Source: a plasmid. Taken from it: a DNA stretch of 64,000 nt. The DNA is taken from sequence record NZ_CP043850.1, one strand, 5' to 3'. A model generated the notes under the pieces. The model did no database searches, was not told the DNA's origin, and saw only the letters and a list, made by a program, of their open reading frames with translations. Below, one piece after another: positions 1 through 64,000 of this stretch. The number at the start of each line of letters is the position of its first letter. Positions within the stretch are counted from its first letter, which is position 1. A program made the position numbers and the translations under genes.

Positions 1-74
1 GGGTGTGAACCATGGGGGAGAGGTCTTTCGAGGTGACGGCCGCGGAGACGGCAGGGGTGGGGAAAACCGGCTGC

Positions 75-265
75 GGGCCGGAGTTATCCACGTGCATCTT
101 GTGACACCCGGGGGTGAGAGCCGACGAGGGCGTCGGTGGGGGACGAAAAGGGCGTAATCATGCGGATCGAGCATGTGCATCTTGTGACGCCCACCCGGTG
201 AGGGCCGGAGTTATCCACGTGCATCTTGTGACGGTGGGCGTGTGCATCTTGTGACGCCCACCCCC
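75..265. repeat. Iteron-like direct repeats: GTGCATCTTGTGAC at 92, 175, 219 and 242, embedded in two 31-bp copies of GGGCCGGAGTTATCCACGTGCATCTTGTGAC (75 and 202), plus GTGACGCCCACCC twice
   Basis: read directly in the sequence; non-coding region upstream of the minus-strand regulator gene. Confidence 0.8.
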
Positions 266-385
266 TCAGATTCCGCGCCAGCACTGGGATCGGAGAGGGC
301 CCCCATATAGGAAAACCCATGTAGTTCTCTCCTGTAGTAGGCCCGCTTGTGGTTGGGGATTGGTGGAGAACTCGACGAATGGGGG

Positions 386-1246
386 TCATGCGGCGCCCTG
401 CTGCATGAGCGACTCCCAGTCGACGGTGAGATCAGAGCGCTGCAGGGCGTAGTCCTTCAGGGCCTTGGTCAGCCGACTGCGCAGGACCGAGACGCGCTTG
501 CACAGGGCGCGACCGTTGTAGCCGCACTCCTGGCTCAGTGCAGCGCGCTCCTGGTCGTCGGCCAGCTGGTAGCGCAGGAACACCGACGCGTCTCGACTGG
601 AGAACACGGCCGTGTCGCGGGCCCAGGCGACCAGAGCACACAGCTCCAGCGTTGCCCGGTCGCCGTCCTGTTCGTCGCCGGAGGTGGTGGCGAGCTCGGG
701 CAGCCAATCAGGCAGGGTGTCGTTGCCGTCGTGGATGTCGTAGATCCGGCGCTCCAGCAGGGAGTCCTTCATCACGTCCATGGCCAGGTTGCCGATGCAC
801 GAGCCGGGCCGGTGCAGGGAGGGCTTACGCACCCAGCGCCACGCGGCGGCGATCACCGCGGCCGCCACCTCCTCCTGAGCGCTTGAGTCTCCGTGGACGG
901 TGGCCAAGCGCATGCGTGTGTGGCGGGCGGCGATCAGGGTGAACCGCGGGAGCATGAGCTGCAGTACCGCGCGCCCGCAGTGCTCATCGCCCTGCGCTGC
1001 CTGTTCCAGCAGCCCGCGCATCAGCTGCTCGCGCTCCTCCCGAGGTGCTTCGCTCACGCTCTGGCGCAGCTGGTCGCCGGTCTGCTCCCCGTGCGGCCAA
1101 GCGTGCGGGACATCGGCGTAGCGCACAGCCCACTCGGCGTTGAGTCGGTCGATCACGGTGGGGGCATAGGCCTGGGTGATGGTCATGGGGTTACCTCCTG
1201 AAGCGGTGGCCCCGGGCAGGGCCGGGCGGATCAGAATCCAGTCCAC
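386..1246 (-). CDS. sigma-70/ECF-like sigma factor or HTH regulator (region-2-like AAQGDE..AQEE..AW motif; region-4-like C-terminus LSQECGYNGRALCKRVSVLRSRLTKAL)
   Basis: 286-aa ORF; motif resemblance only. Confidence 0.45.
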   Translation of the reverse strand: MDWILIRPALPGATASGGNPMTITQAYAPTVIDRLNAEWAVRYADVPHAWPHGEQTGDQLRQSVSEAPREEREQLMRGLLEQAAQGDEHCGRAVLQLMLPRFTLIAARHTRMRLATVHGDSSAQEEVAAAVIAAAWRWVRKPSLHRPGSCIGNLAMDVMKDSLLERRIYDIHDGNDTLPDWLPELATTSGDEQDGDRATLELCALVAWARDTAVFSSRDASVFLRYQLADDQERAALSQECGYNGRALCKRVSVLRSRLTKALKDYALQRSDLTVDWESLMQQGAA

Positions 1247-1444
1247 TCAGGGGGTCGGGATACGAGTCTGGACATGAGCCAGCGCAGCGAAGATCAGCAG
1301 ATTTCCAGAAGCGATGGGTCTGGAAATCCCCGGATTCATGCGGATCTGAGGGCGCATCCGAAAATCTTGGTCACGCGGGAGGGACACCTGTGCTGCAAGG
1401 GGGGCCTTTAGGGCAGTGAGAGACCCCCCGCTAGGAGAGCCGTC

Positions 1445-1696
1445 ATGCCCGAGCAGTGCCCCCACTCCGTGTCCGACCAGGACCAGATCCCGACGCTGAC
1501 CGATCAGCAGTGGACGGAGTTCGTCAGCGACGCGCACGCGATGCGTCAGGCCGAGACCACCTTGGAGGCCGGCATGGCCGATCTGCTGGCGCGCCCGTTC
1601 GACGAGAGCGCTCAGCTCCAGCTGCGCCAGGTGCTCGACTCGGACCAGCTGCGCCGGGCCACCCAGATCGCGCGGAGCATGCAGGAGGGCCGATGA
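1445..1696 (+). CDS. small hypothetical protein, translationally coupled to the next gene (ATGATGG overlap)
   Basis: 83-aa ORF; stop overlaps the start of the downstream gene. Confidence 0.4.
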   Translation: MPEQCPHSVSDQDQIPTLTDQQWTEFVSDAHAMRQAETTLEAGMADLLARPFDESAQLQLRQVLDSDQLRRATQIARSMQEGR

Positions 1697-2739
1697 TGGC
1701 GTGGGCACGGAAGAAGCGGCCTCGGCAGGAACCGGGTGAGCTGGCGCAGGAGCAGATTCCGACGCCGGCCCGAACCAAGGTCAACGACCTGGGGTCCAAG
1801 CTTCTGGTGGGGGGCGTCTATGGCGCCATCGCGCTGGGGCTGCTGTCCGGGTGCGGCGCCCTGGGGATGTCCGTGATGTCCTCCGGCGCTGAGAAGGCTC
1901 CGGTGGTGGAGACGATGAACACGGCCACCGCCGAGGGCACCGCGGTCTCCTACGTGACGGCGTGGCTCACGGCCTCCCGGCAGGACCAGAGCCTGCTGAG
2001 CGCATACGTCAAGGAGGACTCCCGGAAGGTCCCCGAGACGCCGTTGGCCGTGCGCGACGTCGCCGTGGCCGGTGTGGAGAAGACCGAGGACCCGGACGTG
2101 ATCTCTGTGCTCGTCGCCGCTCACGTCGAACAGCGCACCGAGCTCGAGCAGGACGGGCAGACGCCCAAGAACACGACGAGCTCGGCTCCAGCCTCCGCCA
2201 GCACGGAGGCCAAGACCAGCGCCAAACCGGCTCCCACCACGTACGCGCTGCGCTACTACCAGGTGGCGGTCAAGCAGACAGAGGGCACGGTCCAGGTAAT
2301 CGGATACCCCACACCTGCGCCTGGGCCACGTCAGGGCGAGGCGGTCTCGTTGGGATACCCGCACCGGATCTCCACGACCACCGATCTGGGGACCACGCTG
2401 GAGGGCTTCCTACAGTCCTACGGCGCCGGCAAGGGGGACGTCACCCGGTACCTGGCTGCCACCGACACGCTCCAGGCGATCACCCCGGCCCCCTACACCG
2501 AACTGGTGATCGAAGACCTGCGCACGAGCACGAAGCTCGAGGAACTTCCCGACGGCGAAGCCGTCCGGGTGCTCATCCAGGCCGAGGGGGTGCTGCCGGA
2601 TGCGAACCAGTCACGCATGGGCGCCACCTTCCCGGTCACGGTCGCTCGGCGAGACGGCCGATGGGAGGTGATCTCTCTGGACCCTGCTCCTCTGCTGGCC
2701 CCTGAATCCGAGTCCCGCTCAGCTACCCCCACCTCTTGA
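1693..2739 (+). CDS. conjugal transfer membrane protein, VirB8/TcpC-like (N-terminal TM anchor, ~330-aa extracytoplasmic part)
   Basis: in-frame start MMAWARKK inside ORF 1456..2739; TM segment LLVGGVYGAIALGLLSGCGAL; sits in the T4SS operon. Confidence 0.5.
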   Translation: MMAWARKKRPRQEPGELAQEQIPTPARTKVNDLGSKLLVGGVYGAIALGLLSGCGALGMSVMSSGAEKAPVVETMNTATAEGTAVSYVTAWLTASRQDQSLLSAYVKEDSRKVPETPLAVRDVAVAGVEKTEDPDVISVLVAAHVEQRTELEQDGQTPKNTTSSAPASASTEAKTSAKPAPTTYALRYYQVAVKQTEGTVQVIGYPTPAPGPRQGEAVSLGYPHRISTTTDLGTTLEGFLQSYGAGKGDVTRYLAATDTLQAITPAPYTELVIEDLRTSTKLEELPDGEAVRVLIQAEGVLPDANQSRMGATFPVTVARRDGRWEVISLDPAPLLAPESESRSATPTS

Positions 2740-2764
2740 ACCCCCTGTCTGAAAGGAACACCCC

Positions 2765-3058
2765 ATGAACACCTCCCTCACCTCCATCACCCAGACCGCC
2801 CTGGACGGCATGGTCGTCGGCAACATCTTCGACACCGTCAACGACCTCACCTCCGAGGCGATGATCGCGCTGAAGGCCGTCATCGTCCTGTTCGGCGTCG
2901 TGGTCTTCCTCATCGGTGCCGTCGCCGCCAAGGGCAAGACCGCCGGCACGATCATGGCCGGCATCGGCGGCGGCTTCTTCATCTGGCTGGGCCTGTTCGG
3001 TGTCCAGTGGCTGGCCGAAGAGTTCGGCTCCACCGTCGCCGGCGTGCTGCTGGTCTGA
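2765..3058 (+). CDS. small polytopic membrane protein (pilin/VirB2- or TcpD-like)
   Basis: 97 aa with two or three hydrophobic helices; RBS-like GAAAGGAAC upstream. Confidence 0.55.
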   Translation: MNTSLTSITQTALDGMVVGNIFDTVNDLTSEAMIALKAVIVLFGVVVFLIGAVAAKGKTAGTIMAGIGGGFFIWLGLFGVQWLAEEFGSTVAGVLLV

Positions 3059-3078
3059 GCCAGGAAGGACACGACCGA

Positions 3079-3605
3079 TGGCCGAGACCGGACGGTTCTA
3101 CAGCAGCATCCGCCGCATCCCCACCACCTTGCACCGACTGCCCGACGGCACTCGGATCTGGGGTGGGCCCTACACGCTCGTGCAGGGCGCCGGAGCGGCG
3201 GCGGTCCTTGCTCTGCTGTGGTCCTTCCGCGGTGTCTGGGGCACCCAGACACTGATCGTCGACGTCGTCATCTCGCTGGGCTGGGCCGCCGCCGCGGTCT
3301 GGGCCCTGCGGTACGCCCCGGACAACATCCACGAACTGATCATGCTCTTCACCGGCGCGATCAACGCCTGGTCCAAGCCCAAGAACGGGCAGTACGAGGG
3401 CGTGAAGTTCGAGCTGACCCGACCGCCGAGGCACCCGCAGGACGACACCTCAGAGACCACGCCCACCGCGGCGGCGCCCCCCTCCCAGGGAGCCACTCCT
3501 GACGAGACACCCCAGCGCCCCACCTACCGGCCCCTGGGCACCTCCTCGGTAACCCGCCTCCTCCACCAGGCCACCGCCCCCACAGACCGCAAGGACCACG
3601 CATGA
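3079..3605 (+). CDS. membrane protein, PrgI/TcpE/VirB3-like, immediately upstream of the VirB4-like ATPase
   Basis: start MAETGRFYSS in the frame of ORF 2916..3605; two TM helices; ATGA overlap with the next gene. Confidence 0.5.
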
Positions 3606-6166
3606 AGAACCCGATCCTGTACATGACACAGAACCTGGTCTGGACCACCTCCGGCACGGTCTGGGCGATGTGGCGTCTGCGCGGTCTGCCCTACGGCTTC
3701 GGCAAGGGCGACCACAAGGAGCGGGCAATGCTCGCCCATCAGGCGCTGTTCCAGGGTCTGCGCGGGGAGGCACTGCTGATGGGCCTGTGCGCCGAGATCG
3801 AGCCGGCCTCCGTCGTCGAGCGCATGCTCGAGGGACTGGACCTGAGCGAGTGCGAGCACTACCTGCACGAGGCCGAGCTCGTCCTGGACGAACTGGAGCA
3901 GATCCCCGTCGGGGAACGCGCCTACTGGCTGGCCGTCCCGCTGCCGGCCCGCTCGGTCATGGACCGGGTTCGGACCCTCGCCAAGGCCGCGGACGGCAAG
4001 CTGCGCGAACAGCTGGCCCTGCCCTCCCGCCGCCCCGACGCCAACGAGATCGACGCGCTGCTCAAGGCCGCCCACCAGATCGCCCGCAACATCCCCGAGG
4101 CCTTCCACGCCAAACCCTCCAGCCCCGCGGAGGTCCTGTGGATCTACTCCCACTCCCACAACCGCGGGCTGGGCTCTGACCCCACGGCACCGGCCGGGGA
4201 ATCCTCAGCACAGCACCTCACCGGCCGCGGGGTGATCCCCGAACCCTGGATCGACGAGGGCGGCCAGTCCGAGGTCAGCGCCAAGGAGAGGCTCAACCCC
4301 TTCCGGCGCCGCTACCTCAAGGTCCGCTCCGATGCCACCGCCGGAGAGGCCAGCTACCAGGTGCTGTTGGCGCTGACCGGCGGACCGGCTGAGGGCTTCA
4401 ACTTCCCAGACGATGAGTTCATCAGCTACCTGGACAGCCTGAACGTCAACGCGGACTGGGTCATGCGGATGAACATCCTGCCGGCCAAGAAGGCCGCCTC
4501 CAGGAACAAGCGCGCTGAAGAGAAGCTCAACGACGAGTACAACCAGCAGTCCGGGGACTCCCACGCCATCACCGGCGGCTCCACCCGACTGGACCGGATC
4601 GCTGAGGACCTCACCGCCTACCACGCGGCCCTGAACAGCTCAGAGTCCGAGGTCTCCGTCGACGCCGCGGTGATCTTCGCTGTCGGCGCGCCCACGGCAG
4701 AGATCGCCCAGGACCATGCCAACGCCATCGTGCGCGCCTACGAGTCCCGCGAGTTCAAGGTCACCACCCCCCTTGGATACCAGGAGGAGCTGTGGTGGGC
4801 CGCTCTGCCTGGCACCCCGAGCTCGGCGACGGTGAAGAAGCTGGAGCTGCTGGCCACCGGGCGGCACCTGGCCTTCGGGGTCCCGCTGGTCACCGACGCG
4901 CTGGGCACCCGCAAGGGTTTCCGCCTGGGAGTGAACATCTCCAGCTCGCGCCGCTCACCGGTCTTCATGGACATCGGCGGCCTGATGGAGGCCGACATGT
5001 CCGGCTCCTTCGCCGTCACCGGAGAGAACGGCTCCGGCAAGTCCACCCTGCTCAAGATCGTCGCCGGCAACGTCTTCGACCGTGGCGGTCAGGTGGTGGC
5101 CATCGACCGCTCGGACAACACGGAATGGGCAGAGCTAGGAACACTGCTCACCGAGGCCACCGGCATCGAACCGACCGTGGTAGAGCTGAGCAACACCCAC
5201 TGGTCCCTGGACCCCCTGCGTCTGTTCCCACCGGCTAACGCCGCACGTGTGACCCGGTCCCTGTGCTCGGTCCTGCTGGGCTTCGAGGCCAACTCCCCCG
5301 AGGGCCGCCTTCTCGGCCAGGTGCTGCACCCCGACTACGCGGCCACCCATCAGATCACCTCCATGGGCGCCCTGGTGGCACACCTGCATTCCGGTCAGGG
5401 GCTGGCCGGCACCGACCCGCAGCAGGCCCGCGACATCGCCTTCGGCCTGCAGAACGTCGAATCCACAGAGTTCGGCCCCCTGCTGTTCGACGAGCAGCTT
5501 CCGACCCTGGATCTGGCCTCCCGCTTCCTGACCTTCTGCACCCGCGGGGTGGAGCTGCCCCGACGCGAGGAGCTCGAGTCCGCCGCCCTCAAAGCGGAGC
5601 TGCCGGTGGAGAAGGTCATCGGCCGCGCCCTGTACTCCCTGATCGTGGCCATCAGCCGTCTGGTGCTCTACGCCGACGACGCCATCGAGTCCCTGATGAT
5701 CGTGGACGAGGCCCACCACGCCACCGGCTCGCCCGAGACCGAGCTGGAGCTGTCGAACGTCGTGCGCTACGGCCGCAAGCACAAGGCCGCGGTCGCCCTG
5801 GGCTCGCATGACGCCTCCACCGACTTCGGTTCCGAGACCCTGCGCGGGCTGATCCCGGTGCGCATCGTCTGCCGGGCCCGGGACGCCGCCATGGCACGGC
5901 GGAACCTGGAGTGGCTGGGCGACATGGGCCAGGAGCAGTGGGTGGAGCTGGTCACCTCCGGGCTCTCGCCCATGGGCTCGGACGACAAGGTCCCTGTGGA
6001 GCGCCGCGGTGAGGCCCTGATGCGAGACGCCCACGGCAACATCGCCAAGATCAAGGTGCTGCCCCCGCTGACCCCCGAGCGAGCCAAGGCCGTGATGACG
6101 ACCCCGCCCAAGCGAGGGACCCCCGCAGCCTCCGCGGCACAGGATCGAGAGCTGGTGCAGGCATGA
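3602..6166 (+). CDS. VirB4/TrsE/TcpF-like conjugative transfer ATPase
   Basis: 854 aa; Walker A GENGSGKST; Walker B-like LMIVDEAHH. Confidence 0.85.
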   Translation: MKNPILYMTQNLVWTTSGTVWAMWRLRGLPYGFGKGDHKERAMLAHQALFQGLRGEALLMGLCAEIEPASVVERMLEGLDLSECEHYLHEAELVLDELEQIPVGERAYWLAVPLPARSVMDRVRTLAKAADGKLREQLALPSRRPDANEIDALLKAAHQIARNIPEAFHAKPSSPAEVLWIYSHSHNRGLGSDPTAPAGESSAQHLTGRGVIPEPWIDEGGQSEVSAKERLNPFRRRYLKVRSDATAGEASYQVLLALTGGPAEGFNFPDDEFISYLDSLNVNADWVMRMNILPAKKAASRNKRAEEKLNDEYNQQSGDSHAITGGSTRLDRIAEDLTAYHAALNSSESEVSVDAAVIFAVGAPTAEIAQDHANAIVRAYESREFKVTTPLGYQEELWWAALPGTPSSATVKKLELLATGRHLAFGVPLVTDALGTRKGFRLGVNISSSRRSPVFMDIGGLMEADMSGSFAVTGENGSGKSTLLKIVAGNVFDRGGQVVAIDRSDNTEWAELGTLLTEATGIEPTVVELSNTHWSLDPLRLFPPANAARVTRSLCSVLLGFEANSPEGRLLGQVLHPDYAATHQITSMGALVAHLHSGQGLAGTDPQQARDIAFGLQNVESTEFGPLLFDEQLPTLDLASRFLTFCTRGVELPRREELESAALKAELPVEKVIGRALYSLIVAISRLVLYADDAIESLMIVDEAHHATGSPETELELSNVVRYGRKHKAAVALGSHDASTDFGSETLRGLIPVRIVCRARDAAMARRNLEWLGDMGQEQWVELVTSGLSPMGSDDKVPVERRGEALMRDAHGNIAKIKVLPPLTPERAKAVMTTPPKRGTPAASAAQDRELVQA

Positions 6167-8034
6167 TCCACGCCCGCACACTGACGTTGGCCGCCGGGGT
6201 CACCGTCCTGGCCGCCCAGCTCTGGGCCGCTCCGGCCGCCCTCGCAGCCCCCAGGGACGGGGCGCCCGCGCAGGGCTCGGGGGTGATGGGCCTGGACGAG
6301 TGGCGCGCGCAGGTCACGGACACCGCCGGCGTGCCCATCGAGAAGTACCGTGCTCTGCCTCTGGACCACGGAACCGCGATCGAGCTCGACATCGAGCACT
6401 CCATGAAGCGCTCGGCTCTGGTCTCCATCCTGGACCTGCTGTGGGGGATCCACTACGAGATCGTCACCACCGTGATGTGGCTGTTGCACACCCTGCTCTC
6501 CTTCGAGTGGGTCGGCTGGTTCGCCGCCCCCATGGAGTCCTTCGGGGCTGCGGTGGGCCAGATGGTCGCACAGATCCACTGGATTCCCCTGGCCTCGATG
6601 ATCAGCGGTCTGGCGATTGCGTTGCTCTTCGCTGCCCGCAAGCGCGGAGCGGCATGGGGAGAGCTGGCTCTGAGCGTGACGATGGTCATCGTGGCCACCA
6701 ACATGGCATTGAACCCGGTGGCCTACGTCACCGGCGACAACGGCGTGCTCACCAAGGCCGAGGAGGCCGCCGGCCAGATCAGCGTCGAGATCGCCGGCGG
6801 CGCCGACCAGCTGGATTCCGGGGCCAGCGCCTCGGAGGTCATGGGGCAGACGCTCACCGCGGATCTGACCGACATGCTCATGCGCGGACCCTCGCAAGCA
6901 GTGGCGTTCGGTGAGTCCCTCACCGGGGAATGTGACGCCGTCTTCACCCAGACCATGAGCGAGTCCGACCCGATGAAGGTCGAGGAGAAGACGGTGATGG
7001 ACCCGATCAAGGACTGCAGCGAGTCCGCGGCCAGCTGGTCCGAGTCCATCTCCTTCACTCGCATCGCCCCGATGGTGATGATCAACCTGGGGTCCCTGGC
7101 GTTCAGTGCCATGGCCTTCGTGCTCGGTCTCGTACTGATCGTGGCTGTGCTGATGGCCCTGTTCTACGCGCTCTACCAAGGGTTGGCGGTGCTGGTGGCA
7201 ATCCTGCCCCTCCGCAGCCGACTGGGCTTCTTCAACGCCTTCATCGGCGTGCTGGCCTGCGCGGTGGGCATCGTGGCCGCGATCGTCACCGTGAGCCTGT
7301 GCCTGCAGCTGCTCAAGGAGCTCCTGGCGGTCACCGCGGGGCTGGGCGTGACGGTGCAGATGCTGCTGATGGTCATCGTGCTCGTCGTGCTGTGCTTCCT
7401 GATCTTCCGCGCCTATGGGGCATCCCGGGCCAAGGGGCGCGCTCTGGCCCGGTGGCTGTCGGGGCTGGGCCTGTCCAAGCAGGGCGGCAGCAACAAGGTC
7501 AAGGCACTGGCCGGCGCCGGCGGCGCCGCTGCGGCCGGATACAAGGCCCGCAAGTGGATCGAGCAGCGCAGAGGCAAGACCGAGACCGAGGAGACCGGCC
7601 GACCTCGGGCGGGCCTGCGCACGGCCGGCGGAGGACCAGATGCCGCAGCCCAGCCTGGCGCCGGACCACGGCGTCCAGGGCCTGGGCCCACCCGTCCGGG
7701 GCTGCCGACAGCCCCGGTGCTGCGGGCCGTCGGCACGGGCGCGGCCGGCGTGGGCGGCCCCTGGGGAGCGGCCGCCGGCGCAGCCGCTCACCTTGCAGCG
7801 TCTCGCCTCGAGAGGGGGGCGCACCGTCGTGAGCTGGCGGCCCCGCGGCCGCGCAAGGTCGAGCGCTTCTCCCGCATCCAGATCGACAAGAACGGGCAGG
7901 CGGTCGTGAACCCTCCTCGCCGCGAGGTCGTCGAAGGCACTGTCGTGCCCCCGCATCAGGGACCGCGGCCTCGGCAGCAGTCCTCCGAGGCGACTCGGCG
8001 CATGCGTGAGCGGCTGCACCAGGAGCATCCGTGA
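6163..8034 (+). CDS. VirB6/TrbL/TcpH-like polytopic conjugal transfer membrane protein with a Gly/Ala/Pro/Arg-rich disordered C-terminal tail
   Basis: 623 aa; signal sequence plus 6 or more TM helices; overlaps its neighbours. Confidence 0.7.
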   Translation: MIHARTLTLAAGVTVLAAQLWAAPAALAAPRDGAPAQGSGVMGLDEWRAQVTDTAGVPIEKYRALPLDHGTAIELDIEHSMKRSALVSILDLLWGIHYEIVTTVMWLLHTLLSFEWVGWFAAPMESFGAAVGQMVAQIHWIPLASMISGLAIALLFAARKRGAAWGELALSVTMVIVATNMALNPVAYVTGDNGVLTKAEEAAGQISVEIAGGADQLDSGASASEVMGQTLTADLTDMLMRGPSQAVAFGESLTGECDAVFTQTMSESDPMKVEEKTVMDPIKDCSESAASWSESISFTRIAPMVMINLGSLAFSAMAFVLGLVLIVAVLMALFYALYQGLAVLVAILPLRSRLGFFNAFIGVLACAVGIVAAIVTVSLCLQLLKELLAVTAGLGVTVQMLLMVIVLVVLCFLIFRAYGASRAKGRALARWLSGLGLSKQGGSNKVKALAGAGGAAAAGYKARKWIEQRRGKTETEETGRPRAGLRTAGGGPDAAAQPGAGPRRPGPGPTRPGLPTAPVLRAVGTGAAGVGGPWGAAAGAAAHLAASRLERGAHRRELAAPRPRKVERFSRIQIDKNGQAVVNPPRREVVEGTVVPPHQGPRPRQQSSEATRRMRERLHQEHP

Positions 8035-9797
8035 GCACGGGTAAGCAGGAAGAGCACCACGAGCCAACCGGTGCCGCAGGGGCACGAGCGCGCCGGGCGG
8101 TGATCATGGTCGCCGCCTCGATCGTCCTCTGCATCGGACTGCTCATCGTGCTGGTGCTGGGCCTGGTCATGTTCACCGGCGCCGGCCTGGAGAAGAAGCG
8201 ACAGCAGGATCTGGCCGCGAGCACCTGTCTGGCCCCGGAGGTGGCAGCAGGGGTCGCCGGCGACGGCTCGGTCGCGGTGCCCGTGGCGGGGATCGTCACC
8301 AGCATGTTCGGCCCCCGAGACAACCCGTTCGGCCCGGGCGGCGGTGGAGGCGGCTCCGGGCTGACCAACCACGTCGCCGTGGACATCGGGGCGCCGGAAG
8401 GCACCCCGATCTACGCGGCCATGGACGGCACCGTGGACGTGGTCTCTCTCGGCGGGCAGGAGGACGGCAACGGCGTTCTCATCGACAGCGGGGGAGGGGT
8501 GAAGATCCTGTACTGGCACGCAGCCAACAACACGATCCGGGTCAAGGAAGGCGACGTCGTCAAGGTCGGTCAGCACATCGCCGGAGTCGGAGACACCGGC
8601 GTCGCCACCGGCTACCACCTGCACATGGAGGTGCGAGTCAATGGGGAGAAGATCGACCCGGCGGCCTTCTTCCGGGAGCGCGGTCTGATCTTCGAGCTGC
8701 GCAAGCCTCCCCGGCTGGTGGAGACCGCACGCAAGACGGGCGCCAGCGCCTCATCCTCGGCCACGTCCGCCTCGGCTGAACCCTCTCAGGGGCAGAACGA
8801 TCCCACCCAGCTGCAGACCGAGCAGGTGAAGGTGATGTTGCCCGAGGGCATCGAGTACGAGCTCAAGCCCGAGCAGATCCGCAACGCCGCGGCCATCATC
8901 GGCGCCGGCCAGGCCGCGGAGGTCTCCGACCAGGCGATCATCGTGGCGCTGATGACGGCGCTGCAGGAGAGCATGCTCTACAACCTCGCCTCCCCTGCGG
9001 TCCCGGAGTCGCTGGCCTACCCTCACGACCGGCAAGCGGTGAACAAGGCCTCGGTCGGGTTGTTCCAGCAGCAGTACACGATGGGGTGGGGTCCGGTGGC
9101 GGACCTGATGCAGCCGTCGATCTCAGCGCGGACCTTCTACCTAGGGAGGGAGAACCCGAATGATGCGCCAGCGCTGGGGCTGCTGGACTACCCCGGATGG
9201 GAGAGCATGCACCCGGGAGTGGCCGCGCAGGTCGTGCAGAAGAGCGCCCACCCCGACGCCTACATCAAGTGGGAGCAGACCGCCACGCAGATCCTCTCGC
9301 AGGTGACCGGAACCGCGCCGGTGCCCTCGGCCTGTTCAGGTCCGGCGGTGCCTGCAGGCGAACAGCCCGGCCCAGCCGATGGAGCTCGCGCCCGGGACGA
9401 GAGCACCCTGGACCTGCAGATCCCTGCTGGTCTCAGCCGTGAGGACATCGTCGCGGCCGCGGAGTCCGGTGTGGGCGGGGCCTTCACGTACGGCGCCGCC
9501 GACTTCCAGTCCTGGGACTCCAGCGGGTTCGTCTACTGGGTCTACCGGGATCAGGGAATCGAGATGCCGCGCACCTCCCCGTGGGCGGCCGGTGAGCGCA
9601 CGCAGACGCCCCAGCCCGGCGACCTGGTCGCTCAGCAGTGGAACGCCCAGCGCCAGCGGTGGGACCACGTCGGGATCTACGTGGGCGACGGGATGATGAT
9701 CTCCGCCATCAACGAGGACGCCGGTACCCGCAAGCACCCGGTCACCCAGACCGGTGAGTCTCCCGTCTACTTCACCATCCTCAAGGAGCAGCAGTGA
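8031..9797 (+). CDS. bifunctional cell-wall hydrolase: M23 (LytM) peptidase domain plus C-terminal NlpC/P60-like domain (TcpG/TraG-like)
   Basis: M23 motifs HVAVDIGAPEGTPIYAAMDG and GYHLHMEV; NlpC/P60 pattern WDSSGFVYWVY..MPRTS..DHVGIYVGDG, with Ser where the catalytic Cys is expected. Confidence 0.85.
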   Translation: MSTGKQEEHHEPTGAAGARARRAVIMVAASIVLCIGLLIVLVLGLVMFTGAGLEKKRQQDLAASTCLAPEVAAGVAGDGSVAVPVAGIVTSMFGPRDNPFGPGGGGGGSGLTNHVAVDIGAPEGTPIYAAMDGTVDVVSLGGQEDGNGVLIDSGGGVKILYWHAANNTIRVKEGDVVKVGQHIAGVGDTGVATGYHLHMEVRVNGEKIDPAAFFRERGLIFELRKPPRLVETARKTGASASSSATSASAEPSQGQNDPTQLQTEQVKVMLPEGIEYELKPEQIRNAAAIIGAGQAAEVSDQAIIVALMTALQESMLYNLASPAVPESLAYPHDRQAVNKASVGLFQQQYTMGWGPVADLMQPSISARTFYLGRENPNDAPALGLLDYPGWESMHPGVAAQVVQKSAHPDAYIKWEQTATQILSQVTGTAPVPSACSGPAVPAGEQPGPADGARARDESTLDLQIPAGLSREDIVAAAESGVGGAFTYGAADFQSWDSSGFVYWVYRDQGIEMPRTSPWAAGERTQTPQPGDLVAQQWNAQRQRWDHVGIYVGDGMMISAINEDAGTRKHPVTQTGESPVYFTILKEQQ

Positions 9798-10600
9798 CCA
9801 CTCAGAGCCCCGCCCCCCAGGAGCCTGCTGGCCATGGCCGCGTGTGGCCCTACCTCGCCGGTGCCGCCGCCGCGGCAGCCCTCGGGGTCAGCCTGTTCGC
9901 CATGGGATCAGACCCGGAGCCCTCACCGACCCCAGCGGCCTCCGCGGGGTCAGCGCAGGCGCGCGTCAGCGAGGCGCCCACGGCGCCGGTCACCTCCCCG
10001 GCGACCTCGGCTGCCCCGTCCAGTTCCCCCTCCCCGGCCTCGAGCAGTCGGGACACGGGTCGGGAAAAAAGCTCGCAGACCCCGATCGACCTGTCTGGAA
10101 AAGGCCAGGTCAGCGAGGAATCGGTCAGTCCTGAGCGGGAGGCGCAGATGCAGGTGGAACAGCAGGCTCAGGCCCGGGCCGTAGCGGGCGCAGACGCCTC
10201 GAGCCGGCAGCGGGCGGAGCAGGTGGCCGAGGCCTTCGTGCTCGCCTCGAATGAGCGCACCTGGCAGACCGGGCGGCAGCAGTGGGTGCAGCGACTGCAG
10301 CAGCTGGCGACCCCTGGGGTGGTGGAGAGCGTGAACGTGGACCAGGACTGGGAGTCGGACAGCCAGCGCCGCTACGTCGAAGCCAAGGCCGAGACCACCA
10401 CGCAGATCCAGCAAGTCCAGGCGCAGACGCTCACCAACGATGGGCAGATCGAGGTGGAGGTCGAGTTCGTCACCGAGACCGACAGCGAGGACCCCTGGGT
10501 GAGCAACCCTCCGGTGCGCAAGTCCTTGGTTCTGGTGGTCGATCCAGCCCAGGGCATGGTCGTCGACCAGCTGGACATGACCCCCAGAGGCGGTTTGTGA
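9794..10600 (+). CDS. secreted/anchored Ala-Ser-Pro-rich protein of the transfer operon (hypothetical)
   Basis: 268 aa; N-terminal hydrophobic segment; ATGA-type overlap with the hydrolase gene. Confidence 0.55.
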   Translation: MTTQSPAPQEPAGHGRVWPYLAGAAAAAALGVSLFAMGSDPEPSPTPAASAGSAQARVSEAPTAPVTSPATSAAPSSSPSPASSSRDTGREKSSQTPIDLSGKGQVSEESVSPEREAQMQVEQQAQARAVAGADASSRQRAEQVAEAFVLASNERTWQTGRQQWVQRLQQLATPGVVESVNVDQDWESDSQRRYVEAKAETTTQIQQVQAQTLTNDGQIEVEVEFVTETDSEDPWVSNPPVRKSLVLVVDPAQGMVVDQLDMTPRGGL

Positions 10601-10690
10601 GCGCCGACTGAGGCCCCTCGTCTAGGGCGTCCACTCGCACAGGGTGGGCGCCCTTGATGCTGTCCGGGCTGTGGCGATGGGGGACGGCGT

Positions 10691-10719
10691 GGTCAAGCCC
10701 CTCGTGATGGCGTAGACGG
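10691..10719. repeat. solo IS256-family-like terminal inverted repeat, GGTCAAGCCCCTCGTGATGGCGTAGACGG
   Basis: about 25 of 29 bp match the reverse complement of the right end (21388..21417) of the IS256-family element downstream. Confidence 0.6.
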
Positions 10720-10756
10720 CCAGGAGCGCCAGGGGTCCTGGGGCCGGGCGAAGCGG

Positions 10757-10847
10757 GGCACGGGGGAAGGCGCGCCGGTTGTCGAGATGCAGCGAAGAGT
10801 TCACACGACGCGCGGTGAACTCTTCGCATATCAGGCGGGATCCGGTC
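10757..10847 (+). repeat. cassette-boundary repeat, A form, copy 1 (core GTTGTCGAGATGCAGCGAAGAGTTCACACGACGCGCGGTGAACTCTTCG, then GGCGGGATCCGGT); holds a perfect 12-bp stem / 10-nt loop hairpin at 10793..10826
   Basis: shared with loci at 30527, 33038, 49788 and, inverted, at 32879 and 51134. Confidence 0.8.
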
Positions 10848-11067
10848 GGCGTGAAATCTGGGTGTCCCGGTGGGCGCTCCCGCGCGCCCCAGGGCCCGCC
10901 AGAAACGTACGGGCGGCTGCCGCTCTGGCGGGTCGGTTGTGGCGAGTCATGTGGCGGGCGGACAGGGTCGGATGTGGCGCGCACGGCGCATGGCGGGGTT
11001 GTCAACGTCGGCCGAATATTGACCCCTTATCGTCGTTGAATTTTGACCCCCTCGAATTGATGTGTTG

Positions 11068-11846
11068 TTACTTGCCCGCGGGTTGTGCGGGGGTCTTGAG
11101 GAGCTCGCGGCGTGCCCTGGTGCGGTAGGAGTCCCCGCCGAGGGTGAGGACTTCCGCGTGGTGAACGAGTCGGTCGATCATCGCGGCCGCGACGATGTCG
11201 TCGGAGAAGATCTCACCCCATCTGCCGAAGGGCATGTTGCTGGTGAGCACGATCGAGCCTTGCTCGTAGCGGGACGCGATGAGTTGGAAGAACAGGTTCG
11301 CGGCGTCCGCGTCGAATGGCAGGTAGCCGACCTCGTCGATGATCAGCATCCGGTAGCGGCGGAGTCGTTTCAGCTCATGCTCGAGCCGGCCGGCTGCGTG
11401 CGCGGCCTGGAGTCGGCCAGCCCAGCCGGTCGCGGTATCGAACAACACCGGGTATCCAGCGTGCGCGGCTTTGATGCCGAGGCCGATCGCGAGGTGTGTT
11501 TTGCCGACACCGGGTGGGCCGAGCAGGATCACGTTCTCCGCTTTCGGGATGAACGTTGTCGTCGCGAGGTGAGCGAGGACATCGCGACGCAGCGAGGGCT
11601 GATGGTCGGCGTTGAAGTCGTCCAGGGTCTTCACCGCGGGGAAGTGAGCGCCCGCGATTCGCAGTGTCGTTCCGTTCGCTTCCCGGTCCGCGACCTGGCG
11701 TTACAGGACCGCGGTGAGGTATTCCTCGTGGGACCAGCCCTCGGTGCGGGCTTGATCGCCGAGGGTCTCCCAGACCCGGCCGATCGTGGGGGTCTTCAAC
11801 GCCCGGGTCAGGTATCCCATCGTCGCCGCGATCTCCGTTTCGGGCA
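11068..11846 (-). pseudogene. istB: istB (IS21 helper ATPase) inactivated by a nonsense mutation (TTACAG here versus TTGCAG in copy 2, near 11702), leaving a 188-aa ORF
   Basis: copy 2 encodes the intact 259-aa IstB with Walker A GPPGVGKTHLAIGLG; the only difference seen is one base. Confidence 0.8.
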
Positions 11847-13106
11847 TCAGAGGACCTCACCGGTTCGAGGATCGACAGGGAAATCGACGCCGAACAACTC
11901 GTCGTAGTCGGGCAGTTCCCGAAACACCACGCTGGCCGCTGGCTGCCCGCGATGGTGCAGTCGTTCTCGGTCGCGTTTCGCGGCGCTGAACGTGGAGCGC
12001 AGCCCCCTCGCGATCTCGACGTGGACAGGGTCGATGACGGTCGCGTGTTTCGCCCAACAGCGTTCGTGGTCAGCGACGGTGCGGCCATCGCAGATCACGA
12101 TCACTCGTGTCAGCGTGGCCGTCACATCCACCAGCCGCCCAATCACGCGAGGGTCAACGGAGTAGTCGTTGGCATCGATGCGGACGTAGTAGTCCCGCGC
12201 CAATCGGACCCGGTTTCGCAGCCCCGTCACCGGCGGCAGCGGCGGCAACACGGTCATCGCCTGCAGATCCCGCTCCACCACGTCGATAGGTCGCCCGCCC
12301 AGCGAGCGGATCGTGCGGGAGTTCGCCCGCGGGAGCCACTCCGCGAGTTGGCTGTTGAAACTGTCCGGTGACGCGAACGACCGCCCGGGCAGGAACGATG
12401 TCTCCATGTACTGGTTGTTGCGTTCGGTCATGCCCTTGAACTCCGGATCCCGCGGAGGGGCGAGCACGATCCTCGTCGCCAACGTTCCCGCGAACGCGGC
12501 CGCGGCCTGCGTGACAGTCCCCTTCCCCCCGATCGCGGCCTCACGATCCCAGACGAGCGTCTTCGAGACCCGCCCGACACGAGAGATCAGCTGCCACATC
12601 CCCGCGACCAGATCGCCCGCCTGCCGGGACGGGAGCATCACCGCGGACAGGAACCGGGAGAACGTCAACGTCATCACGAGCACCGGCAGCATCAACGCTT
12701 GCCCATGCCCGACAGGGATCCGCGGCTCCGGGAACCACAGATCCATCTGCGCGCTCTCGCCAGGAAGATGAATCAGACGATCCGCGGGATCGACCCCGGC
12801 ATACTCCGGACGAATCGTCCGGATCCGATCCTTCAGAATCGTGATCGAGTGTTCCCACCCGATCCGCTCCGCGATCACCGTCGCCGGCATCCTCGCATCC
12901 ACCACCAAGAGCTTGCGGATCTCGGGCTCCGCAGCGTCAACGAGTGACCCTTTCCCTGCCCGCTGATACGACGGCGGCGTCTCTGACGCCAACGCCGACC
13001 GCACCGTATTTCGCGCCACACCGAGCCGACGCACGATCTCCTTGATCGACACGCCCTCCGCCCGATGCAACCGCCTGATCTCTGCCCACTGTTCCAAATT
13101 GATCAC
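11847..13106 (-). CDS. istA: IS21-family transposase IstA
   Basis: 419 aa; N-terminal HTH; identical to copy 2. Confidence 0.9.
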   Translation of the reverse strand: MINLEQWAEIRRLHRAEGVSIKEIVRRLGVARNTVRSALASETPPSYQRAGKGSLVDAAEPEIRKLLVVDARMPATVIAERIGWEHSITILKDRIRTIRPEYAGVDPADRLIHLPGESAQMDLWFPEPRIPVGHGQALMLPVLVMTLTFSRFLSAVMLPSRQAGDLVAGMWQLISRVGRVSKTLVWDREAAIGGKGTVTQAAAAFAGTLATRIVLAPPRDPEFKGMTERNNQYMETSFLPGRSFASPDSFNSQLAEWLPRANSRTIRSLGGRPIDVVERDLQAMTVLPPLPPVTGLRNRVRLARDYYVRIDANDYSVDPRVIGRLVDVTATLTRVIVICDGRTVADHERCWAKHATVIDPVHVEIARGLRSTFSAAKRDRERLHHRGQPAASVVFRELPDYDELFGVDFPVDPRTGEVL

Positions 13107-13949
13107 CCTCCAAAGGATGCCCGGAAGGGGTCAAAATTCCCCGACGCTCAGGGGTCAGTATTCACGCGTCGTCGACAGCACCCGCTCGGAAAGCCACCCG
13201 TCGCTCCGCTTCTGTCGGCCGTCGCCGCGGAGGCTGCGGGCACGTTCGTCCTCGTGTTCGGAGTCATCGGAGCGGCGACCTTCTCCGCATCCTTTTCGAA
13301 GTCGGATGTCGCGGTGAACATCGGATTCCTCGGCGTCGCCTTCGCGCTCGGGCTCAGCGTGCTCGTCGGCGCCATCGCCTGGGGCCCCGTGTCGGGCGGC
13401 CACTTCAACCCTGCCGTCACGCTCGGATTGGCGACCGCCGGATTCTTCTCGTGGCGCCGCGTCCCGGCCTACATCGCGTCGCAGTTCGTGGGTGGGCTAC
13501 TCGCGTCCACCGCACTTGTTCTCGTTGCGGCGGGCACCAGCACGGAATTCCTGTCAGACGCTCGAAAGAGCGGATTCGCGTCCACCGGCTGGGGACCGCT
13601 CTCACCAAGCGGGGCCTCCTGGGAGGCGGCGTTCCTCATCGAGGCGGTCACCACGGCCGTGCTCATGGCGGTCGTCCTCGCCGTCTCCACTCGTCGCACG
13701 GACGCGACGCTCGCGCCGCTGGCCATCGGGTTCACGCTGACGGTGGCGGCGCTCGTCGCGATCCCGATCTCGAACGGCTCTTTCAACCCGGCCCGCTCGA
13801 TAGCGACCGCCGTCTACGGGGGCCCTGTCGCGCTCGAGCAGTTGTGGCTCTCGCTCGTCGCGCCAACCCTCGGCGCGGCGCTGGTCGGCCTCGTCGTGAC
13901 AGCGGTCCGCCACCTCGCGCCGCGAGCGAGGAGAAGCTCCTACATCTGA
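13065..13949 (+). CDS. MIP-family channel (aquaporin / glycerol facilitator); the first 38 codons lie inside the IS21 end and the native start appears lost
   Basis: two NPA boxes (HFNPAVT, SFNPARS); six TM helices; no ATG/GTG/TTG between the IS end (13178) and the conserved AAEAAGTF N-terminal motif. Confidence 0.7.
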   Translation: MQPPDLCPLFQIDHPPKDARKGSKFPDAQGSVFTRRRQHPLGKPPVAPLLSAVAAEAAGTFVLVFGVIGAATFSASFSKSDVAVNIGFLGVAFALGLSVLVGAIAWGPVSGGHFNPAVTLGLATAGFFSWRRVPAYIASQFVGGLLASTALVLVAAGTSTEFLSDARKSGFASTGWGPLSPSGASWEAAFLIEAVTTAVLMAVVLAVSTRRTDATLAPLAIGFTLTVAALVAIPISNGSFNPARSIATAVYGGPVALEQLWLSLVAPTLGAALVGLVVTAVRHLAPRARRSSYI

Positions 13950-13993
13950 GTGCGGTGCGTGTTCCATCCCGGAGATCCGGGACGGCGTGACGC

Positions 13994-14209
13994 TTATGCG
14001 GCCGCGTCGACGACCTTCGTCGCGCGGTATGTACTCACGGCGCGGAGGACGGCAGGTGTTGCATGCTGGACGACCCTCAAAGCGCCGGTCGCGATCTGGA
14101 GCCGGCGCTGCACGGCCGCGTCGGCAGCCATCTTCAGGCCGATCTCTATGCCACGTTCGATCCCAACGGCAACGCCGCGGTTGAAGCCGAGACCGTAAAC
14201 AGGACTTCC
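13994..14209 (-). CDS. small hypothetical protein (MGSPVYGLGFNRGVAVGIERGIEIGLKMAADAAV...)
   Basis: only the C-terminal 72 codons of ORF 13994..14539 look protein-like. Confidence 0.25.
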   Translation of the reverse strand, partial: GSPVYGLGFNRGVAVGIERGIEIGLKMAADAAVQRRLQIATGALRVVQHATPAVLRAVSTYRATKVVDAAA

Positions 14210-14301
14210 CATGAGTGCTCCCCAGATTGAGTGGTGCTGTCGAGCGTAGTGAGATCCGGGAGCGCCAGACCGTGAGGTGGCTGGGACTTCAGGCGGAATC
14301 G

Positions 14302-14709
14302 TCAGGCTGTCGGCGCATCCTCGTTCACCGACGGAGGCACCGGCCCACGAGCGGCACGTACGCCAGCCCTGTACGCGCGCATCTCCCGTCGCGCGAATCG
14401 CTGATGGACGAACCATTCCCGAATGGTTCGTCCCAGACGGCGGCGGCGGACGTCGTCGACAAACATCAGCCATCCCACCCGAACCGACCGTGCCCGCTGC
14501 GTGACCTTGTTGTCGGACGGGTCCGAGACGAGCAACCATCGTTGCACCTGCACGTCCGGGCTGGAGCGCGGCTCCGCGAGCTCGTCAACATGGTCTTCCA
14601 AAACCCCGACGATGACGTTGCGGCGTTGCTCCGGGTATGCCCATTCCCTCGTGACGCGTTGCGCGCGAGCGAGGGTGAATTCGTACTCCGTGCGCGCAAT
14701 CGGTTCCAT
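14302..14709 (-). CDS. hypothetical protein
   Basis: 135-aa ORF with protein-like composition; overlaps the 3' end of ORF 14585..15070. Confidence 0.35.
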   Translation of the reverse strand: MEPIARTEYEFTLARAQRVTREWAYPEQRRNVIVGVLEDHVDELAEPRSSPDVQVQRWLLVSDPSDNKVTQRARSVRVGWLMFVDDVRRRRLGRTIREWFVHQRFARREMRAYRAGVRAARGPVPPSVNEDAPTA

Positions 14710-15070
14710 GCCCGGTCGGCAGTGCGGGTAGCAACTGCTCCGCGGTGTGACCCAGCTTCCGGAGGAACGCCTCGACCTCGCCCCGCTGACGTTGCGCGCG
14801 AGGAGACGTCACGCGGTCACTCCACAATCGCACCGCGTCACCGTACTGACGGGCGAAGTCCGACCGCGCCAGCCCGTCTTCGCGGCCGGCGAGCGACAAC
14901 GCCGACACGGCGATGGCGAACTCGTCTCCGACAGACCGGTCGAGCTGGAAGTCACGATTGGAGCGAGCCTCGCGGCTGGCGTCGCGTGCGATGACCAATC
15001 CGACCAGAGCAAGGATCACCGACAGCAGAGACGCGATGACCTGGATCCAGGTCGCGAAGGCGTTGTCCAC
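14585..15070 (-). CDS. hypothetical membrane-anchored protein (N-terminal TM IQVIASLLSVILALVGLVIA); may be one frameshifted gene with 14302..14709
   Basis: 161-aa ORF; the C-terminal 40 aa look like out-of-frame junk. Confidence 0.3.
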   Translation of the reverse strand: MDNAFATWIQVIASLLSVILALVGLVIARDASREARSNRDFQLDRSVGDEFAIAVSALSLAGREDGLARSDFARQYGDAVRLWSDRVTSPRAQRQRGEVEAFLRKLGHTAEQLLPALPTGHGTDCAHGVRIHPRSRATRHEGMGIPGATPQRHRRGFGRPC

Positions 15071-15167
15071 AGACGAACAGTATCGTCAGGACGCCGCATT
15101 CTTCCTTCCAAGAATGCAGAAGAGGTGCACCCGGATCCCGGGTGCACCTCTTCTACTGCGCCGCTTC

Positions 15168-16004
15168 TTACTTCTGGATGAAGGCGAGGAGGTCAGGGTT
15201 GATGACCTCGGCGTGCGTGGTCAGCATGCCGTGCGGGTAGCCGGCGTACAGCTTCAGCTCAGAGTTCTGGAGGAGCTCGTGCTGCAGGAGCGCGGCGGCC
15301 TTGTAGGGAACGACCTGGTCGTCGTCGCCCTGCATGACGAGAACGGGGACCGTGATGGCCTTGAGGTCTTCGGTCTGGTCGGTCTCGGAGAAGGCCTTGA
15401 TGCCCTCGTAGTGAGCGAGCGCGCTGCCCGTCATGCCCTGACGCCACCAGTTCGCGACGACCGGCTCGGACACCTCGACACCGTCGCGGTTGAAGCCGTA
15501 GAACGGACCCGACGCCACGGCCTGGAAGAACTCGGCACGGTTGGCGGCGAGAGCGGAACGGAAACCGTCGAGGACCTCGATGGGCGTGCCCTCGGGGTTG
15601 CTGTCGGACTTCAGCATGATGGGAGGAACCGAGGAGACGAGCACGGCCTTGGCGACACGACCCTGGGGCTGACCGTACTTGGCGACGTAGCGAGCGACCT
15701 GGCCGCCGCCGGTGGAGTGGCCGATGTGGATGGCGTTCTGCAGGTCGAGGTGCTCGACGACGGCGTTCACGTCGCTGGCGTAGTGGTCCATGTCGTGGCC
15801 GGTGCTGATCTGCGACGAACGTCCGTGGCCGCGGCGGTCGCTGGCGACGACGCGGTAGCCCTTCGAGAGGAAGTAGAGCATCTGTGCGTCCCAGTCGTCG
15901 GACGACAGCGGCCAGCCGTGGTGGAACACGATGGGCTGGGCGTTCTTGTCGCCCCAGTCCTTGAAGTAGATCTCTGCGCCGTCTTCGGTGGTGATGTATC
16001 CCAT
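15168..16004 (-). CDS. alpha/beta-hydrolase of the non-haem chloroperoxidase / bromoperoxidase type
   Basis: start MGYITTEDGAEIYFKDWG..PIVFHHGWPLSSDDWD; nucleophile elbow GHSTGGG; SD-like AAGGA upstream; the ORF's upstream 29 codons judged not translated. Confidence 0.8.
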   Translation of the reverse strand: MGYITTEDGAEIYFKDWGDKNAQPIVFHHGWPLSSDDWDAQMLYFLSKGYRVVASDRRGHGRSSQISTGHDMDHYASDVNAVVEHLDLQNAIHIGHSTGGGQVARYVAKYGQPQGRVAKAVLVSSVPPIMLKSDSNPEGTPIEVLDGFRSALAANRAEFFQAVASGPFYGFNRDGVEVSEPVVANWWRQGMTGSALAHYEGIKAFSETDQTEDLKAITVPVLVMQGDDDQVVPYKAAALLQHELLQNSELKLYAGYPHGMLTTHAEVINPDLLAFIQK

Positions 16005-16181
16005 GATGAGTCCTTTGTCATGTCGTCGAACGAGCAAGCCCGCGCGACTGGTGGGTAGTTTGCGCCTCGACGATGTGGCGACTGCATTCACGGTAACTTT
16101 CGGGCGCCCGCGATGTCAACGTCGGCCGAATATTGACCCCTTATCGTCGTTGAATTTTGACCCCCTCGAATTGATGTGTTG

Positions 16182-16961
16182 TTACTTGCCCGCGGGTTGT
16201 GCGGGGGTCTTGAGGAGCTCGCGGCGTGCCCTGGTGCGGTAGGAGTCCCCGCCGAGGGTGAGGACTTCCGCGTGGTGAACGAGTCGGTCGATCATCGCGG
16301 CCGCGACGATGTCGTCGGAGAAGATCTCACCCCATCTGCCGAAGGGCATGTTGCTGGTGAGCACGATCGAGCCTTGCTCGTAGCGGGACGCGATGAGTTG
16401 GAAGAACAGGTTCGCGGCGTCCGCGTCGAATGGCAGGTAGCCGACCTCGTCGATGATCAGCATCCGGTAGCGGCGGAGTCGTTTCAGCTCATGCTCGAGC
16501 CGGCCGGCTGCGTGCGCGGCCTGGAGTCGGCCAGCCCAGCCGGTCGCGGTATCGAACAACACCGGGTATCCAGCGTGCGCGGCTTTGATGCCGAGGCCGA
16601 TCGCGAGGTGTGTTTTGCCGACACCGGGTGGGCCGAGCAGGATCACGTTCTCCGCTTTCGGGATGAACGTTGTCGTCGCGAGGTGAGCGAGGACATCGCG
16701 ACGCAGCGAGGGCTGATGGTCGGCGTTGAAGTCGTCCAGGGTCTTCACCGCGGGGAAGTGAGCGCCCGCGATTCGCAGTGTCGTTCCGTTCGCTTCCCGG
16801 TCCGCGACCTGGCGTTGCAGGACCGCGGTGAGGTATTCCTCGTGGGACCAGCCCTCGGTGCGGGCTTGATCGCCGAGGGTCTCCCAGACCCGGCCGATCG
16901 TGGGGGTCTTCAACGCCCGGGTCAGGTATCCCATCGTCGCCGCGATCTCCGTTTCGGGCAT
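16182..16961 (-). CDS. istB: IS21 helper ATPase IstB (intact)
   Basis: 259 aa; Walker A GPPGVGKTHLAIGLG. Confidence 0.9.
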   Translation of the reverse strand: MPETEIAATMGYLTRALKTPTIGRVWETLGDQARTEGWSHEEYLTAVLQRQVADREANGTTLRIAGAHFPAVKTLDDFNADHQPSLRRDVLAHLATTTFIPKAENVILLGPPGVGKTHLAIGLGIKAAHAGYPVLFDTATGWAGRLQAAHAAGRLEHELKRLRRYRMLIIDEVGYLPFDADAANLFFQLIASRYEQGSIVLTSNMPFGRWGEIFSDDIVAAAMIDRLVHHAEVLTLGGDSYRTRARRELLKTPAQPAGK

Positions 16962-18220
16962 CAGAGGACCTCACCGGTTCGAGGATCGACAGGGAAATCG
17001 ACGCCGAACAACTCGTCGTAGTCGGGCAGTTCCCGAAACACCACGCTGGCCGCTGGCTGCCCGCGATGGTGCAGTCGTTCTCGGTCGCGTTTCGCGGCGC
17101 TGAACGTGGAGCGCAGCCCCCTCGCGATCTCGACGTGGACAGGGTCGATGACGGTCGCGTGTTTCGCCCAACAGCGTTCGTGGTCAGCGACGGTGCGGCC
17201 ATCGCAGATCACGATCACTCGTGTCAGCGTGGCCGTCACATCCACCAGCCGCCCAATCACGCGAGGGTCAACGGAGTAGTCGTTGGCATCGATGCGGACG
17301 TAGTAGTCCCGCGCCAATCGGACCCGGTTTCGCAGCCCCGTCACCGGCGGCAGCGGCGGCAACACGGTCATCGCCTGCAGATCCCGCTCCACCACGTCGA
17401 TAGGTCGCCCGCCCAGCGAGCGGATCGTGCGGGAGTTCGCCCGCGGGAGCCACTCCGCGAGTTGGCTGTTGAAACTGTCCGGTGACGCGAACGACCGCCC
17501 GGGCAGGAACGATGTCTCCATGTACTGGTTGTTGCGTTCGGTCATGCCCTTGAACTCCGGATCCCGCGGAGGGGCGAGCACGATCCTCGTCGCCAACGTT
17601 CCCGCGAACGCGGCCGCGGCCTGCGTGACAGTCCCCTTCCCCCCGATCGCGGCCTCACGATCCCAGACGAGCGTCTTCGAGACCCGCCCGACACGAGAGA
17701 TCAGCTGCCACATCCCCGCGACCAGATCGCCCGCCTGCCGGGACGGGAGCATCACCGCGGACAGGAACCGGGAGAACGTCAACGTCATCACGAGCACCGG
17801 CAGCATCAACGCTTGCCCATGCCCGACAGGGATCCGCGGCTCCGGGAACCACAGATCCATCTGCGCGCTCTCGCCAGGAAGATGAATCAGACGATCCGCG
17901 GGATCGACCCCGGCATACTCCGGACGAATCGTCCGGATCCGATCCTTCAGAATCGTGATCGAGTGTTCCCACCCGATCCGCTCCGCGATCACCGTCGCCG
18001 GCATCCTCGCATCCACCACCAAGAGCTTGCGGATCTCGGGCTCCGCAGCGTCAACGAGTGACCCTTTCCCTGCCCGCTGATACGACGGCGGCGTCTCTGA
18101 CGCCAACGCCGACCGCACCGTATTTCGCGCCACACCGAGCCGACGCACGATCTCCTTGATCGACACGCCCTCCGCCCGATGCAACCGCCTGATCTCTGCC
18201 CACTGTTCCAAATTGATCAC
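16961..18220 (-). CDS. istA: IS21-family transposase IstA
   Basis: 419 aa; identical to copy 1. Confidence 0.9.
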   Translation of the reverse strand: MINLEQWAEIRRLHRAEGVSIKEIVRRLGVARNTVRSALASETPPSYQRAGKGSLVDAAEPEIRKLLVVDARMPATVIAERIGWEHSITILKDRIRTIRPEYAGVDPADRLIHLPGESAQMDLWFPEPRIPVGHGQALMLPVLVMTLTFSRFLSAVMLPSRQAGDLVAGMWQLISRVGRVSKTLVWDREAAIGGKGTVTQAAAAFAGTLATRIVLAPPRDPEFKGMTERNNQYMETSFLPGRSFASPDSFNSQLAEWLPRANSRTIRSLGGRPIDVVERDLQAMTVLPPLPPVTGLRNRVRLARDYYVRIDANDYSVDPRVIGRLVDVTATLTRVIVICDGRTVADHERCWAKHATVIDPVHVEIARGLRSTFSAAKRDRERLHHRGQPAASVVFRELPDYDELFGVDFPVDPRTGEVL

Positions 18221-18365
18221 CCTCCAAAGGATGCCCGGAAGGGGTCAAAATTCCCCGACGCTCAGGGGTCAGTATTCACGCGTCGTCGACAGGGGTCCCT
18301 CGCCACAAACGACCGAATCTGTCGAGTCAGTTGCAGAGCGCCGGGGTCAAGGGAACGACTCCGCC

Positions 18366-18932
18366 TTAGCGGGGATGGCGGAGGCCGCGTGACCGTGCGA
18401 TGAGGCAGACCAGCAGCCCGAGGGCTGCTGCCGTACTGGCAAGGTGGATCGGCCACGCCCACGGGCTGTGGTCGCCCCCGGAGATCATGTAGGTGTCGGC
18501 CAGGCCCAATCCCATACCGAAGGAGGCCACCCAGTAGGCAGGGGCCGCGGCGGTAAGCAATCCCAGGCCCATGGTCAGGAGCATCAGAGGGTCGATCCGT
18601 GGCCGGCGCCGGGCCAGGCGACCCAGCACGAGGGCGCCGCCGATTCCTGCGAAGAAAGCGAGCGCGGGGAAGGCCGCCAGCTCGAACACGCTGACCTGCG
18701 GGGCCAAGTCAGCATAGATCTGGGTGAGGCTACGGTCTGCGGGTGCTGCGGCCAGCGGGTTGAGGACGAGGGTCTGCAATGCCCCGAGGAGGGCCAACAT
18801 CGCCAGGAGGGAGGGGATCGCAGTGCGTGTCGCCGGACCCATCCACGCAGGCCTAGCGGAGGCGGGTGAGCCGCCAGCGGTGCGGGGCTCGACCGGGCCC
18901 GGGCGGGCAGAAGGCGGGAAAGGGCGCGACAT
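18366..18932 (-). CDS. hypothetical integral membrane protein
   Basis: 188 aa with several hydrophobic helices. Confidence 0.5.
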   Translation of the reverse strand: MSRPFPPSARPGPVEPRTAGGSPASARPAWMGPATRTAIPSLLAMLALLGALQTLVLNPLAAAPADRSLTQIYADLAPQVSVFELAAFPALAFFAGIGGALVLGRLARRRPRIDPLMLLTMGLGLLTAAAPAYWVASFGMGLGLADTYMISGGDHSPWAWPIHLASTAAALGLLVCLIARSRGLRHPR

Positions 18933-19084
18933 GGGCTCACTCTAGGGCCATCCCCGCGCCTGGCCCTCGGTGACCAAGCAGGGTGCAGGCGCATTGGCTG
19001 GGCATCTGGCTGAGTTGCAGCGGATGGCCCAACTGGCTTCGCCCACTGGCGCGTCTTCGGGACGACGCAAACGACCGAATCTGC

Positions 19085-19582
19085 CTAATCGACGGGCTGG
19101 AATCCAAGTTTCTGGTAGATCCCCATGGCCGCCTCGGAGGTGCCCTCGCCGAAGCGCAGACTCAGGGCGGGGTCGCCGGCGGCGGAGCAGACGTCGACGG
19201 CGTGCTGCACCAGGGCGCGCCCGACCCCCTTCCCGCGCGCGGCGGGATCGGTGAAGAGGTCAATGATGAACGGCCCCGCGAGGTCCGCGTCCCAGATCGA
19301 GTGGGTGACCACCATGATCGCCCCGGCCAGGCGGCCGTCCACCCACGCCGAGGCGCTCGCGTCGGCGCGCAGCTCCCCGTAGTCGCCGCGGAAGGTCGCC
19401 TCCATCTCCTCCCGCGCTTCGGCCAGGTCGGAGGCGGCGACGCCCGGTGGGTAGGCGGCGAGGTAGCACCGGGCCAGGTCATCGGCCGTCCCCGCGTCCA
19501 GTCCTCGGAGCTCGAGGCTTCCAGGGGCGTGGTCAGCGGAGTGGGTCGGCGGCAGGTGAAGGGTCAGCAGGTCAGTAGACAC
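19085..19582 (-). CDS. GNAT-family N-acetyltransferase
   Basis: acetyl-CoA-binding motif RGKGVGRALVQHAV; C-terminal YQKLGF. Confidence 0.75.
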   Translation of the reverse strand: MSTDLLTLHLPPTHSADHAPGSLELRGLDAGTADDLARCYLAAYPPGVAASDLAEAREEMEATFRGDYGELRADASASAWVDGRLAGAIMVVTHSIWDADLAGPFIIDLFTDPAARGKGVGRALVQHAVDVCSAAGDPALSLRFGEGTSEAAMGIYQKLGFQPVD

Positions 19583-19994
19583 AGGGGTTCCTCTCGTGAT
19601 GGTTGGCTACTCACAGTGATGCCGTCACAGAGTGAACATGGTCAGAACGATAACAGCGCACACCTGCTCTCGGAATGAGTCGAGTCGGTCGGAACATGAG
19701 TGACCTATGCATGTCCAAGCAATGCACGCGCTGGCAGTTCGTTTCGGTGGCGGGGATTGGGCCAGCCACAAACAACCGATATGGGCGTTCAGCGAGGGGG
19801 TGAGTCGGTCTCTGCGGATCGGGGGGTCACCGCGGGGAGGTCACAGGGGAGCTTCACGACTGTCCGACTCGCGGCGACGCTTGGTGATCGCAGTCCGAAA
19901 GATGAGCGGCACGATCCCGAGGACGAAAAGACCCCAGCCCACCAGGGCGCGCCATTCCATCTGCGAGTTGGAGAGAACAAGGCTCCCGGCGAGA

Positions 19995-21417
19995 GTTGAG
20001 TCCCGCATAGTGGTGTAGCGCCCGGTGGTCGGGCGTGTCGTCTCAGACGTGGACGCGGCCACCGTGTGATCCGTCGAGTCAACCTTCCACAGAATCCTCG
20101 AATGGAGTCATCACGATGACCGCTCCTCATATTCTCGACCCTGCCGGCCTGCTCGGAGAAGCCCTGTCTGAAGCGTCCCCGGACATGATGCGCCATCTGC
20201 TGCAGACCATGATCAACACCTTGCTGTCCGCGGATGCCGACGCGGTGGTCGGTGCCGAATGGGGCAAGCCCAGCTCCTCGCGCACTGCTCAGCGGAACGG
20301 GTACCGCCACCGGGACCTGGACACCCGGGTCGGCACCCTGGACGTGGCCATCCCCAAGCTCAGATCGGGCACGTACTTCCCGGACTGGCTACTTGAACGC
20401 AGGAAGAGAGCGGAGTCGGCGCTGATCACCGTGGTCGCTGACTGCTACCTCGCCGGGGTCTCGACCCGACGGATGGACAAGCTGGTCAAGACTCTGGGCG
20501 TCAACGCCCTGTCCAAGTCCCAAGTCTCCCGGATGGCCACCGAGCTCGACGAGCAGGTGGAGGCCTTCCGCCACCGGCCGCTCGGGGAGGCGGGACCGTT
20601 CACGTTCGTTGCCGCGGACGCGTTGACGATGAAGGTGCGTGAGGGCGGGCGTGTGGTCAACGCGGTGGTGCTCATCGCCACCGGGGTCAACGGCGACGGC
20701 CACCGCGAAGTGTTGGGCCTGCGGGTGGCCACCAGCGAGACCGGGGCGGCGTGGAACGAGTTCTTCGCCGACCTGGTCGCCCGGGGCCTGGCCGGGGTCC
20801 GGCTGGTCACCTCTGATGCCCACCCCGGGCTCAAGGACGCCATCGCCGCGAACCTGCCCGGTGCGGTGTGGCAACGCTGCCGCACCCACTACGCGGCGAA
20901 CCTGATGGGCATCACCCCGAAGAGCATGTGGCCGGCGGTGAAGGCCATGCTCCACTCGGTCTACGACCAGCCCGATGCCGCCAGCGTCAACGCCCAGTTC
21001 GACCGGCTGCTGGACTACGTGAGCGAGAAACTGCCGGTGGTGGCCGAGCACCTCGATGCTGCCCGGGCCGACATCCTGGCGTTCACCACATTCCCCAAGG
21101 ACGTCTGGACCCAGATCTGGTCGAACAACCCGGCCGAGCGGCTCAACCGCGAGATCCGCCGCCGCACCGACGCGGTGGGCATCTTCCCCAACCGGGCGGC
21201 CATCGTCAGGCTAGTGGGTGCGGTGCTGGCCGAGCAGACCGATGAATGGGCCGAGGGTCGACGCTACCTCGGTCTCGAAGTCCTGGCCCGCTGCCGACTC
21301 ACCACCGTGACCAACACCGGAGACGAGGTGGACCCCGACACCGAACTCAACCTCGGCCTCAGCGCCTGACCCCCATGAAGGATCAGACCGCTACACCATC
21401 ACGAGGGGCTTGACCCC
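19995..21417 (+). mobile_element. IS256-family insertion sequence (right IR 21388..21417; left IR degenerate, only the inner core TGGTGTAGCG recognisable at 20011..20020)
   Basis: transposase gene plus a terminal repeat on the right; left boundary approximate. Confidence 0.65.
20116..21369 (+). CDS. IS256-family (mutator-type) transposase
   Basis: start MTAPHILDPAGLLGE; typical IS256 transposase sequence throughout (..AIPKLRSGTYFPDWLLERRKR.., DDE region). Confidence 0.9.
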   Translation: MTAPHILDPAGLLGEALSEASPDMMRHLLQTMINTLLSADADAVVGAEWGKPSSSRTAQRNGYRHRDLDTRVGTLDVAIPKLRSGTYFPDWLLERRKRAESALITVVADCYLAGVSTRRMDKLVKTLGVNALSKSQVSRMATELDEQVEAFRHRPLGEAGPFTFVAADALTMKVREGGRVVNAVVLIATGVNGDGHREVLGLRVATSETGAAWNEFFADLVARGLAGVRLVTSDAHPGLKDAIAANLPGAVWQRCRTHYAANLMGITPKSMWPAVKAMLHSVYDQPDAASVNAQFDRLLDYVSEKLPVVAEHLDAARADILAFTTFPKDVWTQIWSNNPAERLNREIRRRTDAVGIFPNRAAIVRLVGAVLAEQTDEWAEGRRYLGLEVLARCRLTTVTNTGDEVDPDTELNLGLSA

Positions 21418-21467
21418 GGCGAGCCATAGCGCCATGGTCAGCAAGGTGAGGCCCCAGTAGGTTCGCT

Positions 21468-22790
21468 GTGATTTTCTCATGTCTCCACAGCAGAAGAGTG
21501 GGAGAGGCCATGGGGAAAGGGCCCGGTGGGAGCATGCAGCAGCGACCGATCCGGGCAGAGACGTGGAGACTCCGTTTCGGGGCCAGCATGGTGGGGGATG
21601 GGCCTGGCACCGCGGATCTGGCCCTCGACGAAGCCTGCGGGCCGGGGGAGGATGGGCCGATGAAGGCGAGCGTGCAGGACCTGCTGGCCGGCCCGCGTGG
21701 GCGGCGTCTGTGTCTGGAGGCGACGAGGATGCTCAGCCTCCGGGTTGCCGAGCTGGTGTTCTGGCTGGGCTATGAGCTGGATCCGGGCCGGGGCACCTCC
21801 CTGGTCGTGTGGTCCCCGGGCGGCGGTGCCCTGGAGGCGGGCGCGCGTCCTGCCGTGTCCATCGAGCAGGCGGCGCAAGCGATGGCCGACCTCGACCTCT
21901 CGGGCCTGACGGATGAGGTGGTCCAGGCGGCCCTGGTCGGTACGGTCATGTCGGCCCGGTACTGGCAGGAGCCCGACGGCGAGGATGTGCTCGCCGGGCA
22001 TCCGGCCGTCCAGGCCGCCCTGGAACCGGTGGCCGAGGGCGTGCTGGGCTCGGCAGTGGCCCGGCACTGGGGGAGTCCGCGCGCAGCGGCGCAGTGGGTG
22101 ATCGACTGGCGGGCGTTCGAGGATCCGGCCCCGGTGTCCCGGGATGCTCAAGGGGTCCTGGCGGCCTGGGCTCGGGAAGAACGGCGGCAGGAAGTCCGGG
22201 CTGCCACTGAGCATCCTGCTGATCCGACGGCGAACTTCTCCGGGACCTGGTGGTCCATCCCGCAGGGGGCCGTCGTCAGCGTCGGGCAGATCCCGGCTGG
22301 GTTGGACCTCGTCGAGGACGACATCGGCGCGGAGGCGGCCACGGTGATCCCGGTGCGGGGAGCGGGTCGGACGTATGAGGTCCGTGGCCCCGGTGACTGG
22401 GTCCGGCTGTGTCGGTGGTTCCCGCTGGAGGTCAGTGCCTCGCGTCGGCACGACTGGTACCGGGTGACCGGCCGGTCCGGGCGGTGGGTCATCCCGGACT
22501 GGGAGCAGGTCGCTTCCGAGTGGGACGCGGTGCACCTGACCACCTTGGGCTATCTCGGCGCGGCCACGCGCGCTCTGCCCGTGGACGCGGACATGGCCAC
22601 GGTGCTCGCCGGGTGGAACCCGGACACCACCGTGTGGCTCACCGACACGGTCCGTGAGTCGGAGGAGCCCCGCCAATGTTGGCAGCGCGTATCCGGCGAC
22701 GACGGATGGGCCCGTTGCTTGCCCGTCCGTGATGTCGGCTCGGAGGGCCCCGCGCGGGGACGCGGGGCCAGCCCGCCGGTGGAGGGGTGA
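21468..22790 (+). CDS. hypothetical protein, no recognisable domain; true start may be the internal MGKGPGGSM near 21510
   Basis: long high-GC ORF; translationally coupled to the next ORF. Confidence 0.5.
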   Translation: MIFSCLHSRRVGEAMGKGPGGSMQQRPIRAETWRLRFGASMVGDGPGTADLALDEACGPGEDGPMKASVQDLLAGPRGRRLCLEATRMLSLRVAELVFWLGYELDPGRGTSLVVWSPGGGALEAGARPAVSIEQAAQAMADLDLSGLTDEVVQAALVGTVMSARYWQEPDGEDVLAGHPAVQAALEPVAEGVLGSAVARHWGSPRAAAQWVIDWRAFEDPAPVSRDAQGVLAAWAREERRQEVRAATEHPADPTANFSGTWWSIPQGAVVSVGQIPAGLDLVEDDIGAEAATVIPVRGAGRTYEVRGPGDWVRLCRWFPLEVSASRRHDWYRVTGRSGRWVIPDWEQVASEWDAVHLTTLGYLGAATRALPVDADMATVLAGWNPDTTVWLTDTVRESEEPRQCWQRVSGDDGWARCLPVRDVGSEGPARGRGASPPVEG

Positions 22791-23161
22791 GCAAGCGCGG
22801 GCCTTCTGCGTCGGGCCAGATGCCTTCCACGGAGGCTGTGCTCAGCATCCTTCGGCGTCTGGAGCGGCGTCACTTCAGCCGTGATGTCTATGCGCGGTTG
22901 CTTGACGCCGACGTGACCGGGGAGGTGCTCACGGTGGTGGCCTGGCAGGGGGGTCCTTCCCCGGCGGACCCGGAGCGGGTGATCGCTCACCGCACGGACC
23001 TGCGCCAGCGTCTGACCGAATGCCGTGGCGATCTCGAGGCGGTGCTGATGGATGCGTTGCAGTTCGGTGTGTACGAACCAAGCTCGCCGGGCAGGCCGCC
23101 GGCGGGGGATGAGCCTGCCCGGCTGCTGGAGAAGTATCCCGAGGCCACCTGGTACGAGTGA
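22787..23161 (+). CDS. hypothetical protein (124 aa) coupled to the upstream gene
   Basis: GTGA overlap with the upstream stop; protein-like composition. Confidence 0.45.
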   Translation: MSKRGPSASGQMPSTEAVLSILRRLERRHFSRDVYARLLDADVTGEVLTVVAWQGGPSPADPERVIAHRTDLRQRLTECRGDLEAVLMDALQFGVYEPSSPGRPPAGDEPARLLEKYPEATWYE

Positions 23162-23304
23162 GGAAGCTGGAGCGACGCGCGGCAACATCTGGTCAGCGTC
23201 CAGTCGGGTATACCCCTTTACACACCCCCCGCCGCCACGAGAGGATCACGTCAGAGTGGGTTCATTTTGGACCCGTTGGACATACCTGACGGAGGGTCTT
23301 AGAC

Positions 23305-23883
23305 GTGGTTGGACAGACTGTGGGGTACGTGCGGGTGAGCTCGGCGGAGCAGAACCTGGACCGCCAGCTCGAGGCGGTGGGGGAGTGCGACCGTGTCTTC
23401 CAGGACAAGATCTCCGGCAGCTCCCGCGCCAAGCGCGCCGGGCTGGCGGAGCTGATGCGGTACGTCCGCGAGGGGGATCTGGTGAAGGTCGCCTCCATGG
23501 ACCGGCTGGGCCGGGACACCCGGGACCTGTACGCCATCGTGGACGAACTGACCGACAAGGGGTGCGCGGTGCAGTTCGTGTCCGAGCGGATCACCGTGGA
23601 CAAGTCCGGCACCTCCCCGGTGGACGGGCTCATGCTGGGCATCCTGGCCGCGTTCGCTGAGTTCGAGCGTCGACGGATCAAGGAGCGCCAGGCAGAAGGC
23701 ATCGCCCTGGCCAAGACGAGAGGCAAGTACGTGCAGGCCCCGAAGCTCTCGGACACCGACGTGGAGCAGGCCCGGGTGATGATCGAGATGGGGATCCCGA
23801 AGGCTGAGGTCGCTCGCACCTTCGGGGTCAGCCGGCAAACCCTGTACACCTCCCTCGCTCGCGGAGCAACGATGTTGCCTTGA
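23305..23883 (+). CDS. serine recombinase (resolvase/invertase family)
   Basis: catalytic-serine motif GYVRVSSAEQNLDRQ; C-terminal HTH VARTFGVSRQTLY. Confidence 0.9.
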   Translation: MVGQTVGYVRVSSAEQNLDRQLEAVGECDRVFQDKISGSSRAKRAGLAELMRYVREGDLVKVASMDRLGRDTRDLYAIVDELTDKGCAVQFVSERITVDKSGTSPVDGLMLGILAAFAEFERRRIKERQAEGIALAKTRGKYVQAPKLSDTDVEQARVMIEMGIPKAEVARTFGVSRQTLYTSLARGATMLP

Positions 23884-23884
23884 G

Positions 23885-26080
23885 TGCCCCAAGGGGAGAG
23901 TCAGACCCCTGCTAGTAAGCTTCACGGGTAGGGGTAATGGTGAACCACCAACGGCTCGACTGTAGGGCATTTTTGTGCAGTCCGTGCATTTACCAAATTG
24001 GTTTAGAAAATCCTACGGACCCGCCCGACGCAGATATCTTTATATCGGTCCTCTCCTCCTTTAATCTCCATGCCCCTTGGGTCACGGCAGTCGGCGTGGC
24101 GGCTATGAAATACCCCAGCGCTTTAGCGACACGCTGACGAACATCGAAAGATCAATCAGTCGCCATCTCATTGAGCTTCTGCAGCCAACTCTTCACGTCC
24201 CCCGCAGGGTCTGCTTCTTTTAATCTATCCAATGTCATTTTTTCAAATGCTTCGTCCGCGAGGCGCCTCTTTACGATTTCCTCCTTTATGGGTCTGTGAT
24301 CAGGCGCGTTTTTGGTAGCGTCGCTTACGAGCTTAGGGACGTTGCAGTCGTCTGTAACTTCAACCCGCACCCCCAGCGCTTCGAAAATGGCCTCCGGGTG
24401 TAGATAGTTCTCCATCATCTTCTTTGAAGTGAGTGTTGCAAACGATCCGTCACCGCGATTGTTTACCGCGTCGACGGATTGTTGGTATTTACTAACGTCA
24501 TTGTCATAAAGATGAAACTCGCGGCGTCGTAAATCTTTTAGGTACCGCTTGCTTACCCACTGGCCCAGAGTGCCCCCTCCCTGGGGAACAAATGCAAAAC
24601 GATGGTCTGCCATGAGATCTGGGTACGCTCCGGGATCTTCCTCATGCAACTTTCTAGAGATCTTCTGGAGCGACGTAACGTCATGTGGGCCCTCAACGCA
24701 TATGAGAACTTTAACTCGATTGTCCGGCTGCACACCGAGTTCATCAGCGAGCTCTGCCCACATATCGTCATTTCCTTGTAAGATTGAGGGCTCTTCTGAG
24801 TAAATGTCCTTACGTATATACCGAATACTCTTTGCTGGCAAATGGGAAACGAATCCGGGACTATGGGAAGTGAGGATGACCTGAGTTCCGGGAACTTCGG
24901 CCATGAGCTGGAATGAGTCGAGCAGGATTTTCTGATTACGGGGGTGCTGTGATGTCTCTGGCTCTTCGAGTGCGTAGATTACAGATGATTTATCACTGGA
25001 CTCAAGCATGCGCTGGGCCTCAGCTTTGAAGAAGCTCACCAGGATTAGCCGACGAACTCCAGAGCCACGCTTGTTTATGGCCACCCCATTGGAGCCATGC
25101 AATGCGACAGAGAAGAGACTATGCCAGCGAGGGTCACTCTTAAACTCGGGGACTAACCCTTCGGCGATAGCGGGGTCGATCTCTGAGAGGGCCTCGTGAG
25201 TTCGAGACGCCAAATCCGTCGCCTTGCCTCGAACTGCTTCTACGACCTCCTCCAGGAGCTTCTGGACAGAGTCTTCAGCTAGCGCGGCTGTGATCGCCAT
25301 TTTCATGGGTTCCTGGACTTCGTCATCTGCATCAGTACTTTTGCGATCTGACTGGAACAGGGCAAAGTAAGGCAGATAACCGGTCAATTTGGTGAATATT
25401 TTACCGCCATCTTCTTTACCTAGAGAGATTTCGGATTCTGACAAATTTAGATCTTCGCATCCCCATAGGGCGGCTCTTAGGTCAGGGTTAGAAGCCTTGT
25501 TGACATGGTTGTATTCTGACGGGTCAAGACGAGTTCTGGCCAGTGACTTAAGTGCCGTATTTGTTAGAGAGAGTAGGTTATCTAGCTCCTTATTTATAGG
25601 ATGTTGGCATACTACATACGTCTCTTCTTTCGGCTTGGAGCTGGTGCATACCCACCGCTTTCTGAGCTGAAGGCATCCGTCCTTGTCCAACAGGTGTTCC
25701 TGGGCGAGGCTCGTTTCTGCCTGCGCATCGAGGACTAGGGAAGGGGGAAGCTCGGAAAACTTACATGTAATTTGGAAAAAATTTTCCGATGTGGAGACAT
25801 TTTTATCGGTGATATCCGGTTTTACGACATTTCCTCCAAAGAATATATCTAGAGCCTCTAGTATCGTTGACTTGCCAACGTCGTTACGGCCAACGATTGT
25901 GGTCAGGTCTTCGAAGCTAACCCATTTCTCTTCTCGGTAGCCACGGAAATTTTTTAATGAGACGGCAATGAGCTTCATCGAGGGCCTGAATTCTTTGAAG
26001 GTGGCGGTACTTTGCGTGGGTTGTGTGAGTATAAAAGAACGATGACGGAAGGCCTGTTGAAAAATCACGACACTACATGC
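23885..26080. other. low-GC (~40-45%) island in a ~70% GC background, carrying a single gene
   Basis: base composition read directly, e.g. 24/60 GC at 25381..25440. Confidence 0.8.
24152..25978 (-). CDS. OLD-family / GajA-like ATP-dependent nuclease (N-terminal ABC-type ATPase plus C-terminal Toprim)
   Basis: start MKLIAVSLKNFRGY; Walker A GRNDVGKSTILEAL; D-loop ALEEPETSQHP; H-loop ILTSHSP; Toprim VLICVEGPHD. Confidence 0.7.
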   Translation of the reverse strand: MKLIAVSLKNFRGYREEKWVSFEDLTTIVGRNDVGKSTILEALDIFFGGNVVKPDITDKNVSTSENFFQITCKFSELPPSLVLDAQAETSLAQEHLLDKDGCLQLRKRWVCTSSKPKEETYVVCQHPINKELDNLLSLTNTALKSLARTRLDPSEYNHVNKASNPDLRAALWGCEDLNLSESEISLGKEDGGKIFTKLTGYLPYFALFQSDRKSTDADDEVQEPMKMAITAALAEDSVQKLLEEVVEAVRGKATDLASRTHEALSEIDPAIAEGLVPEFKSDPRWHSLFSVALHGSNGVAINKRGSGVRRLILVSFFKAEAQRMLESSDKSSVIYALEEPETSQHPRNQKILLDSFQLMAEVPGTQVILTSHSPGFVSHLPAKSIRYIRKDIYSEEPSILQGNDDMWAELADELGVQPDNRVKVLICVEGPHDVTSLQKISRKLHEEDPGAYPDLMADHRFAFVPQGGGTLGQWVSKRYLKDLRRREFHLYDNDVSKYQQSVDAVNNRGDGSFATLTSKKMMENYLHPEAIFEALGVRVEVTDDCNVPKLVSDATKNAPDHRPIKEEIVKRRLADEAFEKMTLDRLKEADPAGDVKSWLQKLNEMATD

Positions 26081-26420
26081 GCGACGATCAAGACCATCTG
26101 GTATGGGCCATCGTGCCAGGCGCCCTGAGTAGAGGCAAGACTTTGGTGAGGGGAGTTCTGAGAGCGGGTGCTGTTCCTTCAGATCGAGTGGCGACAGCGG
26201 CGACGCTCGTGTAGGTCGAGGCCCACCTGAAGGGCCTGCATAACTGGCCGGGGCGAGTATCTGAGGATGCCGTCGCCTGCTTGCCCCGGGTAAGAGCGTC
26301 AGAGGGCAGCGGCAACTCGAAGAGGGGACGCTGTAAAAAAATGCACTTCAGAAGAGGAGCGCATTTGACCCGTGCGGGCACAACTCGAGCACCAACCTGC
26401 TCCTGCTACTCCCATGGGTG

Positions 26421-29261
26421 TCAGGCCGTTAACTCGGCGTAGCGGGTGAAGAGCAGTTCCTGACGCTCCAGCTCGGTGCGGCAACGCCGTGCGGCGCCGA
26501 AGGCCTTGTCCACCTCCGTGTCCAGCGCGTCGTGGGCCTTCACCAAAGCCGGGTCCATGCCTAGTGCCGTGTAGTGCTGAGCTAGGGAGCGTCCGGGGTG
26601 CAGAGCGCGTGCGGCCAGCACCTTCTGGCCGGCGGCAATGATCTTCTCCCGTTGTCCCTCGGCCAGAGGCGGTAGGGGCAGGGTGGTCCACGTCAACGTG
26701 GAACCGAACCGCAAGTCCGACTTGAGGCGGCCGCCGACGGTCTTCTGCCAGGTCAGGAACATGCTCGAGGAGAGCATGGCGAACTGGAACCCGTCTGGGT
26801 CCGGGCACTGGAAGGTCGCATCGCTGGCGATCACCGTCTGCGGCAGTAACTGAACGGGGAAGTAGGGACGTTCCTCGGAGACATGGCGTGGGATGCACAC
26901 GTAATCCGTGGCCAACGCCTGCACCTGACGGAACAGGTGGTGATGACGGTAATCGCGGGTAGACGCTGCGGCAGAGCGGCCCCGGAACTGTCGGACCGCC
27001 TCCACGCGCTCGTGCAACACCGGGGAGGCGTGGATCTCCGCCCCGGTCGCCTGGACCAGCCACAGGCACCATCGCTCTTCAGAATGCAACAGCTCACGGG
27101 CACCGACGTAGGGCCGCAGGTACTTCGCGGCGATCGGATCTGCTCGTACCTGCTCCACCTCCGTAGCACCGACCAGCAGATGCCCATCGTCCGTGGGCTT
27201 GGATCCGTACATCGGCATGTTTAGCTCCGCCGAGATCGGCCGGCTGCGCTTGGTCACCAACACGTTGGGCCCGTCCACCAGGTAGGCGTTGATCGTCTTC
27301 ACCCCGGGCACTTCGCGGGCCTCACTGCGCGCGTGCTCGTATTTGAACAGGCGCGCCTTGGCATCGGGGTCGCGGGTGAAGCCGATGATCACGCAGTGCA
27401 CCGCGGCCTTGCCGGGGGCCTGGGAGTCCCACGCGAAAGTGCGGTGGGCGAACTTGATCCGCCAGCCGGCGGCGAAGATCGGGGCGAACAATCGAGCCGG
27501 CTGGTCCCCCTGCACGATCGAGTTCGTGGTCACGAACGCCCACTCCCCATCCCGATCGGTGAACAAGCGCAAGGTGAGCGCGTGCCAGGCGGTGACGTAG
27601 TCCAGGCGAGAGAGATCCTTGTTGCCACCCCAGGCGGCGTGCATCAAGGCGAGCTGCGCCCTGGTTCGGGTGGTGTCACCCAGGAACGGGGGGTTGCCGA
27701 ACACGAACGTGCGCCCGGCCGGGGCGGGGAGGGCCTGAGACCAGTCGAGGGTGAGCGCGTCGTGCTGGTAGATCGTGGCGGTGATCTTGATCGGCAGACG
27801 CACCGGGGCCTGGCCGAGCGCGGCGGCCAGCTGCCGATTGGCCTGATGGTCCACGAGGAACATGGCGGTCTCGGCGATCTTGGCCGGCCACCAGTTGATC
27901 TCGACCCCGTAGAACCGGTCGATGTGGATCCGCTGGTCCAAGCTCACGTCCAGGGACAGGTCCAGGGACCCGGTGCGGCGGCGCTGGTCGGCCAGCAGGT
28001 CCGTCTCGATCTCGCGCAGCTTGGCGTAGGCCAGGTTCAAGAAGTTGCCGGCCCCGCAGGCCGGGTCGACGTAGATGTTGGCGGCCATCTCCTCGATCAG
28101 CCCGATCACCTCACGCCGGGTGGTGGTCTTGTTCTGGATGAGCCGGTCCGCGCGGGCGCGGTACTCGTCCAGGAAGAGCGGGCCGATGGTCTTGAGGATG
28201 TTCTCCTCGGAGGTGTAGTGCTCCCCGTCCCCGCGGCGGGCCTGCTTGGACTTGACCAGTTGGAACATGGAGCCGAATACGGCCGGGGAGATCTGGGTCC
28301 ACCGGAACCGGCAGGCTGCCACGAGCGCGTCCCGGAAGTCGTTGGTGAGGAAGCCGGCCGTGGAGGTGCCGTCGAAGATGCCGCCGTTGACGTAGGGGAA
28401 GCGGGCCAGAGAGTCCGGCACACCGCGGCGCCGGTTCTCGGGGGTGTTGAGCACGCGGAAGAGCGCGTCGAGCTGGGGGCCGAGGTTGTCGGCGGTGGTG
28501 TCCCACTCCACCCAACGCTGGAACAGGTCGGCCTCCCACAGGCCGGCGTCGTCTCCGTAGAGCAGGAACAGCAGCCGGGTGAGCAGGATCGAGGCCTGCT
28601 GGGTGGCGAACTCCTCCTCTTCGGCGTCCTCGGGGGCCTCCTCGCCCACGGGTACGTCCACCTCGTCCCCGACGAGGGCGGTGAACATGGAGGCCATCAG
28701 CTGCGCGGCCGCGATGGAGGCCTCTTGTTCCTCGGTCTTGGTCACGGTGTCCCGGCCGGCCAGGAACATCAGCTGGTCCACGTGATCGGTGGCCTCTTGC
28801 ACGGTGAACTCGGACACCCAGCCGGCCTCGCCCAGACGTTCGACGCGGATGCGGGCGAAGTCTGTGACGAGCACGTACTTGGGCCACTCGTGCTGACCGA
28901 TGGATCCGCCGGCCAGGTAGTCCAGGGCCTGGGCGTGGGCGACGTCGAGGTCGGCACCCAGGGACTTGGCCTCGCCCAGGGCGACGCCGGACCAGAAGAA
29001 GTCGATGTAGCCGGCCCCGCCGGTGGAGGCGCGCGCGGCCCCGCGCTCGAACAGGTCGATGCGCTCGGGGATCACCCCGAAGGTTCGCAGCAGGTCGGAC
29101 CAGAACTGCTGGGCGAAGGACTTCTCCGTGTGGGTCTGTCCATCGGCGCGCCAGCGGTCGATGCGCTGACCCCAGGCATGTCCGAAGTCGTCCAGGGCTG
29201 TGCGGATGACGCCGCGATCTGCAAGTTGCTCCACAGGCACAACGTACAGCGACCTGAGCAA
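26421..29261 (-). CDS. MmeI-family type IIL (IIG) restriction-modification enzyme (fused PD-ExK nuclease, gamma-class N6-adenine methyltransferase and specificity region)
   Basis: 946 aa; N-terminal D..EAK motif (YIDFFWSGVALGEAKS); SAM motif VDPACGAGNFL; catalytic motif FGNPPF. Confidence 0.7.
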   Translation of the reverse strand: MLRSLYVVPVEQLADRGVIRTALDDFGHAWGQRIDRWRADGQTHTEKSFAQQFWSDLLRTFGVIPERIDLFERGAARASTGGAGYIDFFWSGVALGEAKSLGADLDVAHAQALDYLAGGSIGQHEWPKYVLVTDFARIRVERLGEAGWVSEFTVQEATDHVDQLMFLAGRDTVTKTEEQEASIAAAQLMASMFTALVGDEVDVPVGEEAPEDAEEEEFATQQASILLTRLLFLLYGDDAGLWEADLFQRWVEWDTTADNLGPQLDALFRVLNTPENRRRGVPDSLARFPYVNGGIFDGTSTAGFLTNDFRDALVAACRFRWTQISPAVFGSMFQLVKSKQARRGDGEHYTSEENILKTIGPLFLDEYRARADRLIQNKTTTRREVIGLIEEMAANIYVDPACGAGNFLNLAYAKLREIETDLLADQRRRTGSLDLSLDVSLDQRIHIDRFYGVEINWWPAKIAETAMFLVDHQANRQLAAALGQAPVRLPIKITATIYQHDALTLDWSQALPAPAGRTFVFGNPPFLGDTTRTRAQLALMHAAWGGNKDLSRLDYVTAWHALTLRLFTDRDGEWAFVTTNSIVQGDQPARLFAPIFAAGWRIKFAHRTFAWDSQAPGKAAVHCVIIGFTRDPDAKARLFKYEHARSEAREVPGVKTINAYLVDGPNVLVTKRSRPISAELNMPMYGSKPTDDGHLLVGATEVEQVRADPIAAKYLRPYVGARELLHSEERWCLWLVQATGAEIHASPVLHERVEAVRQFRGRSAAASTRDYRHHHLFRQVQALATDYVCIPRHVSEERPYFPVQLLPQTVIASDATFQCPDPDGFQFAMLSSSMFLTWQKTVGGRLKSDLRFGSTLTWTTLPLPPLAEGQREKIIAAGQKVLAARALHPGRSLAQHYTALGMDPALVKAHDALDTEVDKAFGAARRCRTELERQELLFTRYAELTA

Positions 29262-29397
29262 GCCCCCTCATCTGAGATAACCGGTTCGGGAGCCACGCCG
29301 CCGGCGTAGAGGGGGCAGGGGGGTGGTGTAGCTCTGCCTAGGATCGGTGGCGATGCACCCTCGCATCGCGTCATCTGCTCGAGCAAGGAACTCGCCC

Positions 29398-30063
29398 ATG
29401 TCACGACGCTCTCTGGCTTCTCTGGCCACTGCTGCTGCTTTAGTCGCCACCGCTGTCCTCGGGGGTGCGGGATCGGCGGCAGCCGGCACCACGTACTCGG
29501 CCCCGTTGCGCACGGCTGTGGCGTCGTTGCCGGTCGCGGCGGAGAACAATGCCGGCTATGACCGGGCCGCCCAGTTCGGGGACTGGAAGGATGCGAACAG
29601 GGACTGCCAGAACACTCGGGCAGAGGTGTTGATCGCAGAGTCCAAGACCACCCCGAAGTTCACGACGGCCCGTAAGTGCACGGTGGCCACGGGCAAGTGG
29701 GTGAGCAGCTGGGATCTGCGCACGCACACGTCTGCATCGACGGTGCAGATCGATCACATGGTGCCCGTGCATGAGGCGTGGGGCTCGGGAGCCCGGTACT
29801 GGACCAAGGCCAAGCGGGTGGCGTTCTACAACGACTTGGGGGATGCCCGGTCGCTGAACGCGCAGACCTCGGCGTTGAACTCGGCCAAGCAGGCCCGCGG
29901 TCCGGAGCAGTGGCTGCCGCCGAAGAACCAGTGCAAGTACATCGCTGACTGGACCGCGGTGAAGATCCGCTGGGGGTTGAAGGCTGACGCCACGGAGAAG
30001 GCGTTCTTGGTGAAGAAGGCCGCCTCCTGCGCAAACACCACCCTGAAGGTGACCCGGTACTGA
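29398..30063 (+). CDS. secreted HNH-like nuclease-domain protein (DUF1524 / GmrSD C-terminal-domain-like)
   Basis: signal peptide MSRRSLASLATAAALVATAVLGGAGSAAA; motifs DWKDANRDCQNTR, IDHMVPVHEAW, NS.K. Confidence 0.5.
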   Translation: MSRRSLASLATAAALVATAVLGGAGSAAAGTTYSAPLRTAVASLPVAAENNAGYDRAAQFGDWKDANRDCQNTRAEVLIAESKTTPKFTTARKCTVATGKWVSSWDLRTHTSASTVQIDHMVPVHEAWGSGARYWTKAKRVAFYNDLGDARSLNAQTSALNSAKQARGPEQWLPPKNQCKYIADWTAVKIRWGLKADATEKAFLVKKAASCANTTLKVTRY

Positions 30064-30526
30064 GGCTGCACGGCCGCAATGGTGCCCATTCCCTAGACGT
30101 TGACGGCTGCGCGTGTGGGCATTGGTCTGTACGGGGGCTGGCTCGAGGACTTGTGTTCGTACGCATGTCTGTCAGCGCCGCCCCTCTCCTGGAGCTTGCC
30201 GAGAGTCGAGGCGTCTGCTTCCTGCTGCGAGCCCGTCGGCTACCCCCGCCACCCTGTCCAGAGGTCTCGAGGCACCCGCCGTATGGGGCTTCTGCCGTCT
30301 TGAGCAGGCGTGGTCCTGGAGCTCCGGTCGTCCGGAGAGCGCGAACCTGCTACGGGGGTCTTACCTCGCGGCAGGGGACCGCTTCACCGTGCGGGTCGGG
30401 GTGTCGTTGTCGGCATTGGGAAGGTGGCGGTGCAGGACGCGTGGAGTCGGGGCGGCCCGCGGCAGGAGGCCCGGAACGCCGGCCACAAACGACCGTTTGC
30501 GGCGCTCGAGGGGGAGTGGTGGCTGA

Positions 30527-30580
30527 CTGTCAAGACGCGGCGAAGATCGCACGCGACTCGTGAAGGGCAGTTCCTTGGAG
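30527..30580 (+). repeat. cassette-boundary repeat, A form, degenerate copy (CTGTCAAGACGCGGCGAAGATCGCACGCGACTCGTGAAGGGCAGTTCCTTGGAG)
   Basis: aligns to the A core at 10778, 33038 and 49788. Confidence 0.55.
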
Positions 30581-30608
30581 GGCTCTGGGGCGGAGAGTGT
30601 CAGACGAC

Positions 30609-31226
30609 TCAGCTCCGGTTGGACTCGATCCATCCGTGGCGGCGTACGCCGGCGTCCTGCCGTGTGCCACAGTCGAGCACGGTGAATCCCGCCGTGATCA
30701 ACAGGCGGGAGAGCCCATCGACCGGCCAGTGCCACGCCGTGGTGACGGCGTGGTCGAAGGCCTCCACCTGGTTTGACGCGAAGAAGCCCAGCAGCAGTGA
30801 CCCGCCAGGGCGCAGTGCCTGGTGCGCGCGCTCCAGGAGGGTAGGCATCTCCACCGGCGGCGTGTGGATGATTGAGTACCAGCCCAGGATCCCGTTGAAG
30901 GCGGCTACGGGCAGGGTCTGGAACGAGCCCGGCTCCACGCGTACCTCCGGGTGGGTTCGGTGTGCGTGGGTCACGAACTCTTCGACCGGCTCGATGCCCG
31001 TCACCTCATGGCCCCGCGAGGCCAGGTGCGCGGTCCAGTGGGCCGGCCCGCAGCCGACGTCGGCCAGAACCCCATCCACCCGGTCGGCCCAGGCTTCGAC
31101 CAGGAGCCTGTCGTCCTCGGCGACGGCGGCCATGGTCCCCAGCAGCTCCGTGTACTCGGCCGCGCGGGCGTCATAGGCGGCCGAGCTGGTGGAAAGTCCT
31201 TCCCGGGCGGCGTCGTCAGGGGTCAC
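30609..31226 (-). CDS. class I SAM-dependent methyltransferase (small-molecule type)
   Basis: motif I VLADVGCGPAHWTAHLA; post-I acidic residue; LRPGGSLLL. Confidence 0.75.
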   Translation of the reverse strand: MTPDDAAREGLSTSSAAYDARAAEYTELLGTMAAVAEDDRLLVEAWADRVDGVLADVGCGPAHWTAHLASRGHEVTGIEPVEEFVTHAHRTHPEVRVEPGSFQTLPVAAFNGILGWYSIIHTPPVEMPTLLERAHQALRPGGSLLLGFFASNQVEAFDHAVTTAWHWPVDGLSRLLITAGFTVLDCGTRQDAGVRRHGWIESNRS

Positions 31227-31758
31227 CGCTGCCCCCCCCCGCCGGCGCGAGGACCTGCCAGAGCTCGTGGTCCTGCCAGCGACCGGCGATCTTCAGGTAC
31301 TGCGGGGCCAGGCCGTAACGCTCGAACCCGTGGCGCTGCAGCACCCGACGCGACGCATGGTTGTGGTGCAGGATCTCAGCCTGCACCCGGTGCAGTCCGA
31401 GCTCGCCGAAGGCGACCTCCAGGGCCTGCCCGACGGCGGCGGTCGCCACGCCGCGGCCCGTCGCCTCGCGGGCGACCCAGTAGCCGATCGAGCAGAACTG
31501 GCCGGCCCCGCGGACCACGCTGGCCAGGGTGAGACGACCGAAGATCGAGCCCACCTCGTCGGTGATGAGGTACGCGTAGGAGCGGTCCGCGGCGCGGTCA
31601 CGGTCTGCCTGCTCGAGGGTCTCGCGTTGGCCGGCCTCGGTGAACCATCGGGCGGGGCGCTTCGGCTCCCACGGGGCCAGATGCTCGCGCTGCGACACGG
31701 CCAGCGCCGCGAGAGTCGGGGCGTCTGCGGGAACGGCGGGACGCAGATGGATGGTCAT
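31216..31758 (-). CDS. GNAT-family N-acetyltransferase (RimJ/RimL-like)
   Basis: start MTIHLRPAVPADAP; motif VAREATGRGVATAAVGQALEVAF. Confidence 0.75.
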   Translation of the reverse strand: MTIHLRPAVPADAPTLAALAVSQREHLAPWEPKRPARWFTEAGQRETLEQADRDRAADRSYAYLITDEVGSIFGRLTLASVVRGAGQFCSIGYWVAREATGRGVATAAVGQALEVAFGELGLHRVQAEILHHNHASRRVLQRHGFERYGLAPQYLKIAGRWQDHELWQVLAPAGGGSGDP

Positions 31759-32309
31759 GGTCGGAGTGTAAGGACCCGCCGCGGTTGGGCAGAGACGCCC
31801 GTGGGCCGCGTCAGGAGGATTCCGACGCCGCCGTCGAACTCGATGCCGGCGAAGCGCGGACCGGTCTCCAGGGTCGTGAAGCCGAGCGAGTGGTGCAACG
31901 CGAGCGATGGTGCATTGCGGGCATTCACAACGCTGTGGAGGGTGTCTCCGTGGAGCGCTCCGACGGCCTCGATCACAGCCTGCAGCAGACGGTGACCGAT
32001 GCCTCGGTGGCGAAAGGCGGGATCCACGGTGAGCCCGGCAGTGAGCCACTGCGCTGGGCCTCCAGGATGCAGAGGGGTCCGGGTGGCACCAGACCAGCCC
32101 ACGACCTCGGTCCCCTCGGGCAGGGCGGCCTCGGCCACGACCAGGACGGGGGCCCGGTCGAGCAACCAGTGAGCGGCCGGAGCGTGGTCCGACGGTGTGC
32201 CGCCACGGGCCGCCATGACGACCGCCAGGGCCGGGCCGTCGTCAGGACGTGCCGGACGGATCGCCACGTTCGGTTGCGGGGCGATGTGATTCTGCGGCTG
32301 CGTGGTCAT
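31755..32309 (-). CDS. GNAT-family N-acetyltransferase
   Basis: motif VDPAFRHRGIGHRLLQAVIEAV; 4-bp overlap with the downstream GNAT gene. Confidence 0.75.
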   Translation of the reverse strand: MTTQPQNHIAPQPNVAIRPARPDDGPALAVVMAARGGTPSDHAPAAHWLLDRAPVLVVAEAALPEGTEVVGWSGATRTPLHPGGPAQWLTAGLTVDPAFRHRGIGHRLLQAVIEAVGALHGDTLHSVVNARNAPSLALHHSLGFTTLETGPRFAGIEFDGGVGILLTRPTGVSAQPRRVLTLRP

Positions 32310-32320
32310 GCCGAGGGAAT

Positions 32321-32800
32321 CTACGCGTGGAGCAGGATGCGCTCCACGACCTCCTCCGGGGTCTCTGCAGCCGTGATGCGGTGCTCGGCCACGAAGTCGA
32401 GGGGCTGCCAGCCGTGGTGCCAGCTGGCCATCTCCTCGGCGCTGAAGTCGCCGGCCTTGGGGCGTGTTGCGTGGCGGCGGACGGTCTCCGCGAAGGTGAG
32501 GTCGAAGGCGTAGAAGCGGGCGTCGTCGCTGGCGGCGGCGATCCGTTGGAGCATTGGCCCGTAGCGGCCGGCGTGGAAGATTCCGTCCAGGATCACGTGA
32601 TGGCCCCGGGCCAGGCAGTGGCGCGCGGCCGCCTCGAGCAGGTCCGCATGGGCGAGGCTCTCCTGCTCCCGCTCGGCGTACACATCCCGTCGGAAGTGGT
32701 CCTGGCTGAGCACGGCGACCGGACCGTCCAACTGGGATTGGAGCAGACGGGCGACGGTGGTCTTGCCGGAGGCCGCGTTGCCGCGGAGCACGACGAGCAT
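32321..32800 (-). CDS. P-loop kinase / AAA-type ATPase (predicted small-molecule kinase)
   Basis: N-terminal Walker A MLVVLRGNAASGKTTVARLL. Confidence 0.6.
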   Translation of the reverse strand: MLVVLRGNAASGKTTVARLLQSQLDGPVAVLSQDHFRRDVYAEREQESLAHADLLEAAARHCLARGHHVILDGIFHAGRYGPMLQRIAAASDDARFYAFDLTFAETVRRHATRPKAGDFSAEEMASWHHGWQPLDFVAEHRITAAETPEEVVERILLHA

Positions 32801-32878
32801 TCAGTGAATCTCCAGTTCTATGTGCGGTTCCGGGAGTTCGTCAATGACACCCGGGTCTACAGAGCGTCAAGCGTTCAG

Positions 32879-32998
32879 GCGCTTCCTGGCGTATGAAACA
32901 TATTTGCGCGTTTCTGAAATCTTCACTGCATCTCGACAGGCGCTTCCTGGCGTATGAAACATATTTGCGCGTTTCTGAAATCTTCACTGCATCTCGAC
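32879..32998 (-). repeat. cassette-boundary repeat, B form: exact 60-bp tandem duplication (GGCGCTTCCTGGCGTATGAAACATATTTGCGCGTTTCTGAAATCTTCACTGCATCTCGACA, twice)
   Basis: reverse complement shares the core TGTCGAGATGCAG(T/C)GAAGATTTCA with the A-form copies. Confidence 0.85.
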
Positions 32999-33012
32999 AT
33001 GGGCGATGGCGC

Positions 33013-33090
33013 AGGGCACAAGGGAAGGCGAGGTGGTGTTGTAGAGATGCAGCGAAGATTTCACACGACACGCGGTGAACCCTTCTCGGA
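33013..33090 (+). repeat. cassette-boundary repeat, A form, copy 3, facing the B tandem across ~40 bp
   Basis: GGGCACAAGGGAAGGCG..GTTGTAGAGATGCAGCGAAGATTTCACACGACACGCGGTGAACCCTTCTCGGAG. Confidence 0.8.
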
Positions 33091-33462
33091 GCAAAACCTT
33101 CAGCGGGGTCTGTGAAATGTACCCCTCGGCCGCCGAGAGAGTCATCAACGCCCAGGGTCAGTACATCTAGCCGACCACCCTGACCGCTGCGTCGCGGACA
33201 TGTCCCAGGCGCGCGCCTGACAGTGCGCTCATGCCGGGAAGGCGATTCTGAGGCCGTGCCACCTGCCGCTCGACTTCCGCCTCAGGCACCGGGTGCAGAG
33301 GAGTCACCTCTCGTGGTCGACGGCGGGCTATCAGTCGGGGATGCTCTCGCGTGCAGCCTTGCGAATCTGTGCTGAAGCGTGCTGCGAGGCAAAGGTCAGC
33401 AGTTGAGAAACAGCTGGCGGGCGTGAAGCAGGAACTGGTGACAGCTGATCGTTAGTGCCGGG

Positions 33463-33580
33463 AGGCTGAGGATGAGTCGTTGGCGGCCGTGCATCCGGTG
33501 AGCAGGAAAGCACCGACCACGACGGTGATTGCAGCGGTTTTCGTTCCGCCGTACTTCGGGAATGGCCTGAAGTTTTTCAT
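33463..33580 (-). CDS. tiny ORF (39 aa) encoding a lipoprotein-type signal peptide plus a short tail (MKNFRPFPKYGGTKTAAITVVVGAFLLTGCTAANDSSSASRH)
   Basis: SD GGAAGGAAT 7 bp upstream; lipobox LTGC; CsoR-type operator 45 bp upstream; below the ORF-track length cut-off. Confidence 0.3.
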
Positions 33581-33623
33581 GGGATTCCTTCCCGTGTCTG
33601 CCCGTGGTGCCAATTGGCCTTAC

Positions 33624-33638
33624 TACCCCATAGGGGTA
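33624..33638. promoter_or_regulatory. CsoR-type operator palindrome TACCCCATAGGGGTA
   Basis: perfect dyad of the TACCC-N-GGGTA class; one of four similar sites in the window. Confidence 0.55.
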
Positions 33639-33700
33639 GTGCCTACCTGCGTGACGCGGAAGCGCCCCCGCCCGGAACGAGCCCGGGAGGGGCACTGCGT

Positions 33701-34642
33701 TCAGTCGTGCTTGCTGATTTCCGGTTCATGTTCGGCAATGTGCTCGGTCTCGATCTGGAAGGTCGAGTGATGGATGGAGACCTCGAAGTGTCCTGCGACG
33801 CAATCTTTGATCTCGTGGAGCGTCTGCGCGGCACGACCGTCGGTGAAACACTCGTCCTCGACGACGACGTGGGCGGTCAGGATCGGCAGGCCGGTCGCCA
33901 CAGTGGAGGCGTGCAGGTCATGGACATCTTTGACATGGTCAAGTTCGAGGATGTGCGAACGCACCTTGTCGAGGTCGAGGCCCTTGGGAGTGAACTCCAT
34001 AAGGACGCCAGTGGTCTCGCGCATGAGCTTGAACGCGCGAGGCACGATCAATGCGGCGATAAGCAGTCCGGCGATGGCATCGGCCTGCATGAACCCGGTC
34101 GTGGCGATGACGATCGCCGCGATGATCACTCCGAGCGACCCGAGGGCATCATTGAGAACTTCGAGGAACGCGGCACGCATGTTGAAGTTCGAGCCGCGGC
34201 TGGAGGCGAGGATGGTGATGGCGATGATGTTCGCGACCAGGCCGATGATGCCGAATATCAGCAGTTCGCTTGCGGGCACCTCCGGCGGCTCGAACAGTCG
34301 CCGGATGCCTTCGATGGCGGCGTAGGTGCCCACCGCCAGCAGCAGTGCCGACTGTCCGAGGGCTGCGATCACTTCAATACGCCGGAACCCCCAGGTGCGC
34401 TTGGAGTTGGCGGGCTTGAGCATCAGCGTCGCGGCGATCAGTGCGACCAGCAGGCCGGACGCATCGGTAATGGCATGGGCGGTGTCGGTCAGCAATGCGA
34501 GGCTGCCGGTGATGACCGAGCCCATGGCCTGGGCAACGACGATCGTCGCGGTGATCGAGAATGCGATCCAGAGTTTCTTGCGGAAATCTCCGGGGTGACC
34601 GGTCTCGCTGGCGGCGGGGCCGTGATTGTGTCCTGCGCCCAT
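33701..34642 (-). CDS. cation diffusion facilitator (CDF) heavy-metal efflux transporter, CzcD-like
   Basis: start MGAGHNHGPAAS (His-rich); six TM helices; C-terminal cytoplasmic domain; ORF-track N-terminal extension judged untranslated. Confidence 0.8.
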   Translation of the reverse strand: MGAGHNHGPAASETGHPGDFRKKLWIAFSITATIVVAQAMGSVITGSLALLTDTAHAITDASGLLVALIAATLMLKPANSKRTWGFRRIEVIAALGQSALLLAVGTYAAIEGIRRLFEPPEVPASELLIFGIIGLVANIIAITILASSRGSNFNMRAAFLEVLNDALGSLGVIIAAIVIATTGFMQADAIAGLLIAALIVPRAFKLMRETTGVLMEFTPKGLDLDKVRSHILELDHVKDVHDLHASTVATGLPILTAHVVVEDECFTDGRAAQTLHEIKDCVAGHFEVSIHHSTFQIETEHIAEHEPEISKHD

Positions 34643-34644
34643 GT

Positions 34645-35034
34645 CTACTTCTTGTCCGTATCTGACGCGTGGTGGGTATGTGGGAGTCGCAGGTGCGTGC
34701 AGAGCAGGGCCTGCGTGCCGGTGGCATCGAGGAGGCGTTCGGCAGCGGCGATGAGGGTACGCAGGAGCTCGGACTGTGCCAGCGAGTACCAGGTGGAGCG
34801 CCCTTCCGGGCGCATCGTCGCCAGGCCGCACTCGACGAGGAAGCCGACATGCTTGCTCACCGTGGACTGGGCCAGGCCCATGTGCTCGACCAGGTCCCGG
34901 ACCCGGTGCTCCCCGGAGGCGAGGTGCTGCACGATCGCTAACCTCGTCGGCTCCGCAAATGCCTGGAACAGGTGGGCGTACGCTACCGTCGCCACTTCGT
35001 CGAGGGTTGCCCCCTTCTCTTGAATCATCGCCAT
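34645..35034 (-). CDS. ArsR/SmtB-family metal-responsive repressor
   Basis: HTH EPTRLAIVQHLASGEHRVRDLVEHMGLAQSTVSKHVGFL; 3 bp upstream of the CDF gene. Confidence 0.8.
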   Translation of the reverse strand: MAMIQEKGATLDEVATVAYAHLFQAFAEPTRLAIVQHLASGEHRVRDLVEHMGLAQSTVSKHVGFLVECGLATMRPEGRSTWYSLAQSELLRTLIAAAERLLDATGTQALLCTHLRLPHTHHASDTDKK

Positions 35035-35170
35035 AAGCCGATCATATCGCTCTAGAGCGATATTGTCGAGTGTGATATGTCGCTCCGACGCGGAATGAAG
35101 CTCAGGGGTCCCGTCGCACCCGAGGATGGGCTACCTGGGGGATGGTCGGTCGCATAGCTGCAGTGGGAAG

Positions 35171-35673
35171 CTACGCCAGCTGACCATCGGCCCCGGTGGA
35201 GAGCAGGCGGGGTGGGGAGCCGATGTCGATGAGTCGGGTGAAGTAGTCCTGTGCGCAGGTGGCGACGACCCCCACCTGCGGGTGGCTCCTCCTCTGCCCT
35301 GGCCAGGTCAGCGCCACGGTCACCGGTGGGGCATCCTCGATGGGCAGATAGACCACCTCCGGCGCGCGGTGATTGTGCGTTGTCGCCTCTGCAGTGATGC
35401 CGATGGCGTCGCCGACAGCGATGCGGGTTAACCACTCGCCCGTGTTCGCCACCGAGATCGTGCGCGGCATGTGAGCAGTCGTACTCCACAGCTCCCCGGT
35501 GGCCGTCGGAGCGGTCGCGCAGACCGCCACCGGCCCGTCAGCGAGATCGGCTAGGGTCACCGACTCCTGCCGGGCACGGGAGTCGCTGCTCGTCACCGAT
35601 ACAACCAGGCGTTCGGTGAACAGCGGTAACCGCTCCAAACCCGGACCAATGGCACGTTTGGGTGGAGAGGGAC
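35171..35673 (-). pseudogene. fragment of a LysR-type regulator (substrate-binding domain only), 5' part removed by the IS3 insertion
   Basis: protein-like C-terminal segment; the upstream part of ORF 35171..36019 runs antisense into the IS. Confidence 0.4.
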
Positions 35674-35700
35674 TGATGCACCCATAGGTGACAGCCGTCT

Positions 35701-36600
35701 TCACGCCGCGTCTGCGGGCGTGTGGTCCATGATCAACTCGTACTCGACCGGCGTCAATCGGCCCAGGCGCACCTGCCGGCGGCGGCGGTGGTAGGTCCGC
35801 TCGATCCAGGTGATGATCCCGGCCCGCAGCTCGTCCCGGGTGTCCCAGTCGCGTCGGTCCAGCACGTTCTTCTGCAGCAACGCGAAGAAGGACTCCATAG
35901 CCGCGTTGTCCCCTGCAGCACCGACCTGTCCCATGGACCCGATCAGCCCGTGGGCGGTCAGGGCGTCCTGGAATAGGGCCGAGCGGAATTGCGAGCCGCG
36001 GTCCGAGTGCACGATGCACCCGGCCACCACGTCGGTGCCTCCGCGGCGGGCCACGGCCTGCTCGAGCGCGTTCACGGCCAACGAGGCCTGCATCCGGTCG
36101 GCCATGGAGTACCCCACGATCCGTCCGGCGTAGAGATCCTTGATCGCGCAGAGGTAGAGCTTGCCCTCACCGGTGGGGTGTTCGGTGATGTCGGTCAACC
36201 ACAGCCGGTTGGGCTCCTCGGCAGAGAAGTCCCGGCGGACGTGGTCATCGTGCACGGGCGGGCCTGGGCGGGTCCCGTTCTTGCCGCGCTTGGCCCCGAA
36301 CGCGCAGTGCCACTGGTTCTCGTGGCAGAGCCGCCAGGCGGTACGGGCCGCCATCGGAGCGCCAGCATTCTCGGCCTCGTCGCGCAGCAGCCGGTACCCG
36401 AACTCGGGATCGTTCTGGTGGGCGTCGTGGAGGGCGTTGGCCCGGTGAGCGGCCTCCACCTCCGCGGTGGTGACAGGGTTCTGGAGCCAGCGGTAGTAGG
36501 GCTGGCGGGCGAGCTTGAGGACCCGCAAGGACACCACGACCGGGATCTGGTCGGCGGCGAGCTCGGACACGAGCGGGTACATCATTTTTTCGGCAGGTTC
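35701..36600 (-). CDS. IS3 OrfB (DDE integrase-type transposase catalytic part, made as an OrfAB fusion)
   Basis: ..KMMYPLVSELAADQIPVVVSLRVL..; rve-type core. Confidence 0.8.
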   Translation of the reverse strand, partial: EPAEKMMYPLVSELAADQIPVVVSLRVLKLARQPYYRWLQNPVTTAEVEAAHRANALHDAHQNDPEFGYRLLRDEAENAGAPMAARTAWRLCHENQWHCAFGAKRGKNGTRPGPPVHDDHVRRDFSAEEPNRLWLTDITEHPTGEGKLYLCAIKDLYAGRIVGYSMADRMQASLAVNALEQAVARRGGTDVVAGCIVHSDRGSQFRSALFQDALTAHGLIGSMGQVGAAGDNAAMESFFALLQKNVLDRRDWDTRDELRAGIITWIERTYHRRRRQVRLGRLTPVEYELIMDHTPADAA

Positions 36601-36875
36601 GCCTGGGAGAGGTAGGCCGCGGCGCGGCGTAGGACTTCGTTCTCCTGCTCGAGCAGCCGGATCCTGCGGCGGGCTGCGCGGAGTTCTTCGGCCTCGGCCT
36701 TGGTGGGGCCGGGCTTGTTCCCAGCTTCGATCTCGGCCTGGCGCATCCAGTTCGTCAGACAAGAGAAGCTGATCCCGAAGTCCTTCGCGATCTGCTTCAA
36801 GTGGGTGCCGGGCTCACGGTTCTGGGCGACGCGGACGACGTCATCGCGGAACTCTTGGGGGTAGGGGGCGGGCAT
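36582..36875 (-). CDS. IS3 OrfA (HTH transposase N-terminal part)
   Basis: start MPAPYPQEFRDDVVRVAQN; ends at the GAAAAAATG slippery run. Confidence 0.8.
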   Translation of the reverse strand: MPAPYPQEFRDDVVRVAQNREPGTHLKQIAKDFGISFSCLTNWMRQAEIEAGNKPGPTKAEAEELRAARRRIRLLEQENEVLRRAAAYLSQANLPKK

Positions 36876-36935
36876 GGTGCACATCCTTCCCTGCGGTGTG
36901 GGAACACCACAGATCGTATGTCACCTATACGTGCA

Positions 36936-37217
36936 TCAGTCCCGTTCAAGTGAGTAGATCCTGGAACGGCCGAACTTCAGACGGATGCCGTAGCCGCCGT
37001 TGGGTCCGTCAGGCAGAAACTCTGCCCCCAATTCTTCGAGGGCGGCCCGCACACGCTCCTGCTTCTTCTCCGACAAGTCGTGTCGCCCCTTCTCGAAGTC
37101 GCGCAACTCTTCCTTGGTCACGTTGGCTTCGCGGGCGATATATTGGGCGCTCACCTTCACGAGGATGCGCGCGGCGCGTGTCATGTCCCCGTTGGAGATG
37201 TGCTGGCTCTCCATCAC
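36936..37217 (-). CDS. XRE-family HTH transcriptional regulator
   Basis: motif ISNGDMTRAARILVKVSAQYIAREANVT. Confidence 0.6.
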   Translation of the reverse strand: MMESQHISNGDMTRAARILVKVSAQYIAREANVTKEELRDFEKGRHDLSEKKQERVRAALEELGAEFLPDGPNGGYGIRLKFGRSRIYSLERD

Positions 37218-37258
37218 TCGCCTCCTGCGACGTGTGTCCTATTGGGCTCAGCGGGAAG

Positions 37259-37332
37259 TGGAGGTGCCTACGGGATTCGAACCCGTGTAAACGGTTTTGC
37301 AGGCCGCTGCCTATCCTCTCGGCCAAGGCACC
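37259..37332 (-). tRNA. tRNA-Cys (anticodon GCA), CCA encoded
   Basis: 5'-GGTGCCT..CTGCAAA..ACGGGTTCGAATCCCGT AGGCACC T CCA-3' folds as a cloverleaf; anticodon loop CT-GCA-AA. Confidence 0.85.
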
Positions 37333-37347
37333 AAGTCGCCGGCGAAG

Positions 37348-37866
37348 TCAGTCGCCCGGCGTGAGGCCAGCAACCAGGTTGAAGGCGCCGGTGAGAATGT
37401 TCAGCGACACGACCCCGACGACATCAGAGATCTCACGGTCGCTGTACCCGTATCCCCGAAGCTCGTCAATCTGCTCGTCGGTGATCGACGTAGGCTCACG
37501 GTAGACCTGGAGGCCGAGCGCGATCATCGCCGCGACCGGGCTGGTCATCGCCGTACCCTGCTGGGCGAGTGCGATCTCGTCATCGCTGACCCCGAGCGAT
37601 CGTGCCGCGCTGATGTGCGAGGCCAGGCACATTCCGCATCCCTGCTTCGACTGCACGGCGATCGAAACGAGCTCGCTGACTTTACGGTCGAGCTTGGCGC
37701 GACGCATGGCTTTGCTCAGGTCGAGATAACCGCCGAGCACCGCCGGGGAGTGCGCCATCGTCGAGACCATGTCTCCGACCTGGCCGTGCCGCTCGACGAG
37801 ATCGCCGAGCAAGTCTCGTGAGGCCCCCACTGCGGTCTCAGGGGTTAATCGGGAAAAACGGGGCAT
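37348..37866 (-). CDS. AhpD-like / carboxymuconolactone-decarboxylase-family peroxidase-related protein
   Basis: CxxCxxxH signature CGMCLASH; start MPRFSRL with a GGAGG SD. Confidence 0.7.
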   Translation of the reverse strand: MPRFSRLTPETAVGASRDLLGDLVERHGQVGDMVSTMAHSPAVLGGYLDLSKAMRRAKLDRKVSELVSIAVQSKQGCGMCLASHISAARSLGVSDDEIALAQQGTAMTSPVAAMIALGLQVYREPTSITDEQIDELRGYGYSDREISDVVGVVSLNILTGAFNLVAGLTPGD

Positions 37867-37879
37867 GATGCCTCCTCTG

Positions 37880-38251
37880 TCAGTTCGGTCGCAAGTTCGA
37901 GGTGGGAGAACCTGCACGAGTGCGTTCCTGCTGCTGATGTTCGGCATGGAAGATCGCAGCCTCAGCCAGCGCCCCGGCATGCACACCGTTCAATAGGTAG
38001 AAGTCGCGGGACTCGCGTCGCTGCCGACTCACGATCCCGGCCGACTCCAGGCGGTGAAGCTCGTGGGAGGTCTGGTCGACGGGAAGGTCGACGATGTCCG
38101 CCAGATGATTGGCAGAGACCTCGATGTCGCGAATGGCGAGGATCATCTTCACACTCACCAGATTCGCCAGCAACGCGAAGACTCCGACCGCCGCATTCAG
38201 ATGCGGTGTGTCATACGTGGCGTGCGCGTGCTCAACCTCTTTCATAGTCAT
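37880..38251 (-). CDS. winged-helix transcriptional regulator (ArsR/SmtB-like)
   Basis: HTH NHLADIVDLPVDQTSHELHRLESAGIV; operator palindrome directly upstream. Confidence 0.5.
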   Translation of the reverse strand: MTMKEVEHAHATYDTPHLNAAVGVFALLANLVSVKMILAIRDIEVSANHLADIVDLPVDQTSHELHRLESAGIVSRQRRESRDFYLLNGVHAGALAEAAIFHAEHQQQERTRAGSPTSNLRPN

Positions 38252-38257
38252 TAATAC

Positions 38258-38279
38258 TACCCTATACCCCTATAGGGTA
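38258..38279. promoter_or_regulatory. CsoR-type operator palindrome TACCCTATACCCCTATAGGGTA
   Basis: near-perfect dyad 7 bp upstream of the start codon at 38251. Confidence 0.55.
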
Positions 38280-38286
38280 TCAAGGG

Positions 38287-38952
38287 TTATTCAATCGATG
38301 TGACGGACTTGGAGACGCGTGGCCGGGTGCGGCGGATCGGGGTGAGGCCAGAGGCGACGGGTCCGCGCAGGAGCACGTGTCCAGTCGGGAGGGTCAACCG
38401 CGTCCAACGGCCGGCGGTTGAGATCGTGGCCCCGTTTCCTCGGCTGAGGAACCCGAAGACGTAGGCGGCGAACGCAACGCCTTGTGGCAGCGATGCGAGT
38501 GCCGTGTCCGGGGTGCCCCAGACCGTGCCCCGGATCTTGCGGACGACATCGTCGCCGGGTTTGTCGGGAAGTGCTTGGGCGACGGCCTCGATGCCGGCAC
38601 GGGCGCTGCGCATCAGCGTCAGGCTGGTCACATCGGCAATAAGTCTCCACCCGTGTTGCGGGGGTTCGACGCTGGTCCAGGCGGGTGCCAGCGCGGTCTC
38701 CGGCAGCGCCAGGGTCAGGGGGTCGGCGGTCGCGGTCAGGGTGTCGACGGTGACGTCGCACTGCAGCTCGGGGTCGGAGCGGAGCGTGCGAAGGACGAGG
38801 ATCGTAGGAGTGCGGTCGAGCGGGCCACGGGGCGTTAGCGCGGCTGCGGCCTGCAAGCGCACGCCATGGGCACCGGCCTGCGCGGCCCGCTGAGCGAAGG
38901 TGAGCGCGTCGCGGGCGGGCGGCGCGTCGGCGAGGATCAAGCGCGCTGGCAT
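38287..38952 (-). CDS. hypothetical protein
   Basis: 221-aa ORF, no recognised motif. Confidence 0.4.
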   Translation of the reverse strand: MPARLILADAPPARDALTFAQRAAQAGAHGVRLQAAAALTPRGPLDRTPTILVLRTLRSDPELQCDVTVDTLTATADPLTLALPETALAPAWTSVEPPQHGWRLIADVTSLTLMRSARAGIEAVAQALPDKPGDDVVRKIRGTVWGTPDTALASLPQGVAFAAYVFGFLSRGNGATISTAGRWTRLTLPTGHVLLRGPVASGLTPIRRTRPRVSKSVTSIE

Positions 38953-39004
38953 CCTGAGGGTTTGTGCCCGCCGTGTCCTGGAACGCGGTGGTCAGGGGCC
39001 GGGT

Positions 39005-39316
39005 TCAGGAGCGAACGAGCCGGTTGATGGCGTCGGTGGCTTCCTGGATCTTCTCGACGGCCGCCTCGTCGCTGAGCTTGGCGGCATCAAGCACGCAGTG
39101 CTTGAGATGGTCGTCGAGCAGACCAGTCGCGACCCCCTGGAGGGCACGGGTCAGGGCGGAGACCTGGGTGAGGATGTCGATGCAGTACTTCTCCTCATCG
39201 ATCATCTTCGCGATCCCACGCGCCTGTCCTTCGATGCGCTTCATGCGGCCGAGATAGCGCTCCTTGTCGCTGATGTAGCCGTGCTGGTGGGAATCGTTAT
39301 CGACAGACATGGGCAT
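39005..39316 (-). CDS. csoR: CsoR/RcnR-family copper-sensing repressor
   Basis: start MPMSVDN; motif HGYISDKERY..RIEGQARGIAKMIDEEKYCIDILTQV..HLKHC. Confidence 0.85.
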   Translation of the reverse strand: MPMSVDNDSHQHGYISDKERYLGRMKRIEGQARGIAKMIDEEKYCIDILTQVSALTRALQGVATGLLDDHLKHCVLDAAKLSDEAAVEKIQEATDAINRLVRS

Positions 39317-39320
39317 GTCC

Positions 39321-41558
39321 TTACTTCTGGCGCTCCAGGACGGAACGCGTGCTAGCTTCGGGTGTAAGGTCGATGCGCCGCAGCAGCTGGGCGTTGAGCG
39401 CGACAACCACGGTGGAGGCTGACATCAGGATCGCGCCGATCGACATTGGCAGGACGAGTCCCACCGGTGCGAGGATACCGGCCGCCAACGGCACCGAAAG
39501 AAGGTTGTAGCCGGCGGCCCACCACAGGTTCTGCTTCATCTTGCCGTATGCGCGTCGCGACAGCTGGATGATCGAGAGCACGCTGCGTGGGTCGGAACTG
39601 GCCAGGATCACCCCGGCCGAGGCGATGGCGACATCGGTGCCAGCGCCGATCGCGATGCCGACATCGGCCTGCGCCAGAGCCGGGGCGTCGTTGACGCCGT
39701 CGCCGACCATCGCGACCCTCTTGCCCTCTTCCTGCAGCTGGGAGACCTTCGCGGACTTGTCCTCCGGGCGCACGCCGGCGAAGACGCGGTCGATGCCGAG
39801 CTCCTTGCCGACCTCGTTCGCGACCGCCTCGGCATCGCCGGTGATCATGACGACCTCGACGCCGAGGGCGTGGAGGGCGTCGACGGCGTAGCGGGATTCT
39901 GGCCGGACCTCGTCGGCGAGCCTCAGCCCGCCGACCACCTGGCCGCCGCGGAGAACGTGCAGAATGATCGCGCCCTCGGAGCGCCATGCCTCGGCCGTGC
40001 CGACCTCGTGCTGACCGGTCTCCTCGAGCAGCCGGGGCCCGCCGACGCGGACCTCCTGGCCGGAGACGGTCGCAGTGACGCCGACGGCGGGCGAGGATGA
40101 GAAGCCGCTGGCCTGCTGGAGGGCAAAACCCTTGTCCTTGGCGGCGGTGACGATGGCCTTGGCGAGCGGGTGCTCGCTGTCGGCCTCGGCCGAGGCAGCG
40201 AGGGCGAGGACCTGGTCGGCGTCGAGTTCGCCGGTCGGCTCGACGCCGGTGACGGTGGGCTCGCCCTTGGTCAGCGTGCCGGTCTTGTCGAACAGGACCG
40301 CGTCGACCTGCCGCATGGACTCCAGCGCCAGGCGGTCCTTCACTAGGACGCCGCCGCGGGCGGCTCGCTCGGTGGCGATGGAGACGACCAGCGGGATCGC
40401 CAGGCCGAGGGCGTGGGGGCAGGCGATGACGAGCACGGTGATGGTGCGCACGACGGCCTCGTCGGGCATGCCGATGAGCGTCCAGACGACCGCAGTGACC
40501 AGCGCCGCGCCAAGAGCGAACCAGAACAGCCAGGCCGCGGCCTTGTCGGCGATCCGCTGGGCGCGGGAGGATGAGTTCTGCGCCTCGGCGACGAGCCGGT
40601 TGATGCCGGCCAGGGCGGTGTCGTCACCGGTGGCGGTGATCTCCACCCGCAGGCCGGAGTCGGTGGCGACGGTGCCGGCGGTGACGGTCTGGCCCTCGCC
40701 GCGAGAGACCGGGCGGGACTCGCCGGTGATCATGGACTCGTCCATCTCGGCGCGGCCGTCGACGATGGTTCCGTCAGCCGGGACGCTGCCGCCGGGGCGC
40801 ACGAGGACCACGTCGCCCACGTCGAGGTCGGCTGGGGCCACCTTGACGACGTTCTCGCCCTCGACGCGCTCGGCCTCGTCTGGCAGCAGTGCCGCCAACG
40901 AGTCGAGCGCCGAGGTGGTCTGGGCCAGGGAGCGCATCTCGATCCAATGGCCCAGCAGCATGATTACGATCAGCAGCGCCAGTTCCCACCAGAATTCGAG
41001 CTCATGATGGACGAGCCCGAGCGTGGCGGCCCAGGAAGCGAAGAAGGCCACCGTGATCGCCAGAGCGATGAGCAGCATCATCCCGGGCTTGCGGGACTTC
41101 AACTCGCTGACGGCACCGGTGAGGAAGGGCCTGCCGCCCCAGACGTACATGACGGTGCCCAGTGCCGCGGCGACCCAGCCCGCCCAGCCGGGGACCTCGT
41201 AGCCCAGCAGCATGGCGAACATCGGTGAGAGGGCGACCGCGGGGATGGCGATGACGAGGTTGATCCAAAACAGTCGGCGGAACTGGCCAACGTGGTCCCC
41301 GTGCCCGCCATGGCCGCTGTGATCTCCGTACCCACCGTGCTGGGCATGCTCATCGTGGCCGCCGTGCTCGTCGAGGCCCGTGTGGCCTGAGTGCTGCCCG
41401 TGGTCCATGGCGTGGCCCTGATGCCCGGTGTGCTGACCCTCGCGCGTGCCGTGCGCATCCGCCGAGGCGTGCGCGGACACAGACCCGTGGTGATGCTCGC
41501 CGTGGGCGGGTGTATCGGTTTCGTGACCGTGATGCTGTTGTGAGTTCGGGTCCGTCAT
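39321..41558 (-). CDS. copB: P1B-type heavy-metal ATPase of the CopB type (His-rich N-terminus, CPH motif)
   Basis: His-rich N-terminus (HHGHETD..HGEHHHGS..); CPH motif IACPHALGLAIP; DKTGT and GDGVNDAP motifs. Confidence 0.85.
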   Translation of the reverse strand: MTDPNSQQHHGHETDTPAHGEHHHGSVSAHASADAHGTREGQHTGHQGHAMDHGQHSGHTGLDEHGGHDEHAQHGGYGDHSGHGGHGDHVGQFRRLFWINLVIAIPAVALSPMFAMLLGYEVPGWAGWVAAALGTVMYVWGGRPFLTGAVSELKSRKPGMMLLIALAITVAFFASWAATLGLVHHELEFWWELALLIVIMLLGHWIEMRSLAQTTSALDSLAALLPDEAERVEGENVVKVAPADLDVGDVVLVRPGGSVPADGTIVDGRAEMDESMITGESRPVSRGEGQTVTAGTVATDSGLRVEITATGDDTALAGINRLVAEAQNSSSRAQRIADKAAAWLFWFALGAALVTAVVWTLIGMPDEAVVRTITVLVIACPHALGLAIPLVVSIATERAARGGVLVKDRLALESMRQVDAVLFDKTGTLTKGEPTVTGVEPTGELDADQVLALAASAEADSEHPLAKAIVTAAKDKGFALQQASGFSSSPAVGVTATVSGQEVRVGGPRLLEETGQHEVGTAEAWRSEGAIILHVLRGGQVVGGLRLADEVRPESRYAVDALHALGVEVVMITGDAEAVANEVGKELGIDRVFAGVRPEDKSAKVSQLQEEGKRVAMVGDGVNDAPALAQADVGIAIGAGTDVAIASAGVILASSDPRSVLSIIQLSRRAYGKMKQNLWWAAGYNLLSVPLAAGILAPVGLVLPMSIGAILMSASTVVVALNAQLLRRIDLTPEASTRSVLERQK

Positions 41559-41628
41559 GATTCCTCTCCTCCGTCATCGAGCCAGGCCGATTGCCGCTCA
41601 CCCGGTGGCCGGGCAAGCGAACGTCGGC

Positions 41629-42246
41629 TCAGGACGCTGGTTGGATCTCGCTCTCGACGACCCACTTGTGGTTCGTCATCTTCATGCCGTCCGTCTCGTA
41701 GTCGACCATGTAGACCGTCTCATCGGTGGACGAAGCAATGATGGCCTTTACGCCTTCCATGCCTTCCATGTGCTCGGCGAGCAGAGTCACCTCTGTGCCG
41801 TCGGCCAGGCGCGCGTCGCCGGCATCCTCAATTTCTTCCTGCACGACCCACTTGTGATCAGTGACGGGGTCGCCGCCACCTGCGGGCGTGTAGTTCACGG
41901 AGTACGTGTACGTGTCGAATGCGCCGGAAATCGTTGCTGTAGCCCCTTCCATGCCTTCCATGTGGTCGGCCGTGAGCTGCACCTCGGTACCGACAGGGTA
42001 GGTGGGCTCACTGGCTTCGGCGATACCCTCGGGTGCCGGTCCGCCGTCCATCGGGTGCTCCATCTCTTCATCACCGCTTTCTGCGTTGTTGCCGCCGTGG
42101 CCCTGATGCTCCTCAGTAGCCGAGGGGTCGGTCTGCTGGTTGTCGTCTGCTCCGCTGGCGCAACCGGCGAGCACGAGCGCCACTCCGAGGGCTCCCGCTG
42201 CCAGTCCTGTTCGCAGTCTCCTCTGCATGTCATTTCCTTTCATCAA
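41629..42246 (-). CDS. lipoprotein with two DUF1541/YdhK-like repeats and His/Met-rich motifs (HMEGMEG twice), putative copper-binding
   Basis: signal peptide plus lipobox LAGCASG; internal duplication ..TDHKWVV.EEI.. Confidence 0.6.
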   Translation of the reverse strand: MMKGNDMQRRLRTGLAAGALGVALVLAGCASGADDNQQTDPSATEEHQGHGGNNAESGDEEMEHPMDGGPAPEGIAEASEPTYPVGTEVQLTADHMEGMEGATATISGAFDTYTYSVNYTPAGGGDPVTDHKWVVQEEIEDAGDARLADGTEVTLLAEHMEGMEGVKAIIASSTDETVYMVDYETDGMKMTNHKWVVESEIQPAS

Positions 42247-42252
42247 TATGCC

Positions 42253-42274
42253 TACCCTATACCCCTAGGGGGTA
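42253..42274. promoter_or_regulatory. CsoR-type operator palindrome TACCCTATACCCCTAGGGGGTA, with a TTGACT -35-like box on the gene strand
   Basis: 7 bp upstream of the lipoprotein start codon; shares GTACTAGTCAA with the site at 49355. Confidence 0.6.
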
Positions 42275-42325
42275 CTAGTCAAGACTTGTGTGTTGTGTCG
42301 GTATGGATCAATCGGAAACCCCTTC

Positions 42326-42655
42326 TCAGAGGGTCTGCTCGTGTTGGATGGGCAATGCGGCGATGAGGGGATGGTCGAAGCCCGTCGGTCCGGTCTTCGC
42401 GGCTCCTCCGGGAGAACCCAACTCGTCGAAGAACTCGACGTTGGCCTTGGAGTAGTCAGACCATTCGTCGGGCAGGTCGTCTTCGTAGTAGATGGCCTCG
42501 ACGGGGCAGACCGGTTCGCAGGCTCCGCAGTCGACGCATTCGTCGGGGTGGATGTAGAGCGAGCGTTCGCCCTCGTAGATGCAGTCGACAGGACATTCGT
42601 CGATGCAGGCGCGGTCCTTGACGTCCACGCAGGGAAGCGCGATCACGTAGGTCAT
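42326..42655 (-). CDS. fdxA: ferredoxin (7Fe FdxA-type)
   Basis: Cys clusters CIDECPVDC and [12 protein letters not shown]. Confidence 0.85.
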
Positions 42656-43929
42656 GGCTGCTCCTCTCGGTCGGGTGCGGATCGGCGGTGAGAGCCGGTG
42701 GGAGGCTCGGGGAAGTCGTCAGCCTCTGCCGGGCCTGCGGCCGGGTGCGGGATGCGCAGGCGCAGGACGGTGGCGACGAGGCTGAGGGCGATGATGATCG
42801 CACCGAGGATCGTCATCGTCCCCGACAGGGTGAGCACCGGCACGAGCAATCCGGCGACGATGGTGGGCACGCCGAATGCCAGGTAGGCAACTGTGTAGAT
42901 CACAGCCATCACGGCGGCGCGTTCCGACGATGCCGTGTGGGGCATGAGTGTGCGCAGTACCCCGAGGAACGCTGTGCCGAACCCGGAACCGACGATCGCG
43001 ACCGAGGCGACATAGGCTGGGTAGGAACCGAGTGCGAGGGCGCCGATGCTCACTGCGGTGCCGAACGCCAGGGCACTGGTCGCATACAGGCTGATGGTGC
43101 GGGCGGAACGCCGCTGTAGGACGGAGGAGGCGGTGACTCCGGAGATCGCCAGTGCGAAGAGGACGATCCCAGCTTGGGTGTGCGTGGAGCCCCCAAGCTC
43201 ACTGCCGACGAGGTCGGCTCCGAGCGCAAGGAAGAGTCCGTTGGTCGCCCACCCGGCGATGATCACGGGCACTCCGACGGTGAACATGCGGCGTAGGTGC
43301 GGTGGCACGGTGAACCGCGGACGGAGGTCGCCACGTCGTATCTGGGTCTTCGGGACCAGTTCCGGTGTGCTCCACACGACCGTTGCCACGATGAGGAAGG
43401 CAAGCACGAGCGACCCGAAGACGGCAGTTGTCGGTTCGGAGGTGAGATCGAGGAGAAGTGCAGCACCGAGAGCCCCGGCCCCAAGGCCAATCATCGGGCC
43501 GATCGTGTTCCACAGGGCTGCGATGTTCCGATGTGACGGGGACTCGAAGTCGATCATCATCGCCGACAGCGCCGGGATCAGCAGACCCGCTGCGAGCCCT
43601 TGCAAGGCTCGGGCGACCAGGAGCGCCGCGAGGCTACCGGCGAACCAGAACATGGCCACGCTCAGCGCCAGCGCCAAAGAACCGGCGGCCACGACCGGAC
43701 GTCGGCCGACGTGGTCGGAGAGTGGTCCGAGGTAGAGCAGCGCGGCCAGGAGGGTGAAGGTGTAGACCGCGAACACGAGTGTGGTGGCGACGGGGATGAG
43801 TCCGAGCCGTTCGGCGATCTGGGGATAGAACAAGGACGGCGCGCTGGCAGCGGCCATCATGAGAATGGTCGCTGCCAGCGAGAGCACGAAGCCCCACCGT
43901 GGGATCTGCCTAATACAGTCTCCCGCCAT
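42652..43929 (-). CDS. MFS transporter
   Basis: 425 aa; 12 predicted TM helices. Confidence 0.7.
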
Positions 43930-43932
43930 TGC

Positions 43933-45078
43933 CTATGCCCGCACGCCGTGGAGCTGCTGCCCCCACTGGTAGACGGTGCCGACTGCGTCGATGCCAGTGA
44001 CGCCGACGACGATGCCGTCGATCTCGTGGCGGACGATGAACTCCTCACCCGCTTCCAGGTGGGCGTCTGCGCCGGCTGTGTACCCGACTCCGGAGATCAT
44101 CTGACCGTAGACCATTGCCATGTAAGGGCTGCGTGGCAGGTAGGCGCCCGGATCGTCGCTAACGCCGAGGTCGTGCAATGCGGCCCGCGCGGCATGCGCA
44201 CCCTGTGCGGCGGCGTCTTCCCAATGGTCGATGCGCCAGGCGTCCAGTGCTTCGTCGTGGTGCGTGGCCACGCCTCCGGCTGCGTAGACGTGGTCTGCCG
44301 CGGCGCGGAGGTGATCGTCGACGTCGATACCGTTCGTCCACGGTGACGGGGCTGCGGGCGTCGTGCCGAGCGCGAGGAGAAGGAAGTCAGCCACGACGGG
44401 ATTTCCGTCGTTGAGGGTGATGGTGACACCGGATTCTGTTTCGTCGACATGCTGGAGAGTGCGACCGAATCGGGCCTGCACCTTGGCGGCATGGTCGGCG
44501 GCGAGGCGCTCAGCCACGGGCGCCCCAAACGCTCCGACGCCGGGAACTGAACTGCGGGAGACCAGCGTGACCATGTGTCCGTCGGCTTGCAGAGACGAGG
44601 CCGTCTCGGCTGCGATGATTCCACCGCCGTAGATCGCTACCCGCGCGGGTCGCCCCAGTCCGGTCAGCAGCTTTCGGATGCCCAGGGCATCCCCCACGGA
44701 GTGAAGAGCGGTGACCCGCCCTTGTCCGGCGTCGTCGCCGCCGAACACGTCAGCGGGCAGGGAGCGGGGCATGCTCCCGGTCGCGACGATGAGCGCGTCG
44801 TAGGAGACTTGTGCGCCGGAGGTCAACTGGGCCTGCTTCGCCGAGGTATCGACTTTAAGCACGGTGTCGGCGATGACCTCGATCTGAGGCAGCGGGAGCT
44901 TGATCATCTCCGGCGGTGTCTGACCGAACGCGATTCCCTTGATGAGCATCCGCGTATAGGGCGTCTCCCCGGTGCGGGTCACCAGCGTCACCCGGACATC
45001 GTCGCGTGAGGCGAGAGTGCGGGCGGCTGCGGCCCCGGCTGCTCCCGATCCGAGGATGAGGACGTGCTGTGGGGTCAT
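43933..45078 (-). CDS. FAD-dependent pyridine-nucleotide-disulfide oxidoreductase (ferredoxin-reductase-like)
   Basis: two Rossmann dinucleotide motifs (ILGSGAAGAAAA and VAIYGGGIIAAE). Confidence 0.7.
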   Translation of the reverse strand: MTPQHVLILGSGAAGAAAARTLASRDDVRVTLVTRTGETPYTRMLIKGIAFGQTPPEMIKLPLPQIEVIADTVLKVDTSAKQAQLTSGAQVSYDALIVATGSMPRSLPADVFGGDDAGQGRVTALHSVGDALGIRKLLTGLGRPARVAIYGGGIIAAETASSLQADGHMVTLVSRSSVPGVGAFGAPVAERLAADHAAKVQARFGRTLQHVDETESGVTITLNDGNPVVADFLLLALGTTPAAPSPWTNGIDVDDHLRAAADHVYAAGGVATHHDEALDAWRIDHWEDAAAQGAHAARAALHDLGVSDDPGAYLPRSPYMAMVYGQMISGVGYTAGADAHLEAGEEFIVRHEIDGIVVGVTGIDAVGTVYQWGQQLHGVRA

Positions 45079-45124
45079 AGAAGAACTCCTGGATGCTGGT
45101 CGTGATCGAACTGATGCGCCGGCG

Positions 45125-45478
45125 TCAGGAGCGCACGAGGCGGGCGATGGCCTCGGACGCCTCGCCGAGCCTCTGCTCGCTGACTGGTCCGCCGGCGAGT
45201 GCGGCGTCGAGGACGCAATGCTTGAGGTGATCGTCGAGCAGGCCGAGGGCGACGTTTTCGAGTGCCCTGGTGACTGCGGAGATCTGGGTGAGGATGTCGA
45301 TGCAGTAGCGGTCCTCGTCGACCATCCGATCGATGCCGCGGATTTGGCCTTCCAGGCGGCGCAGGCGATTGCGGTACTTCGTCTTATCGCTGATGTATCC
45401 GTGGACGGACGCGTCGCCGTCGCCTCCTGCGGGGCAGGTGTCGAGATGGGTTTCGGTGGTGGGAGTCGTAGTGGTCAT
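45125..45478 (-). CDS. csoR: CsoR-family copper-sensing repressor (second copy)
   Basis: motif HGYISDKTKY..RLEGQIRGIDRMVDEDRYCIDILTQ..HLKHC. Confidence 0.85.
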   Translation of the reverse strand: MTTTTPTTETHLDTCPAGGDGDASVHGYISDKTKYRNRLRRLEGQIRGIDRMVDEDRYCIDILTQISAVTRALENVALGLLDDHLKHCVLDAALAGGPVSEQRLGEASEAIARLVRS

Positions 45479-45544
45479 GTCGGCTCGCTCCGATCAGGTG
45501 GCGGGGTGCCGCAGCGGTGCCGCGGCACCCCGCACGCTGGTGGA

Positions 45545-45853
45545 TTACGCCATGTTGGCGGCGTACTTGGCTGGGTCCGAATCGAACGCGGGCCCACAGC
45601 CAGCGCAGCAGAAGTAGTAGCGCTCATCCTCGAAGTCGCGGTAGAGGCCGGCGGCCTCGGCGGTCTTCTTGCTGACCGGGGTGCCGACCATGACCGGGCA
45701 GGTAGTCATGTCATCGGCGCCCCCGCCAAGAAGGTTCTCGCGTCCACCGTTCTCCACGGCCGGGTTGGTCTCGTTCGTGCTGCAGCAGCTGCTCATTCTC
45801 TGGTGTTCCTTCGTTATTGGATTCGTGTGGATGGGTGGGTTCTCGTACGTCAC
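45545..45853 (-). CDS. YHS-domain (TRASH-like) metal-binding protein
   Basis: motif [17 protein letters not shown]; overlaps the copA stop. Confidence 0.7.
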
Positions 45854-48120
45854 TTCGAGGCGACGCTCGTGAACCCGCGCAGGCGGAGGCTGTTGCCGAC
45901 GACGAAGACGCTGGAGAACGCCATCGCCGCACCTGCGAGCATGGGGTTGAGCATGCCGAGCGCAGCGACCGGGATCGCGGCGGTGTTGTAAGCGAATGCC
46001 CAGAACAGGTTGGTCTTGATCGTCGACAGGGTCTTCCTGGACAGGCGGATCGCGTCGACGGCGGCCCGCAGGTCACCGCGCACGAGCGTGATGTCGGAGG
46101 CCTCGATCGCGACGTCCGTGCCGGTGCCCATCGCGAGGCCCAGGTCGGCCTGCGCGAGCGCGGGGGCGTCGTTGACGCCGTCGCCGACCATCGCGACGAT
46201 CTTGCCCTCTTCCTGGAGGCGGGTGACGACGTCGACCTTGTCCTTGGGTAGCACTTCGGCGATGACCTCGTCGATGCCGACCTCGGACGCGATCTGGCGG
46301 GCCACGGCCTCGTTGTCACCGGTGAGCAGCACCGGGGTCAGGCCGATCTCCTTGAGCCCGCGGATCGCCTCGGCGCTCGTGGGCTTGACGGTGTCGGCGA
46401 CGACCAGGATGCCACGCGCAGCACCGTCCCAGCCGATCGCGACGACCGTCTTGCCCTCGCCCTCGGCCTGGGCCTTCGCCTGTGCGACCTCCGGAGAGAG
46501 CTTCTGCGACCAGTCCGCCAGCAGAGACTCGCGGCCGACGACGACCGGGGTCCCCTCGACGATGCCCTGCACGCCCTTGCCCTCGACATTGGCGAAGTCC
46601 TCTGGAGTAGGCAGCTGGCCGACTTCCTGGGTCGCGCCCTTGGCGATCGCCTGCGCAATCGGATGCTCGGAAGAGTCTTCCAGTGCACCGGCGAAACGCA
46701 GCAGCTCCGCACGATCCACACCGGGCTCAGTGATCACGTCGGTCAGAGTCATCTTGCCGCTGGTGACGGTGCCGGTCTTATCGAGCACGACGGTGTCGAC
46801 CTTGCGAGTGGACTCCAGCACCTCCGGACCCTTGATGAGGACGCCCATCTGCGCACCGCGCCCGGTGCCGACGAGCAGCGCGGTCGGGGTTGCCAGACCC
46901 AGCGCGCAGGGGCAGGCGATGACGAGCACGGCGACCGCTGCGGTGAACGCGGCGGCGACGGGGAACCCGCCTCCCAGCCAGGCGCCGAGGGTGATGAACG
47001 CGACGACGATGACGATCGGCACGAAGATGCCGGAGATGCGATCGGCCAGACGCTGCACCTCGGCCTTGCCGGTCTGCGCGTCCTCGACGAGCTTCGCCAT
47101 CTGTGCGAGCTGTGTGTCCGAACCCACACGAGTCGCCCGCACGACCAGGCGGCCGCCGGCGTTGACGGTGGCACCGGTGACCGAGTCGCCCTCGCGGACC
47201 TCGACCGGCACGGACTCGCCGGTGAGCATCGAGGCGTCCACCGCGGAGGAGCCGGAGGTCACGAGACCGTCGGTGGCGATCTTCTCGCCTGGACGGACGA
47301 TGAACTCGTCGCCGACCGCCAGCTCAGAGGTGGGGATCTTCACCTCTACGCCGTCGCGGAGTACGGCGACTTCCTTCGCGCCCAGCTCCAGGAGGGCGCG
47401 CAGCGCGGCCCCGGCCTGGCGCTTGGATCGCTTCTCGAAGTAGCGGCCGGCGAGGATGAACATCGTCACGCCCGCGCCGACTTCGAGGTAGATGTTCGCC
47501 GCGCCATCCGACGGAGCGATCGTGAACTCGAAGGGGTGCGTCATGCCGGGAGTGCCGGCAGTGCCGAGGAAGAGCGCGTAGAGCGACCAGAGCAGTGCGA
47601 CGGAGGTGCCCATCGAGATGAGCGTGTCCATCGTCGCCGCACCGTGCTTGAGGTTTGTCCACGCCGCCTTGTGGAACGGCCAAGCTCCCCAGATGATCAC
47701 CGGTGCGGCCAGGGCGAGTGAGGCCCACTGCCAATACGTGAACTGCAGCGCGGGGATCATCGCCATCGCGATTACGGGAACAGTGAGCACGATCGCGCCG
47801 ATCAGCCGATGCCGCAGCGAGGTGAGCTCACTGTCTTCCTCCTCCCCGGCCTCGGTCTCCGACGTGTTCGCCGTAGTGTCCTTGGGCTTGGGCAGTGCGG
47901 CCGTGTACCCGGTCTTCTCGACCTCGGCGACCAGCAGTGACGGATCGTAGCCGGCAGGCACGGTGACCTTAGCCTTCTCAGTGGCGTAGTTGACGGTGGC
48001 CGCGACGCCATCGAGCTTGTTCAGCTTCTTCTCGATCCGGTTCGCGCAGGAGGCGCAGGTCATCCCGCCGATCTCCAACTCGATGTCCGGCCCACCCGTT
48101 GGGGGCGCTGATGTGCTCAT
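45850..48120 (-). CDS. copA: copper-translocating P1B-1-type ATPase CopA
   Basis: HMA domain [15 protein letters not shown]; CPC motif; [13 protein letters not shown]. Confidence 0.9.
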
Positions 48121-48166
48121 CCTCTTCCTTCTTTCTCAGCTCTCGTGCGACGCCGGGCCCTGCGGG

Positions 48167-49108
48167 TCAGTGGCCGTCGGAATGCGAATCGTCTGTCTTC
48201 GTGCCGTCACCATGCTCGGCGTCGATCACGAACTCGGCGGTGTGCACCTGCCCGTCGACCTGGAAGTCCAGGTAGAGCAGGTAACGGTCGGCGGTCGGGG
48301 CCTCCGCTGCGAATCCGATGTCGGGTCCGGCCGTGTCCCCGGCCTGGGGCTGGTCGCCCTCGGCGTGGACGTGCAGGTAGGCGAGGTCACCCTCGCGCAG
48401 CGCCACTAAGTGGCCGAACGCGCCCAGGTAAGGCTCCAGCGTGGTCACCGGCTGACCGTCACGCTCGACCGAGATGGTGAGCTCGCTTGAGGTGCCCGCA
48501 GTGAGGTCGCCGTTGAGGGAGACGGTGTATCCGTCGACCTCGTCGGTGGGCTGCGCCTCGGTCTCGACAGGGGTGAAGTCGCCCGCGACCTCGATTGCGC
48601 GGGTGAGAGTGATGCCTTCGGCTTCCTCGCCCGCGGGTGTGAAGTCGGCGTACACGCGGTAGGTGCCCGCCTCGTCCCAGGTCCACGGCACCGACCAGGT
48701 GCCTGTGCTCGTGTCGAGTTCGGGGTGCACGTGCTGGAAGCCGGCGCCGTCGGTGCGCACGGCGATCAGGTGCAGGTCCTTCTCGTGCGCGGTGGTGTAT
48801 TCGGTCACCGGTTCGCCGGACTCGTCGAGGATCTGGAAGCTCAGGTCTCCATCCTCGCCTGCGGCCGTGGGGGCCTGGACCGGAGAGAGCACGAAGCCGT
48901 CCGCGCTTGCGGAGACCCCGTTCAGAGCGGGCTCCGCGGTTTCCTGCGCAGCGTCGCCGTGCCCTTCACCGTGTGCGTTCACGCCGCTTCCTTCTGCCCA
49001 TGCTGCTGCGAAGCTATCGGGAATGACGGCGCCGGCGAGGCCGAAGGCCCCGCCGAACGCCACCACCAACCCGGCCCCGTAGAGCGCGAGCCGTCCTCCG
49101 GCCTTCAT
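48167..49108 (-). CDS. secreted acidic protein with His-containing motifs, putative metal-binding (hypothetical)
   Basis: signal peptide; lies between copZ and copA in the same operon. Confidence 0.45.
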   Translation of the reverse strand: MKAGGRLALYGAGLVVAFGGAFGLAGAVIPDSFAAAWAEGSGVNAHGEGHGDAAQETAEPALNGVSASADGFVLSPVQAPTAAGEDGDLSFQILDESGEPVTEYTTAHEKDLHLIAVRTDGAGFQHVHPELDTSTGTWSVPWTWDEAGTYRVYADFTPAGEEAEGITLTRAIEVAGDFTPVETEAQPTDEVDGYTVSLNGDLTAGTSSELTISVERDGQPVTTLEPYLGAFGHLVALREGDLAYLHVHAEGDQPQAGDTAGPDIGFAAEAPTADRYLLYLDFQVDGQVHTAEFVIDAEHGDGTKTDDSHSDGH

Positions 49109-49317
49109 CAGACGCGCACCGCCGAGTAGCCGGCCTCCTCGACCGCCGCGAGGACCTTGGCGTCGTCGATCTCGCCCTCGGCGGTGACGTTGAGCTTGCC
49201 GGTCTGCGCGCTGACTTGGATGTCCTGGACGCCGGGGATCTCGCTGACCTCCTCGCGGATCGACATCTCGCAGTGGCCGCAGGTCATGCCCGTCACCTGG
49301 TAATCGTTCGAAGCCAT
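49108..49317 (-). CDS. copZ: copper chaperone CopZ (heavy-metal-associated domain)
   Basis: motif MTCGHCEMSIREEV. Confidence 0.85.
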   Translation of the reverse strand: MASNDYQVTGMTCGHCEMSIREEVSEIPGVQDIQVSAQTGKLNVTAEGEIDDAKVLAAVEEAGYSAVRV

Positions 49318-49354
49318 CAGGTGTCCTCCTTGTATGTCGGGTTGTACGTCGGGA

Positions 49355-49371
49355 GTACCCCTACCGGGTAC
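49355..49371. promoter_or_regulatory. CsoR-type operator palindrome GTACCCCTACCGGGTAC upstream of the copZ-copA-csoR operon
   Basis: dyad read in sequence; followed by the shared GTACTAGTCAA segment. Confidence 0.55.
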
Positions 49372-49787
49372 GTGTACTAGTCAAACGTATACCCATGTCA
49401 GGTATTCCGCAAGGAGGGAGGCGATCGTGTGAGCTGCATTGCGCAAGTGCTGCAAACAATGGTTGGAGCGTCCGAGGTGTGCCTTGTGGTGCACCGATGC
49501 TGCGGGGCGATCCGCTGGGTTCTGGCGCTGCGCGTCGGAGAGTAGTGACCCCTCGGCTCATCAGAACCGTGGACTGCCTTGCCGCATCGACGAAGGCAGC
49601 GAAGACTGGTACGAAACCGACTCGCGCCCAGACCCGTCAGTGAGTGGGGTCAACGCTCGGGAAGCGCGGTGCCGGAGACCCCAGGCAGGGGTCTCTGACG
49701 GTGACCCTGGTGAAGGCGCGCGGGCGCAGCAGCACGGGGACAGTCAGTGGCCGGGCCGATCCCGTGGAGGACGTCGTCACCCTCGGG

Positions 49788-49856
49788 GTTGTCGAGATGC
49801 AGCAAAGACTGCACGCGACTCGCCGTGAACCGTTCGGAGAGGGGGCGGGATCCGGT
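49788..49856 (+). repeat. cassette-boundary repeat, A form, copy 4 (GTTGTCGAGATGCAGCAAAGACTGCACGCGACTCGCCGTGAACCGTTCGGAGAGGGGGCGGGATCCGGT)
   Basis: ~75 bp homology with copy 1, including the GGCGGGATCCGGT tail. Confidence 0.75.
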
Positions 49857-49942
49857 GTGTGAGGGAGCCTGGCCGGACGCCCCTGCCGTGCTGGGGCGGG
49901 GAGCAGGCTGGGGTATCGAGTCGACAACTCTAGGCTGTCACC

Positions 49943-50299
49943 GTGACCACTGTTTTAGATCACCTCCGCGCTGATGACCGCGAGCACGTCGGGTACATCG
50001 AGATGACCGACGAAGGCCTCTTCATCCCCTACGACCTCCTGCGTCGGCGATGCGGTGAACCCATGGAGTCGACCGAGGCCGAAGAACTGCTTGACACCGT
50101 CGGTTTGCAGGCGTTGGGCGAACAGTGGCTGCTTCGCACCGAGGGTGACGCATGGGTGCCCGTGGGCATCCAGGAGTTCTCACGAGAGGCCGTCACAGTG
50201 GCGCCGCGGCTCGATGACAGGGCGGTGGCCAAGGCGCCGGATCTCACCGCGACGGTGATGTTGTCGTTGCCGACGGATCGGCTCCGTTCCGCCGAATGA
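49943..50299 (+). CDS. hypothetical protein
   Basis: 118-aa ORF. Confidence 0.4.
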   Translation: MTTVLDHLRADDREHVGYIEMTDEGLFIPYDLLRRRCGEPMESTEAEELLDTVGLQALGEQWLLRTEGDAWVPVGIQEFSREAVTVAPRLDDRAVAKAPDLTATVMLSLPTDRLRSAE

Positions 50300-50317
50300 G
50301 GCTGGGCGGTTCCCTTC

Positions 50318-51064
50318 TCAGGCGAAGATCTCCCGCAAGGGTGTCCACCCCACGGGAAGCGGCCCGCAGATGGCGGCTCGTTGCCTGTCTGCCTCATGGG
50401 ACCAGCCCTGAGCTTGTCCCGGGCTGCCGACCAGACCCCGGGCCAGGCGGAGTCCCACGTCCTCCAGGACGGCGTCCGGGGCGCTGCCCCGGCGCACTGA
50501 GGCGCGCACGCTCCAGGGTTCATCCGCCCAGCCACCCCCGCGCAGACTGCGGTAGTCGCCGTAGCGGGCGGGATCGGCGTAGTCCCAGCACCATTCCCAG
50601 ATGTTGCCGAGCATGTCGTGCAGACCGTGCGGGTTGGCTTTCTTCATGCCGACGGGCTGGGGGCCCTCAAGGTGGTCGAGGCTGGTCCAGGCGATGTCTT
50701 CAAGCGGCCCGTAGGTGGGCGAGGTCGTTCCGGCGCGGCAGGCGTACTCCCACTCGGCCTCGGTGGGCAATCGGTACCCGTCAGCGCTCGTGTTCCAGGT
50801 GACGGAGCGTCCGTCCCCAGCATGCGTGTAGGCCGGCTGCAGCTCTTCAGCATTGGATAGCTCGTTGCAGAGGTTGATGGTCTCGAACCATGTCAGAGGC
50901 GTGAGCGGGCGTCCGGTGCTCCGGTCACGGAGGGGGTGCACGGCCATCTCGAAGGGCTCCAGTTCCACATCCCGTGTGGTCCCGCGACGGGCGTCACGCA
51001 GGGTGATTTTTCCCGAAGACAGGGTGGCCATGGAGGGCTGGTTCATGGCGTCAGCGTCGCACAC
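50318..51064 (-). CDS. formylglycine-generating-enzyme (FGE/SUMF1)-family protein
   Basis: motifs WEYACRAGTTSPTYG, GLHDMLGNIWEWCWDY, RSLRGGGW. Confidence 0.8.
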   Translation of the reverse strand: MCDADAMNQPSMATLSSGKITLRDARRGTTRDVELEPFEMAVHPLRDRSTGRPLTPLTWFETINLCNELSNAEELQPAYTHAGDGRSVTWNTSADGYRLPTEAEWEYACRAGTTSPTYGPLEDIAWTSLDHLEGPQPVGMKKANPHGLHDMLGNIWEWCWDYADPARYGDYRSLRGGGWADEPWSVRASVRRGSAPDAVLEDVGLRLARGLVGSPGQAQGWSHEADRQRAAICGPLPVGWTPLREIFA

Positions 51065-51133
51065 GGGCTGACTGGAGAACCACGAGCTGCACCCGGACAG
51101 GGTTCAACTGTCAATACCTAAGTGGCTCGTGGT

Positions 51134-51206
51134 CGTATGAAACATATTTGCGCGTTTGTGAAATCTTCGCTGCATCTCGACAGGTGTCCATGCCAGAACC
51201 GGCGCC
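51134..51206 (-). repeat. cassette-boundary repeat, B form, copy 5 (CGTATGAAACATATTTGCGCGTTTGTGAAATCTTCGCTGCATCTCGACA..CCGGCGCC)
   Basis: inverted relative to the A copy at 49788; reverse complement shares the core and the GGCGCCGGTT segment with copy 1. Confidence 0.8.
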
Positions 51207-51477
51207 AGTCTGAGGCGTGATCTCCCGCCCCATCCCTGAGGGAAATGAGGCAGGAAGTCGCGGGATATTTCCCTCTGGAACGGGCTGGCCTGGAGGTGGT
51301 CGCTTGCGTCCGTTCGACTGCGTCGCTCAGCCGCAAGCGTACCCCCCATGTCAAGCGCGTGGAAGGGGGTGGGACCGGATCTGCCCTGGACGAGGGACAT
51401 CACGGCGAGGATCGGGCCTTCTGGCTGGTGAGGGGCCCGTGCCCCGCGGTCATCGTCAAGAAGTGGAAGGGCAGAAG

Positions 51478-53640
51478 ATGAGCACCTCCGTGCAAGCCCC
51501 TGTGGGGCACGTGGAAGTTGACGCCGGCATTCGCCGCCTTGTCCCGCAGCCCCAGCCGATGCGGTACGTGGGGGTGGCCACTGGGCTGGGAGCGTGCGCG
51601 TGCGTGGGGATGGGCATCCTCTCGATGGGCGACCCGTCGGCGGCGTATGGGATCGGTGGAGCTTCGGCCGTGGTCTCGGCCGGAGCTCTCGTGGCGGGGG
51701 AGCGCTCGCGGCAGCGCGCGGAGATCGCGGATCACCTCACCGAACAGGTCTGCCCGGCGATGGCGCTGGGGCGTCCGGCGCGGGCCGCGGTTCGGCTCTC
51801 GAAGTGGTCGGGTGGGTTCGTGGGGCAGCCGGCGAGGGTGCAGCTGATCTATCACGCCTCGGTGGTGCCGGACCTGGAGTGGCTGGGGAAGGTGGTCCAC
51901 ATCGTGCAGACCAGCCTGGGCGGCCGGTACACCGTGGCCAAGCACCACGAGCGCAAGCACAGGTTGTGGTTGGAGATGGTGCCCGAGGAGGCCGGTCAGG
52001 GGCCCGAGCAGGCGCCGGTGGTGGAGCGGACCACCACGGTGGTTCAGGAGCTGCTGGGGGAGTCCGCGCGGGTGCAGGTCGATCTGGACGAGGACGGGCA
52101 GGCCCAGCGGATCACGGTGCGCCACAACCAGGGCACCAACATGGCCTTCGGGAACAAGCGCCAGAGGGTGGAACGGGTGATGGCCACGCGCATCCCGGGG
52201 GACTGGGTGCCGAAGTGGGATCTGCAGAACGATGTGGTCGAGTTCGTCACCCGGGTGCCGATGCCTACCCTGGTGCTGCCGCCTACGGCGCACTCCCCGC
52301 TGGCCACCACCCATGAGGACTACTCGGATTTCCAGATCCCGCTGGGCATCGACGAAGACAACGAGCAGCTGTCCTGGACCCCGCGGAAACAGCCCCACGC
52401 CGTGGTGGTAGGCACGACGGGCTCTGGAAAAACCGTGGTGCAGCACAACGTGGTGCAGCGGGTGACCCAGGCCGGCTGGCGGGTCTGGATTCTCGACGGC
52501 AAGCGCATCGAGTTCATCGGATTCCGGCACTGGCCGAACGTGGAGCGGATCGCCTCCCGCATCGAGCACCAGGTGAAGATGATCTACGACGCCCACCAGC
52601 TGATGGAGGAGCGGTACGGGCTGATCGAACAGGGCGAAGCCACTGTCGCTGACTTCGAGCCCCTGGTGCTCGTGATCGACGAGGCCACCACGTTCCTCGA
52701 AGGCGCGGACCGCTGGTGGAAGGAGGTCAAGCCCAAGGGCGGCACGGCCAAGGCCCCCTGCCTCGGGTTGATCGCCGACATCGCCCGCCTGGGCCGCTCA
52801 GCGAAGATCCACATGCTCATCGGACTGCAGCGCCCGGACACCGCGTTCATCTCCGGTGAGATGCGCGACAACCTGTCCATGCGCGTGGCCATGAGCAGGC
52901 TCAGCCCCGACGGGGCCAAGATGATGTGGGAGTCCTACGCCATCGGCACCGCCATCCCCCGGCACATCAAGGGCCGGGGTATGGCGATGAACGCCGCCGG
53001 CGTTCCGGTGCAGATCCAGACCATCTACGCCCCCAACCCCGACCCGGGCTCTCCCGACTTCGACCCGGCCAAGACCGCCGCGGTGCGCCCGCGCACCCTG
53101 CTGCACAAGAAGATGCTCGTGGAGATCCTCGAACCGGCCCCGGATCTCGACGATGAGGTCCAGCCGCTGGGGTACTGGGACTACATGCAGGCCCGGGTGT
53201 ACGAGGACCCTGACCAGCCCGAGGTGCAGGGCCCTGCGATTGCTGGGGCTCAGCCGCCGGCCGCCGCCCTGGCGGCGCTGCGCTCTTTGAACACCGGCCC
53301 GGCGGCAGTGTCCGAGCAGCAGGAGGGGGGGTCGAGCTCGCCGGTGATCGCCGAGCGAGCTGCTGCTGCGGTTGATCCCGGGACGTACCAGGGCGCCGAG
53401 GACGACGACTTCGAGGGCTATGGGGAGGAGTCGGTCTGCGCAGCTGGCGAGCTCGAGCCGGGGGACCTGGCCCAGGTCGATCCCGACGGCGGGTGGGTGG
53501 TGATCACCGAGTACCCCGAGGCCGACGGGGACGACGTCTATCTGGAGTACACCGACCGGTTCACCGGCGAACCGGCGACCTGCACCATCTCCGCCCAGGA
53601 GATGGTGCCGACCATGCATGTGATGCAGGAGGAGAACTGA
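51478..53640 (+). CDS. FtsK/SpoIIIE-family DNA translocase (TcpA/TraB-like coupling protein)
   Basis: start MSTSVQAPVGH; Walker A VVVGTTGSGKT; Walker B LVLVIDEATTF. Confidence 0.85.
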   Translation: MSTSVQAPVGHVEVDAGIRRLVPQPQPMRYVGVATGLGACACVGMGILSMGDPSAAYGIGGASAVVSAGALVAGERSRQRAEIADHLTEQVCPAMALGRPARAAVRLSKWSGGFVGQPARVQLIYHASVVPDLEWLGKVVHIVQTSLGGRYTVAKHHERKHRLWLEMVPEEAGQGPEQAPVVERTTTVVQELLGESARVQVDLDEDGQAQRITVRHNQGTNMAFGNKRQRVERVMATRIPGDWVPKWDLQNDVVEFVTRVPMPTLVLPPTAHSPLATTHEDYSDFQIPLGIDEDNEQLSWTPRKQPHAVVVGTTGSGKTVVQHNVVQRVTQAGWRVWILDGKRIEFIGFRHWPNVERIASRIEHQVKMIYDAHQLMEERYGLIEQGEATVADFEPLVLVIDEATTFLEGADRWWKEVKPKGGTAKAPCLGLIADIARLGRSAKIHMLIGLQRPDTAFISGEMRDNLSMRVAMSRLSPDGAKMMWESYAIGTAIPRHIKGRGMAMNAAGVPVQIQTIYAPNPDPGSPDFDPAKTAAVRPRTLLHKKMLVEILEPAPDLDDEVQPLGYWDYMQARVYEDPDQPEVQGPAIAGAQPPAAALAALRSLNTGPAAVSEQQEGGSSSPVIAERAAAAVDPGTYQGAEDDDFEGYGEESVCAAGELEPGDLAQVDPDGGWVVITEYPEADGDDVYLEYTDRFTGEPATCTISAQEMVPTMHVMQEEN

Positions 53641-53942
53641 TGGCACAGGACAACGGACAGCTGGACCCCGCGGAGACCATGGCGATGGTCTTCATGGGCA
53701 TGCTCATCCTGGGCTCAGGGGCCGGGGCCGCGCTGGCCGCGCGGTTCCTGACCCCCGTGCAGCAGGCACTGCTCGAGTACGGCGTGCTCGTGCCAGCCGG
53801 AGAGGCAGCGTTCCCCCTGGGAGAGACCGGCCTGGGCGTGCCGTTGTGGGTGGCCCTGACCCTGGTGCTGGTGCTGGTGGCAGGCATGGGCCTGATGTTC
53901 TACGTGTTCGCGCGCAAGCGGGCTGCGCAGGCCCAGCGCTGA
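53640..53942 (+). CDS. small membrane protein (two TM helices), coupled to the FtsK-like gene (ATGA overlap)
   Basis: start MAQDNGQLDP in the frame of ORF 53493..53942. Confidence 0.55.
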   Translation: MAQDNGQLDPAETMAMVFMGMLILGSGAGAALAARFLTPVQQALLEYGVLVPAGEAAFPLGETGLGVPLWVALTLVLVLVAGMGLMFYVFARKRAAQAQR

Positions 53943-54045
53943 GGGCGTCTGCCCCACCTGATGATTCTGATGGCCGCTCGGGACATCCCGGGCGGCCATC
54001 GGGCTTTCTGCCAGAGGAAGCAGGTCGAGCAGAAGAGGTGGGCAG

Positions 54046-55278
54046 ATGTGCAGGGCGGCGGGATCACCGGGGGCACCGCATGGCAGGCGGTGCAACCTCT
54101 CCCAGCACAAGCGGGACGCTGCGCAGCAGCGGCGTCGGGAGAACCGGGCCATCGCCCAGCAGATCAACCGCTGGGCCAAGGACGCCGGCCGGGGAGACGA
54201 GCTCGCAGCGCTGCAGGCCGCGCGCAAGCCGGTGAACGAGATCAAGGAGTGGGCGGAGGCTGCAGGGGCGCCGACGGCGGTGTACGCCCGGGCTGCGGCG
54301 CCGGCGAAGAAGGGCTGGGCTGCCCGGGCCGAGAAGGTGGACGCCGCGGCGCAGGCGGTCCCCTCGGCACAACGGCCGCAGCCGCAGCGACCGGCGCCCA
54401 TCGCCCGCAAGAAGGACCCGGCCGTCCAGACGCTCTCGCCTGAAGAGCGCGCCGAGGCGGCACGCCGGAGTCTGGAGGCGCAGGAGCGAGAGGAGCTGAC
54501 GGGCCAGTTCGGTGCGGAAGAGGCTGAGCGCATCCAGCGGTTGCGTGCTCGGCAGGGCGCAGACGCCCAGGAGCAGCAGCTGCTGGCCACACACGAGGCG
54601 CACGAGAACACCTCCAGCTACCTCGGAGGCGTCAACGACGTGAAGCAGCTGCGGTACAACGACGGCACGATCGGCTACTTCAAGGGCTACGACGACATCG
54701 ACTCCAGCACCGCCCTCGCCTACGGGCACAACAGCTCCTACCTGCAGCCCACCCATGAGGTGGCCGCCTCCCAGTTCGCACAAGCCCTGGGGCCGCGGTA
54801 CGGGGCGCTGGTGCCGCCGGCCGTGATCGCCGAGTACGACGGGCAGTGGGGGTCGATCTCCTACGGGGTGCCCGGCCAGCCGGTGCGCACCATGCCCCAG
54901 CTGAGCAAGCTCAACGAGCACTCCTCCCAGGCCAGCGACCTCGCCTTCTTCGACTGCCTGATCGGACAAGTCGACCGCCACGGCGGCAACGTGCTGATGG
55001 ACCGCCGCGGGATCAGCGCCATCGACCACGGCTTCGCCTTCACCGACGGCGTCGGCGGGGTCAACGCCTCCCTGTTCGTCATGGCCCGATCAAAGAACAG
55101 CGCCGACGCCCGTCTCACCCCGGAGGAGCGCCAGGTCCTGCAGCGGTTCCTGGACTCCGGCGACGGCCTGGGCCTACGCGGAACGATCCAGGATGACCGC
55201 TTTTTCGAGGTCCGCCGGCGGGCCAAGCTCATGCTGACCAAGGGGAGGGTCTTCGCGCTCGAAGAGCTCTACAGATAA
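54046..55278 (+). CDS. protein with a C-terminal PI3/PI4-kinase-like catalytic region (DRHGGN catalytic loop and IDHG activation-loop motif) and an Ala/Arg/Glu-rich N-terminal half
   Basis: CLIGQVDRHGGNVLMD...ISAIDHGFAFTD seen in the translation. Confidence 0.5.
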   Translation: MCRAAGSPGAPHGRRCNLSQHKRDAAQQRRRENRAIAQQINRWAKDAGRGDELAALQAARKPVNEIKEWAEAAGAPTAVYARAAAPAKKGWAARAEKVDAAAQAVPSAQRPQPQRPAPIARKKDPAVQTLSPEERAEAARRSLEAQEREELTGQFGAEEAERIQRLRARQGADAQEQQLLATHEAHENTSSYLGGVNDVKQLRYNDGTIGYFKGYDDIDSSTALAYGHNSSYLQPTHEVAASQFAQALGPRYGALVPPAVIAEYDGQWGSISYGVPGQPVRTMPQLSKLNEHSSQASDLAFFDCLIGQVDRHGGNVLMDRRGISAIDHGFAFTDGVGGVNASLFVMARSKNSADARLTPEERQVLQRFLDSGDGLGLRGTIQDDRFFEVRRRAKLMLTKGRVFALEELYR

Positions 55279-55308
55279 GATTAGGCAAGATCAACATAAG
55301 GAGGGGCC

Positions 55309-55563
55309 ATGCCCACCATCACCATCCGCGAGCTAGACGCCCACGGCGACGCGCAAGAGGTCGCCTGGGTTCACATCGACGGCGACCAGGTCACCATCAA
55401 GGACCCCGAGGGCCACCTTGACACCTCTGTGCCCACCCCCGTCATCGACGACCTCGGCCGCGGCGACCGTCGCCGCGTTCGTTTCGAGGAGGACCAGAAG
55501 CTGTGGGCCTGGAACCTGCCCTACCTGCTGCGCGGGCCCTACCTGCTGGCCACTCGCGCCTGA
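55309..55563 (+). CDS. small hypothetical protein
   Basis: 84-aa ORF; SD-like AAGGAGG upstream. Confidence 0.5.
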   Translation: MPTITIRELDAHGDAQEVAWVHIDGDQVTIKDPEGHLDTSVPTPVIDDLGRGDRRRVRFEEDQKLWAWNLPYLLRGPYLLATRA

Positions 55564-55688
55564 GCCCTCGGCAAGGAGGGGACGTGTCGCCAAGATGCGA
55601 CGCTTGCACCGCTCGCGCCAGACATGTATAGTTGGACATGTCAGCGGGGCCCAGCAGGGGCCCTGCACCCCAGTGAAGGGAGCCGGCC

Positions 55689-55931
55689 ATGCCGCGCAAC
55701 ATCGAAGACCGGATCTACAACCTCACCGCCCCGGATGCCGCCGACATCGAGTGCACCTGCCCGACCTGCGGCGCCGTGGACTACGTGACCGTCACCGAGG
55801 AGGAGGGTGACCGCCTGATCGACGGCGAGCTGATCCAGGATGTCCTGCCCCATCGCTCCATCGTGGAGCGCGAGCGCATCATCTCCGGCATGTGCCCGAC
55901 CTGCCAGGACGTGCTGACCCCGGCCGCATGA
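55689..55931 (+). CDS. small zinc-ribbon protein (CxxC...CxxC)
   Basis: CTCPTCG ... CPTCQ. Confidence 0.5.
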   Translation: MPRNIEDRIYNLTAPDAADIECTCPTCGAVDYVTVTEEEGDRLIDGELIQDVLPHRSIVERERIISGMCPTCQDVLTPAA

Positions 55932-56105
55932 GCCTCACGGGAGGGGGCCGCCGCCCAGCGGCCCTCTCCGCCCGGTTAGACGGAACCGAAAAGAGCACCC
56001 GTCGAAGACTTGCGCACCCGCATAACAGGTGTGTATGGTTAGACATGCCAAAGGAACCCGGGCGGGAACCGGCGGCACCGACAACCGAACAGAGAACGGA
56101 GCCGC

Positions 56106-56306
56106 ATGGCGAACAAGGAACTCAAGAAGCTCCTGAAGTCACTCGAAGCCCAAGGCTGGCGAGTGGAACGCCGGAAGAAGGGCTGGATGGCCTACCCGCC
56201 AGACACCGATCAGACGATGGTGACCATCCACGAAACGCTCTCCGACCACCGCTCCTGGAAGAACCAAATGGCCCAGCTGAAACGGGCCGGATACCAGGAA
56301 CCGTGA
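56106..56306 (+). CDS. HicA/YcfA-like small protein (candidate toxin of a type II TA pair)
   Basis: LKKLLKSLEAQGWRVERRKKGWMAYPPDTDQTMVTIHETLSDH fits the HicA pattern. Confidence 0.45.
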   Translation: MANKELKKLLKSLEAQGWRVERRKKGWMAYPPDTDQTMVTIHETLSDHRSWKNQMAQLKRAGYQEP

Positions 56307-56396
56307 CCGGCACCCCCCGGGGGCGGGCCACCCGCCCACCCCCGGGGCACCCCCGCTCCACGCGGCCCCACTCCCACCACCACCGGAGGAACCCCC

Positions 56397-56981
56397 ATGA
56401 CCACCACCGACCAGGACTGGTACGTCGACATCACCTGCACCCTGAGCGCCCCCATCGACGCCGACGACGCCCTGACGATCACCGAACAGCTCGCCCACGT
56501 CTACGCCGTCGCCGCGCTCGCGGACAACGGCACCCGCCTGGAGCTGTCCATGACCGTGCCGGCACCCAACGCCGTCTCCGCGGCCACCCGTGCCCGCGCG
56601 CTCGTCTATAGCCTCGAGCTGGCCCAGGTGGACACCCTCACCGCATTGGAGATCCGCACCGAAGCCGAGCGGGCCCGCCAGCTGGCCGAACCGACCGTGC
56701 CCGCGCTCGTGGGTACCTCGGAGATCGCGGACATGGCCGGGGTGAGCCGCCAGCAGGTGTTCTACCTGGCCAAGCGGCCCGGGTTCCCGGTTGCCGTGCA
56801 GAAGATCGGCGGACGGGTGCTGCGTCGCCGCGATGCTGTGGAGCACTGGCTCAGCACCCGCCGGCATGAGCGTTCCGAGCAGTCCGCGCCGGCCGGTGGT
56901 GGTGCTGTCCCGGGCGAGTGCACGGGCAACCCGAAGACCGGCGCGGACCGGGGGCAGAAGACCTCGCACCTCCACGCCTGA
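56397..56981 (+). CDS. HicB-like antitoxin candidate with a C-terminal HTH (AlpA/XRE-type)
   Basis: HTH TSEIADMAGVSRQQVFYLAKRPGFP; adjacent to the HicA-like gene. Confidence 0.4.
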   Translation: MTTTDQDWYVDITCTLSAPIDADDALTITEQLAHVYAVAALADNGTRLELSMTVPAPNAVSAATRARALVYSLELAQVDTLTALEIRTEAERARQLAEPTVPALVGTSEIADMAGVSRQQVFYLAKRPGFPVAVQKIGGRVLRRRDAVEHWLSTRRHERSEQSAPAGGGAVPGECTGNPKTGADRGQKTSHLHA

Positions 56982-57123
56982 ACTGGCATCGGCTGGAGGC
57001 CGGCGCGGCCTCGTGGGAGACTGAACGCACCCCGCCCGGGTTCAGCACGAGGGCCCCGATCCTGATGGATCGGGGCCCTCGTGCGTCATGGTGGCGACAC
57101 CATCGGCGTACGGGGACGTGTCG

Positions 57124-57507
57124 TCAAGACGAGCCGGCAGCCTGTCGCCGCATCACCGCGCCGCCAGGGCGTCGCCACGTCGGGGGATCAGCGCGCCCAC
57201 AGCCATCGTCAGCCTCGGCAGCGCTGTCATCGACTGCAGCCACCAAGGAACGGAATCCACCGGGGAAGACGTCGCCAAGGCAGAAGAGAATCAGCACGGC
57301 GCCCATCGTCTTCTCCCCAGCCGGGGCAGATCCAGTGCGCCGCAGCTCACGAACAGCGAGCACAGTCGGGGCCAGGGCCGCCCAAGCCAGCACTTTCCAC
57401 GCCAGATCAGGGGCGGCATCCACCACGCCCGGGGTGTGCCGCAACACGGTCAAGACGGCCACGATGACCGACAGGATGGAGAGCAGGGTCTGGATGCGAA
57501 TCTTCAT
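57124..57507 (-). CDS. small integral membrane protein
   Basis: 127 aa; three hydrophobic helices. Confidence 0.45.
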   Translation of the reverse strand: MKIRIQTLLSILSVIVAVLTVLRHTPGVVDAAPDLAWKVLAWAALAPTVLAVRELRRTGSAPAGEKTMGAVLILFCLGDVFPGGFRSLVAAVDDSAAEADDGCGRADPPTWRRPGGAVMRRQAAGSS

Positions 57508-57730
57508 GTGGTCCTCTCAGGGCTCAGTGCGTCTACTTACGTTGTGTTCCGGGATGGAGGCGTGGCGCACCACGAAACGGGACAGCTCTGCCCAGGCATC
57601 GGCAGGGTGGACCGCACCGCCGGCCCAGCAATCCCGAGACGAAGAACGCTGATCCTCAGCTGCCGGCAGTGCCAGCAGGCGGGGACATGCCGCCAAGACG
57701 ACAGCGACGCCAGCCGAAGACGCGCCCGGG

Positions 57731-58687
57731 GTGGATACGATCAGGGCCCCACTGGAGCTGGAGAAGGACGCCATGACCCACGCTGTACTGACTGCCCTGC
57801 GCGACCGCGTCATCGACGACACCCAGCCCCTGCCGGGACTGTTGCGCACCTGCCTGATGCTCGGCGCCGAGACCGGCTCCCAGAGCCTGCGGGAGTGGGC
57901 GCGCTATGAGCTCAACGGCTACACCGCCGACGCCGAACTACCTCCCTACCGGCGCATCTATGCCGGGATGCGCATCTCCTACGTCAGCGGCTACAACGTG
58001 GTCAGCGGCCAGGCCTACGCCTGGTACAACTTGCCGAGCAAAGCGCGGGAGATCGTCCCCGAGCAACTGGAACTGCGCGGCCCGCTGGCCGAACTCGAGC
58101 AGATGGCCGCCCAGGACTCCGCCAGCTTCGGAACTGGCCCACTGAGCGTCGCCCTGCAGATCATCAACAAGGACCTGCCCTTCGGCCAACAAGTCCACCA
58201 GCTGGCCTACTCCGTCCCCGGTGCCACCCTCATAGGCATCGTCGACCGCATCCGCACGACTCTCGTCGAACTCGTCGCCGACCTCACCGCCGACACCCCC
58301 CTCGACCAGCTTCCCAGCAGCGCCACCATCGACGCCGCCGTCAAGACCCATGTCGGCGTGCAGTACAACACCACCATCCACGCCCCCGCCGGCCCCCTCG
58401 CCATCGGCGACGGCGCCCACGCCCAGACCACCGTCGACGACCTCGTCCGCGCGCTCGCGGCCCTGCGCACCATGGCGGAGCAGGAGGGAGAGCAGGAGAT
58501 CCTAGAGGCGGTCGACGACCTCCGGCAGACACTCGAAGAGGGTGAACCCGCCCCCGGACCCGTGGCCGAGAAGACCAGCCGACTGCGCAAGGCGGCGGCC
58601 AACGTGGGCAGCGCGGCCCTGGGCTCCGCAGTCACGGGTTTCGTGGAGACCGTCACCACCATGGCTTTCGGCGGCCTCTTCGGCTGA
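57731..58687 (+). CDS. hypothetical protein (318 aa; start may be the internal MTHAV at 57773)
   Basis: protein-like ORF, no recognised motif. Confidence 0.45.
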   Translation: MDTIRAPLELEKDAMTHAVLTALRDRVIDDTQPLPGLLRTCLMLGAETGSQSLREWARYELNGYTADAELPPYRRIYAGMRISYVSGYNVVSGQAYAWYNLPSKAREIVPEQLELRGPLAELEQMAAQDSASFGTGPLSVALQIINKDLPFGQQVHQLAYSVPGATLIGIVDRIRTTLVELVADLTADTPLDQLPSSATIDAAVKTHVGVQYNTTIHAPAGPLAIGDGAHAQTTVDDLVRALAALRTMAEQEGEQEILEAVDDLRQTLEEGEPAPGPVAEKTSRLRKAAANVGSAALGSAVTGFVETVTTMAFGGLFG

Positions 58688-58866
58688 GCACCCCGCGCCG
58701 GCGGCGGCCAGGCCTCACGGGGGGCCTGGCACGGAAGCGGCTGAGCAGCAGGTAGAGCCCGGGCCCGGGTCCCCTCAGTGCCGCCGATGAGCGGGAGTGG
58801 GCCGCGAGCGCGGGTGGGGATGACGATGGGCGCGGACCGTGTGGTCCGCGCCCGTCGGGTACGTGC

Positions 58867-59112
58867 TCAGATCTGAGTGTGGTCGAGCTCGTGAGCGGTC
58901 AGAGCATCCAGGGTCCTGACCAGGTCGGGGAAGAGGGTGGTCAGCACCTGGATGGAGCGGGGGCCCTTGGGGTGCTCGGGGAGGGAGCGCCAGTGGCGTG
59001 CCACGGTGTGAGCGTGGCGGCCGCGGCGGGTGTAGAAGGCCTGGGCGTGCTGGTAGCCGGCCTTGTAGCCCTCGCTGTAGTCCGAGGCCGTGGTGTGCTG
59101 CTCCATGAGCAA
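58867..59112 (-). CDS. small hypothetical protein
   Basis: 81-aa ORF. Confidence 0.35.
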   Translation of the reverse strand: MLMEQHTTASDYSEGYKAGYQHAQAFYTRRGRHAHTVARHWRSLPEHPKGPRSIQVLTTLFPDLVRTLDALTAHELDHTQI

Positions 59113-59222
59113 CCTCCTTGGGTTGGGGTGCAGGGGGCCTGGACATGGCGGGAGGGCGCAGGCAGCCCGCGGGTGGGTGGGGAGCGCGCGGAGGGGGTGT
59201 TCGTGGGCCTAGCCTCGGGGCT

Positions 59223-60056
59223 ATGAGTGCGGATTGGTGGGTTCCCCTGGTGGGGGCGTTGGTTGGCGCTGTATCGGCGTTTGTGGTGTCGAGGAGGACG
59301 TTGAAGGGACAGGCCGACCAAGCGGCGGTGCAGCGGCTCGAGGCGGCCCTGGCGGAGCTGATTCTGGGAGTCCAGGCGCTGTACGACCCCCGGTCGTACA
59401 ACTCGAAGGAGGCGCCGCCGGTCCCAGATGAGCCGCGGGTGCGCCTGCTGTTGTTGACCGGCTCCGAGGAGCTCGACGAGCAGCTGAGGTGGGTGTGCGT
59501 CGGATGGCTCAGCCGTTGGCGGGTGATGAACGATTTCGCCTGGGACCTTGCTGGGGAGACCGGGGATGAGGACATGCGCGCACTGGGGCACAAGCTGCGC
59601 CGCCTGGCCGGAGAGTTGGTGCCGGCACTGCGCAAGCTCAAGTCCCCGAAGCCGAAGCACGTGAGGGCGACGCTACGTGCCCTGGGGGAGTGGCGGGGCC
59701 GTCTGGAGGACCTGGAGGCCAAACACCGCAATGACGCCGAACTGTGGTCCTTTCAGGTCAACTCGGTCCCCCTCAATGAGGAGACGGAGGCGGCCCTGGA
59801 CAGCCGGGAGGGACTGAGTGAGATGACCGCGCTGGCTTGCAAGCGTGAGCTGAACGTGACCGAGCAGGAGGAGCTGAATCGCCGTCGCCGGGCGGTGCGG
59901 TTGCTGGACCTCCAGGAGTGGGGGTGGGCCAATCCGTTGAGTCCGGCAGAGGTGGCCGAACGGGAGGGGCTAGAGCCGGTTGTTGAGGAGGACTGGGTGG
60001 TGCAGCGCGAAGTGAATGTCCGGCGGCGTGCGGGGCAGGCTAAGCCGGAGGGTTAG
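59223..60056 (+). CDS. hypothetical membrane-anchored protein (start MSADWWVPLVGALVGAVSAFVV)
   Basis: in the frame of ORF 59118..60056; N-terminal TM helix. Confidence 0.45.
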   Translation: MSADWWVPLVGALVGAVSAFVVSRRTLKGQADQAAVQRLEAALAELILGVQALYDPRSYNSKEAPPVPDEPRVRLLLLTGSEELDEQLRWVCVGWLSRWRVMNDFAWDLAGETGDEDMRALGHKLRRLAGELVPALRKLKSPKPKHVRATLRALGEWRGRLEDLEAKHRNDAELWSFQVNSVPLNEETEAALDSREGLSEMTALACKRELNVTEQEELNRRRRAVRLLDLQEWGWANPLSPAEVAEREGLEPVVEEDWVVQREVNVRRRAGQAKPEG

Positions 60057-60107
60057 TAGGCAGAGGGTGCCTGGGTGGCCGGGCCCTCGGGCAAGGCGGG
60101 CCGGCCG

Positions 60108-60170
60108 CGAGCGCGGCTCGGGCGGGGACGTGTCGTGGAGATGGCGGGCCGGCTGCAGCACCCCGCAGCG
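60108..60170 (+). repeat. upstream-module repeat, copy a (GCGAGCGCGGCTCGGGCGGGGACGTGTCGTGGAGATGGCGGGCCGGCTGCAGC...)
   Basis: shares GAGCGCGG..GGGGACGTGTCG..GCCGG with four more copies. Confidence 0.7.
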
Positions 60171-60200
60171 TCGGCTGGGCCTGGCCCACGGGAGGGAGGC

Positions 60201-60806
60201 TCAGCGGCAGCGACGGCCCGCGACGAAAGAACCGATCACGAGCGCTGGCCATGCGGCGTCCCGCAGCGTCAATCGCCTGCGTTCCTCCCGGGGTGTGGAG
60301 TCCTGGGGAGCTGCCACGATGGTGGGGGGTGCGGCCTGCTCCGCATTTGGAGGGCTGGGGAGGAGGGCGCGGAAGAGGACAAATAAGCCCAGGGCGCATA
60401 TAGACAAGGTTTTCTGCCAGTTATTGGGGTTTGGAACTGGGTCCGTCCCAAGAGCCGCGAGCGCTGTCAGGAGCAGAGCGAGAGGGAGCAGGATCATCAT
60501 CGTGAAGAGCAGGGCCTTACGTCGGAGGTTCTTCGTCTTGCCGGCCTGCATGTCCGCAATGAGGCGATCCCAGGCGGGGAAGCCGGATAGAGCGAAGAGG
60601 CCGACGGCGGCGATCAGGCCCAGCCAGAAGTTGGCTGGGTCGGTCGGCATCTGGATGACCTCTACGGGCATGGGGGTTGGGGTGACCTCTACGGGCATGG
60701 GATCCATGGGCCACATGATGCCCTGGTGCACGTCGGCAGTCGGCCTCGGTGAGGGGGCCGCGGAGGCACTCCTGGAGCCGAGAGTGCTGGAGATGGTCTG
60801 CGACAT
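60201..60806 (-). CDS. hypothetical membrane protein (start MSQTISSTLG; could extend to the GTG at 61052)
   Basis: repeat copy b lies directly upstream of this start. Confidence 0.45.
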   Translation of the reverse strand: MSQTISSTLGSRSASAAPSPRPTADVHQGIMWPMDPMPVEVTPTPMPVEVIQMPTDPANFWLGLIAAVGLFALSGFPAWDRLIADMQAGKTKNLRRKALLFTMMILLPLALLLTALAALGTDPVPNPNNWQKTLSICALGLFVLFRALLPSPPNAEQAAPPTIVAAPQDSTPREERRRLTLRDAAWPALVIGSFVAGRRCR

Positions 60807-60817
60807 GAGCCGGCCCG

Positions 60818-60900
60818 CGAGCGCGGGCAGGGCGGGGACGTGTCGCTGAGGGCCGGTTGCAGCTGCCGGCTGCGGGAGGGGGGCCATTGAGTTGGCGCAG
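60818..60900 (+). repeat. upstream-module repeat, copy b (~100 bp near-identical to copy c)
   Basis: GCGAGCGCGGGCAGGGCGGGGACGTGTCGCTGAGGGCCGGTTGCAGCTGCCGGCTGCGG. Confidence 0.75.
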
Positions 60901-61095
60901 CCCCGGAGGCGCGCGATCAGCTTGGAACGGGGCAGGCCTGCTTGCGGGCCGTCGTCGGCGCCTGGCGGGGGTCCGAGGGGTGGCTGCCCGTCCGTCGTAA
61001 CGGGGGGATGCCGAGAGTCTACGAGGCTGGGAGGCGTGCCGGTCTTCCGCACCCCCGGCTCGATCGTCAGGCTCCCCCGGGCCGCCGCGGGGCCC

Positions 61096-61190
61096 GCGAG
61101 CGCGGTCAGGGCGGGGACGTGTCGCCGAGGGCCGGCTGCAGCTGCCGGCTGCGGCGCCGGCTGGGTGTCGTCGAGCTGGCGCAGCCCCCA
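61096..61190 (+). repeat. upstream-module repeat, copy c
   Basis: GCGAGCGCGGTCAGGGCGGGGACGTGTCGCCGAGGGCCGGCTGCAGCTGCCGGCTGCGG. Confidence 0.75.
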
Positions 61191-61223
61191 CCGGGGCGGC
61201 GGGGGCTGCGCGGGTGCTCGCGG

Positions 61224-61712
61224 TCAGTGGGGCAGGGGGATGGGGGCAGGGGGCAGGACGGCGGGCAGGGCGTTGGTCAGGGCGAGGGACTCGCGGAGGT
61301 CGATGTGGTTGATGATCCGGTGGAAGGTGTGCGGGGTCCATGCGGCGGCGAGCTCGGCTGCGGGGTCGTGGGCGGGCCGGTAGAGGGTGAGCACCTGGTG
61401 GGCAAGGTTCGCGGGGACGTCGCCGCCGTTGGGGCCGGTGAGGATCATGGGGCCGAGTACGACGGCGCGCGCCTCGGGCAAGGTGCGGGCGAGGAAGACG
61501 GTGGCCTCGGCGTTCACGGCGTCCTCGTCGATCAGCTCGGACTGCCGGGCGCAGGTGTGCGCGGTCCACGTGGGCGTGGTCAGGGCCTGGGAGCGCCCGT
61601 AGAGGGCGGCGTCGATCTGTCCGGGCGCGGTGATGGTCACGTAGCTCGGGCGCGGGAGCGGGGCGTTCTCGGGGTCGGCGGGGCGGGCGGGGAAGAGGAT
61701 GGCGACGGGCAT
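61224..61712 (-). CDS. hypothetical protein (start MPVAILFP), immediately downstream of repeat copy d
   Basis: 162-aa ORF. Confidence 0.5.
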   Translation of the reverse strand: MPVAILFPARPADPENAPLPRPSYVTITAPGQIDAALYGRSQALTTPTWTAHTCARQSELIDEDAVNAEATVFLARTLPEARAVVLGPMILTGPNGGDVPANLAHQVLTLYRPAHDPAAELAAAWTPHTFHRIINHIDLRESLALTNALPAVLPPAPIPLPH

Positions 61713-61730
61713 GGGTGCGGCCTTTCTGGG

Positions 61731-61810
61731 AGCGCGGTCAGGAGGGGGACGTGTCGTGGAGAGCCGGCACCGGGGCCGGGGCGTTGCACGTGGCGTACAG
61801 CGCTCCGGCC
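61731..61810 (+). repeat. upstream-module repeat, copy d (with imperfect hairpin)
   Basis: GAGCGCGGTCAGGAGGGGGACGTGTCGTGGAGAGCCGGCACCGGGGCCGGGGCGTTGCACGTGGCGTACAGCGCTCCGGCC. Confidence 0.75.
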
Positions 61811-61834
61811 CATGTCGCCGAGTCGGCGGCGGAC

Positions 61835-62209
61835 TCAGGCGTCCGAGCTTGCGGCCTGGAGCAGCTCCAGGTCCTCGGGCTCGCTCAGGTGCTGGGTGAG
61901 CTCGACGGGAAGGGGATTGGCGGTGAGCTTCGGGCGGCAGGCCAGCAGCACCGGCCCGCGCAGGAACGTGTCCCAGTCCGTGCGTCCGTTGGCGGCGTGC
62001 GCGTTCAGGAACGCGGCGGCCTGGTGGTTGCGGTCCTCGGGGGTGTAGGCGCGGGGCTGGGGGTCGGTCCAGAAGTAGACCGTCCAGCCCTGGCCGTGTA
62101 CGGCGTCGAACTGGTCGCAGAAGAACGCCGAAAGGTCCTCGGGGCCGTCGAGTTCGAGCAGCTCGACGGGGTCGGCGGGGTCGGTGGGGAAGTGGATCAT
62201 CTGGGCCAT
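61835..62209 (-). CDS. hypothetical protein (start MAQMIHFPTDPADP), immediately downstream of repeat copy e
   Basis: in the frame of ORF 61835..62287. Confidence 0.5.
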   Translation of the reverse strand: MAQMIHFPTDPADPVELLELDGPEDLSAFFCDQFDAVHGQGWTVYFWTDPQPRAYTPEDRNHQAAAFLNAHAANGRTDWDTFLRGPVLLACRPKLTANPLPVELTQHLSEPEDLELLQAASSDA

Positions 62210-62227
62210 AGCGGGCACCTTCCAGGG

Positions 62228-62309
62228 AGCGCGGTCAAGAGGGGGACGTGTCGCGGAGAGCCGGCGGCCCGGGGCCGGGCGCTGCACACGCGGTGCAGCG
62301 CCCCGGCCC
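62228..62309 (+). repeat. upstream-module repeat, copy e, with an 11-bp-stem hairpin GGGCGCTGCAC-ACGCG-GTGCAGCGCCC
   Basis: GAGCGCGGTCAAGAGGGGGACGTGTCGCGGAGAGCCGGCGGCCCGGGGCCGGGCGCTGCACACGCGGTGCAGCGCCCCGGCC. Confidence 0.75.
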
Positions 62310-62379
62310 GTGTCGCCGAGTCCCCGACACGGCGGGGGCCGCGTGCTCGCGCTCGCGGCCCCCGCGCGGGCGGGGTCGG

Positions 62380-63341
62380 TCAGCCCCGGGAGGGCTTCCA
62401 GGCGTGGGCCCGGTCAGCGGCAATGGCGGCCACCGGCGTTGCAGTGGTCAGAGCAGACACGGCGCGCACATGCGCGTGCCCCGGCGTGCACGCGGCGGCC
62501 TGGCCCAGCCGATCGGCGGCCTGCGTACCCTGGCCACGGAGCCAGGCCACGTAGGCCAGCACGGCCAGCGCCCCGGCGGCGGCCTCGCGCGGCCCCATGG
62601 CCACGGCGGCATTGAGCACCGTCTCCGCTTCCTCCGTGGCCGCCCAGTCCAGCCCGTGCGGGAACGTCCCCGTCAGGAAGTCCACCGTCTCCAGCCGCTG
62701 GGGCGCGGTCACGGCCACCATGGCCGCGTGCAGGTACTCGGGGTCCGGGTGATCCAGGGTCGCCAGCACGACGGCGGCGGCGTTGCGGTCCGCCCGATCC
62801 CGCAGAAGACGGGACATGCCACGCCCCAGCACGCGGATGTCAGTGAGGAAGTCCCCCATGCGCTCGCGGGCGGCGGTGATCAGCGGAGCCAGCGCGGCGG
62901 TGTCCTGCGGCGCGGCGGTCGGGTGCTGGACCGGCGCGCCCCCCTCGACAGCCACGGTCAGCCCGAGGTCAGAGGCCCCCGGCGCGTAGGGTTCGCTCTC
63001 ACCCGTGCTCAGGTTGGTGCAGTTCTTCCCGTCCACCGTCACCAGCGTCTCGACGGGCAACCCGTGATCGACCATGGCGGCCTCCACCTCGAACCAGCGC
63101 AGGGCGCGGTCCTCGGGGCCGTATCCGATCAGGATGGCGCGCTCATGGCCGCTGTCACGCAGGGACTGGGCCAGAAACGTGCCCAGGAAGCCGGCAGGGG
63201 CGGCATCGTCGACGCGCATCACCGCACCCAGCCGGGTGCCGGTCATGCCGATGGCCACCAGGGAATCAGCGGGGGTCTTGCGCAGGGCGGCGGCCGCGTA
63301 GTCGGCCAGCGCGAGCGGAGAAGAGGCCTTGAGGGTCTTCA
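62380..63341 (-). CDS. hypothetical protein (start MKTLKASSPLALADYAAAAL; 320 aa)
   Basis: C-terminal 320 codons of ORF 62380..63951 are protein-like; the upstream part is a Pro/Arg-rich frame artefact. Confidence 0.5.
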
Positions 63342-63439
63342 TGGTGTCCTCCTTGGGGACTGGGGGTGCGGGGCCCCTGATGGGTCCTGCGGGGGTGTGG
63401 TGGGCGGTGCCCTCCAACGTGTCTAACCATACACGTTTG

Positions 63440-63615
63440 GGGCGGGGGTGTCTACTGGGGGTGTGGCGCAGTTTATGGCGTGGTTTATTGCGTAGAGTGT
63501 GGCGTGTGTGTGGTGTGGGGTGTGGTGCGGCGTCCCGTGCGCCCGGTCGTGCCGTCGGGCCGCTGCCCGGCCCGGGCCGCCGTCGGGCCGGTCGGGCCGT
63601 CGGGGCCGGGCGCGC
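63440..63615. repeat. GT-rich block (GTGTGGCG / GTGTGGTG / GTGGTTTATTGCG) followed by four GTCGGGCCG-type direct repeats
   Basis: read in sequence; non-coding. Confidence 0.6.
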
Positions 63616-64000
63616 GTGTGCTCGGCCTCCCGGGGGGTGCTCGGAGTGCGCCGGCCCTCGGCGGGGCCGCGTCGGGGGTTGGGGGAGGGCGGGGCGGCTG
63701 TGTGGGCGTGTGCGGGCCGTTCGTGGGGCCGGTGGGCGTGAGTGCCGGATCGGTGGTGCCCGCGCCTGAGGGGGCGTGTGGGCCGTCCTGGCGGGGGTGC
63801 CCTTGTTCGGCCCGAACCGGCCCGGGGGAGTGTTAGCGCCAGCCCCACCCCCACCGTCCCAGGCCCTGCCGTCTGGCAGCTCGCCCGGCGGCGCGTCAGC
63901 GCCCGCCGTGCCCCGCTGTACGCCGGGGCACTCAACGGGAGGGGCACCCAACCGGCGCGCGGAGCGCGCCCAGGCCCCGCGTCAGCGGGGCGGTCGGCCC

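Follow-up and report, generated by a model that had tools for sequence, protein, structure and literature searches.

We show that the inverted repeats scattered across the window, a 64,000-nt stretch of plasmid sequence NZ_CP043850.1, have the features expected of the left and right termini (5'-TGT...) of a subfamily of Tn7-like transposons in actinobacteria, a reading to which we assign a probability of about 0.8. Left ends are of the A form and right ends of the B form, and the whole is a mobile element of an essentially known kind. Because termini are present and a matching transposase is absent, the segments they bracket are non-autonomous; likewise, since the window has no tns genes, both large A...B units, E1 (10780-32999) and E2 (33040-51182), are cargo-only derivatives, presumably mobilised in trans. 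These units bring resistance, metal and defence genes into one plasmid hot spot, and metal, drug and defence genes are what Tn7-like elements typically carry (Benler et al. 2021, PMC8649781). The initial annotation had considered that the repeats might be the ends of a non-autonomous cassette system, which proved essentially right in light of 5-bp duplications, empty sites and a homology break at TGT. Its statement that they match no known terminus does not hold: the copies are fragments of one known family, Tn7-like transposons, with a TnsA_like_Actin protein, a TnsB-like DDE protein, TniB and TniQ, an outcome that the annotation itself had named as refuting.

A repeat family with two forms

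The core TGTCGAGATGCAG(C/T)GAAGATTTCA is present in seven copies in the window, confirming that a conserved repeated element is real. A search for TGTCGAGATGCAGYGAAGATTTCA with up to three mismatches, for which the chance expectation in the window is none (100 shuffles), matched at 10780, 33040 and 49790 (three mismatches) on the plus strand and at 32938, 32999 and 51182 on the minus strand; a degenerate copy at 30528(+) was recovered within repeat family D8. The coordinates given earlier start 2 nt early, as they took in the GGT/TGT ahead of the true TGT terminus. The A and B forms have approximately the first 26 nt from TGT in common and diverge beyond. In the architecture that we propose, each end opens with 5'-TGTCGAGATGCAGCGAAGA, the invariance of the first 19 nt being partly built in because the genome scan demanded that exact pattern. 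Lineage-specific subterminal repeats follow, candidate TnsB-binding sites as judged from architecture. The A form consists of a terminal site plus an inverted site some 70 nt inward, and this +70 inverted-site arrangement is found both in the A ends of the window and in the left end of the TnsABC-encoding element of pGKT2; the repeat signal of the B ends is weak. The B form corresponds to the tnsA-proximal end of autonomous relatives and faces the target gene.

Every copy is intergenic and directed into neighbouring genes, which fits the suggestion that the repeats supply accessory operons with a common upstream promoter, operator or 5' leader (perhaps a leader peptide or attenuator). The CTTGAC(A/G) motif that B ends carry some 65-75 nt inward of the terminus, together with several resistance-type cargo genes (GNAT, methyltransferase and kinase; ABC-F in relatives), points the same way. 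Nevertheless, a consensus promoter scan gave no match, an Rfam search at the repeat copies matched nothing, and the hairpin noted in copy 1, although genuine there (13 bp, z = -4.4), is not conserved, the other copies folding no better than shuffles (z -1.5 to +0.7). That hairpin is the first inverted pair of terminal sites, formed by 10780 and an inverted copy at about +33. The short peptide thought to be conserved is not, since the B copies at 32938 and 32999 read ATG CAG TGA and stop at codon 3. Nor would a leader explain why homology ends at TGT, why 5 bp are duplicated or why empty sites exist. We therefore consider the leader or regulatory module, an option of the initial annotation, unsupported and very improbable, while the right end may, like that of Tn7, still contain a promoter as a secondary feature.

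Element boundaries, target duplications and empty sites

Homology between independent copies stops exactly at TGT. The window end at 10780 and its counterparts L098 and L010_1284 are 95-100% identical inside and have unrelated flanks from TGT, as is also the case when the window end at 51182 is compared with L059, L141, L143 and L153. Moreover, perfect 5-bp duplications, each with a chance probability of about 1 in 1,000, flank eight complete or one-ended insertions: the window pair 33040/51182 (GGTGT), the pGKT2 pair 547/25912 (CGATG), L125 (ACAGC), L072 (GCTGC), L088 (ACATC), pLMA7 (GCTCC), pCW.Ay (GCCAC) and pJD12, which has GCCGG at the right end only and no recognisable left end. About half of the plus/minus end pairs at other loci have no 5-bp duplication. 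Empty sites are also found: at the position of the 7.3-kb element of pLMA7, the sequence of pCW.Ay and pJD12 runs on without interruption and has GCTCC only once (100% identity over 50-72 nt). The family includes small versions of 179 bp (L082), 237 bp (L071) and 983 bp (L125); the last, like a 1.9-kb element (L072), is a mini-element with no tns genes and a perfect duplication.

These duplications also bear on the proposal that the copies serve site-specific recombination, as attC-like sites of integrons or att sites of a tyrosine recombinase, and so exchange gene cassettes. The arrangement is indeed cassette-like, and tyrosine recombinase genes adjoin copies in Rhodococcus pDF02 and Gordonia pGKT2. 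However, the pGKT2 integrase lies outside the duplication-bounded element, the window copies have neither an integrase nor a conserved fold, and 5-bp duplications of a sequence unrelated from site to site are a mark of DDE transposition rather than conservative recombination. This option, also raised in the initial annotation, is unsupported, and we regard it as the least probable of all.

Among Micrococcus linear plasmids, insertions fall within a single intergenic stretch, at offsets of 0, +45, +67 and +113 nt, with the B end facing FtsK in all of them. The plasmids pLMA7, pCW.Ay and pJD12 have the same synteny, namely an M23 peptidase gene, a hypothetical gene, a variable A...B region and FtsK. 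All window insertions likewise lie between the transfer genes and an FtsK/SpoIIIE-family gene (51217-53640, plus strand; Pfam), which belongs to the plasmid backbone outside the element and defines a hot spot common to other Micrococcus linear plasmids. As previously noted, the first copy directly follows the transfer genes, namely a VirB4-like gene (3602-6166), an M23/NlpC peptidase gene (8031-9797) and, last, a 268-aa ORF (9794-10600).

Autonomous relatives and the Tns machinery

A 25-kb element of Gordonia pGKT2 bounded by these termini encodes TnsA, TnsB and TniB. Its TnsA matches the TnsA_like_Actin model (NF033179; 126 bits against a cut-off of 110), the best solved relatives of its 730-aa DDE protein are TnsB (E = 5e-8), and its TniB matches PF05621 (1e-15), Pfam recognising TniB only and not TnsC. 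At L159-L162 the order is dnaB, right end, a type I R-M system and TnsA-TnsB-TniB-TniQ-x-x-TniQ; at L099, L006, L061 and L105, tnsA lies 0.8-4 kb inside the end and reads inward. Elements that carry this terminus have TnsA proteins that make up a subgroup of their own. At 17 loci in many genera the terminus lies 3-43 nt past the dnaB stop codon, so that the region after this codon looks like an attachment site. Autonomous relatives encode TnsA, a TnsB-like DDE transposase, TniB in the role of TnsC and two TniQ proteins as target selectors, and insert in one orientation, with a 5-bp duplication, a few nucleotides downstream of the dnaB stop codon.

The ends could in principle belong to another family, such as IS21-like elements or Tn5053/Tn402-like TniABQ elements without TnsA. 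The inverted repeats of Tn402 and Tn5053 likewise start with TGTCG and yield 5-bp duplications, the IS21 copies of the window start with TGTC and carry repeated TTGAC motifs (I1-I4), and the recognition of TniB only would suit such an assignment. Against this, the autonomous elements carry a TnsA-like endonuclease beside the DDE gene, which Tn5053 and IS21 lack, the DDE protein has TnsB proteins as its closest solved relatives, and the window IS21 ends are of a different sequence. Another family is therefore very unlikely, and we retain the Tn7-like assignment.

Two cargo units in the window

E1 spans 22.2 kb, opens with an A end, closes after its cargo with a doubled B end and lacks tns genes (Pfam, PADLOC). 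Its A-form terminus (10780-10999, plus strand, TGT at 10780) has a terminal site with inverted copies at about +33 and +69, is cut by an IS21 insertion at 10999/11000, and is homologous from about 10769/10776 to 10999 to Micrococcus lacusdianchii L098 (98.7%) and M. antarcticus L010 (95%), whose outward flanks differ from TGT on. The cargo comprises an IS21 composite with a MIP channel and a hydrolase, GNAT, IS256 and a resolvase, followed by an AriA/GajA-like OLD ATPase, a type IIG R-M system and a methyltransferase-GNAT-GNAT-kinase block. Within E1, a relic A-type end at 30528-30560 (plus strand), with the degenerate sequence TGTCAAGACGCGGCGAAGATCGCAC, is not a current boundary because homology runs through both sides in M. 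antarcticus (L103) and metagenome contig L153. The B-form terminus (32876-32999, minus strand) is a "stuttered" right end, in which a complete end (TGT at 32938) is preceded by an exact copy with TGT at 32999; the tandem duplication was rightly described as exact, but its unit is 61 nt (32876-32936 and 32937-32997) rather than 60 bp. Partial or complete direct duplications of the right end occur elsewhere, in pLMA7 (81 nt), pCW.Ay (160 nt), L082 (78 nt), L153 (19 nt) and L159 (18 and 40 nt). E1 is flanked by CCGGT and TGGGC, with no 5-bp duplication, and about 35 nt to the left of 10780 resemble the spacer at 33000-33039.

E2, a cargo-only Tn7-like element of 18,143 bp without tns genes, has an intact 5-bp target duplication, GGTGT, at 33035-33039 and 51183-51187, and its arms are 96% complementary (repeat family I11). 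The A-form terminus (33040-33182, plus strand) is a TGTAGAG variant with an inverted terminal-site copy at +70; this end of about 143 nt is common to pLMV7 L001, M. antarcticus L010 and M. luteus L024, and the same variant ends the pLMA7 and pCW.Ay elements with verified target duplications. The cargo begins with a CDF transporter, an IS481-like IS (35669-36943), tRNA-Cys and two P-type ATPases, and continues with MFS, oxidoreductase, DUF1541, hypothetical and FGE-family genes. The B-form terminus (51120-51182, minus strand, TGT at 51182) is 100% identical to that of pLMV7 over 49 nt and matches the tnsA-proximal end of Phycicoccus L099 at about 80% identity over 50 nt. With its FGE cargo it occurs in at least five different outward flanks at 95-100% identity, and the right 2.5 kb of E2 is 100% identical in L153, where the flank past TGT differs. 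An internal A-type copy at 49790-49856 (plus strand; three core mismatches, CTGCAC variant, family D5) and the end at 51182 bracket the hypothetical/FGE pair with flanks GGGGT and GGTGT, a 4/5 match and no clean duplication; the L153 homology runs across this copy. Opposed copies do flank both the methyltransferase-GNAT-GNAT-kinase and the hypothetical/FGE blocks, as proposed and supported by Pfam. These compact cassettes are not the demonstrable mobile units; the intact target duplication belongs to the 18.1-kb segment 33040-51182.

Proposed history of the units

E1 and E2 are neighbours on a Micrococcus-type linear plasmid, where they occupy the region from the transfer genes to the FtsK-like gene; related plasmids carry independent A...B insertions within the same stretch. 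Tns machinery elsewhere in the host may move, or may recently have moved, both units in trans, and one of the two TniQ proteins could steer insertion to the plasmid site. Neither Pfam nor tblastn found a tns homologue in the window, and PLSDB Micrococcus plasmids contain no homologue of TnsB (tblastn, E < 1e-10) or TnsA, so the helper is hypothetical for this host. The inner copies at 30528 and 49790 look like fossil ends left by accretion and, together with the doubled B end, may be scars of successive insertions beside or into resident ends. As E1, the inner pairs and about half of the other end pairs lack a duplication, part of the mosaic may stem from homologous recombination between ends rather than transposition.

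A stronger form of this idea holds that the ends are Tn7-like but inert fossils, with modules shuffled only by homologous recombination between ends (about 60-140 bp) and IS activity. Consistent with it are the lack of tns genes in the window and in Micrococcus plasmids, the lack of duplications around E1 and the inner pairs, the degenerate 30528 copy embedded in a conserved block, and the swapped module order in L153, which recombination could also yield. It is harder to reconcile with the perfect duplication and 96% matching arms of E2, with the perfect duplications around the tns-less pLMA7 and pCW.Ay elements and the existence of matching empty sites, with the FGE-type B end in at least five unrelated flanks at 95-100% identity, or with tns-less mini-elements of 983 bp and 1.9 kb that have perfect duplications. 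We consider it unlikely, though the most credible of the alternatives, and favour units mobilised in trans.

Comparison with known systems

The actinobacteria-dominated Tn7-like clade, with its Micrococcales sub-community, has been catalogued computationally and is experimentally uncharacterised (Benler et al. 2021, PMC8649781). Our elements resemble this clade (PMC8649781, NF033179) and Tn7706 of Rhodococcus erythropolis (PMC12915292) in phylum, TnsA model and plasmid-borne copies. The published accounts consulted give neither end sequences nor a dnaB attachment site, and at least one actinobacterial Tn7-like element, that of Arthrobacter pJ349-116, lacks this terminus.

Parallels with Tn7 itself include 5'-TGT...ACA-3' termini, a 5-bp target duplication, asymmetric left and right ends with subterminal repeats, a tnsA-tnsB-tnsC(tniB)-tniQ operon that starts near the right end and reads inward, and cargo rich in defence and resistance genes. 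Both systems also have two target selectors and insert in a fixed orientation directly behind a conserved essential gene, which is glmS for Tn7 and dnaB for the present elements. Despite these analogies, the end sequence is unrelated, the window copies lack any tns genes, and there is a hot spot on the plasmid, upstream of an FtsK-like gene. Insertions also pile up beside or inside resident right ends, producing head-to-head ends 2-5 bp apart and stuttered right ends, which Tn7 target immunity would normally prevent.

As with MIC and MITE elements, transposase-less DNA lies between the ends of an autonomous element, and small versions exist in the family; the window units, in contrast, are 18-22 kb long, contain many genes and nested IS elements, and have asymmetric ends (A differs from B) rather than simple inverted repeats. 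Finally, the tni-defective derivatives of Tn402/Tn5053, including class 1 integrons, keep both inverted repeats with their TGTCG start, lack transposition genes, move in trans and target particular plasmid sites with a 5-bp duplication, much like the cargo units described here. Tn402 differs in lacking TnsA and using a resolvase, and our units have no integron integrase or attC; the resemblance to Tn402 and integrons is thus one of function, not of membership.

Results

We show that the repeated 55-65 bp elements of the window are transposon ends, as established by three independent lines of evidence, namely a sharp boundary, target duplications and empty insertion sites. They do not represent a new kind of element: the copies are the ends of cargo-only Tn7-like elements, so that the non-autonomous cassette ends proposed in the initial annotation proved right in spirit. 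The repeated core itself is real, since a 24-nt core with up to three mismatches is matched six times in the window, at 10780, 33040 and 49790 (+) and at 32938, 32999 and 51182 (-), against none expected in shuffled sequences, and a seventh, degenerate copy at 30528 (+) was found as a member of the repeat family (D8). The division into an A form (+ copies) and a B form (- copies) was likewise borne out, the two being alike for ~26 nt from the initial TGT and different beyond. The tandem duplication described earlier is exact, but its unit is 61 nt (32876-32936 and 32937-32997) rather than 60 bp. The genes said to be bracketed by opposed copies are also in place, with the methyltransferase, both GNATs and the P-loop kinase encoded on the minus strand at 30609-32800 and a hypothetical gene plus an FGE-family gene at 49943-51064, and copy 1, the terminus at 10780, does directly follow the transfer genes (VirB4-like ATPase, M23/NlpC-P60 peptidase and a 268-aa ORF upstream).

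All copies begin with TGT, and independent copies lose homology exactly there. From TGT inward, copy 1 matches copies in M. lacusdianchii and M. antarcticus at 95-99% identity for 220 nt, while the outward flanks of the three are mutually unrelated. The B end at 51182, together with its FGE cargo, was found at 95-100% identity in at least five different flanks, and 2,541 nt of a metagenome contig (L153) match window 48643-51183 at 100% and diverge exactly at TGT. Perfect 5-bp direct repeats surround one unit of the window, E2 (33040...51182, GGTGT), and seven other insertions: the 25.4-kb element of the Gordonia plasmid pGKT2 (CGATG), a 983-bp element at L125 (ACAGC), a 1.9-kb element after dnaB at L072 (GCTGC), a 4.5-kb element at L088 (ACATC), the 7.3-kb element of pLMA7 (GCTCC), the pCW.Ay element, in which the outer B end is used (GCCAC), and a 1.9-kb insertion in pJD12 (2382-4267, GCCGG). 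For the pJD12 insertion, with its B end and perfect GCCGG repeat, no left end is recognisable; its start falls within the apparent 3' end of a gene for an HTH protein, suggesting that the insertion is one-ended or truncated. No 5-bp duplication is present at the window pairs 10780/32999, 30528/32938 or 49790/51182. At the pLMA7 insertion point, both pCW.Ay and pJD12 are uninterrupted and hold a single GCTCC (100% identity over 50-72 nt). Among the compared sequences we found no empty site for the window's own insertions, because its backbone is only ~70% identical to known plasmids.

The neighbouring GNAT, methyltransferase, kinase and ABC-F genes were the reason for first considering a WhiB7-type promoter or antibiotic-inducible leader, and a shared leader or regulatory module had been put forward in the initial annotation, which also pointed to a conserved short peptide that the A copies would encode. 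We reject these readings, as well as that of a cis-regulatory RNA. The copies lack the AT-rich/-35 arrangement, promoter scans returned nothing and Rfam gave no match at the copies. The reported hairpin is real in copy 1 (13-bp, z = -4.4), but the other copies fold like shuffled sequence; its presence there is accounted for by an extra inverted site at +33 that is, by chance, a near-perfect match. The peptide is not conserved either, as codon 3 is a stop (ATG CAG TGA) in two copies. Integrase genes beside copies in pDF02 and pGKT2 raised the idea of integron-like cassettes with attC sites, a form of the recombination sites also suggested earlier. This idea was dropped because the pGKT2 element is bounded by a 5-bp duplication that leaves the integrase outside; moreover, the fold is not conserved, the copies show duplications and the window holds no integrase.

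The core is present in multiple copies on the Micrococcus linear plasmids pLMV7, pLMA7, pJD12 and pCW.Ay and occurs on plasmids of Nocardioides, Rhodococcus and Gordonia. A genome scan with the exact pattern TGTCGAGATGCAGYGAAGA, using one genome per species, yielded at least 120 loci; the matches listed are almost all from Actinomycetota, including Mycobacterium (with M. lepromatosis), Rhodococcus, Gordonia, Nocardioides and Micrococcus, as well as many Dermatophilaceae and Intrasporangiaceae. Aligned from TGT, the first 19-21 nt are alike across the matches listed, an invariance partly built in by the exact search pattern. Inward of this stretch, the matches listed show lineage-specific yet internally repetitive sequence, as in the Mycobacterium end GATTGACAAG ... 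CTACTTTGACAAA ... inverted CTTGTTAATCTTCGTTGCA. In four lineages, left-type ends repeat the terminal site in inverted orientation at about +70, a signal above the shuffle expectation. The repeats of B ends, TTTCACAAACG / GTTTCATACG, were recognised by eye alone and are candidate transposase-binding sites.

A corresponds to the left end of these elements and B to the right end. In each of the three Micrococcus-type elements whose duplication was verified, an A end is paired with a B end. Over 50 nt, the window B end shares ~80% identity with the tnsA-proximal end of the Phycicoccus locus L099 and with dnaB-proximal ends of Micrococcales loci, and the inverted terminal-site copy lies ~70 nt inside each of the A ends 10780 and 33040 and the distal pGKT2 end.

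The transposition machinery is found in relatives. Inward from one terminus, the pGKT2 element encodes a TnsA-like protein, a DDE transposase (its gene interrupted by IS3) and TniB, followed by defence cargo. Its TnsA scores 126 bits against the NCBIfam model TnsA_like_Actin (cut-off 110), TniB matches PF05621 at 1e-15, and the best solved relatives of an intact 730-aa DDE protein from a Gordonia relative are TnsB proteins (E = 5e-8). Inward-pointing tnsA genes lie 0.8-4 kb inside the terminus at loci L005, L006, L061, L099 and L105. Contigs L159-L162, reached via homologues of the Phycicoccus (Micrococcales) TnsA, present the order dnaB, right end, type I R-M, TnsA (249 aa), TnsB (731), TniB (355) and TniQ (470), then two small ORFs, a TniQ (554) and cargo. 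The TnsA proteins tied to this terminus form a subgroup of their own, as the L099 protein matches pGKT2 TnsA at 1e-42 and other actinobacterial TnsA-like proteins at just 1e-12 to 1e-16.

Searches with Pfam and tblastn found no tns homologues anywhere in the 64-kb window. Given that it holds no TnsB-type DDE, TnsC/TniB, TniQ/TnsD or TnsA genes, its units are non-autonomous derivatives. Nor did tblastn with pGKT2 TnsB and Phycicoccus TnsA queries detect Tns genes in Micrococcus plasmids. Arthrobacter pJ349-116 was rejected as a Micrococcaceae helper since its Tn7-like element lacks this terminus. Clustering of ORFs in 125 loci revealed no transposase conserved just inside the ends. A 312-aa gene near A ends, considered as a transposition protein, is cargo instead: it is an AbiTii-family abortive-infection gene (WP_127435182.1), identical in pLMA7, pCW.Ay and pLMV7 and located just inside the A end (2706-3644 of pLMA7, 14470-15408 of pCW.Ay and 5257-6195 of L002), with no homologue at window 48167-49108.

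The same clustering around the ends identified DnaB directly outside them. In at least 17 loci from many actinobacterial genera, Mycobacterium lepromatosis among the species, the dnaB stop codon is followed 3-43 nt (mostly 3-8 nt) later by the TGT terminus; the dnaB gene often contains an intein, and examples include L159 (2190-2330), L036, L054, L091, L093 and L105, among others. The dnaB 3' end has the appearance of a chromosomal attachment site dedicated to Tn7-like elements, and the dnaB-proximal end is of the tnsA-proximal (right) type. On Micrococcus linear plasmids, the order M23 peptidase, hypothetical gene (a homologue of window 9794-10600), variable region and FtsK/SpoIIIE gene is conserved, and the variable region opens with an A end and closes, on the FtsK side, with a B end. 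Insertions there occupy at least four sites within ~115 nt of one intergenic stretch (0, +45, +67 and +113 nt), with the B end towards FtsK in all. The window has equal synteny with a more diverged backbone (~70% nucleotide identity). Site- and orientation-specific insertion beside a conserved gene is seen both at dnaB and at the plasmid FtsK site.

Ends also occur close to one another. Head-to-head copies 2, 4 or 5 bp apart occur at about 20 or more loci, and 'stuttered' right ends, in which 14-160 nt of terminal sequence, either a part or the whole of an end, directly precede the full end in the same orientation, are frequent (window 32876-32999; pLMA7 9597/9678; pCW.Ay ~3856/4016; L082 678/756; L153 3412/3431; L159 2195-2260). 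Both arrangements suggest insertion beside or into resident ends, and target immunity is apparently absent in this family.

We read the accessory region of the window as two adjacent units that would carry cargo only. E2 (33040-51182, 18.1 kb), with its GGTGT duplication intact, holds a CDF transporter, an IS481-like IS, a tRNA-Cys, two P-type ATPases, an MFS transporter, an oxidoreductase, a DUF1541 gene and the FGE pair. The tRNA-Cys (GCA) at 37259-37332 (-) lies between the IS481-like element and a CMD-family gene, on an apparent plasmid. E1 (10780-32999, 22.2 kb) has no duplication (CCGGT vs TGGGC) and comprises an IS21 composite, a GNAT, IS256, a resolvase, an OLD ATPase, a type IIG R-M enzyme and the methyltransferase-GNAT-GNAT-kinase operon.

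Several other features of E1 deserve mention. The OLD-family ATPase, for which AriA is the best PADLOC model although it is also GajA-like, has only 50% GC and adjoins an MmeI-like type IIG R-M gene (24152-29261); the two are recently acquired defence cargo. Two IS21-family copies (~11000-13182 and ~16114-18291), which share an identical stretch of 300 nt as well as matching inverted repeats, enclose MIP channel and alpha/beta hydrolase genes and form a composite transposon that sits 220 nt into the A end. An inverted repeat of 44 nt (82%) pairs 10672-10715, in the backbone after the 268-aa ORF, with 21391-21434, after IS256, and may reflect an inversion or a piece of backbone duplicated within E1.

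The ~35 nt left of E1 resemble the 40-nt spacer between the two units (GGGCAC..GGGAAGGCG..GGT|TGT), so that both A ends occupy corresponding positions in a target segment that has been duplicated and has since diverged. Such a duplication could have arisen if two plasmids, each with a hot-spot insertion, recombined. The inner A copies (30528 and 49790) are the most degenerate, and homology to other genomes continues across them; they are probably best seen as fossil left ends kept as units fused. Counterparts of the doubled B end occur in pLMA7, pCW.Ay, L082, L153 and L159, and this arrangement may have originated when a similar element entered a resident right end and recombination followed.

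Outside these units, a repeat family unrelated to the transposon ends (core GGGGACGTGTCG, 31-99 nt, 5-7 copies spaced ~280-710 nt apart) occupies 55570-62330, a region of 70-75% GC with strong GC skew. Read on the minus strand, its copies lie just upstream of small paralogous ORFs (e.g. 61224-61712 and 61835-62287) and may be a shared promoter/operator of backbone genes.

Discussion

Actinobacterial Tn7-like transposons form a large catalogued clade with a Micrococcales sub-community, experimentally uncharacterised (PMC8649781); Tn7706 was lately named in Rhodococcus (PMC12915292), and NCBI holds a dedicated TnsA model for actinobacterial Tn7-like elements. In the literature searched on Tn7-like elements with dnaB or Actinobacteria, we found no description of these ends, the dnaB site or the Micrococcus hot spot. 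Variable gaps and numerous repeats are mentioned in the pLMA1 and linear-plasmid papers, which do not report these elements. The recurrent insertion hot spot explains the 'variable gaps between conserved blocks' of Micrococcus linear plasmids (PMC11707576).

Once explained, the repeat family becomes a usable plasmid map, in which the 40-kb accessory region from the transfer genes to the FtsK-like gene consists of two transposase-less Tn7-like units carrying drug-modifying enzymes, metal pumps and phage-defence genes. Details that we did not meet in the literature searched are the end sequences of this actinobacterial clade, its probable dnaB 3'-end attachment site and the Micrococcus plasmid hot spot; together they make it straightforward to call boundaries and survey cargo in Actinomycetota. 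Additionally, the A and B ends offer a defined substrate with which a Tn7-like system that is Gram-positive and high-GC could be reconstituted.

It is tempting to join these observations into one reading, to which, taken whole, we give roughly one chance in four: that a single near-invariant 19-21-nt terminus serves Tns machineries diverged to ~40% identity throughout Actinomycetota, from Mycobacterium (including M. lepromatosis) to Micrococcus; that cargo-only A...B units are cross-mobilised between lineages; that target immunity is lacking and resident right ends are preferred; and that islands accrete at two sites, the dnaB 3' end on chromosomes and, on linear plasmids, a site that precedes the FtsK-like transfer gene, with one TniQ each.

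With respect to known classes, the window units, at 1.4-22 kb and coding, are not MITEs, which are below ~0.6 kb, non-coding and present in many near-identical copies; MITE-sized relatives exist elsewhere (179 bp at L082 and 237 bp at L071). The definition of a MIC fits E2 and the pLMA7 and pCW.Ay elements, which have passengers without a same-family transposase, the ends of an autonomous element and a target duplication. Derivatives that lack a transposase but retain both ends are well known from the related Tn402 lineage, as class 1 integrons, and in the form of MICs. Like the dnaB-proximal end here, the tnsA-proximal end of Tn7 at glmS faces the target gene. In contrast to Tn7, which displays target immunity, resident ends in this family appear to be adjoined or entered by insertions.

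Follow-up and report, generated by a model that had tools for sequence, protein, structure and literature searches.

A probable composite transposon of two direct IS21-family copies with Microbacterium-type cargo on a Micrococcus plasmid

Main finding

The stretch of DNA analysed here (the window: 64,000 nucleotides of plasmid record NZ_CP043850.1) contains a 7292-bp segment, at positions 11000-18291, which with a probability of about 0.88 is a composite transposon of two direct 2178-bp IS21-family copies that moved as one unit. This IS-cargo-IS unit was found with at least 99.9% identity at six sites, the window and five others, and at each of them a perfect 5-bp target duplication bounds the unit and not each IS. 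In the window it occupies an intergenic spot on a conjugative plasmid of Micrococcus; apart from the unit, this plasmid is 100% identical to others that lack it. The proposal of the sequence-only reading, that the whole block had transposed with a 5-bp target duplication, is thereby supported by an empty site and by five further sites with duplications of their own. Judged from these sequences, the block from the hydrolase-side IRL to the aquaporin-side IRR was demonstrably inserted as a single unit. The insertion would have been carried out by the IstA transposase with its AAA+ helper IstB.

With the donor segment, the target in its exact empty state and insertions at six independent places, all at about 100% identity, a clean natural record of the birth and spread of a composite transposon is available. 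The element is of an ordinary kind with unusually complete evidence, and no new mechanism is involved. It also documents that chromosomal genes have recently passed from Microbacterium (Microbacteriaceae) into plasmids of Micrococcus (Micrococcaceae), and can serve as a marker for plasmid traffic in skin and indoor Micrococcus.

The flanking insertion sequences

Comparison of the sequence with itself revealed a direct repeat with an offset of 5114 bp, in which 11000-13178 and 16114-18292 are identical except for one mismatch, A at 11703 against G at 16817. The IS termini read TGTC...GACA, which places copy 1 (IS-B, aquaporin side) at 11000..13177 and copy 2 (IS-A, hydrolase side) at 16114..18291, both on the minus strand and matching at 2177 of 2178 bp; the G that they share beyond the IS end is a coincidence. 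Two direct copies one base apart had already been recognised, with a length of 2180 bp that the TG...CA ends reduce to 2178 bp. The terminal inverted repeats are 54 nt long with arms about 80% complementary, and in the alignment of IRL with IRR each contains two TTGACCCC/CTGACCCC repeats. The outer ends of the composite are the IRR of copy 1 (11000..11053, with two internal TTGACCCC repeats) and the IRL of copy 2 (18238-18291); the IRL of copy 1 (13124..13177) is an inner end, and the IRR of copy 2 lies at 16114-16167, all four being on the minus strand.

In both copies istA (419 aa) is followed by istB (259 aa) on the minus strand, with a 1-nt overlap in TGATG. The istA of copy 1 (11847..13106) encodes an intact DDE transposase with Pfam HTH, rve and Mu-transpos_C_2 domains and matches NCBIfam NF033546 (transpos_IS21, IS21 family transposase) at 185 bits, the cutoff being 160; the istA of copy 2 (16961-18220) is likewise intact by its Pfam and NCBIfam matches. 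IstA aligns with the IS5376 IstA structures 8B4H/8Q4D at 1e-17, and residues 16-247 of IstB align with the IS5376 IstB structures 8Q3W/8Q4D at 2e-56. IstB also matches Pfam IstB_IS21 (4.7e-72) and NCBIfam IS21_help_AAA (280 bits, cutoff 200). Elements of the IS21 family have lengths of about 2-2.7 kb and target duplications of 4-8 bp, and the length of 2178 bp, the TG/CA ends, the long imperfect inverted repeats with repeated motifs and the short target duplication are all traits of this family. The best DNA match in the plasmid database reached only about 72%, and the flanking IS is an unnamed member of the IS21 family.

Target duplication, empty site and other insertion sites

The pentanucleotide GGGGT is present outside both outer ends, at 10995..10999 and 18292..18296, and the inner IS junctions (GCACC... 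and ...CGCGA) have nothing in common, both as had been noted from the sequence. The empty site that was then predicted, flank-GGGGT-flank, exists: five independent contigs (L101, L107, L102, L106 and L105) correspond to the window flanks at 95-100% identity, joined through one GGGGT. Two of them, L101 and L107, match the window from 19993 to 18292 and from 10999 to 1788 at 100%, and the two matches overlap by exactly 5 bp. Since the empty sites hold a single GGGGT, the motif is not part of a longer resident repeat. All the checks suggested by the sequence-only reading were thus carried out, and each came out in its favour.

The duplications at the six composite sites, given in locus orientation, are ACCCC (window), GACAA (L001), GAGGC (L004/L005/L008), GACCT (L006), TGCTC (L009/L010) and TTCCG (L097). 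Solo copies of the IS with the same ends have their own 5-bp duplications, GCATG in L098 and CGGCA in L099.

Source and content of the cargo

The 2936-bp cargo (13178..16113) is identical at all 2936 positions to a Microbacterium-type chromosomal locus that is free of the IS in contigs L002, L003 and L007, and the match breaks off precisely at the two IS junctions. In L003 both flanks of the locus are syntenic with Microbacterium sp. ZW T5_45. By source name, proteins identical to those of the IS and the cargo come from Micrococcus, and their 75-97% relatives from Microbacterium and Agromyces. Two IS copies would have come to lie on either side of 2.9 kb of Microbacterium chromosome, one of them 109 bp upstream of the hydrolase gene and the other within the first codons of the aquaporin gene. 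A Microbacterium chromosome with an IS on each side of the segment, as the first place of assembly, was searched for and not found.

The cargo comprises a MIP/AqpZ-like ORF and an alpha/beta hydrolase gene, separated by about 1.2 kb that codes poorly. This agrees with the content described before, a MIP gene, small ORFs and a hydrolase in 2.9 kb; the aquaporin is not complete, its native start having been cut off, and the small ORFs show only a weak coding signal. The latter are two overlapping ORFs (14302..15070, minus strand) that encode 161 aa and 135 aa and differ in frame, and here the coding-like signal of the GC frame plot is weak and changes frame near 14700. Neither matched a family in Pfam or NCBIfam, and they may be one frameshifted gene.

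The aquaporin ORF (13065..13949, plus strand, 294 aa) has a Pfam MIP match of 3e-37 and both NPA motifs, and scores 199.8 bits against NCBIfam AqpZ, under the cutoff of 256. Its first 38 codons are derived from the IS, in which it begins in frame at an ATG. The native protein has 270 aa and its start codon is found 41 bp beyond the cargo, so that the first 16 residues and the promoter have been lost; as GGGTGC is repeated at the junction, the loss in native sequence is about 14 codons. The stretch from the junction to the first transmembrane helix offers neither an ATG nor a GTG as a start. Expression is therefore doubtful, and the gene would be either silent or translated as a fusion product with an IS-encoded N-terminus. 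This explains why Micrococcus records contain an 'aquaporin' with an annotated length of 231, 245 or 294 aa: what these entries represent is a Microbacterium gene that lost its 5' end and was joined to IS sequence.

The hydrolase gene (15168..16004, minus strand) lies directly downstream of the copy-2 istB in the same orientation. Its 278-aa product has the nucleophile motif GHSTGG and belongs to the cofactor-free haloperoxidase/perhydrolase/esterase family; it matches chloroperoxidase L (PDB 1A88) at 2e-125 over residues 2-277 and the esterase 1ZOI at 4e-125, and the searched collection has the identical protein in 208 of its blocks. The gene is probably expressed by istAB read-through from the upstream IS copy or from a hybrid promoter with its -35 in the IS terminus. 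A candidate for the latter can be read at 16090..16119 on the minus strand: a -35 TTGACA at the very end of the IS (its terminal 6 bp, 16119 to 16114), an 18-nt spacer, and TACCGT (16095 to 16090, of the TANNNT type) in the cargo. A consensus promoter scan called nothing, this hybrid promoter included.

The nonsense allele of istB

The mismatch between the copies falls on the first position of codon 49 of istB, which is CAA (Gln) in the intact istB of copy 2 (16182-16961, minus strand) and TAA in that of copy 1 (11068..11847, minus strand; first base of the codon at 11703). The knock-out of one istB by a single nonsense change (Q49*) was hence correctly called; the allele is no sign of a recent event private to this plasmid. 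The TAA allele is also present in the aquaporin-side copy of L001, L004, L005, L006, L008, L009 and L097, and the order of CAA on the hydrolase side and TAA on the aquaporin side is the same at three independent sites (the window, L001 and L005/L008), which implies that the mutation is older than these transpositions and travelled with the transposon. A constant order is expected where the unit is inherited intact, and the reverse order was never seen among the compared loci. Some of the compared contigs are short-read or metagenome assemblies, and where L004, L009 and L010 show TAA/TAA or CAA/CAA this may be an artefact, as such assembly may collapse or mis-thread an exact repeat of 2.2 kb.

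From what is known of the IS21 family, a single functional istB would suffice for transposition, and the aquaporin-side copy with Q49* would have been carried through several transpositions with IstB supplied in trans by the other copy. The set of sites also shows that a composite of this family keeps moving with one intact istB only. After the stop a 188-aa ORF restarts at GTG 11634; it covers little beyond the AAA+ core, the N-terminal domain being absent. It is conceivable, but improbable, that Q49* has been kept as a selected feature of the transposon, either disabling the independent movement of that copy or providing a 188-aa restart product that modulates IstA/IstB in the manner of the Tn5 inhibitor, with the IS termini acting as portable expression signals (the TTGACA tip driving the hydrolase and the IS ATG leader giving a chimeric aquaporin).

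Alternative explanations

The same final structure and outer duplication could have arisen if a solo IS had first been present at each site and a looped-out 5114-bp circle of IS plus cargo had then been integrated by homologous recombination. The IS copies are good substrates for this, being near-identical direct repeats of 2.2 kb, and solo copies do occur in some strains at two of the six composite sites, with flanks and duplication identical to those of the composite: L094 has the site of L001, and L096 that of L005. These solo copies are most simply explained by deletion through recombination between the direct repeats, although the pathway starting from a solo IS would leave the same trace. 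Such a pathway, however, would require a pair of rare events at every one of the six sites, whereas the change from composite to solo is a single frequent event, and only empty and full forms were retrieved for the site in the window. The allele order speaks against it as well: with the SNP at position 1475 of 2178, integration of a TAA circle into a CAA resident is calculated to give the CAA/TAA order about 32% of the time, while all three independent isolate sites show this order and none the reverse. We consider this history quite unlikely.

Little probability is likewise given to a cointegrate of the IS21 type, in which the unit is not excised by its two outer ends; a small circular donor with abutted IS ends (a tandem or 'reactive junction') is instead fused with the target, leaving one direct IS at each border and a target duplication. 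Replicon fusion by IS21 yields direct IS copies, an outer duplication and unrelated inner junctions, and the geometry of the product observed here is exactly that one; by sequence alone its end product and that of ordinary composite transposition are alike. Abutted ends could in addition form a junction promoter, in which the tip of the IRR would supply the -35 TTGACA and the IRL, about 17 nt in, the sequence AATACT. Such a circle would, however, not be maintainable, since Pfam and NCBIfam searches found no replication gene in the cargo, and no abutted (tandem) IRR-IRL junction occurs in the window or in any fetched locus, although assemblies say little about transient forms.

Two independent IS insertions sharing 5 bp by chance, or a duplication of the IS during assembly, can be dismissed as a barely credible origin. 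A single 5-bp match is expected by chance with a probability of 0.0017 at the given base composition, which is not negligible when taken alone. Against this, the plasmid backbone exists without the cargo and with GGGGT once at the empty site, the cargo derives from a different genus, and the unit has matching duplications at five other sites in independent assemblies.

Comparison with known systems

Composite transposons of the IS21 family are already documented as a kind. As described in PMC10044604, which cites Kehrenberg et al. 2007 (PMC1797725), and in PMC12927932, a cfr segment lies between two direct IS21-558 copies on plasmid pSCFS6 of staphylococci, and other composites of this family surround pesticide-catabolic genes. 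As in those systems, two direct copies with istA and istB bracket the passengers and spread between species on plasmids. The present element differs in its Actinomycetota hosts, in an IS that is unrelated at the DNA level (the best match mentioned above) and in a cargo of neither resistance nor catabolic genes; for it the exact donor locus, the exact empty site and six insertion sites are on record. With IS21 and IS5376 it shares the istA-istB order, the TG/CA ends, the internal repeats in the inverted repeats and a short target duplication, but these are only distant relatives in sequence, and the duplication here is 5 bp.

In Tn5 the flanking copies IS50L and IS50R are also one base apart, with a nonsense codon in the transposition gene of one, and the proteins of the other copy move the unit. 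Like Tn5 and Tn10, the present element has one defective flanking IS; its defect is a single-base nonsense mutation, and Q49* has persisted through at least three insertion events. Tn5 differs in having inverted IS copies and its defect in the transposase gene, and its mutation at the same time provides the resistance gene with a promoter. In the present element the copies are direct, the gene hit is the helper ATPase istB, and the SNP is 1.5 kb from the cargo and faces away from it, with no promoter role apparent.

Direct copies, and solo-IS and IS-cargo-IS forms at the same site, are features shared with IS26-type pseudo-compound transposons and translocatable units. Elements of that type (IS6 family) encode a single DDE transposase of their family, and assignment to it was rejected on account of the istA and istB of the IS21 family and of duplications of 5 bp and not 8 bp. 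A dedicated conservative reaction targeted at a resident IS is, to our knowledge, not described for the IS21 family. The alternation of solo and composite forms at one site resembles the gain or loss of a translocatable unit.

Structure of the IS copies

The two IS copies that bracket the cargo are direct repeats offset by 5114 bp: 11000-13178 pairs with 16114-18292, and the sole mismatch is A at 11703 vs G at 16817. Each repeat has TGTC at the start and GACA at the end, and solo copies of the IS found elsewhere have the same terminal bases. The element is therefore 2178 bp long, with copy 1 (IS-B, on the aquaporin side) at 11000-13177 and copy 2 (IS-A, on the hydrolase side) at 16114-18291; the additional G common to both repeats is a coincidence. 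The sequence-only reading had correctly recognized two near-identical direct copies of an IS21-family element, but its length of 2180 bp has to be corrected.

Both copies encode, on the minus strand, the transposase IstA (419 aa) and the AAA+ helper protein IstB (259 aa), the stop of istA and the start of istB overlapping in TGATG. IstA contains HTH, rve and Mu-transposase C-like domains and scores above the cutoff of the NCBIfam model transpos_IS21, IstB matches PF01695 (5e-72) and scores above the cutoff of IS21_help_AAA, and both match the solved IS5376 proteins. The terminal repeats are 54 nt long and about 80% matched, with two (T/C)TGACCCC motifs in each. PLSDB contained no plasmid with a close relative of the IS (best match about 72%) or of the composite.

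Target site and further insertion sites

The sequence GGGGT abuts both outer ends of the 7292-bp unit (10995-10999 and 18292-18296), and the inner junctions of the two IS copies are unrelated sequences, as had been read from the sequence. The chance of a 5-bp match is 0.0017 at the local base composition. From this pattern it had been proposed that the whole IS-cargo-IS unit transposed with a 5-bp target duplication, which predicts an empty site where the flanks meet over one GGGGT. An exact-match look-up of the GNAT protein encoded just beyond the right end of the insertion led to such a site in contigs L101 (81.7 kb) and L107, which match the window from 19993 to 18292 and from 10999 to 1788 at 100% identity, the two matches overlapping by exactly 5 bp. 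The joint reads ...GCATGGC GGGGT CCCTCGCC..., and it is the same in three other contigs (L102, L106 and L105). Because the empty site carries GGGGT once, it is ruled out that this sequence belongs to a resident repeat. Because the right flank reads GGGGTCCCTCGCC..., it was considered whether GGGGT might be the tip of an inverted repeat of Tn3 type; this was rejected, as the motif has only one partner, which is weaker and in the same orientation, and the empty site is plain unique sequence. In L101 the insertion site sits between two convergent ORFs and the insertion is therefore intergenic; moreover, no convincing ORF spans the joint when the flanks are joined in silico, and disruption of a gene at the target was rejected.

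The unit of 7292 bp was found, through look-up of the exact hydrolase and IstA proteins, in five more contexts; its identity there is at least 99.9%, and each context has its own perfect 5-bp repeat. In locus orientation the duplication is ACCCC in the window, GACAA in contig L001, GAGGC in L004, L005 and L008, GACCT in L006, TGCTC in L009 and L010, and TTCCG in L097; solo copies of the IS have GCATG (L098) and CGGCA (L099). These repeats at composite sites and around solo copies show that the IS makes 5-bp duplications and that the composite is a single transposing unit. The feature is real and its interpretation as a composite transposon is supported, by the empty site as well as by the five other contexts, with corrections.

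One further solo copy (99.8% identical) is located at 5930-8107 of L092, a 3.5-Mb contig of GCA_977010785.1, where it adjoins a second, different IS21-family element and is flanked by GAACG and AGCAC, that is, by no duplication. This suggests a past IS-mediated rearrangement of that chromosome. This copy was set aside, its flanks being unrelated to the donor locus of the cargo and without duplication.

The nonsense allele of istB

The mismatch between the copies falls on the first position of codon 49 of istB: copy 2 has CAA (Gln) and copy 1 has TAA, in agreement with the stop codon first read in copy 1. The same arrangement (IS-A CAA, IS-B TAA) is present in the window, L001, L005 and L008, that is, at three different sites, and the mutation is therefore older than the arrival of the unit in this plasmid; the TAA allele has been carried through repeated moves of the transposon. 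Both copies have TAA in L004, L006, L009 and L097 and both have CAA in L010, and the reverse arrangement (IS-A TAA, IS-B CAA) occurs at none of the loci compared. The homogeneous states may be due to gene conversion or, in the metagenome contigs L004, L009 and L010, may instead be explained by assembly collapse of the 2.2-kb repeat.

The Q49* stop precedes the AAA+ core: the alignment to the crystallised core of IS5376 IstB (5BQ5) begins at residue 69. A restart ORF of 188 aa from residue 72 would be without the N-terminal domain. From what is known of the family, one intact istB should be enough for the unit. Tn5 and Tn10 are the classic examples of a composite with one defective flanking IS. 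In the present unit it is the helper gene that is defective, and no promoter role of the change is evident.

Alternative routes of formation

A coincidental 5-bp match or a misassembly is excluded by the empty site with its single GGGGT and by the matching duplications at the other sites. The same final sequence could also result if a solo IS had inserted first and a circle of IS and cargo had then entered by recombination. For two of the sites there are indeed strains in which identical flanks surround a solo IS (L094 vs L001 and L096 vs L005), but these are likely to be deletions by recombination between the direct repeats. Moreover this route requires two rare events per site and, according to our own calculation, predicts the CAA/TAA order in about one third of cases, whereas it was observed at 3/3 independent sites, which makes it very improbable. 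The IS21-type cointegrate route is a mechanistic variant that would give the same product and can be considered only marginally less improbable, as the cargo has no replication function; abutted IS ends, the sign of this route, were not seen in the sequences examined.

IS21-family composite transposons have been documented before, for the cfr segment between two direct IS21-558 copies and for copies around pesticide-catabolic genes (PMC10044604, PMC12927932). No paper was found in the literature on this transposon or on these assemblies. What makes the case valuable is how complete its natural record is, together with the evidence of cross-family transfer; it offers no new mechanism.

Genes of the cargo

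The cargo (13178-16113, 2936 bp) contains an alpha/beta hydrolase gene of 278 aa on the minus strand (16004 to 15168), with the GHSTGG motif and similarity to chloroperoxidase L (1A88, 2e-125) and to a Pseudomonas esterase (1ZOI, 4e-125), which places it in the group of cofactor-free haloperoxidases, perhydrolases and esterases. Of the transposon, it alone was matched in PLSDB (73-79%, in plasmids of Rhizobium and others). The gene retains 109 bp of native upstream DNA and directly follows istAB of copy 2, which is read in the same direction. The IS ends in the hexamer TTGACA; a spacer of 18 nt separates it from TACCGT in the cargo, which fits the actinobacterial TANNNT type of -10 element; read by eye, this is a possible candidate for a hybrid hydrolase promoter. 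A consensus promoter scan of the cargo gave no promoter-like site.

The MIP/AqpZ-like aquaporin ORF, on the plus strand and with both NPA motifs, can be read from an ATG at 13065, inside IS copy 1. The native protein has 270 aa, from an ATG that lies 41 bp beyond the end of the cargo. Residues 1-16 were lost to the IS together with the promoter (in sequence terms about 14 codons, because GGGTGC is repeated at the junction), and the frame through the IS end gives the aquaporin 38 IS-encoded residues. There is no ATG or GTG from the junction to the first transmembrane helix, and for this reason the protein is annotated variously as 231, 245 or 294 aa. The aquaporin would be either silent or produced as a chimera.

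Coding signal is only weak in the 1.2 kb between these two genes. On the minus strand, ORFs of 161 aa and 135 aa (14302-15070) overlap, each in its own frame and each with a GC-frame pattern like that of coding sequence, and they may be one frameshifted gene. The Microbacterium donor locus has the identical sequence here, and neither ORF matched any family in Pfam or NCBIfam. An Rfam search of 10500-19100 returned nothing.

Origin and hosts

Three loci without the IS (L002, L003 and L007, L003 being from a 384-kb contig) have 2936/2936 identity to the cargo, and this identity ends exactly at both IS junctions. The flanks of L003 are syntenic on both sides with Microbacterium sp. ZW T5_45, at 80-86% DNA identity. 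Among GTDB species representatives the same strain has the best match to the hydrolase protein (97%), and in none of the matching representatives does this IS or the aquaporin gene adjoin the hydrolase gene. The source names fit this picture: Micrococcus (luteus, yunnanensis and sp. KRD070) is the name given for the exact hydrolase, for the fused aquaporin and for most of the IS proteins, the exact IstA has also been deposited under Microbacterium profundi, and relatives at 75-97% are from Microbacterium and other Microbacteriaceae. The window backbone (VirB4-like ATPase, M23/NlpC-P60 hydrolase, FtsK-like protein) is 77% identical to Micrococcus luteus plasmids in PLSDB. In the simplest history, an IS native to Microbacteriaceae would have come to flank a chromosomal segment in a Microbacterium, and the composite would then have passed to a transmissible replicon and would now circulate in Micrococcus. 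The two predicted birthplace junctions, each of native Microbacterium flank and IS end, had 0 matches in JGI metagenome contigs.

The exact IstA, IstB, hydrolase and aquaporin fragment are also found under Shigella flexneri and Salmonella enterica accessions, most likely owing to Micrococcus contamination of those assemblies.

Other features of the plasmid

Beside the insertion site there is a 28-nt direct repeat (18301-18328 and 19063-19090, 82% identical, core ACAAACGACCGAATCTG), which brackets a small ORF upstream of the GNAT gene. An IS256-family element at 19994-21414, with a Mutator-type transposase at 20035-21369, has a 9-bp target duplication, CCCGGCGAG, at 19985-19993 and 21415-21423; it is absent from L101, which is otherwise 99.8-100% identical, and thus represents a second recent insertion in the plasmid.

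The 25-nt motif TGTCGAGATGCAGCGAAGAkTTCAC is present in six copies on both strands (10780, 32914, 32975, 33040, 49790 and 51158; 0 expected), including a 61-bp perfect tandem pair at 32876-32997. The GNAT-containing module common to the window and L102, L105 and L106 stops exactly at the 10780 copy, and the motif probably marks the end of another mobile module or serves as its recombination site.

A defence island at 24000-30100, a 50%-GC stretch within a 67%-GC replicon, encodes an AriA/OLD/GajA-like ATPase-nuclease of 638 aa (24152-26068, minus strand, PADLOC AriA 2e-60), next to which lie genes for an MmeI-type IIG restriction-methylase (26421-29267) and for a GmrSD_C-domain protein (29332-30063). 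The metal-resistance region at 38000-48200 comprises an MFS transporter and two paralogous heavy-metal P-type ATPase modules (39321-41573 and 45850-48135), which are 71-76% DNA repeats about 6.5 kb apart.

What the first reader, a model, noticed from the sequence alone, without database searches (positions are those of the whole stretch)
23885..26080. Foreign low-GC single-gene island encoding a standalone OLD/GajA-like ATPase-Toprim nuclease, beside a serine recombinase
A ~2.2 kb segment of ~40-45% GC sits in a ~70% GC replicon. It carries one gene whose product has an N-terminal ABC-type ATPase (GRNDVGKST; D-loop LEEPE..HP; H-loop TSHSP) and a C-terminal Toprim (ICVEGPHD). That is the architecture of phage-P2 Old and of Gabija GajA, but no UvrD-like GajB partner is present. 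The island starts right after the stop codon of a resolvase-type serine recombinase (23305..23883) and is followed by a 440-bp spacer and then an MmeI-like R-M gene. This looks like a recently acquired anti-phage or anti-plasmid cassette, possibly moved by the serine recombinase.
Basis: partly seen in the sequence, partly recalled or inferred. Interest (0 to 1): 0.7.

Follow-up and report, generated by a model that had tools for sequence, protein, structure and literature searches.

The report
Foreign standalone OLD nuclease gene on plasmid
A horizontally acquired, low-GC gene for an OLD-family ATPase-nuclease (a known kind of anti-phage protein) sits in a variable cargo slot of a Micrococcus plasmid next to a restriction enzyme gene; it is a real but fairly ordinary defence-island feature.

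Summary
One intact gene (24152..25978, minus strand, 608 aa) lies in a ~2.25 kb low-GC patch. The gene is 49.5% GC and 52.5% GC3; the window is 67% and neighbouring genes have 83-90% GC3. This is the compositional minimum of the whole window.

No UvrD/GajB, retron or AriB partner is present, either here or across 85 homologous loci, so it is a standalone (class-1-context) OLD nuclease.

Related Micrococcus plasmids share the flanking recombinase and HNH genes but carry different cargo, or almost none, between them. The gene is therefore a recent acquisition into a variable slot (23853..29335) that also holds the MmeI-like gene.

The recombinase is a resident plasmid resolvase with its own res-like site. 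It is not the island's private mobiliser.

Function (phage or plasmid defence by a two-metal nuclease) is inferred, not shown. New member of a known kind; modest interest.

The parts
24152..25978 (-). OLD-family nuclease gene, 608 aa including the stop codon at 24152-24154. The 100% identical protein is NCBI MCV7508976, 'ATP-binding protein [Micrococcus luteus]'.
   Evidence: ORF. Start fixed at 25978 by homologues and by the start of nucleotide homology. Full-length Foldseek top hits are Ts OLD 6p74 (1e-17), then GajA and retron Eco8 OLD.
24803..25978 (-). Residues 1-392: OLD-type ABC ATPase. It carries Walker A K36, Q-loop Q209, signature-like KRGSG 303-307, Walker B E338/E339 and H-loop H372. 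A helical insertion at about residues 213-300 is the presumed dimerisation domain.
   Evidence: Pfam AAA_15 over residues 1-377, E=2.3e-73. A profile of 75 homologues hits Ts OLD 6p74 at 2.6e-20. The motif residues are invariant in those 75 homologues. AF2 pLDDT is above 90 for the core and 53-70 for the insertion.
24155..24796 (-). Residues 395-608: divergent Toprim domain plus a C-terminal helical bundle. Candidate active-site residues are E429 and D433 (VEGPHD), D492/D494 (DND), E523 (ENY) and K570.
23853..26100 (.). Low-GC patch: the gene plus its own flanking non-coding DNA. It is the compositionally foreign segment.
   Evidence: 100-bp and 400-bp GC profiles. Per-feature GC. GC3 and the global-minimum test.
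23853..29335 (.). Variable cargo slot between two conserved plasmid genes. Here it holds the OLD gene and the MmeI-like gene.
   Evidence: blastn against plasmids CP101529, pSGAir0127 and pJD12: homology stops at 23852 and resumes at 29336-29339 in all three. The slot is ~350 bp in CP101529. The other two plasmids carry different genes there.
23196..23304 (+). Conserved region upstream of the recombinase gene. It contains the palindrome GGGTATACCC (23206-23215), a probable res crossover site.
   Evidence: Five independent comparators diverge immediately to the left of the palindrome: three plasmids, and metagenome scaffold L005, which is 99.6% identical from 33094 down to 23206. The motif is unique in the window.
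23305..23883 (+). Small serine recombinase (resolvase/invertase type, 192 aa), convergent with the OLD gene.
   Evidence: Pfam Resolvase 1.3e-36 plus HTH_7. 88% nt identity to the recombinases of Micrococcus plasmids that lack the OLD gene. GC3 0.896.
25979..26420 (-). 442-bp spacer between the MmeI-like gene and the OLD gene. It contains a weak terminator-like hairpin plus U-run at ~26335-26366. A 97-aa ORF called here by some pipelines looks spurious.
   Evidence: Sequence. Fold (not significant against shuffles). The ORF shows no GC3 enrichment, 0.56/0.63/0.63. The spacer is not shared with pLMV7, whose MmeI-like gene is 82.6% identical.
26421..29261 (-). MmeI-like type IIG restriction-modification gene (946 aa) on the same strand, upstream of the OLD gene. 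GC is host-like.
   Evidence: Pfam MmeI_N, MmeI_hel, MmeI_Mtase, MmeI_TRD and MmeI_C. PADLOC REase_MTase_IIG, 1033 bits. D87...E-A-K motif. GC 67.2%, GC3 0.89.
29347..30063 (+). Conserved right-hand frame gene: an HNH/GmrSD_C-like protein with an N-terminal signal-peptide-like segment.
   Evidence: Pfam GmrSD_C 5e-6. 95% nt identity to the 'HNH endonuclease family protein' genes of three Micrococcus plasmids.

Best explanation
Window 24152..25978 (minus strand) encodes a standalone OLD-family (overcoming lysogenisation defect) nuclease.

Architecture:
- An ABC-type ATPase head with an inserted helical dimerisation element.
- This is fused to a divergent Toprim nuclease domain and a C-terminal helical bundle.

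Origin (shown by comparison):
- The gene was acquired horizontally from a lower-GC source.
- It landed in a variable cargo slot of a Micrococcus luteus plasmid, between a resident res/resolvase module and a conserved HNH gene.
- It sits beside an MmeI-like type IIG restriction-modification gene.

Mechanism (inferred from the family):
- The ATPase dimer acts as sensor or regulator.
- On a phage- or foreign-DNA-derived cue it licenses the Toprim site. That site is a two-metal centre formed by E429/D492/D494 and D433/E523, with K570 stabilising the transition state.
- The site then cuts nucleic acid, either by nicking or degrading DNA or by cutting tRNA. This blocks phage replication or kills the infected cell.

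The gene most probably works on its own, as a second layer next to the restriction enzyme, and is not an obligate partner of that enzyme.
For: Identity:
- AAA_15 E=2.3e-73.
- The best solved relative by sequence profile is Ts OLD class 1, at 2.6e-20. That alignment runs into the Toprim VEGxxD motif.
- Full-length AF2 model: pLDDT 85. Foldseek top hits are Ts OLD, GajA and retron Eco8 OLD.
- All ATPase and Toprim catalytic-type residues are invariant across 75 homologues of 48-75% identity. They correspond to the published Ts/Bp OLD metal A, metal B and Lys/Arg positions (PMC7049728).

Standalone status:
- The neighbours here are a convergent recombinase and an R-M gene. No retron RNA is found.
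- Across 85 homologous loci no partner is conserved, and a UvrD-like gene is adjacent only once.
- Homologues stand alone in Glutamicibacter and Leucobacter, and on 362 plasmid records.

Foreign and recent:
- GC and GC3.
- The gene is absent from the same slot in three related plasmids.
- The identical protein occurs only in near-identical modules.

Defence role:
- Class 1 OLDs P2 Old, Vc OLD and YbjD have anti-phage phenotypes (PMC12445682, PMC12392090, PMC13261556).
- The neighbourhood is R-M rich.
Against: - No experiment bears on this protein or its ~600-aa clade.
- The C-terminal region matches no Toprim sequence profile. Foldseek support is weak (E 5e-3, TM 0.36-0.51).
- For YbjD the Toprim domain was dispensable for its phenotype. 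Nuclease-based defence cannot therefore be assumed for every class 1 OLD.
- An archaeal OLD ATPase (Cran1) has a non-defence role.
- At least 15 of 85 family loci are tightly linked to R-M genes, so independence from the neighbouring MmeI-like enzyme is not certain.
Confidence: 0.7

Rival explanations
1. R-M-coupled guard. The OLD protein works together with the adjacent MmeI-like type IIG enzyme. It would be a back-up that fires when a phage anti-restriction protein blocks restriction, as PrrC does with EcoprrI and as PARIS does on sensing Ocr.
For: - The OLD gene lies downstream of the R-M gene on the same strand.
- In this family, 50%-identical homologues are embedded between hsdM and hsdS of type I operons, with overlapping stop and start codons.
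- Others sit 3-7 bp downstream of an Eco57I-like IIG gene (L065) or of HpaII and LlaJI REase genes. Others are adjacent to N6_N4 MTase plus SNF2 helicase pairs.
- An MmeI-like gene also neighbours the homologue in L089.
- Embedding in R-M/BREX/Hma systems is a documented predictor of defence genes. ABC ATPase-Toprim fusions such as HEC-04 were validated that way.
Against: - Here the two genes differ sharply in GC (67% against 49.5%).
- They are separated by 442 bp containing a terminator-like hairpin.
- The closest MmeI-like relative, in pLMV7, has no OLD gene beside it.
- The closest OLD relatives (69-75% identity, actinobacterial) are not next to R-M genes.
- About 75-80% of family loci show no R-M gene within 5 kb.
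Confidence: 0.15
2. Orphan Gabija GajA. The gene is a class 2 OLD that lost its GajB helicase partner and is inactive or decaying.
For: - Many PADLOC GajA models hit the protein, down to 2.6e-22. One of them spans residues 289-605.
- The CTR's best structural match is a class 2 OLD CTR, with a C-terminal helical bundle and an invariant Lys like Bp K562.
- The length of 608 aa is above the 500-600 aa range used for class 1.
Against: - The ORF is intact and identical in 21 contigs.
- The whole ~600-aa family keeps its catalytic residues.
- The family lacks a UvrD neighbour in 84 of 85 loci. Absence of GajB is therefore the family's normal state, not a loss.
- By sequence profile Ts OLD (class 1) scores far better than GajA: 2.6e-20 against 6e-12.
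Confidence: 0.05
3. Fused PARIS (AriA-AriB in one polypeptide, class 4 OLD). It would sense anti-restriction proteins and cleave tRNA.
For: - The best PADLOC model is 'AriA' PDLC02979, at 2.1e-60.
- Fused AriAB forms are reported in the literature.
Against: - The AriA model hit covers only residues 1-377 over 373 of 373 model positions. That is the same span as generic Pfam AAA_15.
- Solved AriA matches only at E 0.07 for the single sequence and 3.5e-5 for the profile. This is worse than Ts OLD, GajA and PtuA.
- There is no DUF4435 or AriB profile hit on the CTR.
Confidence: 0.04
4. Not a defence gene. The ATPase-nuclease would serve the plasmid itself (maintenance, competition with other plasmids, recombination or repair) or a cell-cycle role like the archaeal OLD ATPase Cran1.
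For: - The family is abundant on conjugative plasmids and transposons: 362 plasmid records, including a 608-aa homologue beside the sil operon and a TnsD-family (Tn7-like) transposition gene.
- Here the gene sits next to a resolvase.
- The ATPase has weak RecF/SMC/Rad50-like similarity.
- Non-defence OLD ATPases exist.
Against: - The gene is dispensable, since sister plasmids lack it.
- It is compositionally foreign.
- It recurs in R-M operons and defence islands: next to an AAA_21-DUF4435 protein, AbiEii, nSTAND and HEPN genes.
- All characterised bacterial relatives have anti-phage phenotypes.
Confidence: 0.06

Closest known systems
Thermus scotoductus OLD (PDB 6P74), class 1 OLD family nuclease
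   Same: - Best solved relative by sequence profile (2.6e-20) and by full-length Foldseek (1e-17).
- Single isolated gene.
- ABC ATPase with an inserted dimerisation element, followed by a Toprim domain.
- E/D/DxD/E metal ligands are conserved.
   Different: - Ts OLD is 528 aa and lacks a C-terminal helical domain. Its transition-state residue is R487, in a loop.
- This protein is 608 aa. It has a four-helix C-terminal bundle with an invariant K570.
- Only about 17% identity.
Burkholderia pseudomallei / Xanthomonas campestris class 2 OLD C-terminal regions (PDB 6NK8, 6NJV-X) and Gabija GajA
   Same: - Toprim plus helical domain, with a conserved Lys that could play the role of Bp K562.
   Different: [quoted passage not shown]
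- None is present here, and one is present in only 1 of 85 family loci.
- Sequence similarity to GajA is confined to the ATPase.
Phage P2 Old, Vibrio cholerae Vc OLD, E. coli YbjD/OldB (characterised class 1 OLDs)
   Same: Standalone ATPase-Toprim proteins on mobile elements or in islands, with anti-phage phenotypes.
   Different: - Their triggers and substrates differ from one another. P2 Old cuts tRNA anticodon stems after RecBCD inhibition. Vc OLD nicks DNA. YbjD does not need its Toprim domain.
- None of these properties can be transferred to this protein.
- The PADLOC P2-type 'Old' model matches only partially: 4.6e-19, in two stretches.
R-M-embedded ABC ATPase effectors (PrrC, RloC; HEC-04 ATPase-Toprim fusion; PARIS)
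   Same: - Members of this ~600-aa clade are embedded in type I, type II and type IIG R-M operons.
- These systems are embedded in, or triggered through, R-M systems in the same way.
   Different: - PrrC and RloC use HEPN-type anticodon nucleases, not Toprim.
- HEC-04 is smaller, judging from the published positions of its active-site residues (E319, D375, D377).
- In the window the linkage to the R-M gene is loose: 442 bp apart and different GC.

Membership tests
OLD family nucleases (general) | N-terminal ABC-type ATPase of the OLD/AAA_15 kind with intact Walker A, Walker B and H-loop | tested here: met
   Pfam AAA_15 E=2.3e-73, full-length model match. K36, E338/E339 and H372 are invariant in 75 homologues. 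The motifs are located in the sequence.
OLD family nucleases (general) | C-terminal Toprim domain carrying the conserved Glu and the DxD motif | tested here: met
   [not shown]
OLD family nucleases (general) | Metal-dependent nuclease and ATPase activities | not testable with these tools
   Requires purified protein.
Class 1 OLD (isolated gene) | Isolated gene with no dedicated partner (context-based definition) | tested here: met
   Neighbours are a convergent resolvase and a compositionally distinct R-M gene 442 bp away. No conserved neighbour was found in 85 family loci.
Class 1 OLD (isolated gene) | Length about 500-600 aa, and a CTR without the class 2 helical domain (Ts OLD paradigm) | tested here: not met
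   The protein is 608 aa. Predicted helices at 547-607 follow the Toprim core. The best CTR match is the class 2 Bp OLD CTR. It is therefore class 1 by context but class-2-like in CTR architecture.
Class 2 OLD / Gabija GajA | [quoted passage not shown] | tested here: not met
   Downstream of the gene lie a 268-bp spacer and a convergent recombinase. Only 1 of 85 family loci has an adjacent UvrD-like gene, the NERD-UvrD in L080.
Class 3 OLD (retron effector) | Adjacent reverse transcriptase and msr/msd non-coding RNA | tested here: not met
   No RT among the neighbours. No Rfam hit at E<=0.1 in 19000-31000.
Class 4 OLD / PARIS (AriA + AriB, or fused) | AriA-type ATPase together with an AriB DUF4435-type Toprim | tested here: not met
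   [not shown]
Mobile cassette of a serine recombinase | Recombination sites of the recombinase flank the cargo, and cargo and recombinase travel together | tested here: not met
   The res-like motif occurs once, upstream of the recombinase gene. No convincing repeats flank 23853-26100. The same recombinase (88% nt identity) occurs without the OLD gene in three plasmids. Recombinases near other family members are only 33-35% identical.

The most novel reading that the evidence does not exclude
The ~600-aa clade to which this gene belongs may be a distinct, uncharacterised OLD lineage.
- Its C-terminal region forms 993 clusters at 50% identity and is invisible to current Toprim profiles.
- It is class 1 by context and class-2-like in C-terminal architecture.
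- It may be specialised as a restriction-linked back-up nuclease. On this reading it is repeatedly captured inside or beside type I, II and IIG R-M operons, and fires when restriction is neutralised.
- In the window it would guard the MmeI-like enzyme.
Probability: 0.15. Interest if true: 0.6.

Novelty: new member of a known kind. Interest (0 to 1): 0.3.

Why it matters
- It adds a well-delimited natural example of a standalone OLD-family nuclease on an actinobacterial plasmid. Sister plasmids with an 'empty' site show that it arrived recently.
- It exposes a recombinase-to-HNH cargo slot in Micrococcus plasmids that collects different defence genes.
- Standalone (class 1) OLD proteins are the least understood OLD class. 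This ~600-aa clade has a Toprim region that current profile libraries miss, so defence-finding pipelines probably under-call its nuclease domain.
- The clade's recurrent embedding in R-M operons gives a testable hint about its trigger.
- None of this changes current concepts. It is an incremental, annotatable finding.

Tried and rejected
1. Sequence-profile detection of the Toprim domain failed. Pfam and PADLOC on the C-terminal 232 aa at E<=10 gave nothing relevant. A 22-sequence CTR profile against PDB sequences gave only spurious hits. The question was resolved by structure prediction.
2. I searched for an OLD-less version of the exact rec-MmeI-HNH arrangement by exact-protein look-up of the MmeI-like product. 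Nothing was on record, with either L or M as first residue.
3. Contig L013 seemed to offer a different right-hand junction for the island. It turned out to be an ISL3-family transposase insertion at ~26438, which is uninformative.
4. I looked for flanking repeats or target-site duplications around 23853-26100. Only short or imperfect matches were found, including a 26-nt, 77% inverted pair at 23955/26331. They were judged to be chance.
5. Nucleotide homology to the closest relatives (Glutamicibacter, Leucobacter) stops exactly at the ORF ends. No shared mobile-unit flanks can be defined.
6. Promoter and terminator consensus scans gave nothing above shuffle expectation. The hairpin after the MmeI-like gene is not significant against shuffles.
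7. The 97-aa ORF in the spacer (26088-26381), called as a gene in some assemblies, was rejected as spurious on codon-position GC.
8. A conserved OLD-recombinase partnership was rejected. Recombinases near L022, L089 and L097 are only 33-35% identical to this one.
9. The phage collection holds no close relative. The best hit is an unannotated 8-kb faecal contig, 43% identical over the ATPase only.
Full report
**1. Observation**

The segment holds one long ORF on the minus strand (24152..26068 by the ORF listing). The true start is the ATG at 25978, giving 608 aa that begin MKLIAV. Two results fix this. All 120 listed homologues are ~596-631 aa and align from that Met. Nucleotide homology to the Glutamicibacter and Leucobacter genes begins exactly at 25978 and ends within the ORF.

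The flanking genes are as stated:
- a 192-aa resolvase-type serine recombinase at 23305..23883;
- a 442-bp spacer;
- a 946-aa MmeI-like type IIG R-M gene with all five MmeI Pfam domains.

The GC figures need correcting. The gene is 49.5% GC and the spacers are 53.7% and 57.9%. The window average is 67.1%.

The anomaly is nevertheless strong. A gene-sized window here is the global minimum of the 64 kb: 0.495, against 0.676 +/- 0.023 elsewhere. GC3 is 0.525, against 0.83-0.90 in ten other genes. GC falls at ~23853-23900 and recovers near 26100.

**2. What the protein is**

Residues 1-377 match Pfam AAA_15 end to end (E=2.3e-73). A profile of 75 homologues finds Thermus scotoductus OLD (6P74, class 1) at 2.6e-20, ahead of GajA (6e-12), PtuA, Rad50 and AriA. 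That alignment runs into the VEGxxD motif, so E429/D433 align with Ts E377/D381.

No sequence profile recognises the last ~214 residues:
- Pfam and PADLOC at E<=10 give nothing meaningful.
- A CTR-only profile finds no OLD chain in the PDB.

I therefore modelled the protein.
- The full-length AF2 model has pLDDT 85. Its Foldseek top hits are Ts OLD (1e-17), GajA and the retron Eco8 OLD.
- The CTR alone models at pLDDT 90, pTM 0.83.
- Foldseek's top three hits are the Xanthomonas class 2 OLD CTR. This support is weak: E 5e-3 to 4e-2, TM 0.36-0.51.

Invariant residues in 75 sequences include K36, Q209, E338/E339, H372, E429, D433, D492, D494, E523 and K570. These correspond to the published metal A ligands (Ts E377, D431, D433), the metal B ligands (D381, S478, E480) and the Lys/Arg transition-state residue (Bp K562, Ts R487).

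K570 lies in a C-terminal helical bundle (helices 547-607). Class 2 OLDs have such a domain and Ts OLD lacks it. So the Toprim call is right, but it rests on structure, not on profile HMMs. The correspondence of E523 and K570 to the published residues is inferred and was not measured.

**3. Standalone or part of a system?**

In the window nothing resembling GajB/UvrD, a retron RT/ncRNA or AriB is adjacent.

I collected 85 homologous loci. Eighty came from a scan of one genome per species, in which 553+ stretches across many bacterial phyla, plus an archaeal MAG, encode relatives. Five came from exact-protein look-ups. Clustering all neighbours within 5 kb gave no family present in more than 7 loci. 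A UvrD-like gene is adjacent once.

The close actinobacterial relatives (69-75% identity) stand alone in low-GC islands. On plasmids the family is common: 362 records, 291 of them conjugative. They include a 608-aa homologue beside the sil operon and a TnsD-family (Tn7-like) transposition gene in enterobacterial plasmids, again alone.

The CTR family comprises 993 clusters at 50% identity. It almost always occupies positions ~390-620 of ~600-630-aa proteins. By the context-based scheme this is therefore a class 1 OLD, although its length and CTR architecture are class-2-like.

**4. A recurrent R-M link in the family**

Three 50%-identical homologues lie between hsdM and hsdS of type I operons, with overlapping stop and start codons. 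Other family members sit:
- 3-7 bp downstream of HpaII-type, LlaJI-type or Eco57I-like IIG genes;
- next to N6_N4 methyltransferase plus SNF2 helicase pairs;
- beside an MmeI-like gene, in L089.

At least 15 of 85 loci are tightly linked to R-M genes, and about 22 of 85 have R-M genes within 5 kb. This fits the published 'guilt-by-embedding' pattern for ABC ATPase effectors. It motivates the guard hypothesis.

In the window, however, the linkage is loose. The two genes differ in GC by 18 points. They are 442 bp apart, with a weak terminator-like hairpin between them. The nearest MmeI-like relative, in pLMV7 (82.6% nt), has no OLD gene.

**5. Genomic setting and mobility**

The identical protein is NCBI MCV7508976 from Micrococcus luteus. 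The window is nearly identical to contig JALXRQ020000006.1 of GCA_025148905.2.

Three Micrococcus plasmids (CP101529, pSGAir0127, pJD12) share two flanks with the window:
- 23196/8..23852 at 88% identity (upstream region plus the recombinase gene);
- 29336/9..~30190 at 95% identity (the HNH-family gene).

The DNA between these flanks differs in each plasmid:

| Plasmid | Content of the slot |
|---|---|
| CP101529 | ~350 bp |
| pSGAir0127 | hypothetical gene, YfbU gene, a methyltransferase gene |
| pJD12 | a hydrolase fragment, hypothetical genes, a DEAD helicase plus methyltransferase pair |
| Window | OLD gene plus MmeI-like gene |

The unit that varies is therefore the 5.5-kb slot 23853..29335. 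The low-GC OLD patch is its most recent-looking layer.

All comparators diverge immediately to the left of a palindrome, GGGTATACCC (23206-23215). This includes a metagenome scaffold that is 99.6% identical from 33094 down to 23206. The motif is unique in the window. It is a plausible res crossover site, and it explains the left mosaic joint of the whole block.

It does not explain insertion of the OLD gene itself:
- no second site or convincing repeat flanks the island;
- the recombinase has host-like composition;
- the recombinase occurs without the OLD gene elsewhere;
- recombinases near other family members are only 33-35% identical.

**6. Mechanism**

Shown:
- domain identity;
- conservation of catalytic-type residues;
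- standalone context;
- foreign composition;
- presence/absence polymorphism.

Inferred from the family:
- an ATPase dimer that senses or gates;
- a two-metal Toprim nuclease that nicks or degrades DNA, or cuts tRNA;
- a resulting replication block or abortive infection.

Trigger and substrate cannot be deduced. The three characterised class 1 proteins differ in both, and YbjD does not even need its Toprim domain.

**7. Verdict**

The finding is real and was read essentially correctly. It is a new member of a known kind (OLD family nuclease). Public databases already annotate it as 'ATP-binding protein' or 'OLD family endonuclease'.

The points of modest added value are:
- the divergent Toprim/helical CTR that profile libraries miss;
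- the variable cargo slot in Micrococcus plasmids;
- the clade's repeated capture by R-M operons.

Interest 0.3.

Noticed in passing
window 23196-23852 and 29336-30190 (slot 23853-29335); L001, L002, L003: A conserved res/resolvase gene and an HNH-family gene frame a variable cargo slot in Micrococcus plasmids. The slot is almost empty in CP101529. It holds other methyltransferase/helicase genes in pSGAir0127 and pJD12, and the OLD plus MmeI-like genes here.
   Followed up: yes
window 23206-23215: The palindrome GGGTATACCC lies just upstream of the recombinase gene. Every comparator, including a 99.6%-identical metagenome scaffold, loses homology immediately to its left. It is a probable res crossover site and a plasmid mosaic joint.
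   Followed up: partly
L003:9405-9535 (pJD12): A 131-bp duplicate of the recombinase 3' end (equivalent to window 23722-23852) precedes the second cargo block of pJD12. The record annotates it as a tiny HTH protein. This suggests repeated recombination at that point.
   Followed up: partly
window ~19994-21414: An IS256-family transposase gene (Transposase_mut, E=4e-133) lies on a segment (~19994-21414) that is absent from the otherwise 99.8-100% identical contig L004. The flanking alignments overlap by about 9 bp.
   Followed up: partly
window 10999-18292 (ORFs 11847-13106 and 16961-18220, both minus strand): A ~7.3 kb segment is absent from L004. It contains two ORFs of identical length (419 aa), which may be two copies of an insertion sequence or a composite transposon.
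   Followed up: no
L013:1-807, junction at window ~26438: In one public read-set assembly an ISL3-family transposase gene abuts the 3' end of the MmeI-like gene, upstream of the OLD gene.
   Followed up: partly
L019, L021, L018, L024, L027 (type I operons); L065, L073, L075, L077, L079, L040, L091, L101: Homologues of the OLD protein are embedded in, or translationally coupled to, R-M operons of at least five kinds: type I between hsdM and hsdS, HpaII+Dcm, LlaJI-like, Eco57I-like IIG, and N6_N4 MTase plus SNF2 helicase.
   Followed up: partly
L102, L103 (enterobacterial plasmids pUMH16, pRDB9): A 608-aa homologue (~35% identity) sits alone beside the sil silver/copper resistance operon in both plasmids. 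In IncHI2 plasmid pRDB9 a TnsD-family (Tn7-like) transposition gene lies upstream. Relatives occur on 362 plasmid records. Some are annotated as AAA family ATPase and some as TOPRIM domain-containing protein.
   Followed up: partly
L014:4598-6202 (Glutamicibacter sp. X7): The 75%-identical homologue lies in a ~7-kb low-GC island. The island also holds a fused AAA_21-DUF4435 (PARIS-like) protein.
   Followed up: no
window 29347-30063: The conserved 'HNH endonuclease family' gene has only a weak GmrSD_C match. It starts with a signal-peptide-like segment, which suggests a secreted or membrane-anchored nuclease-like protein, not a cytoplasmic defence enzyme.
   Followed up: no
window 23955-23980 and 26331-26356: A 26-nt imperfect inverted repeat (77% complementary) brackets the OLD gene. 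It is probably chance. The right arm overlaps the terminator-like hairpin after the MmeI-like gene.
   Followed up: partly
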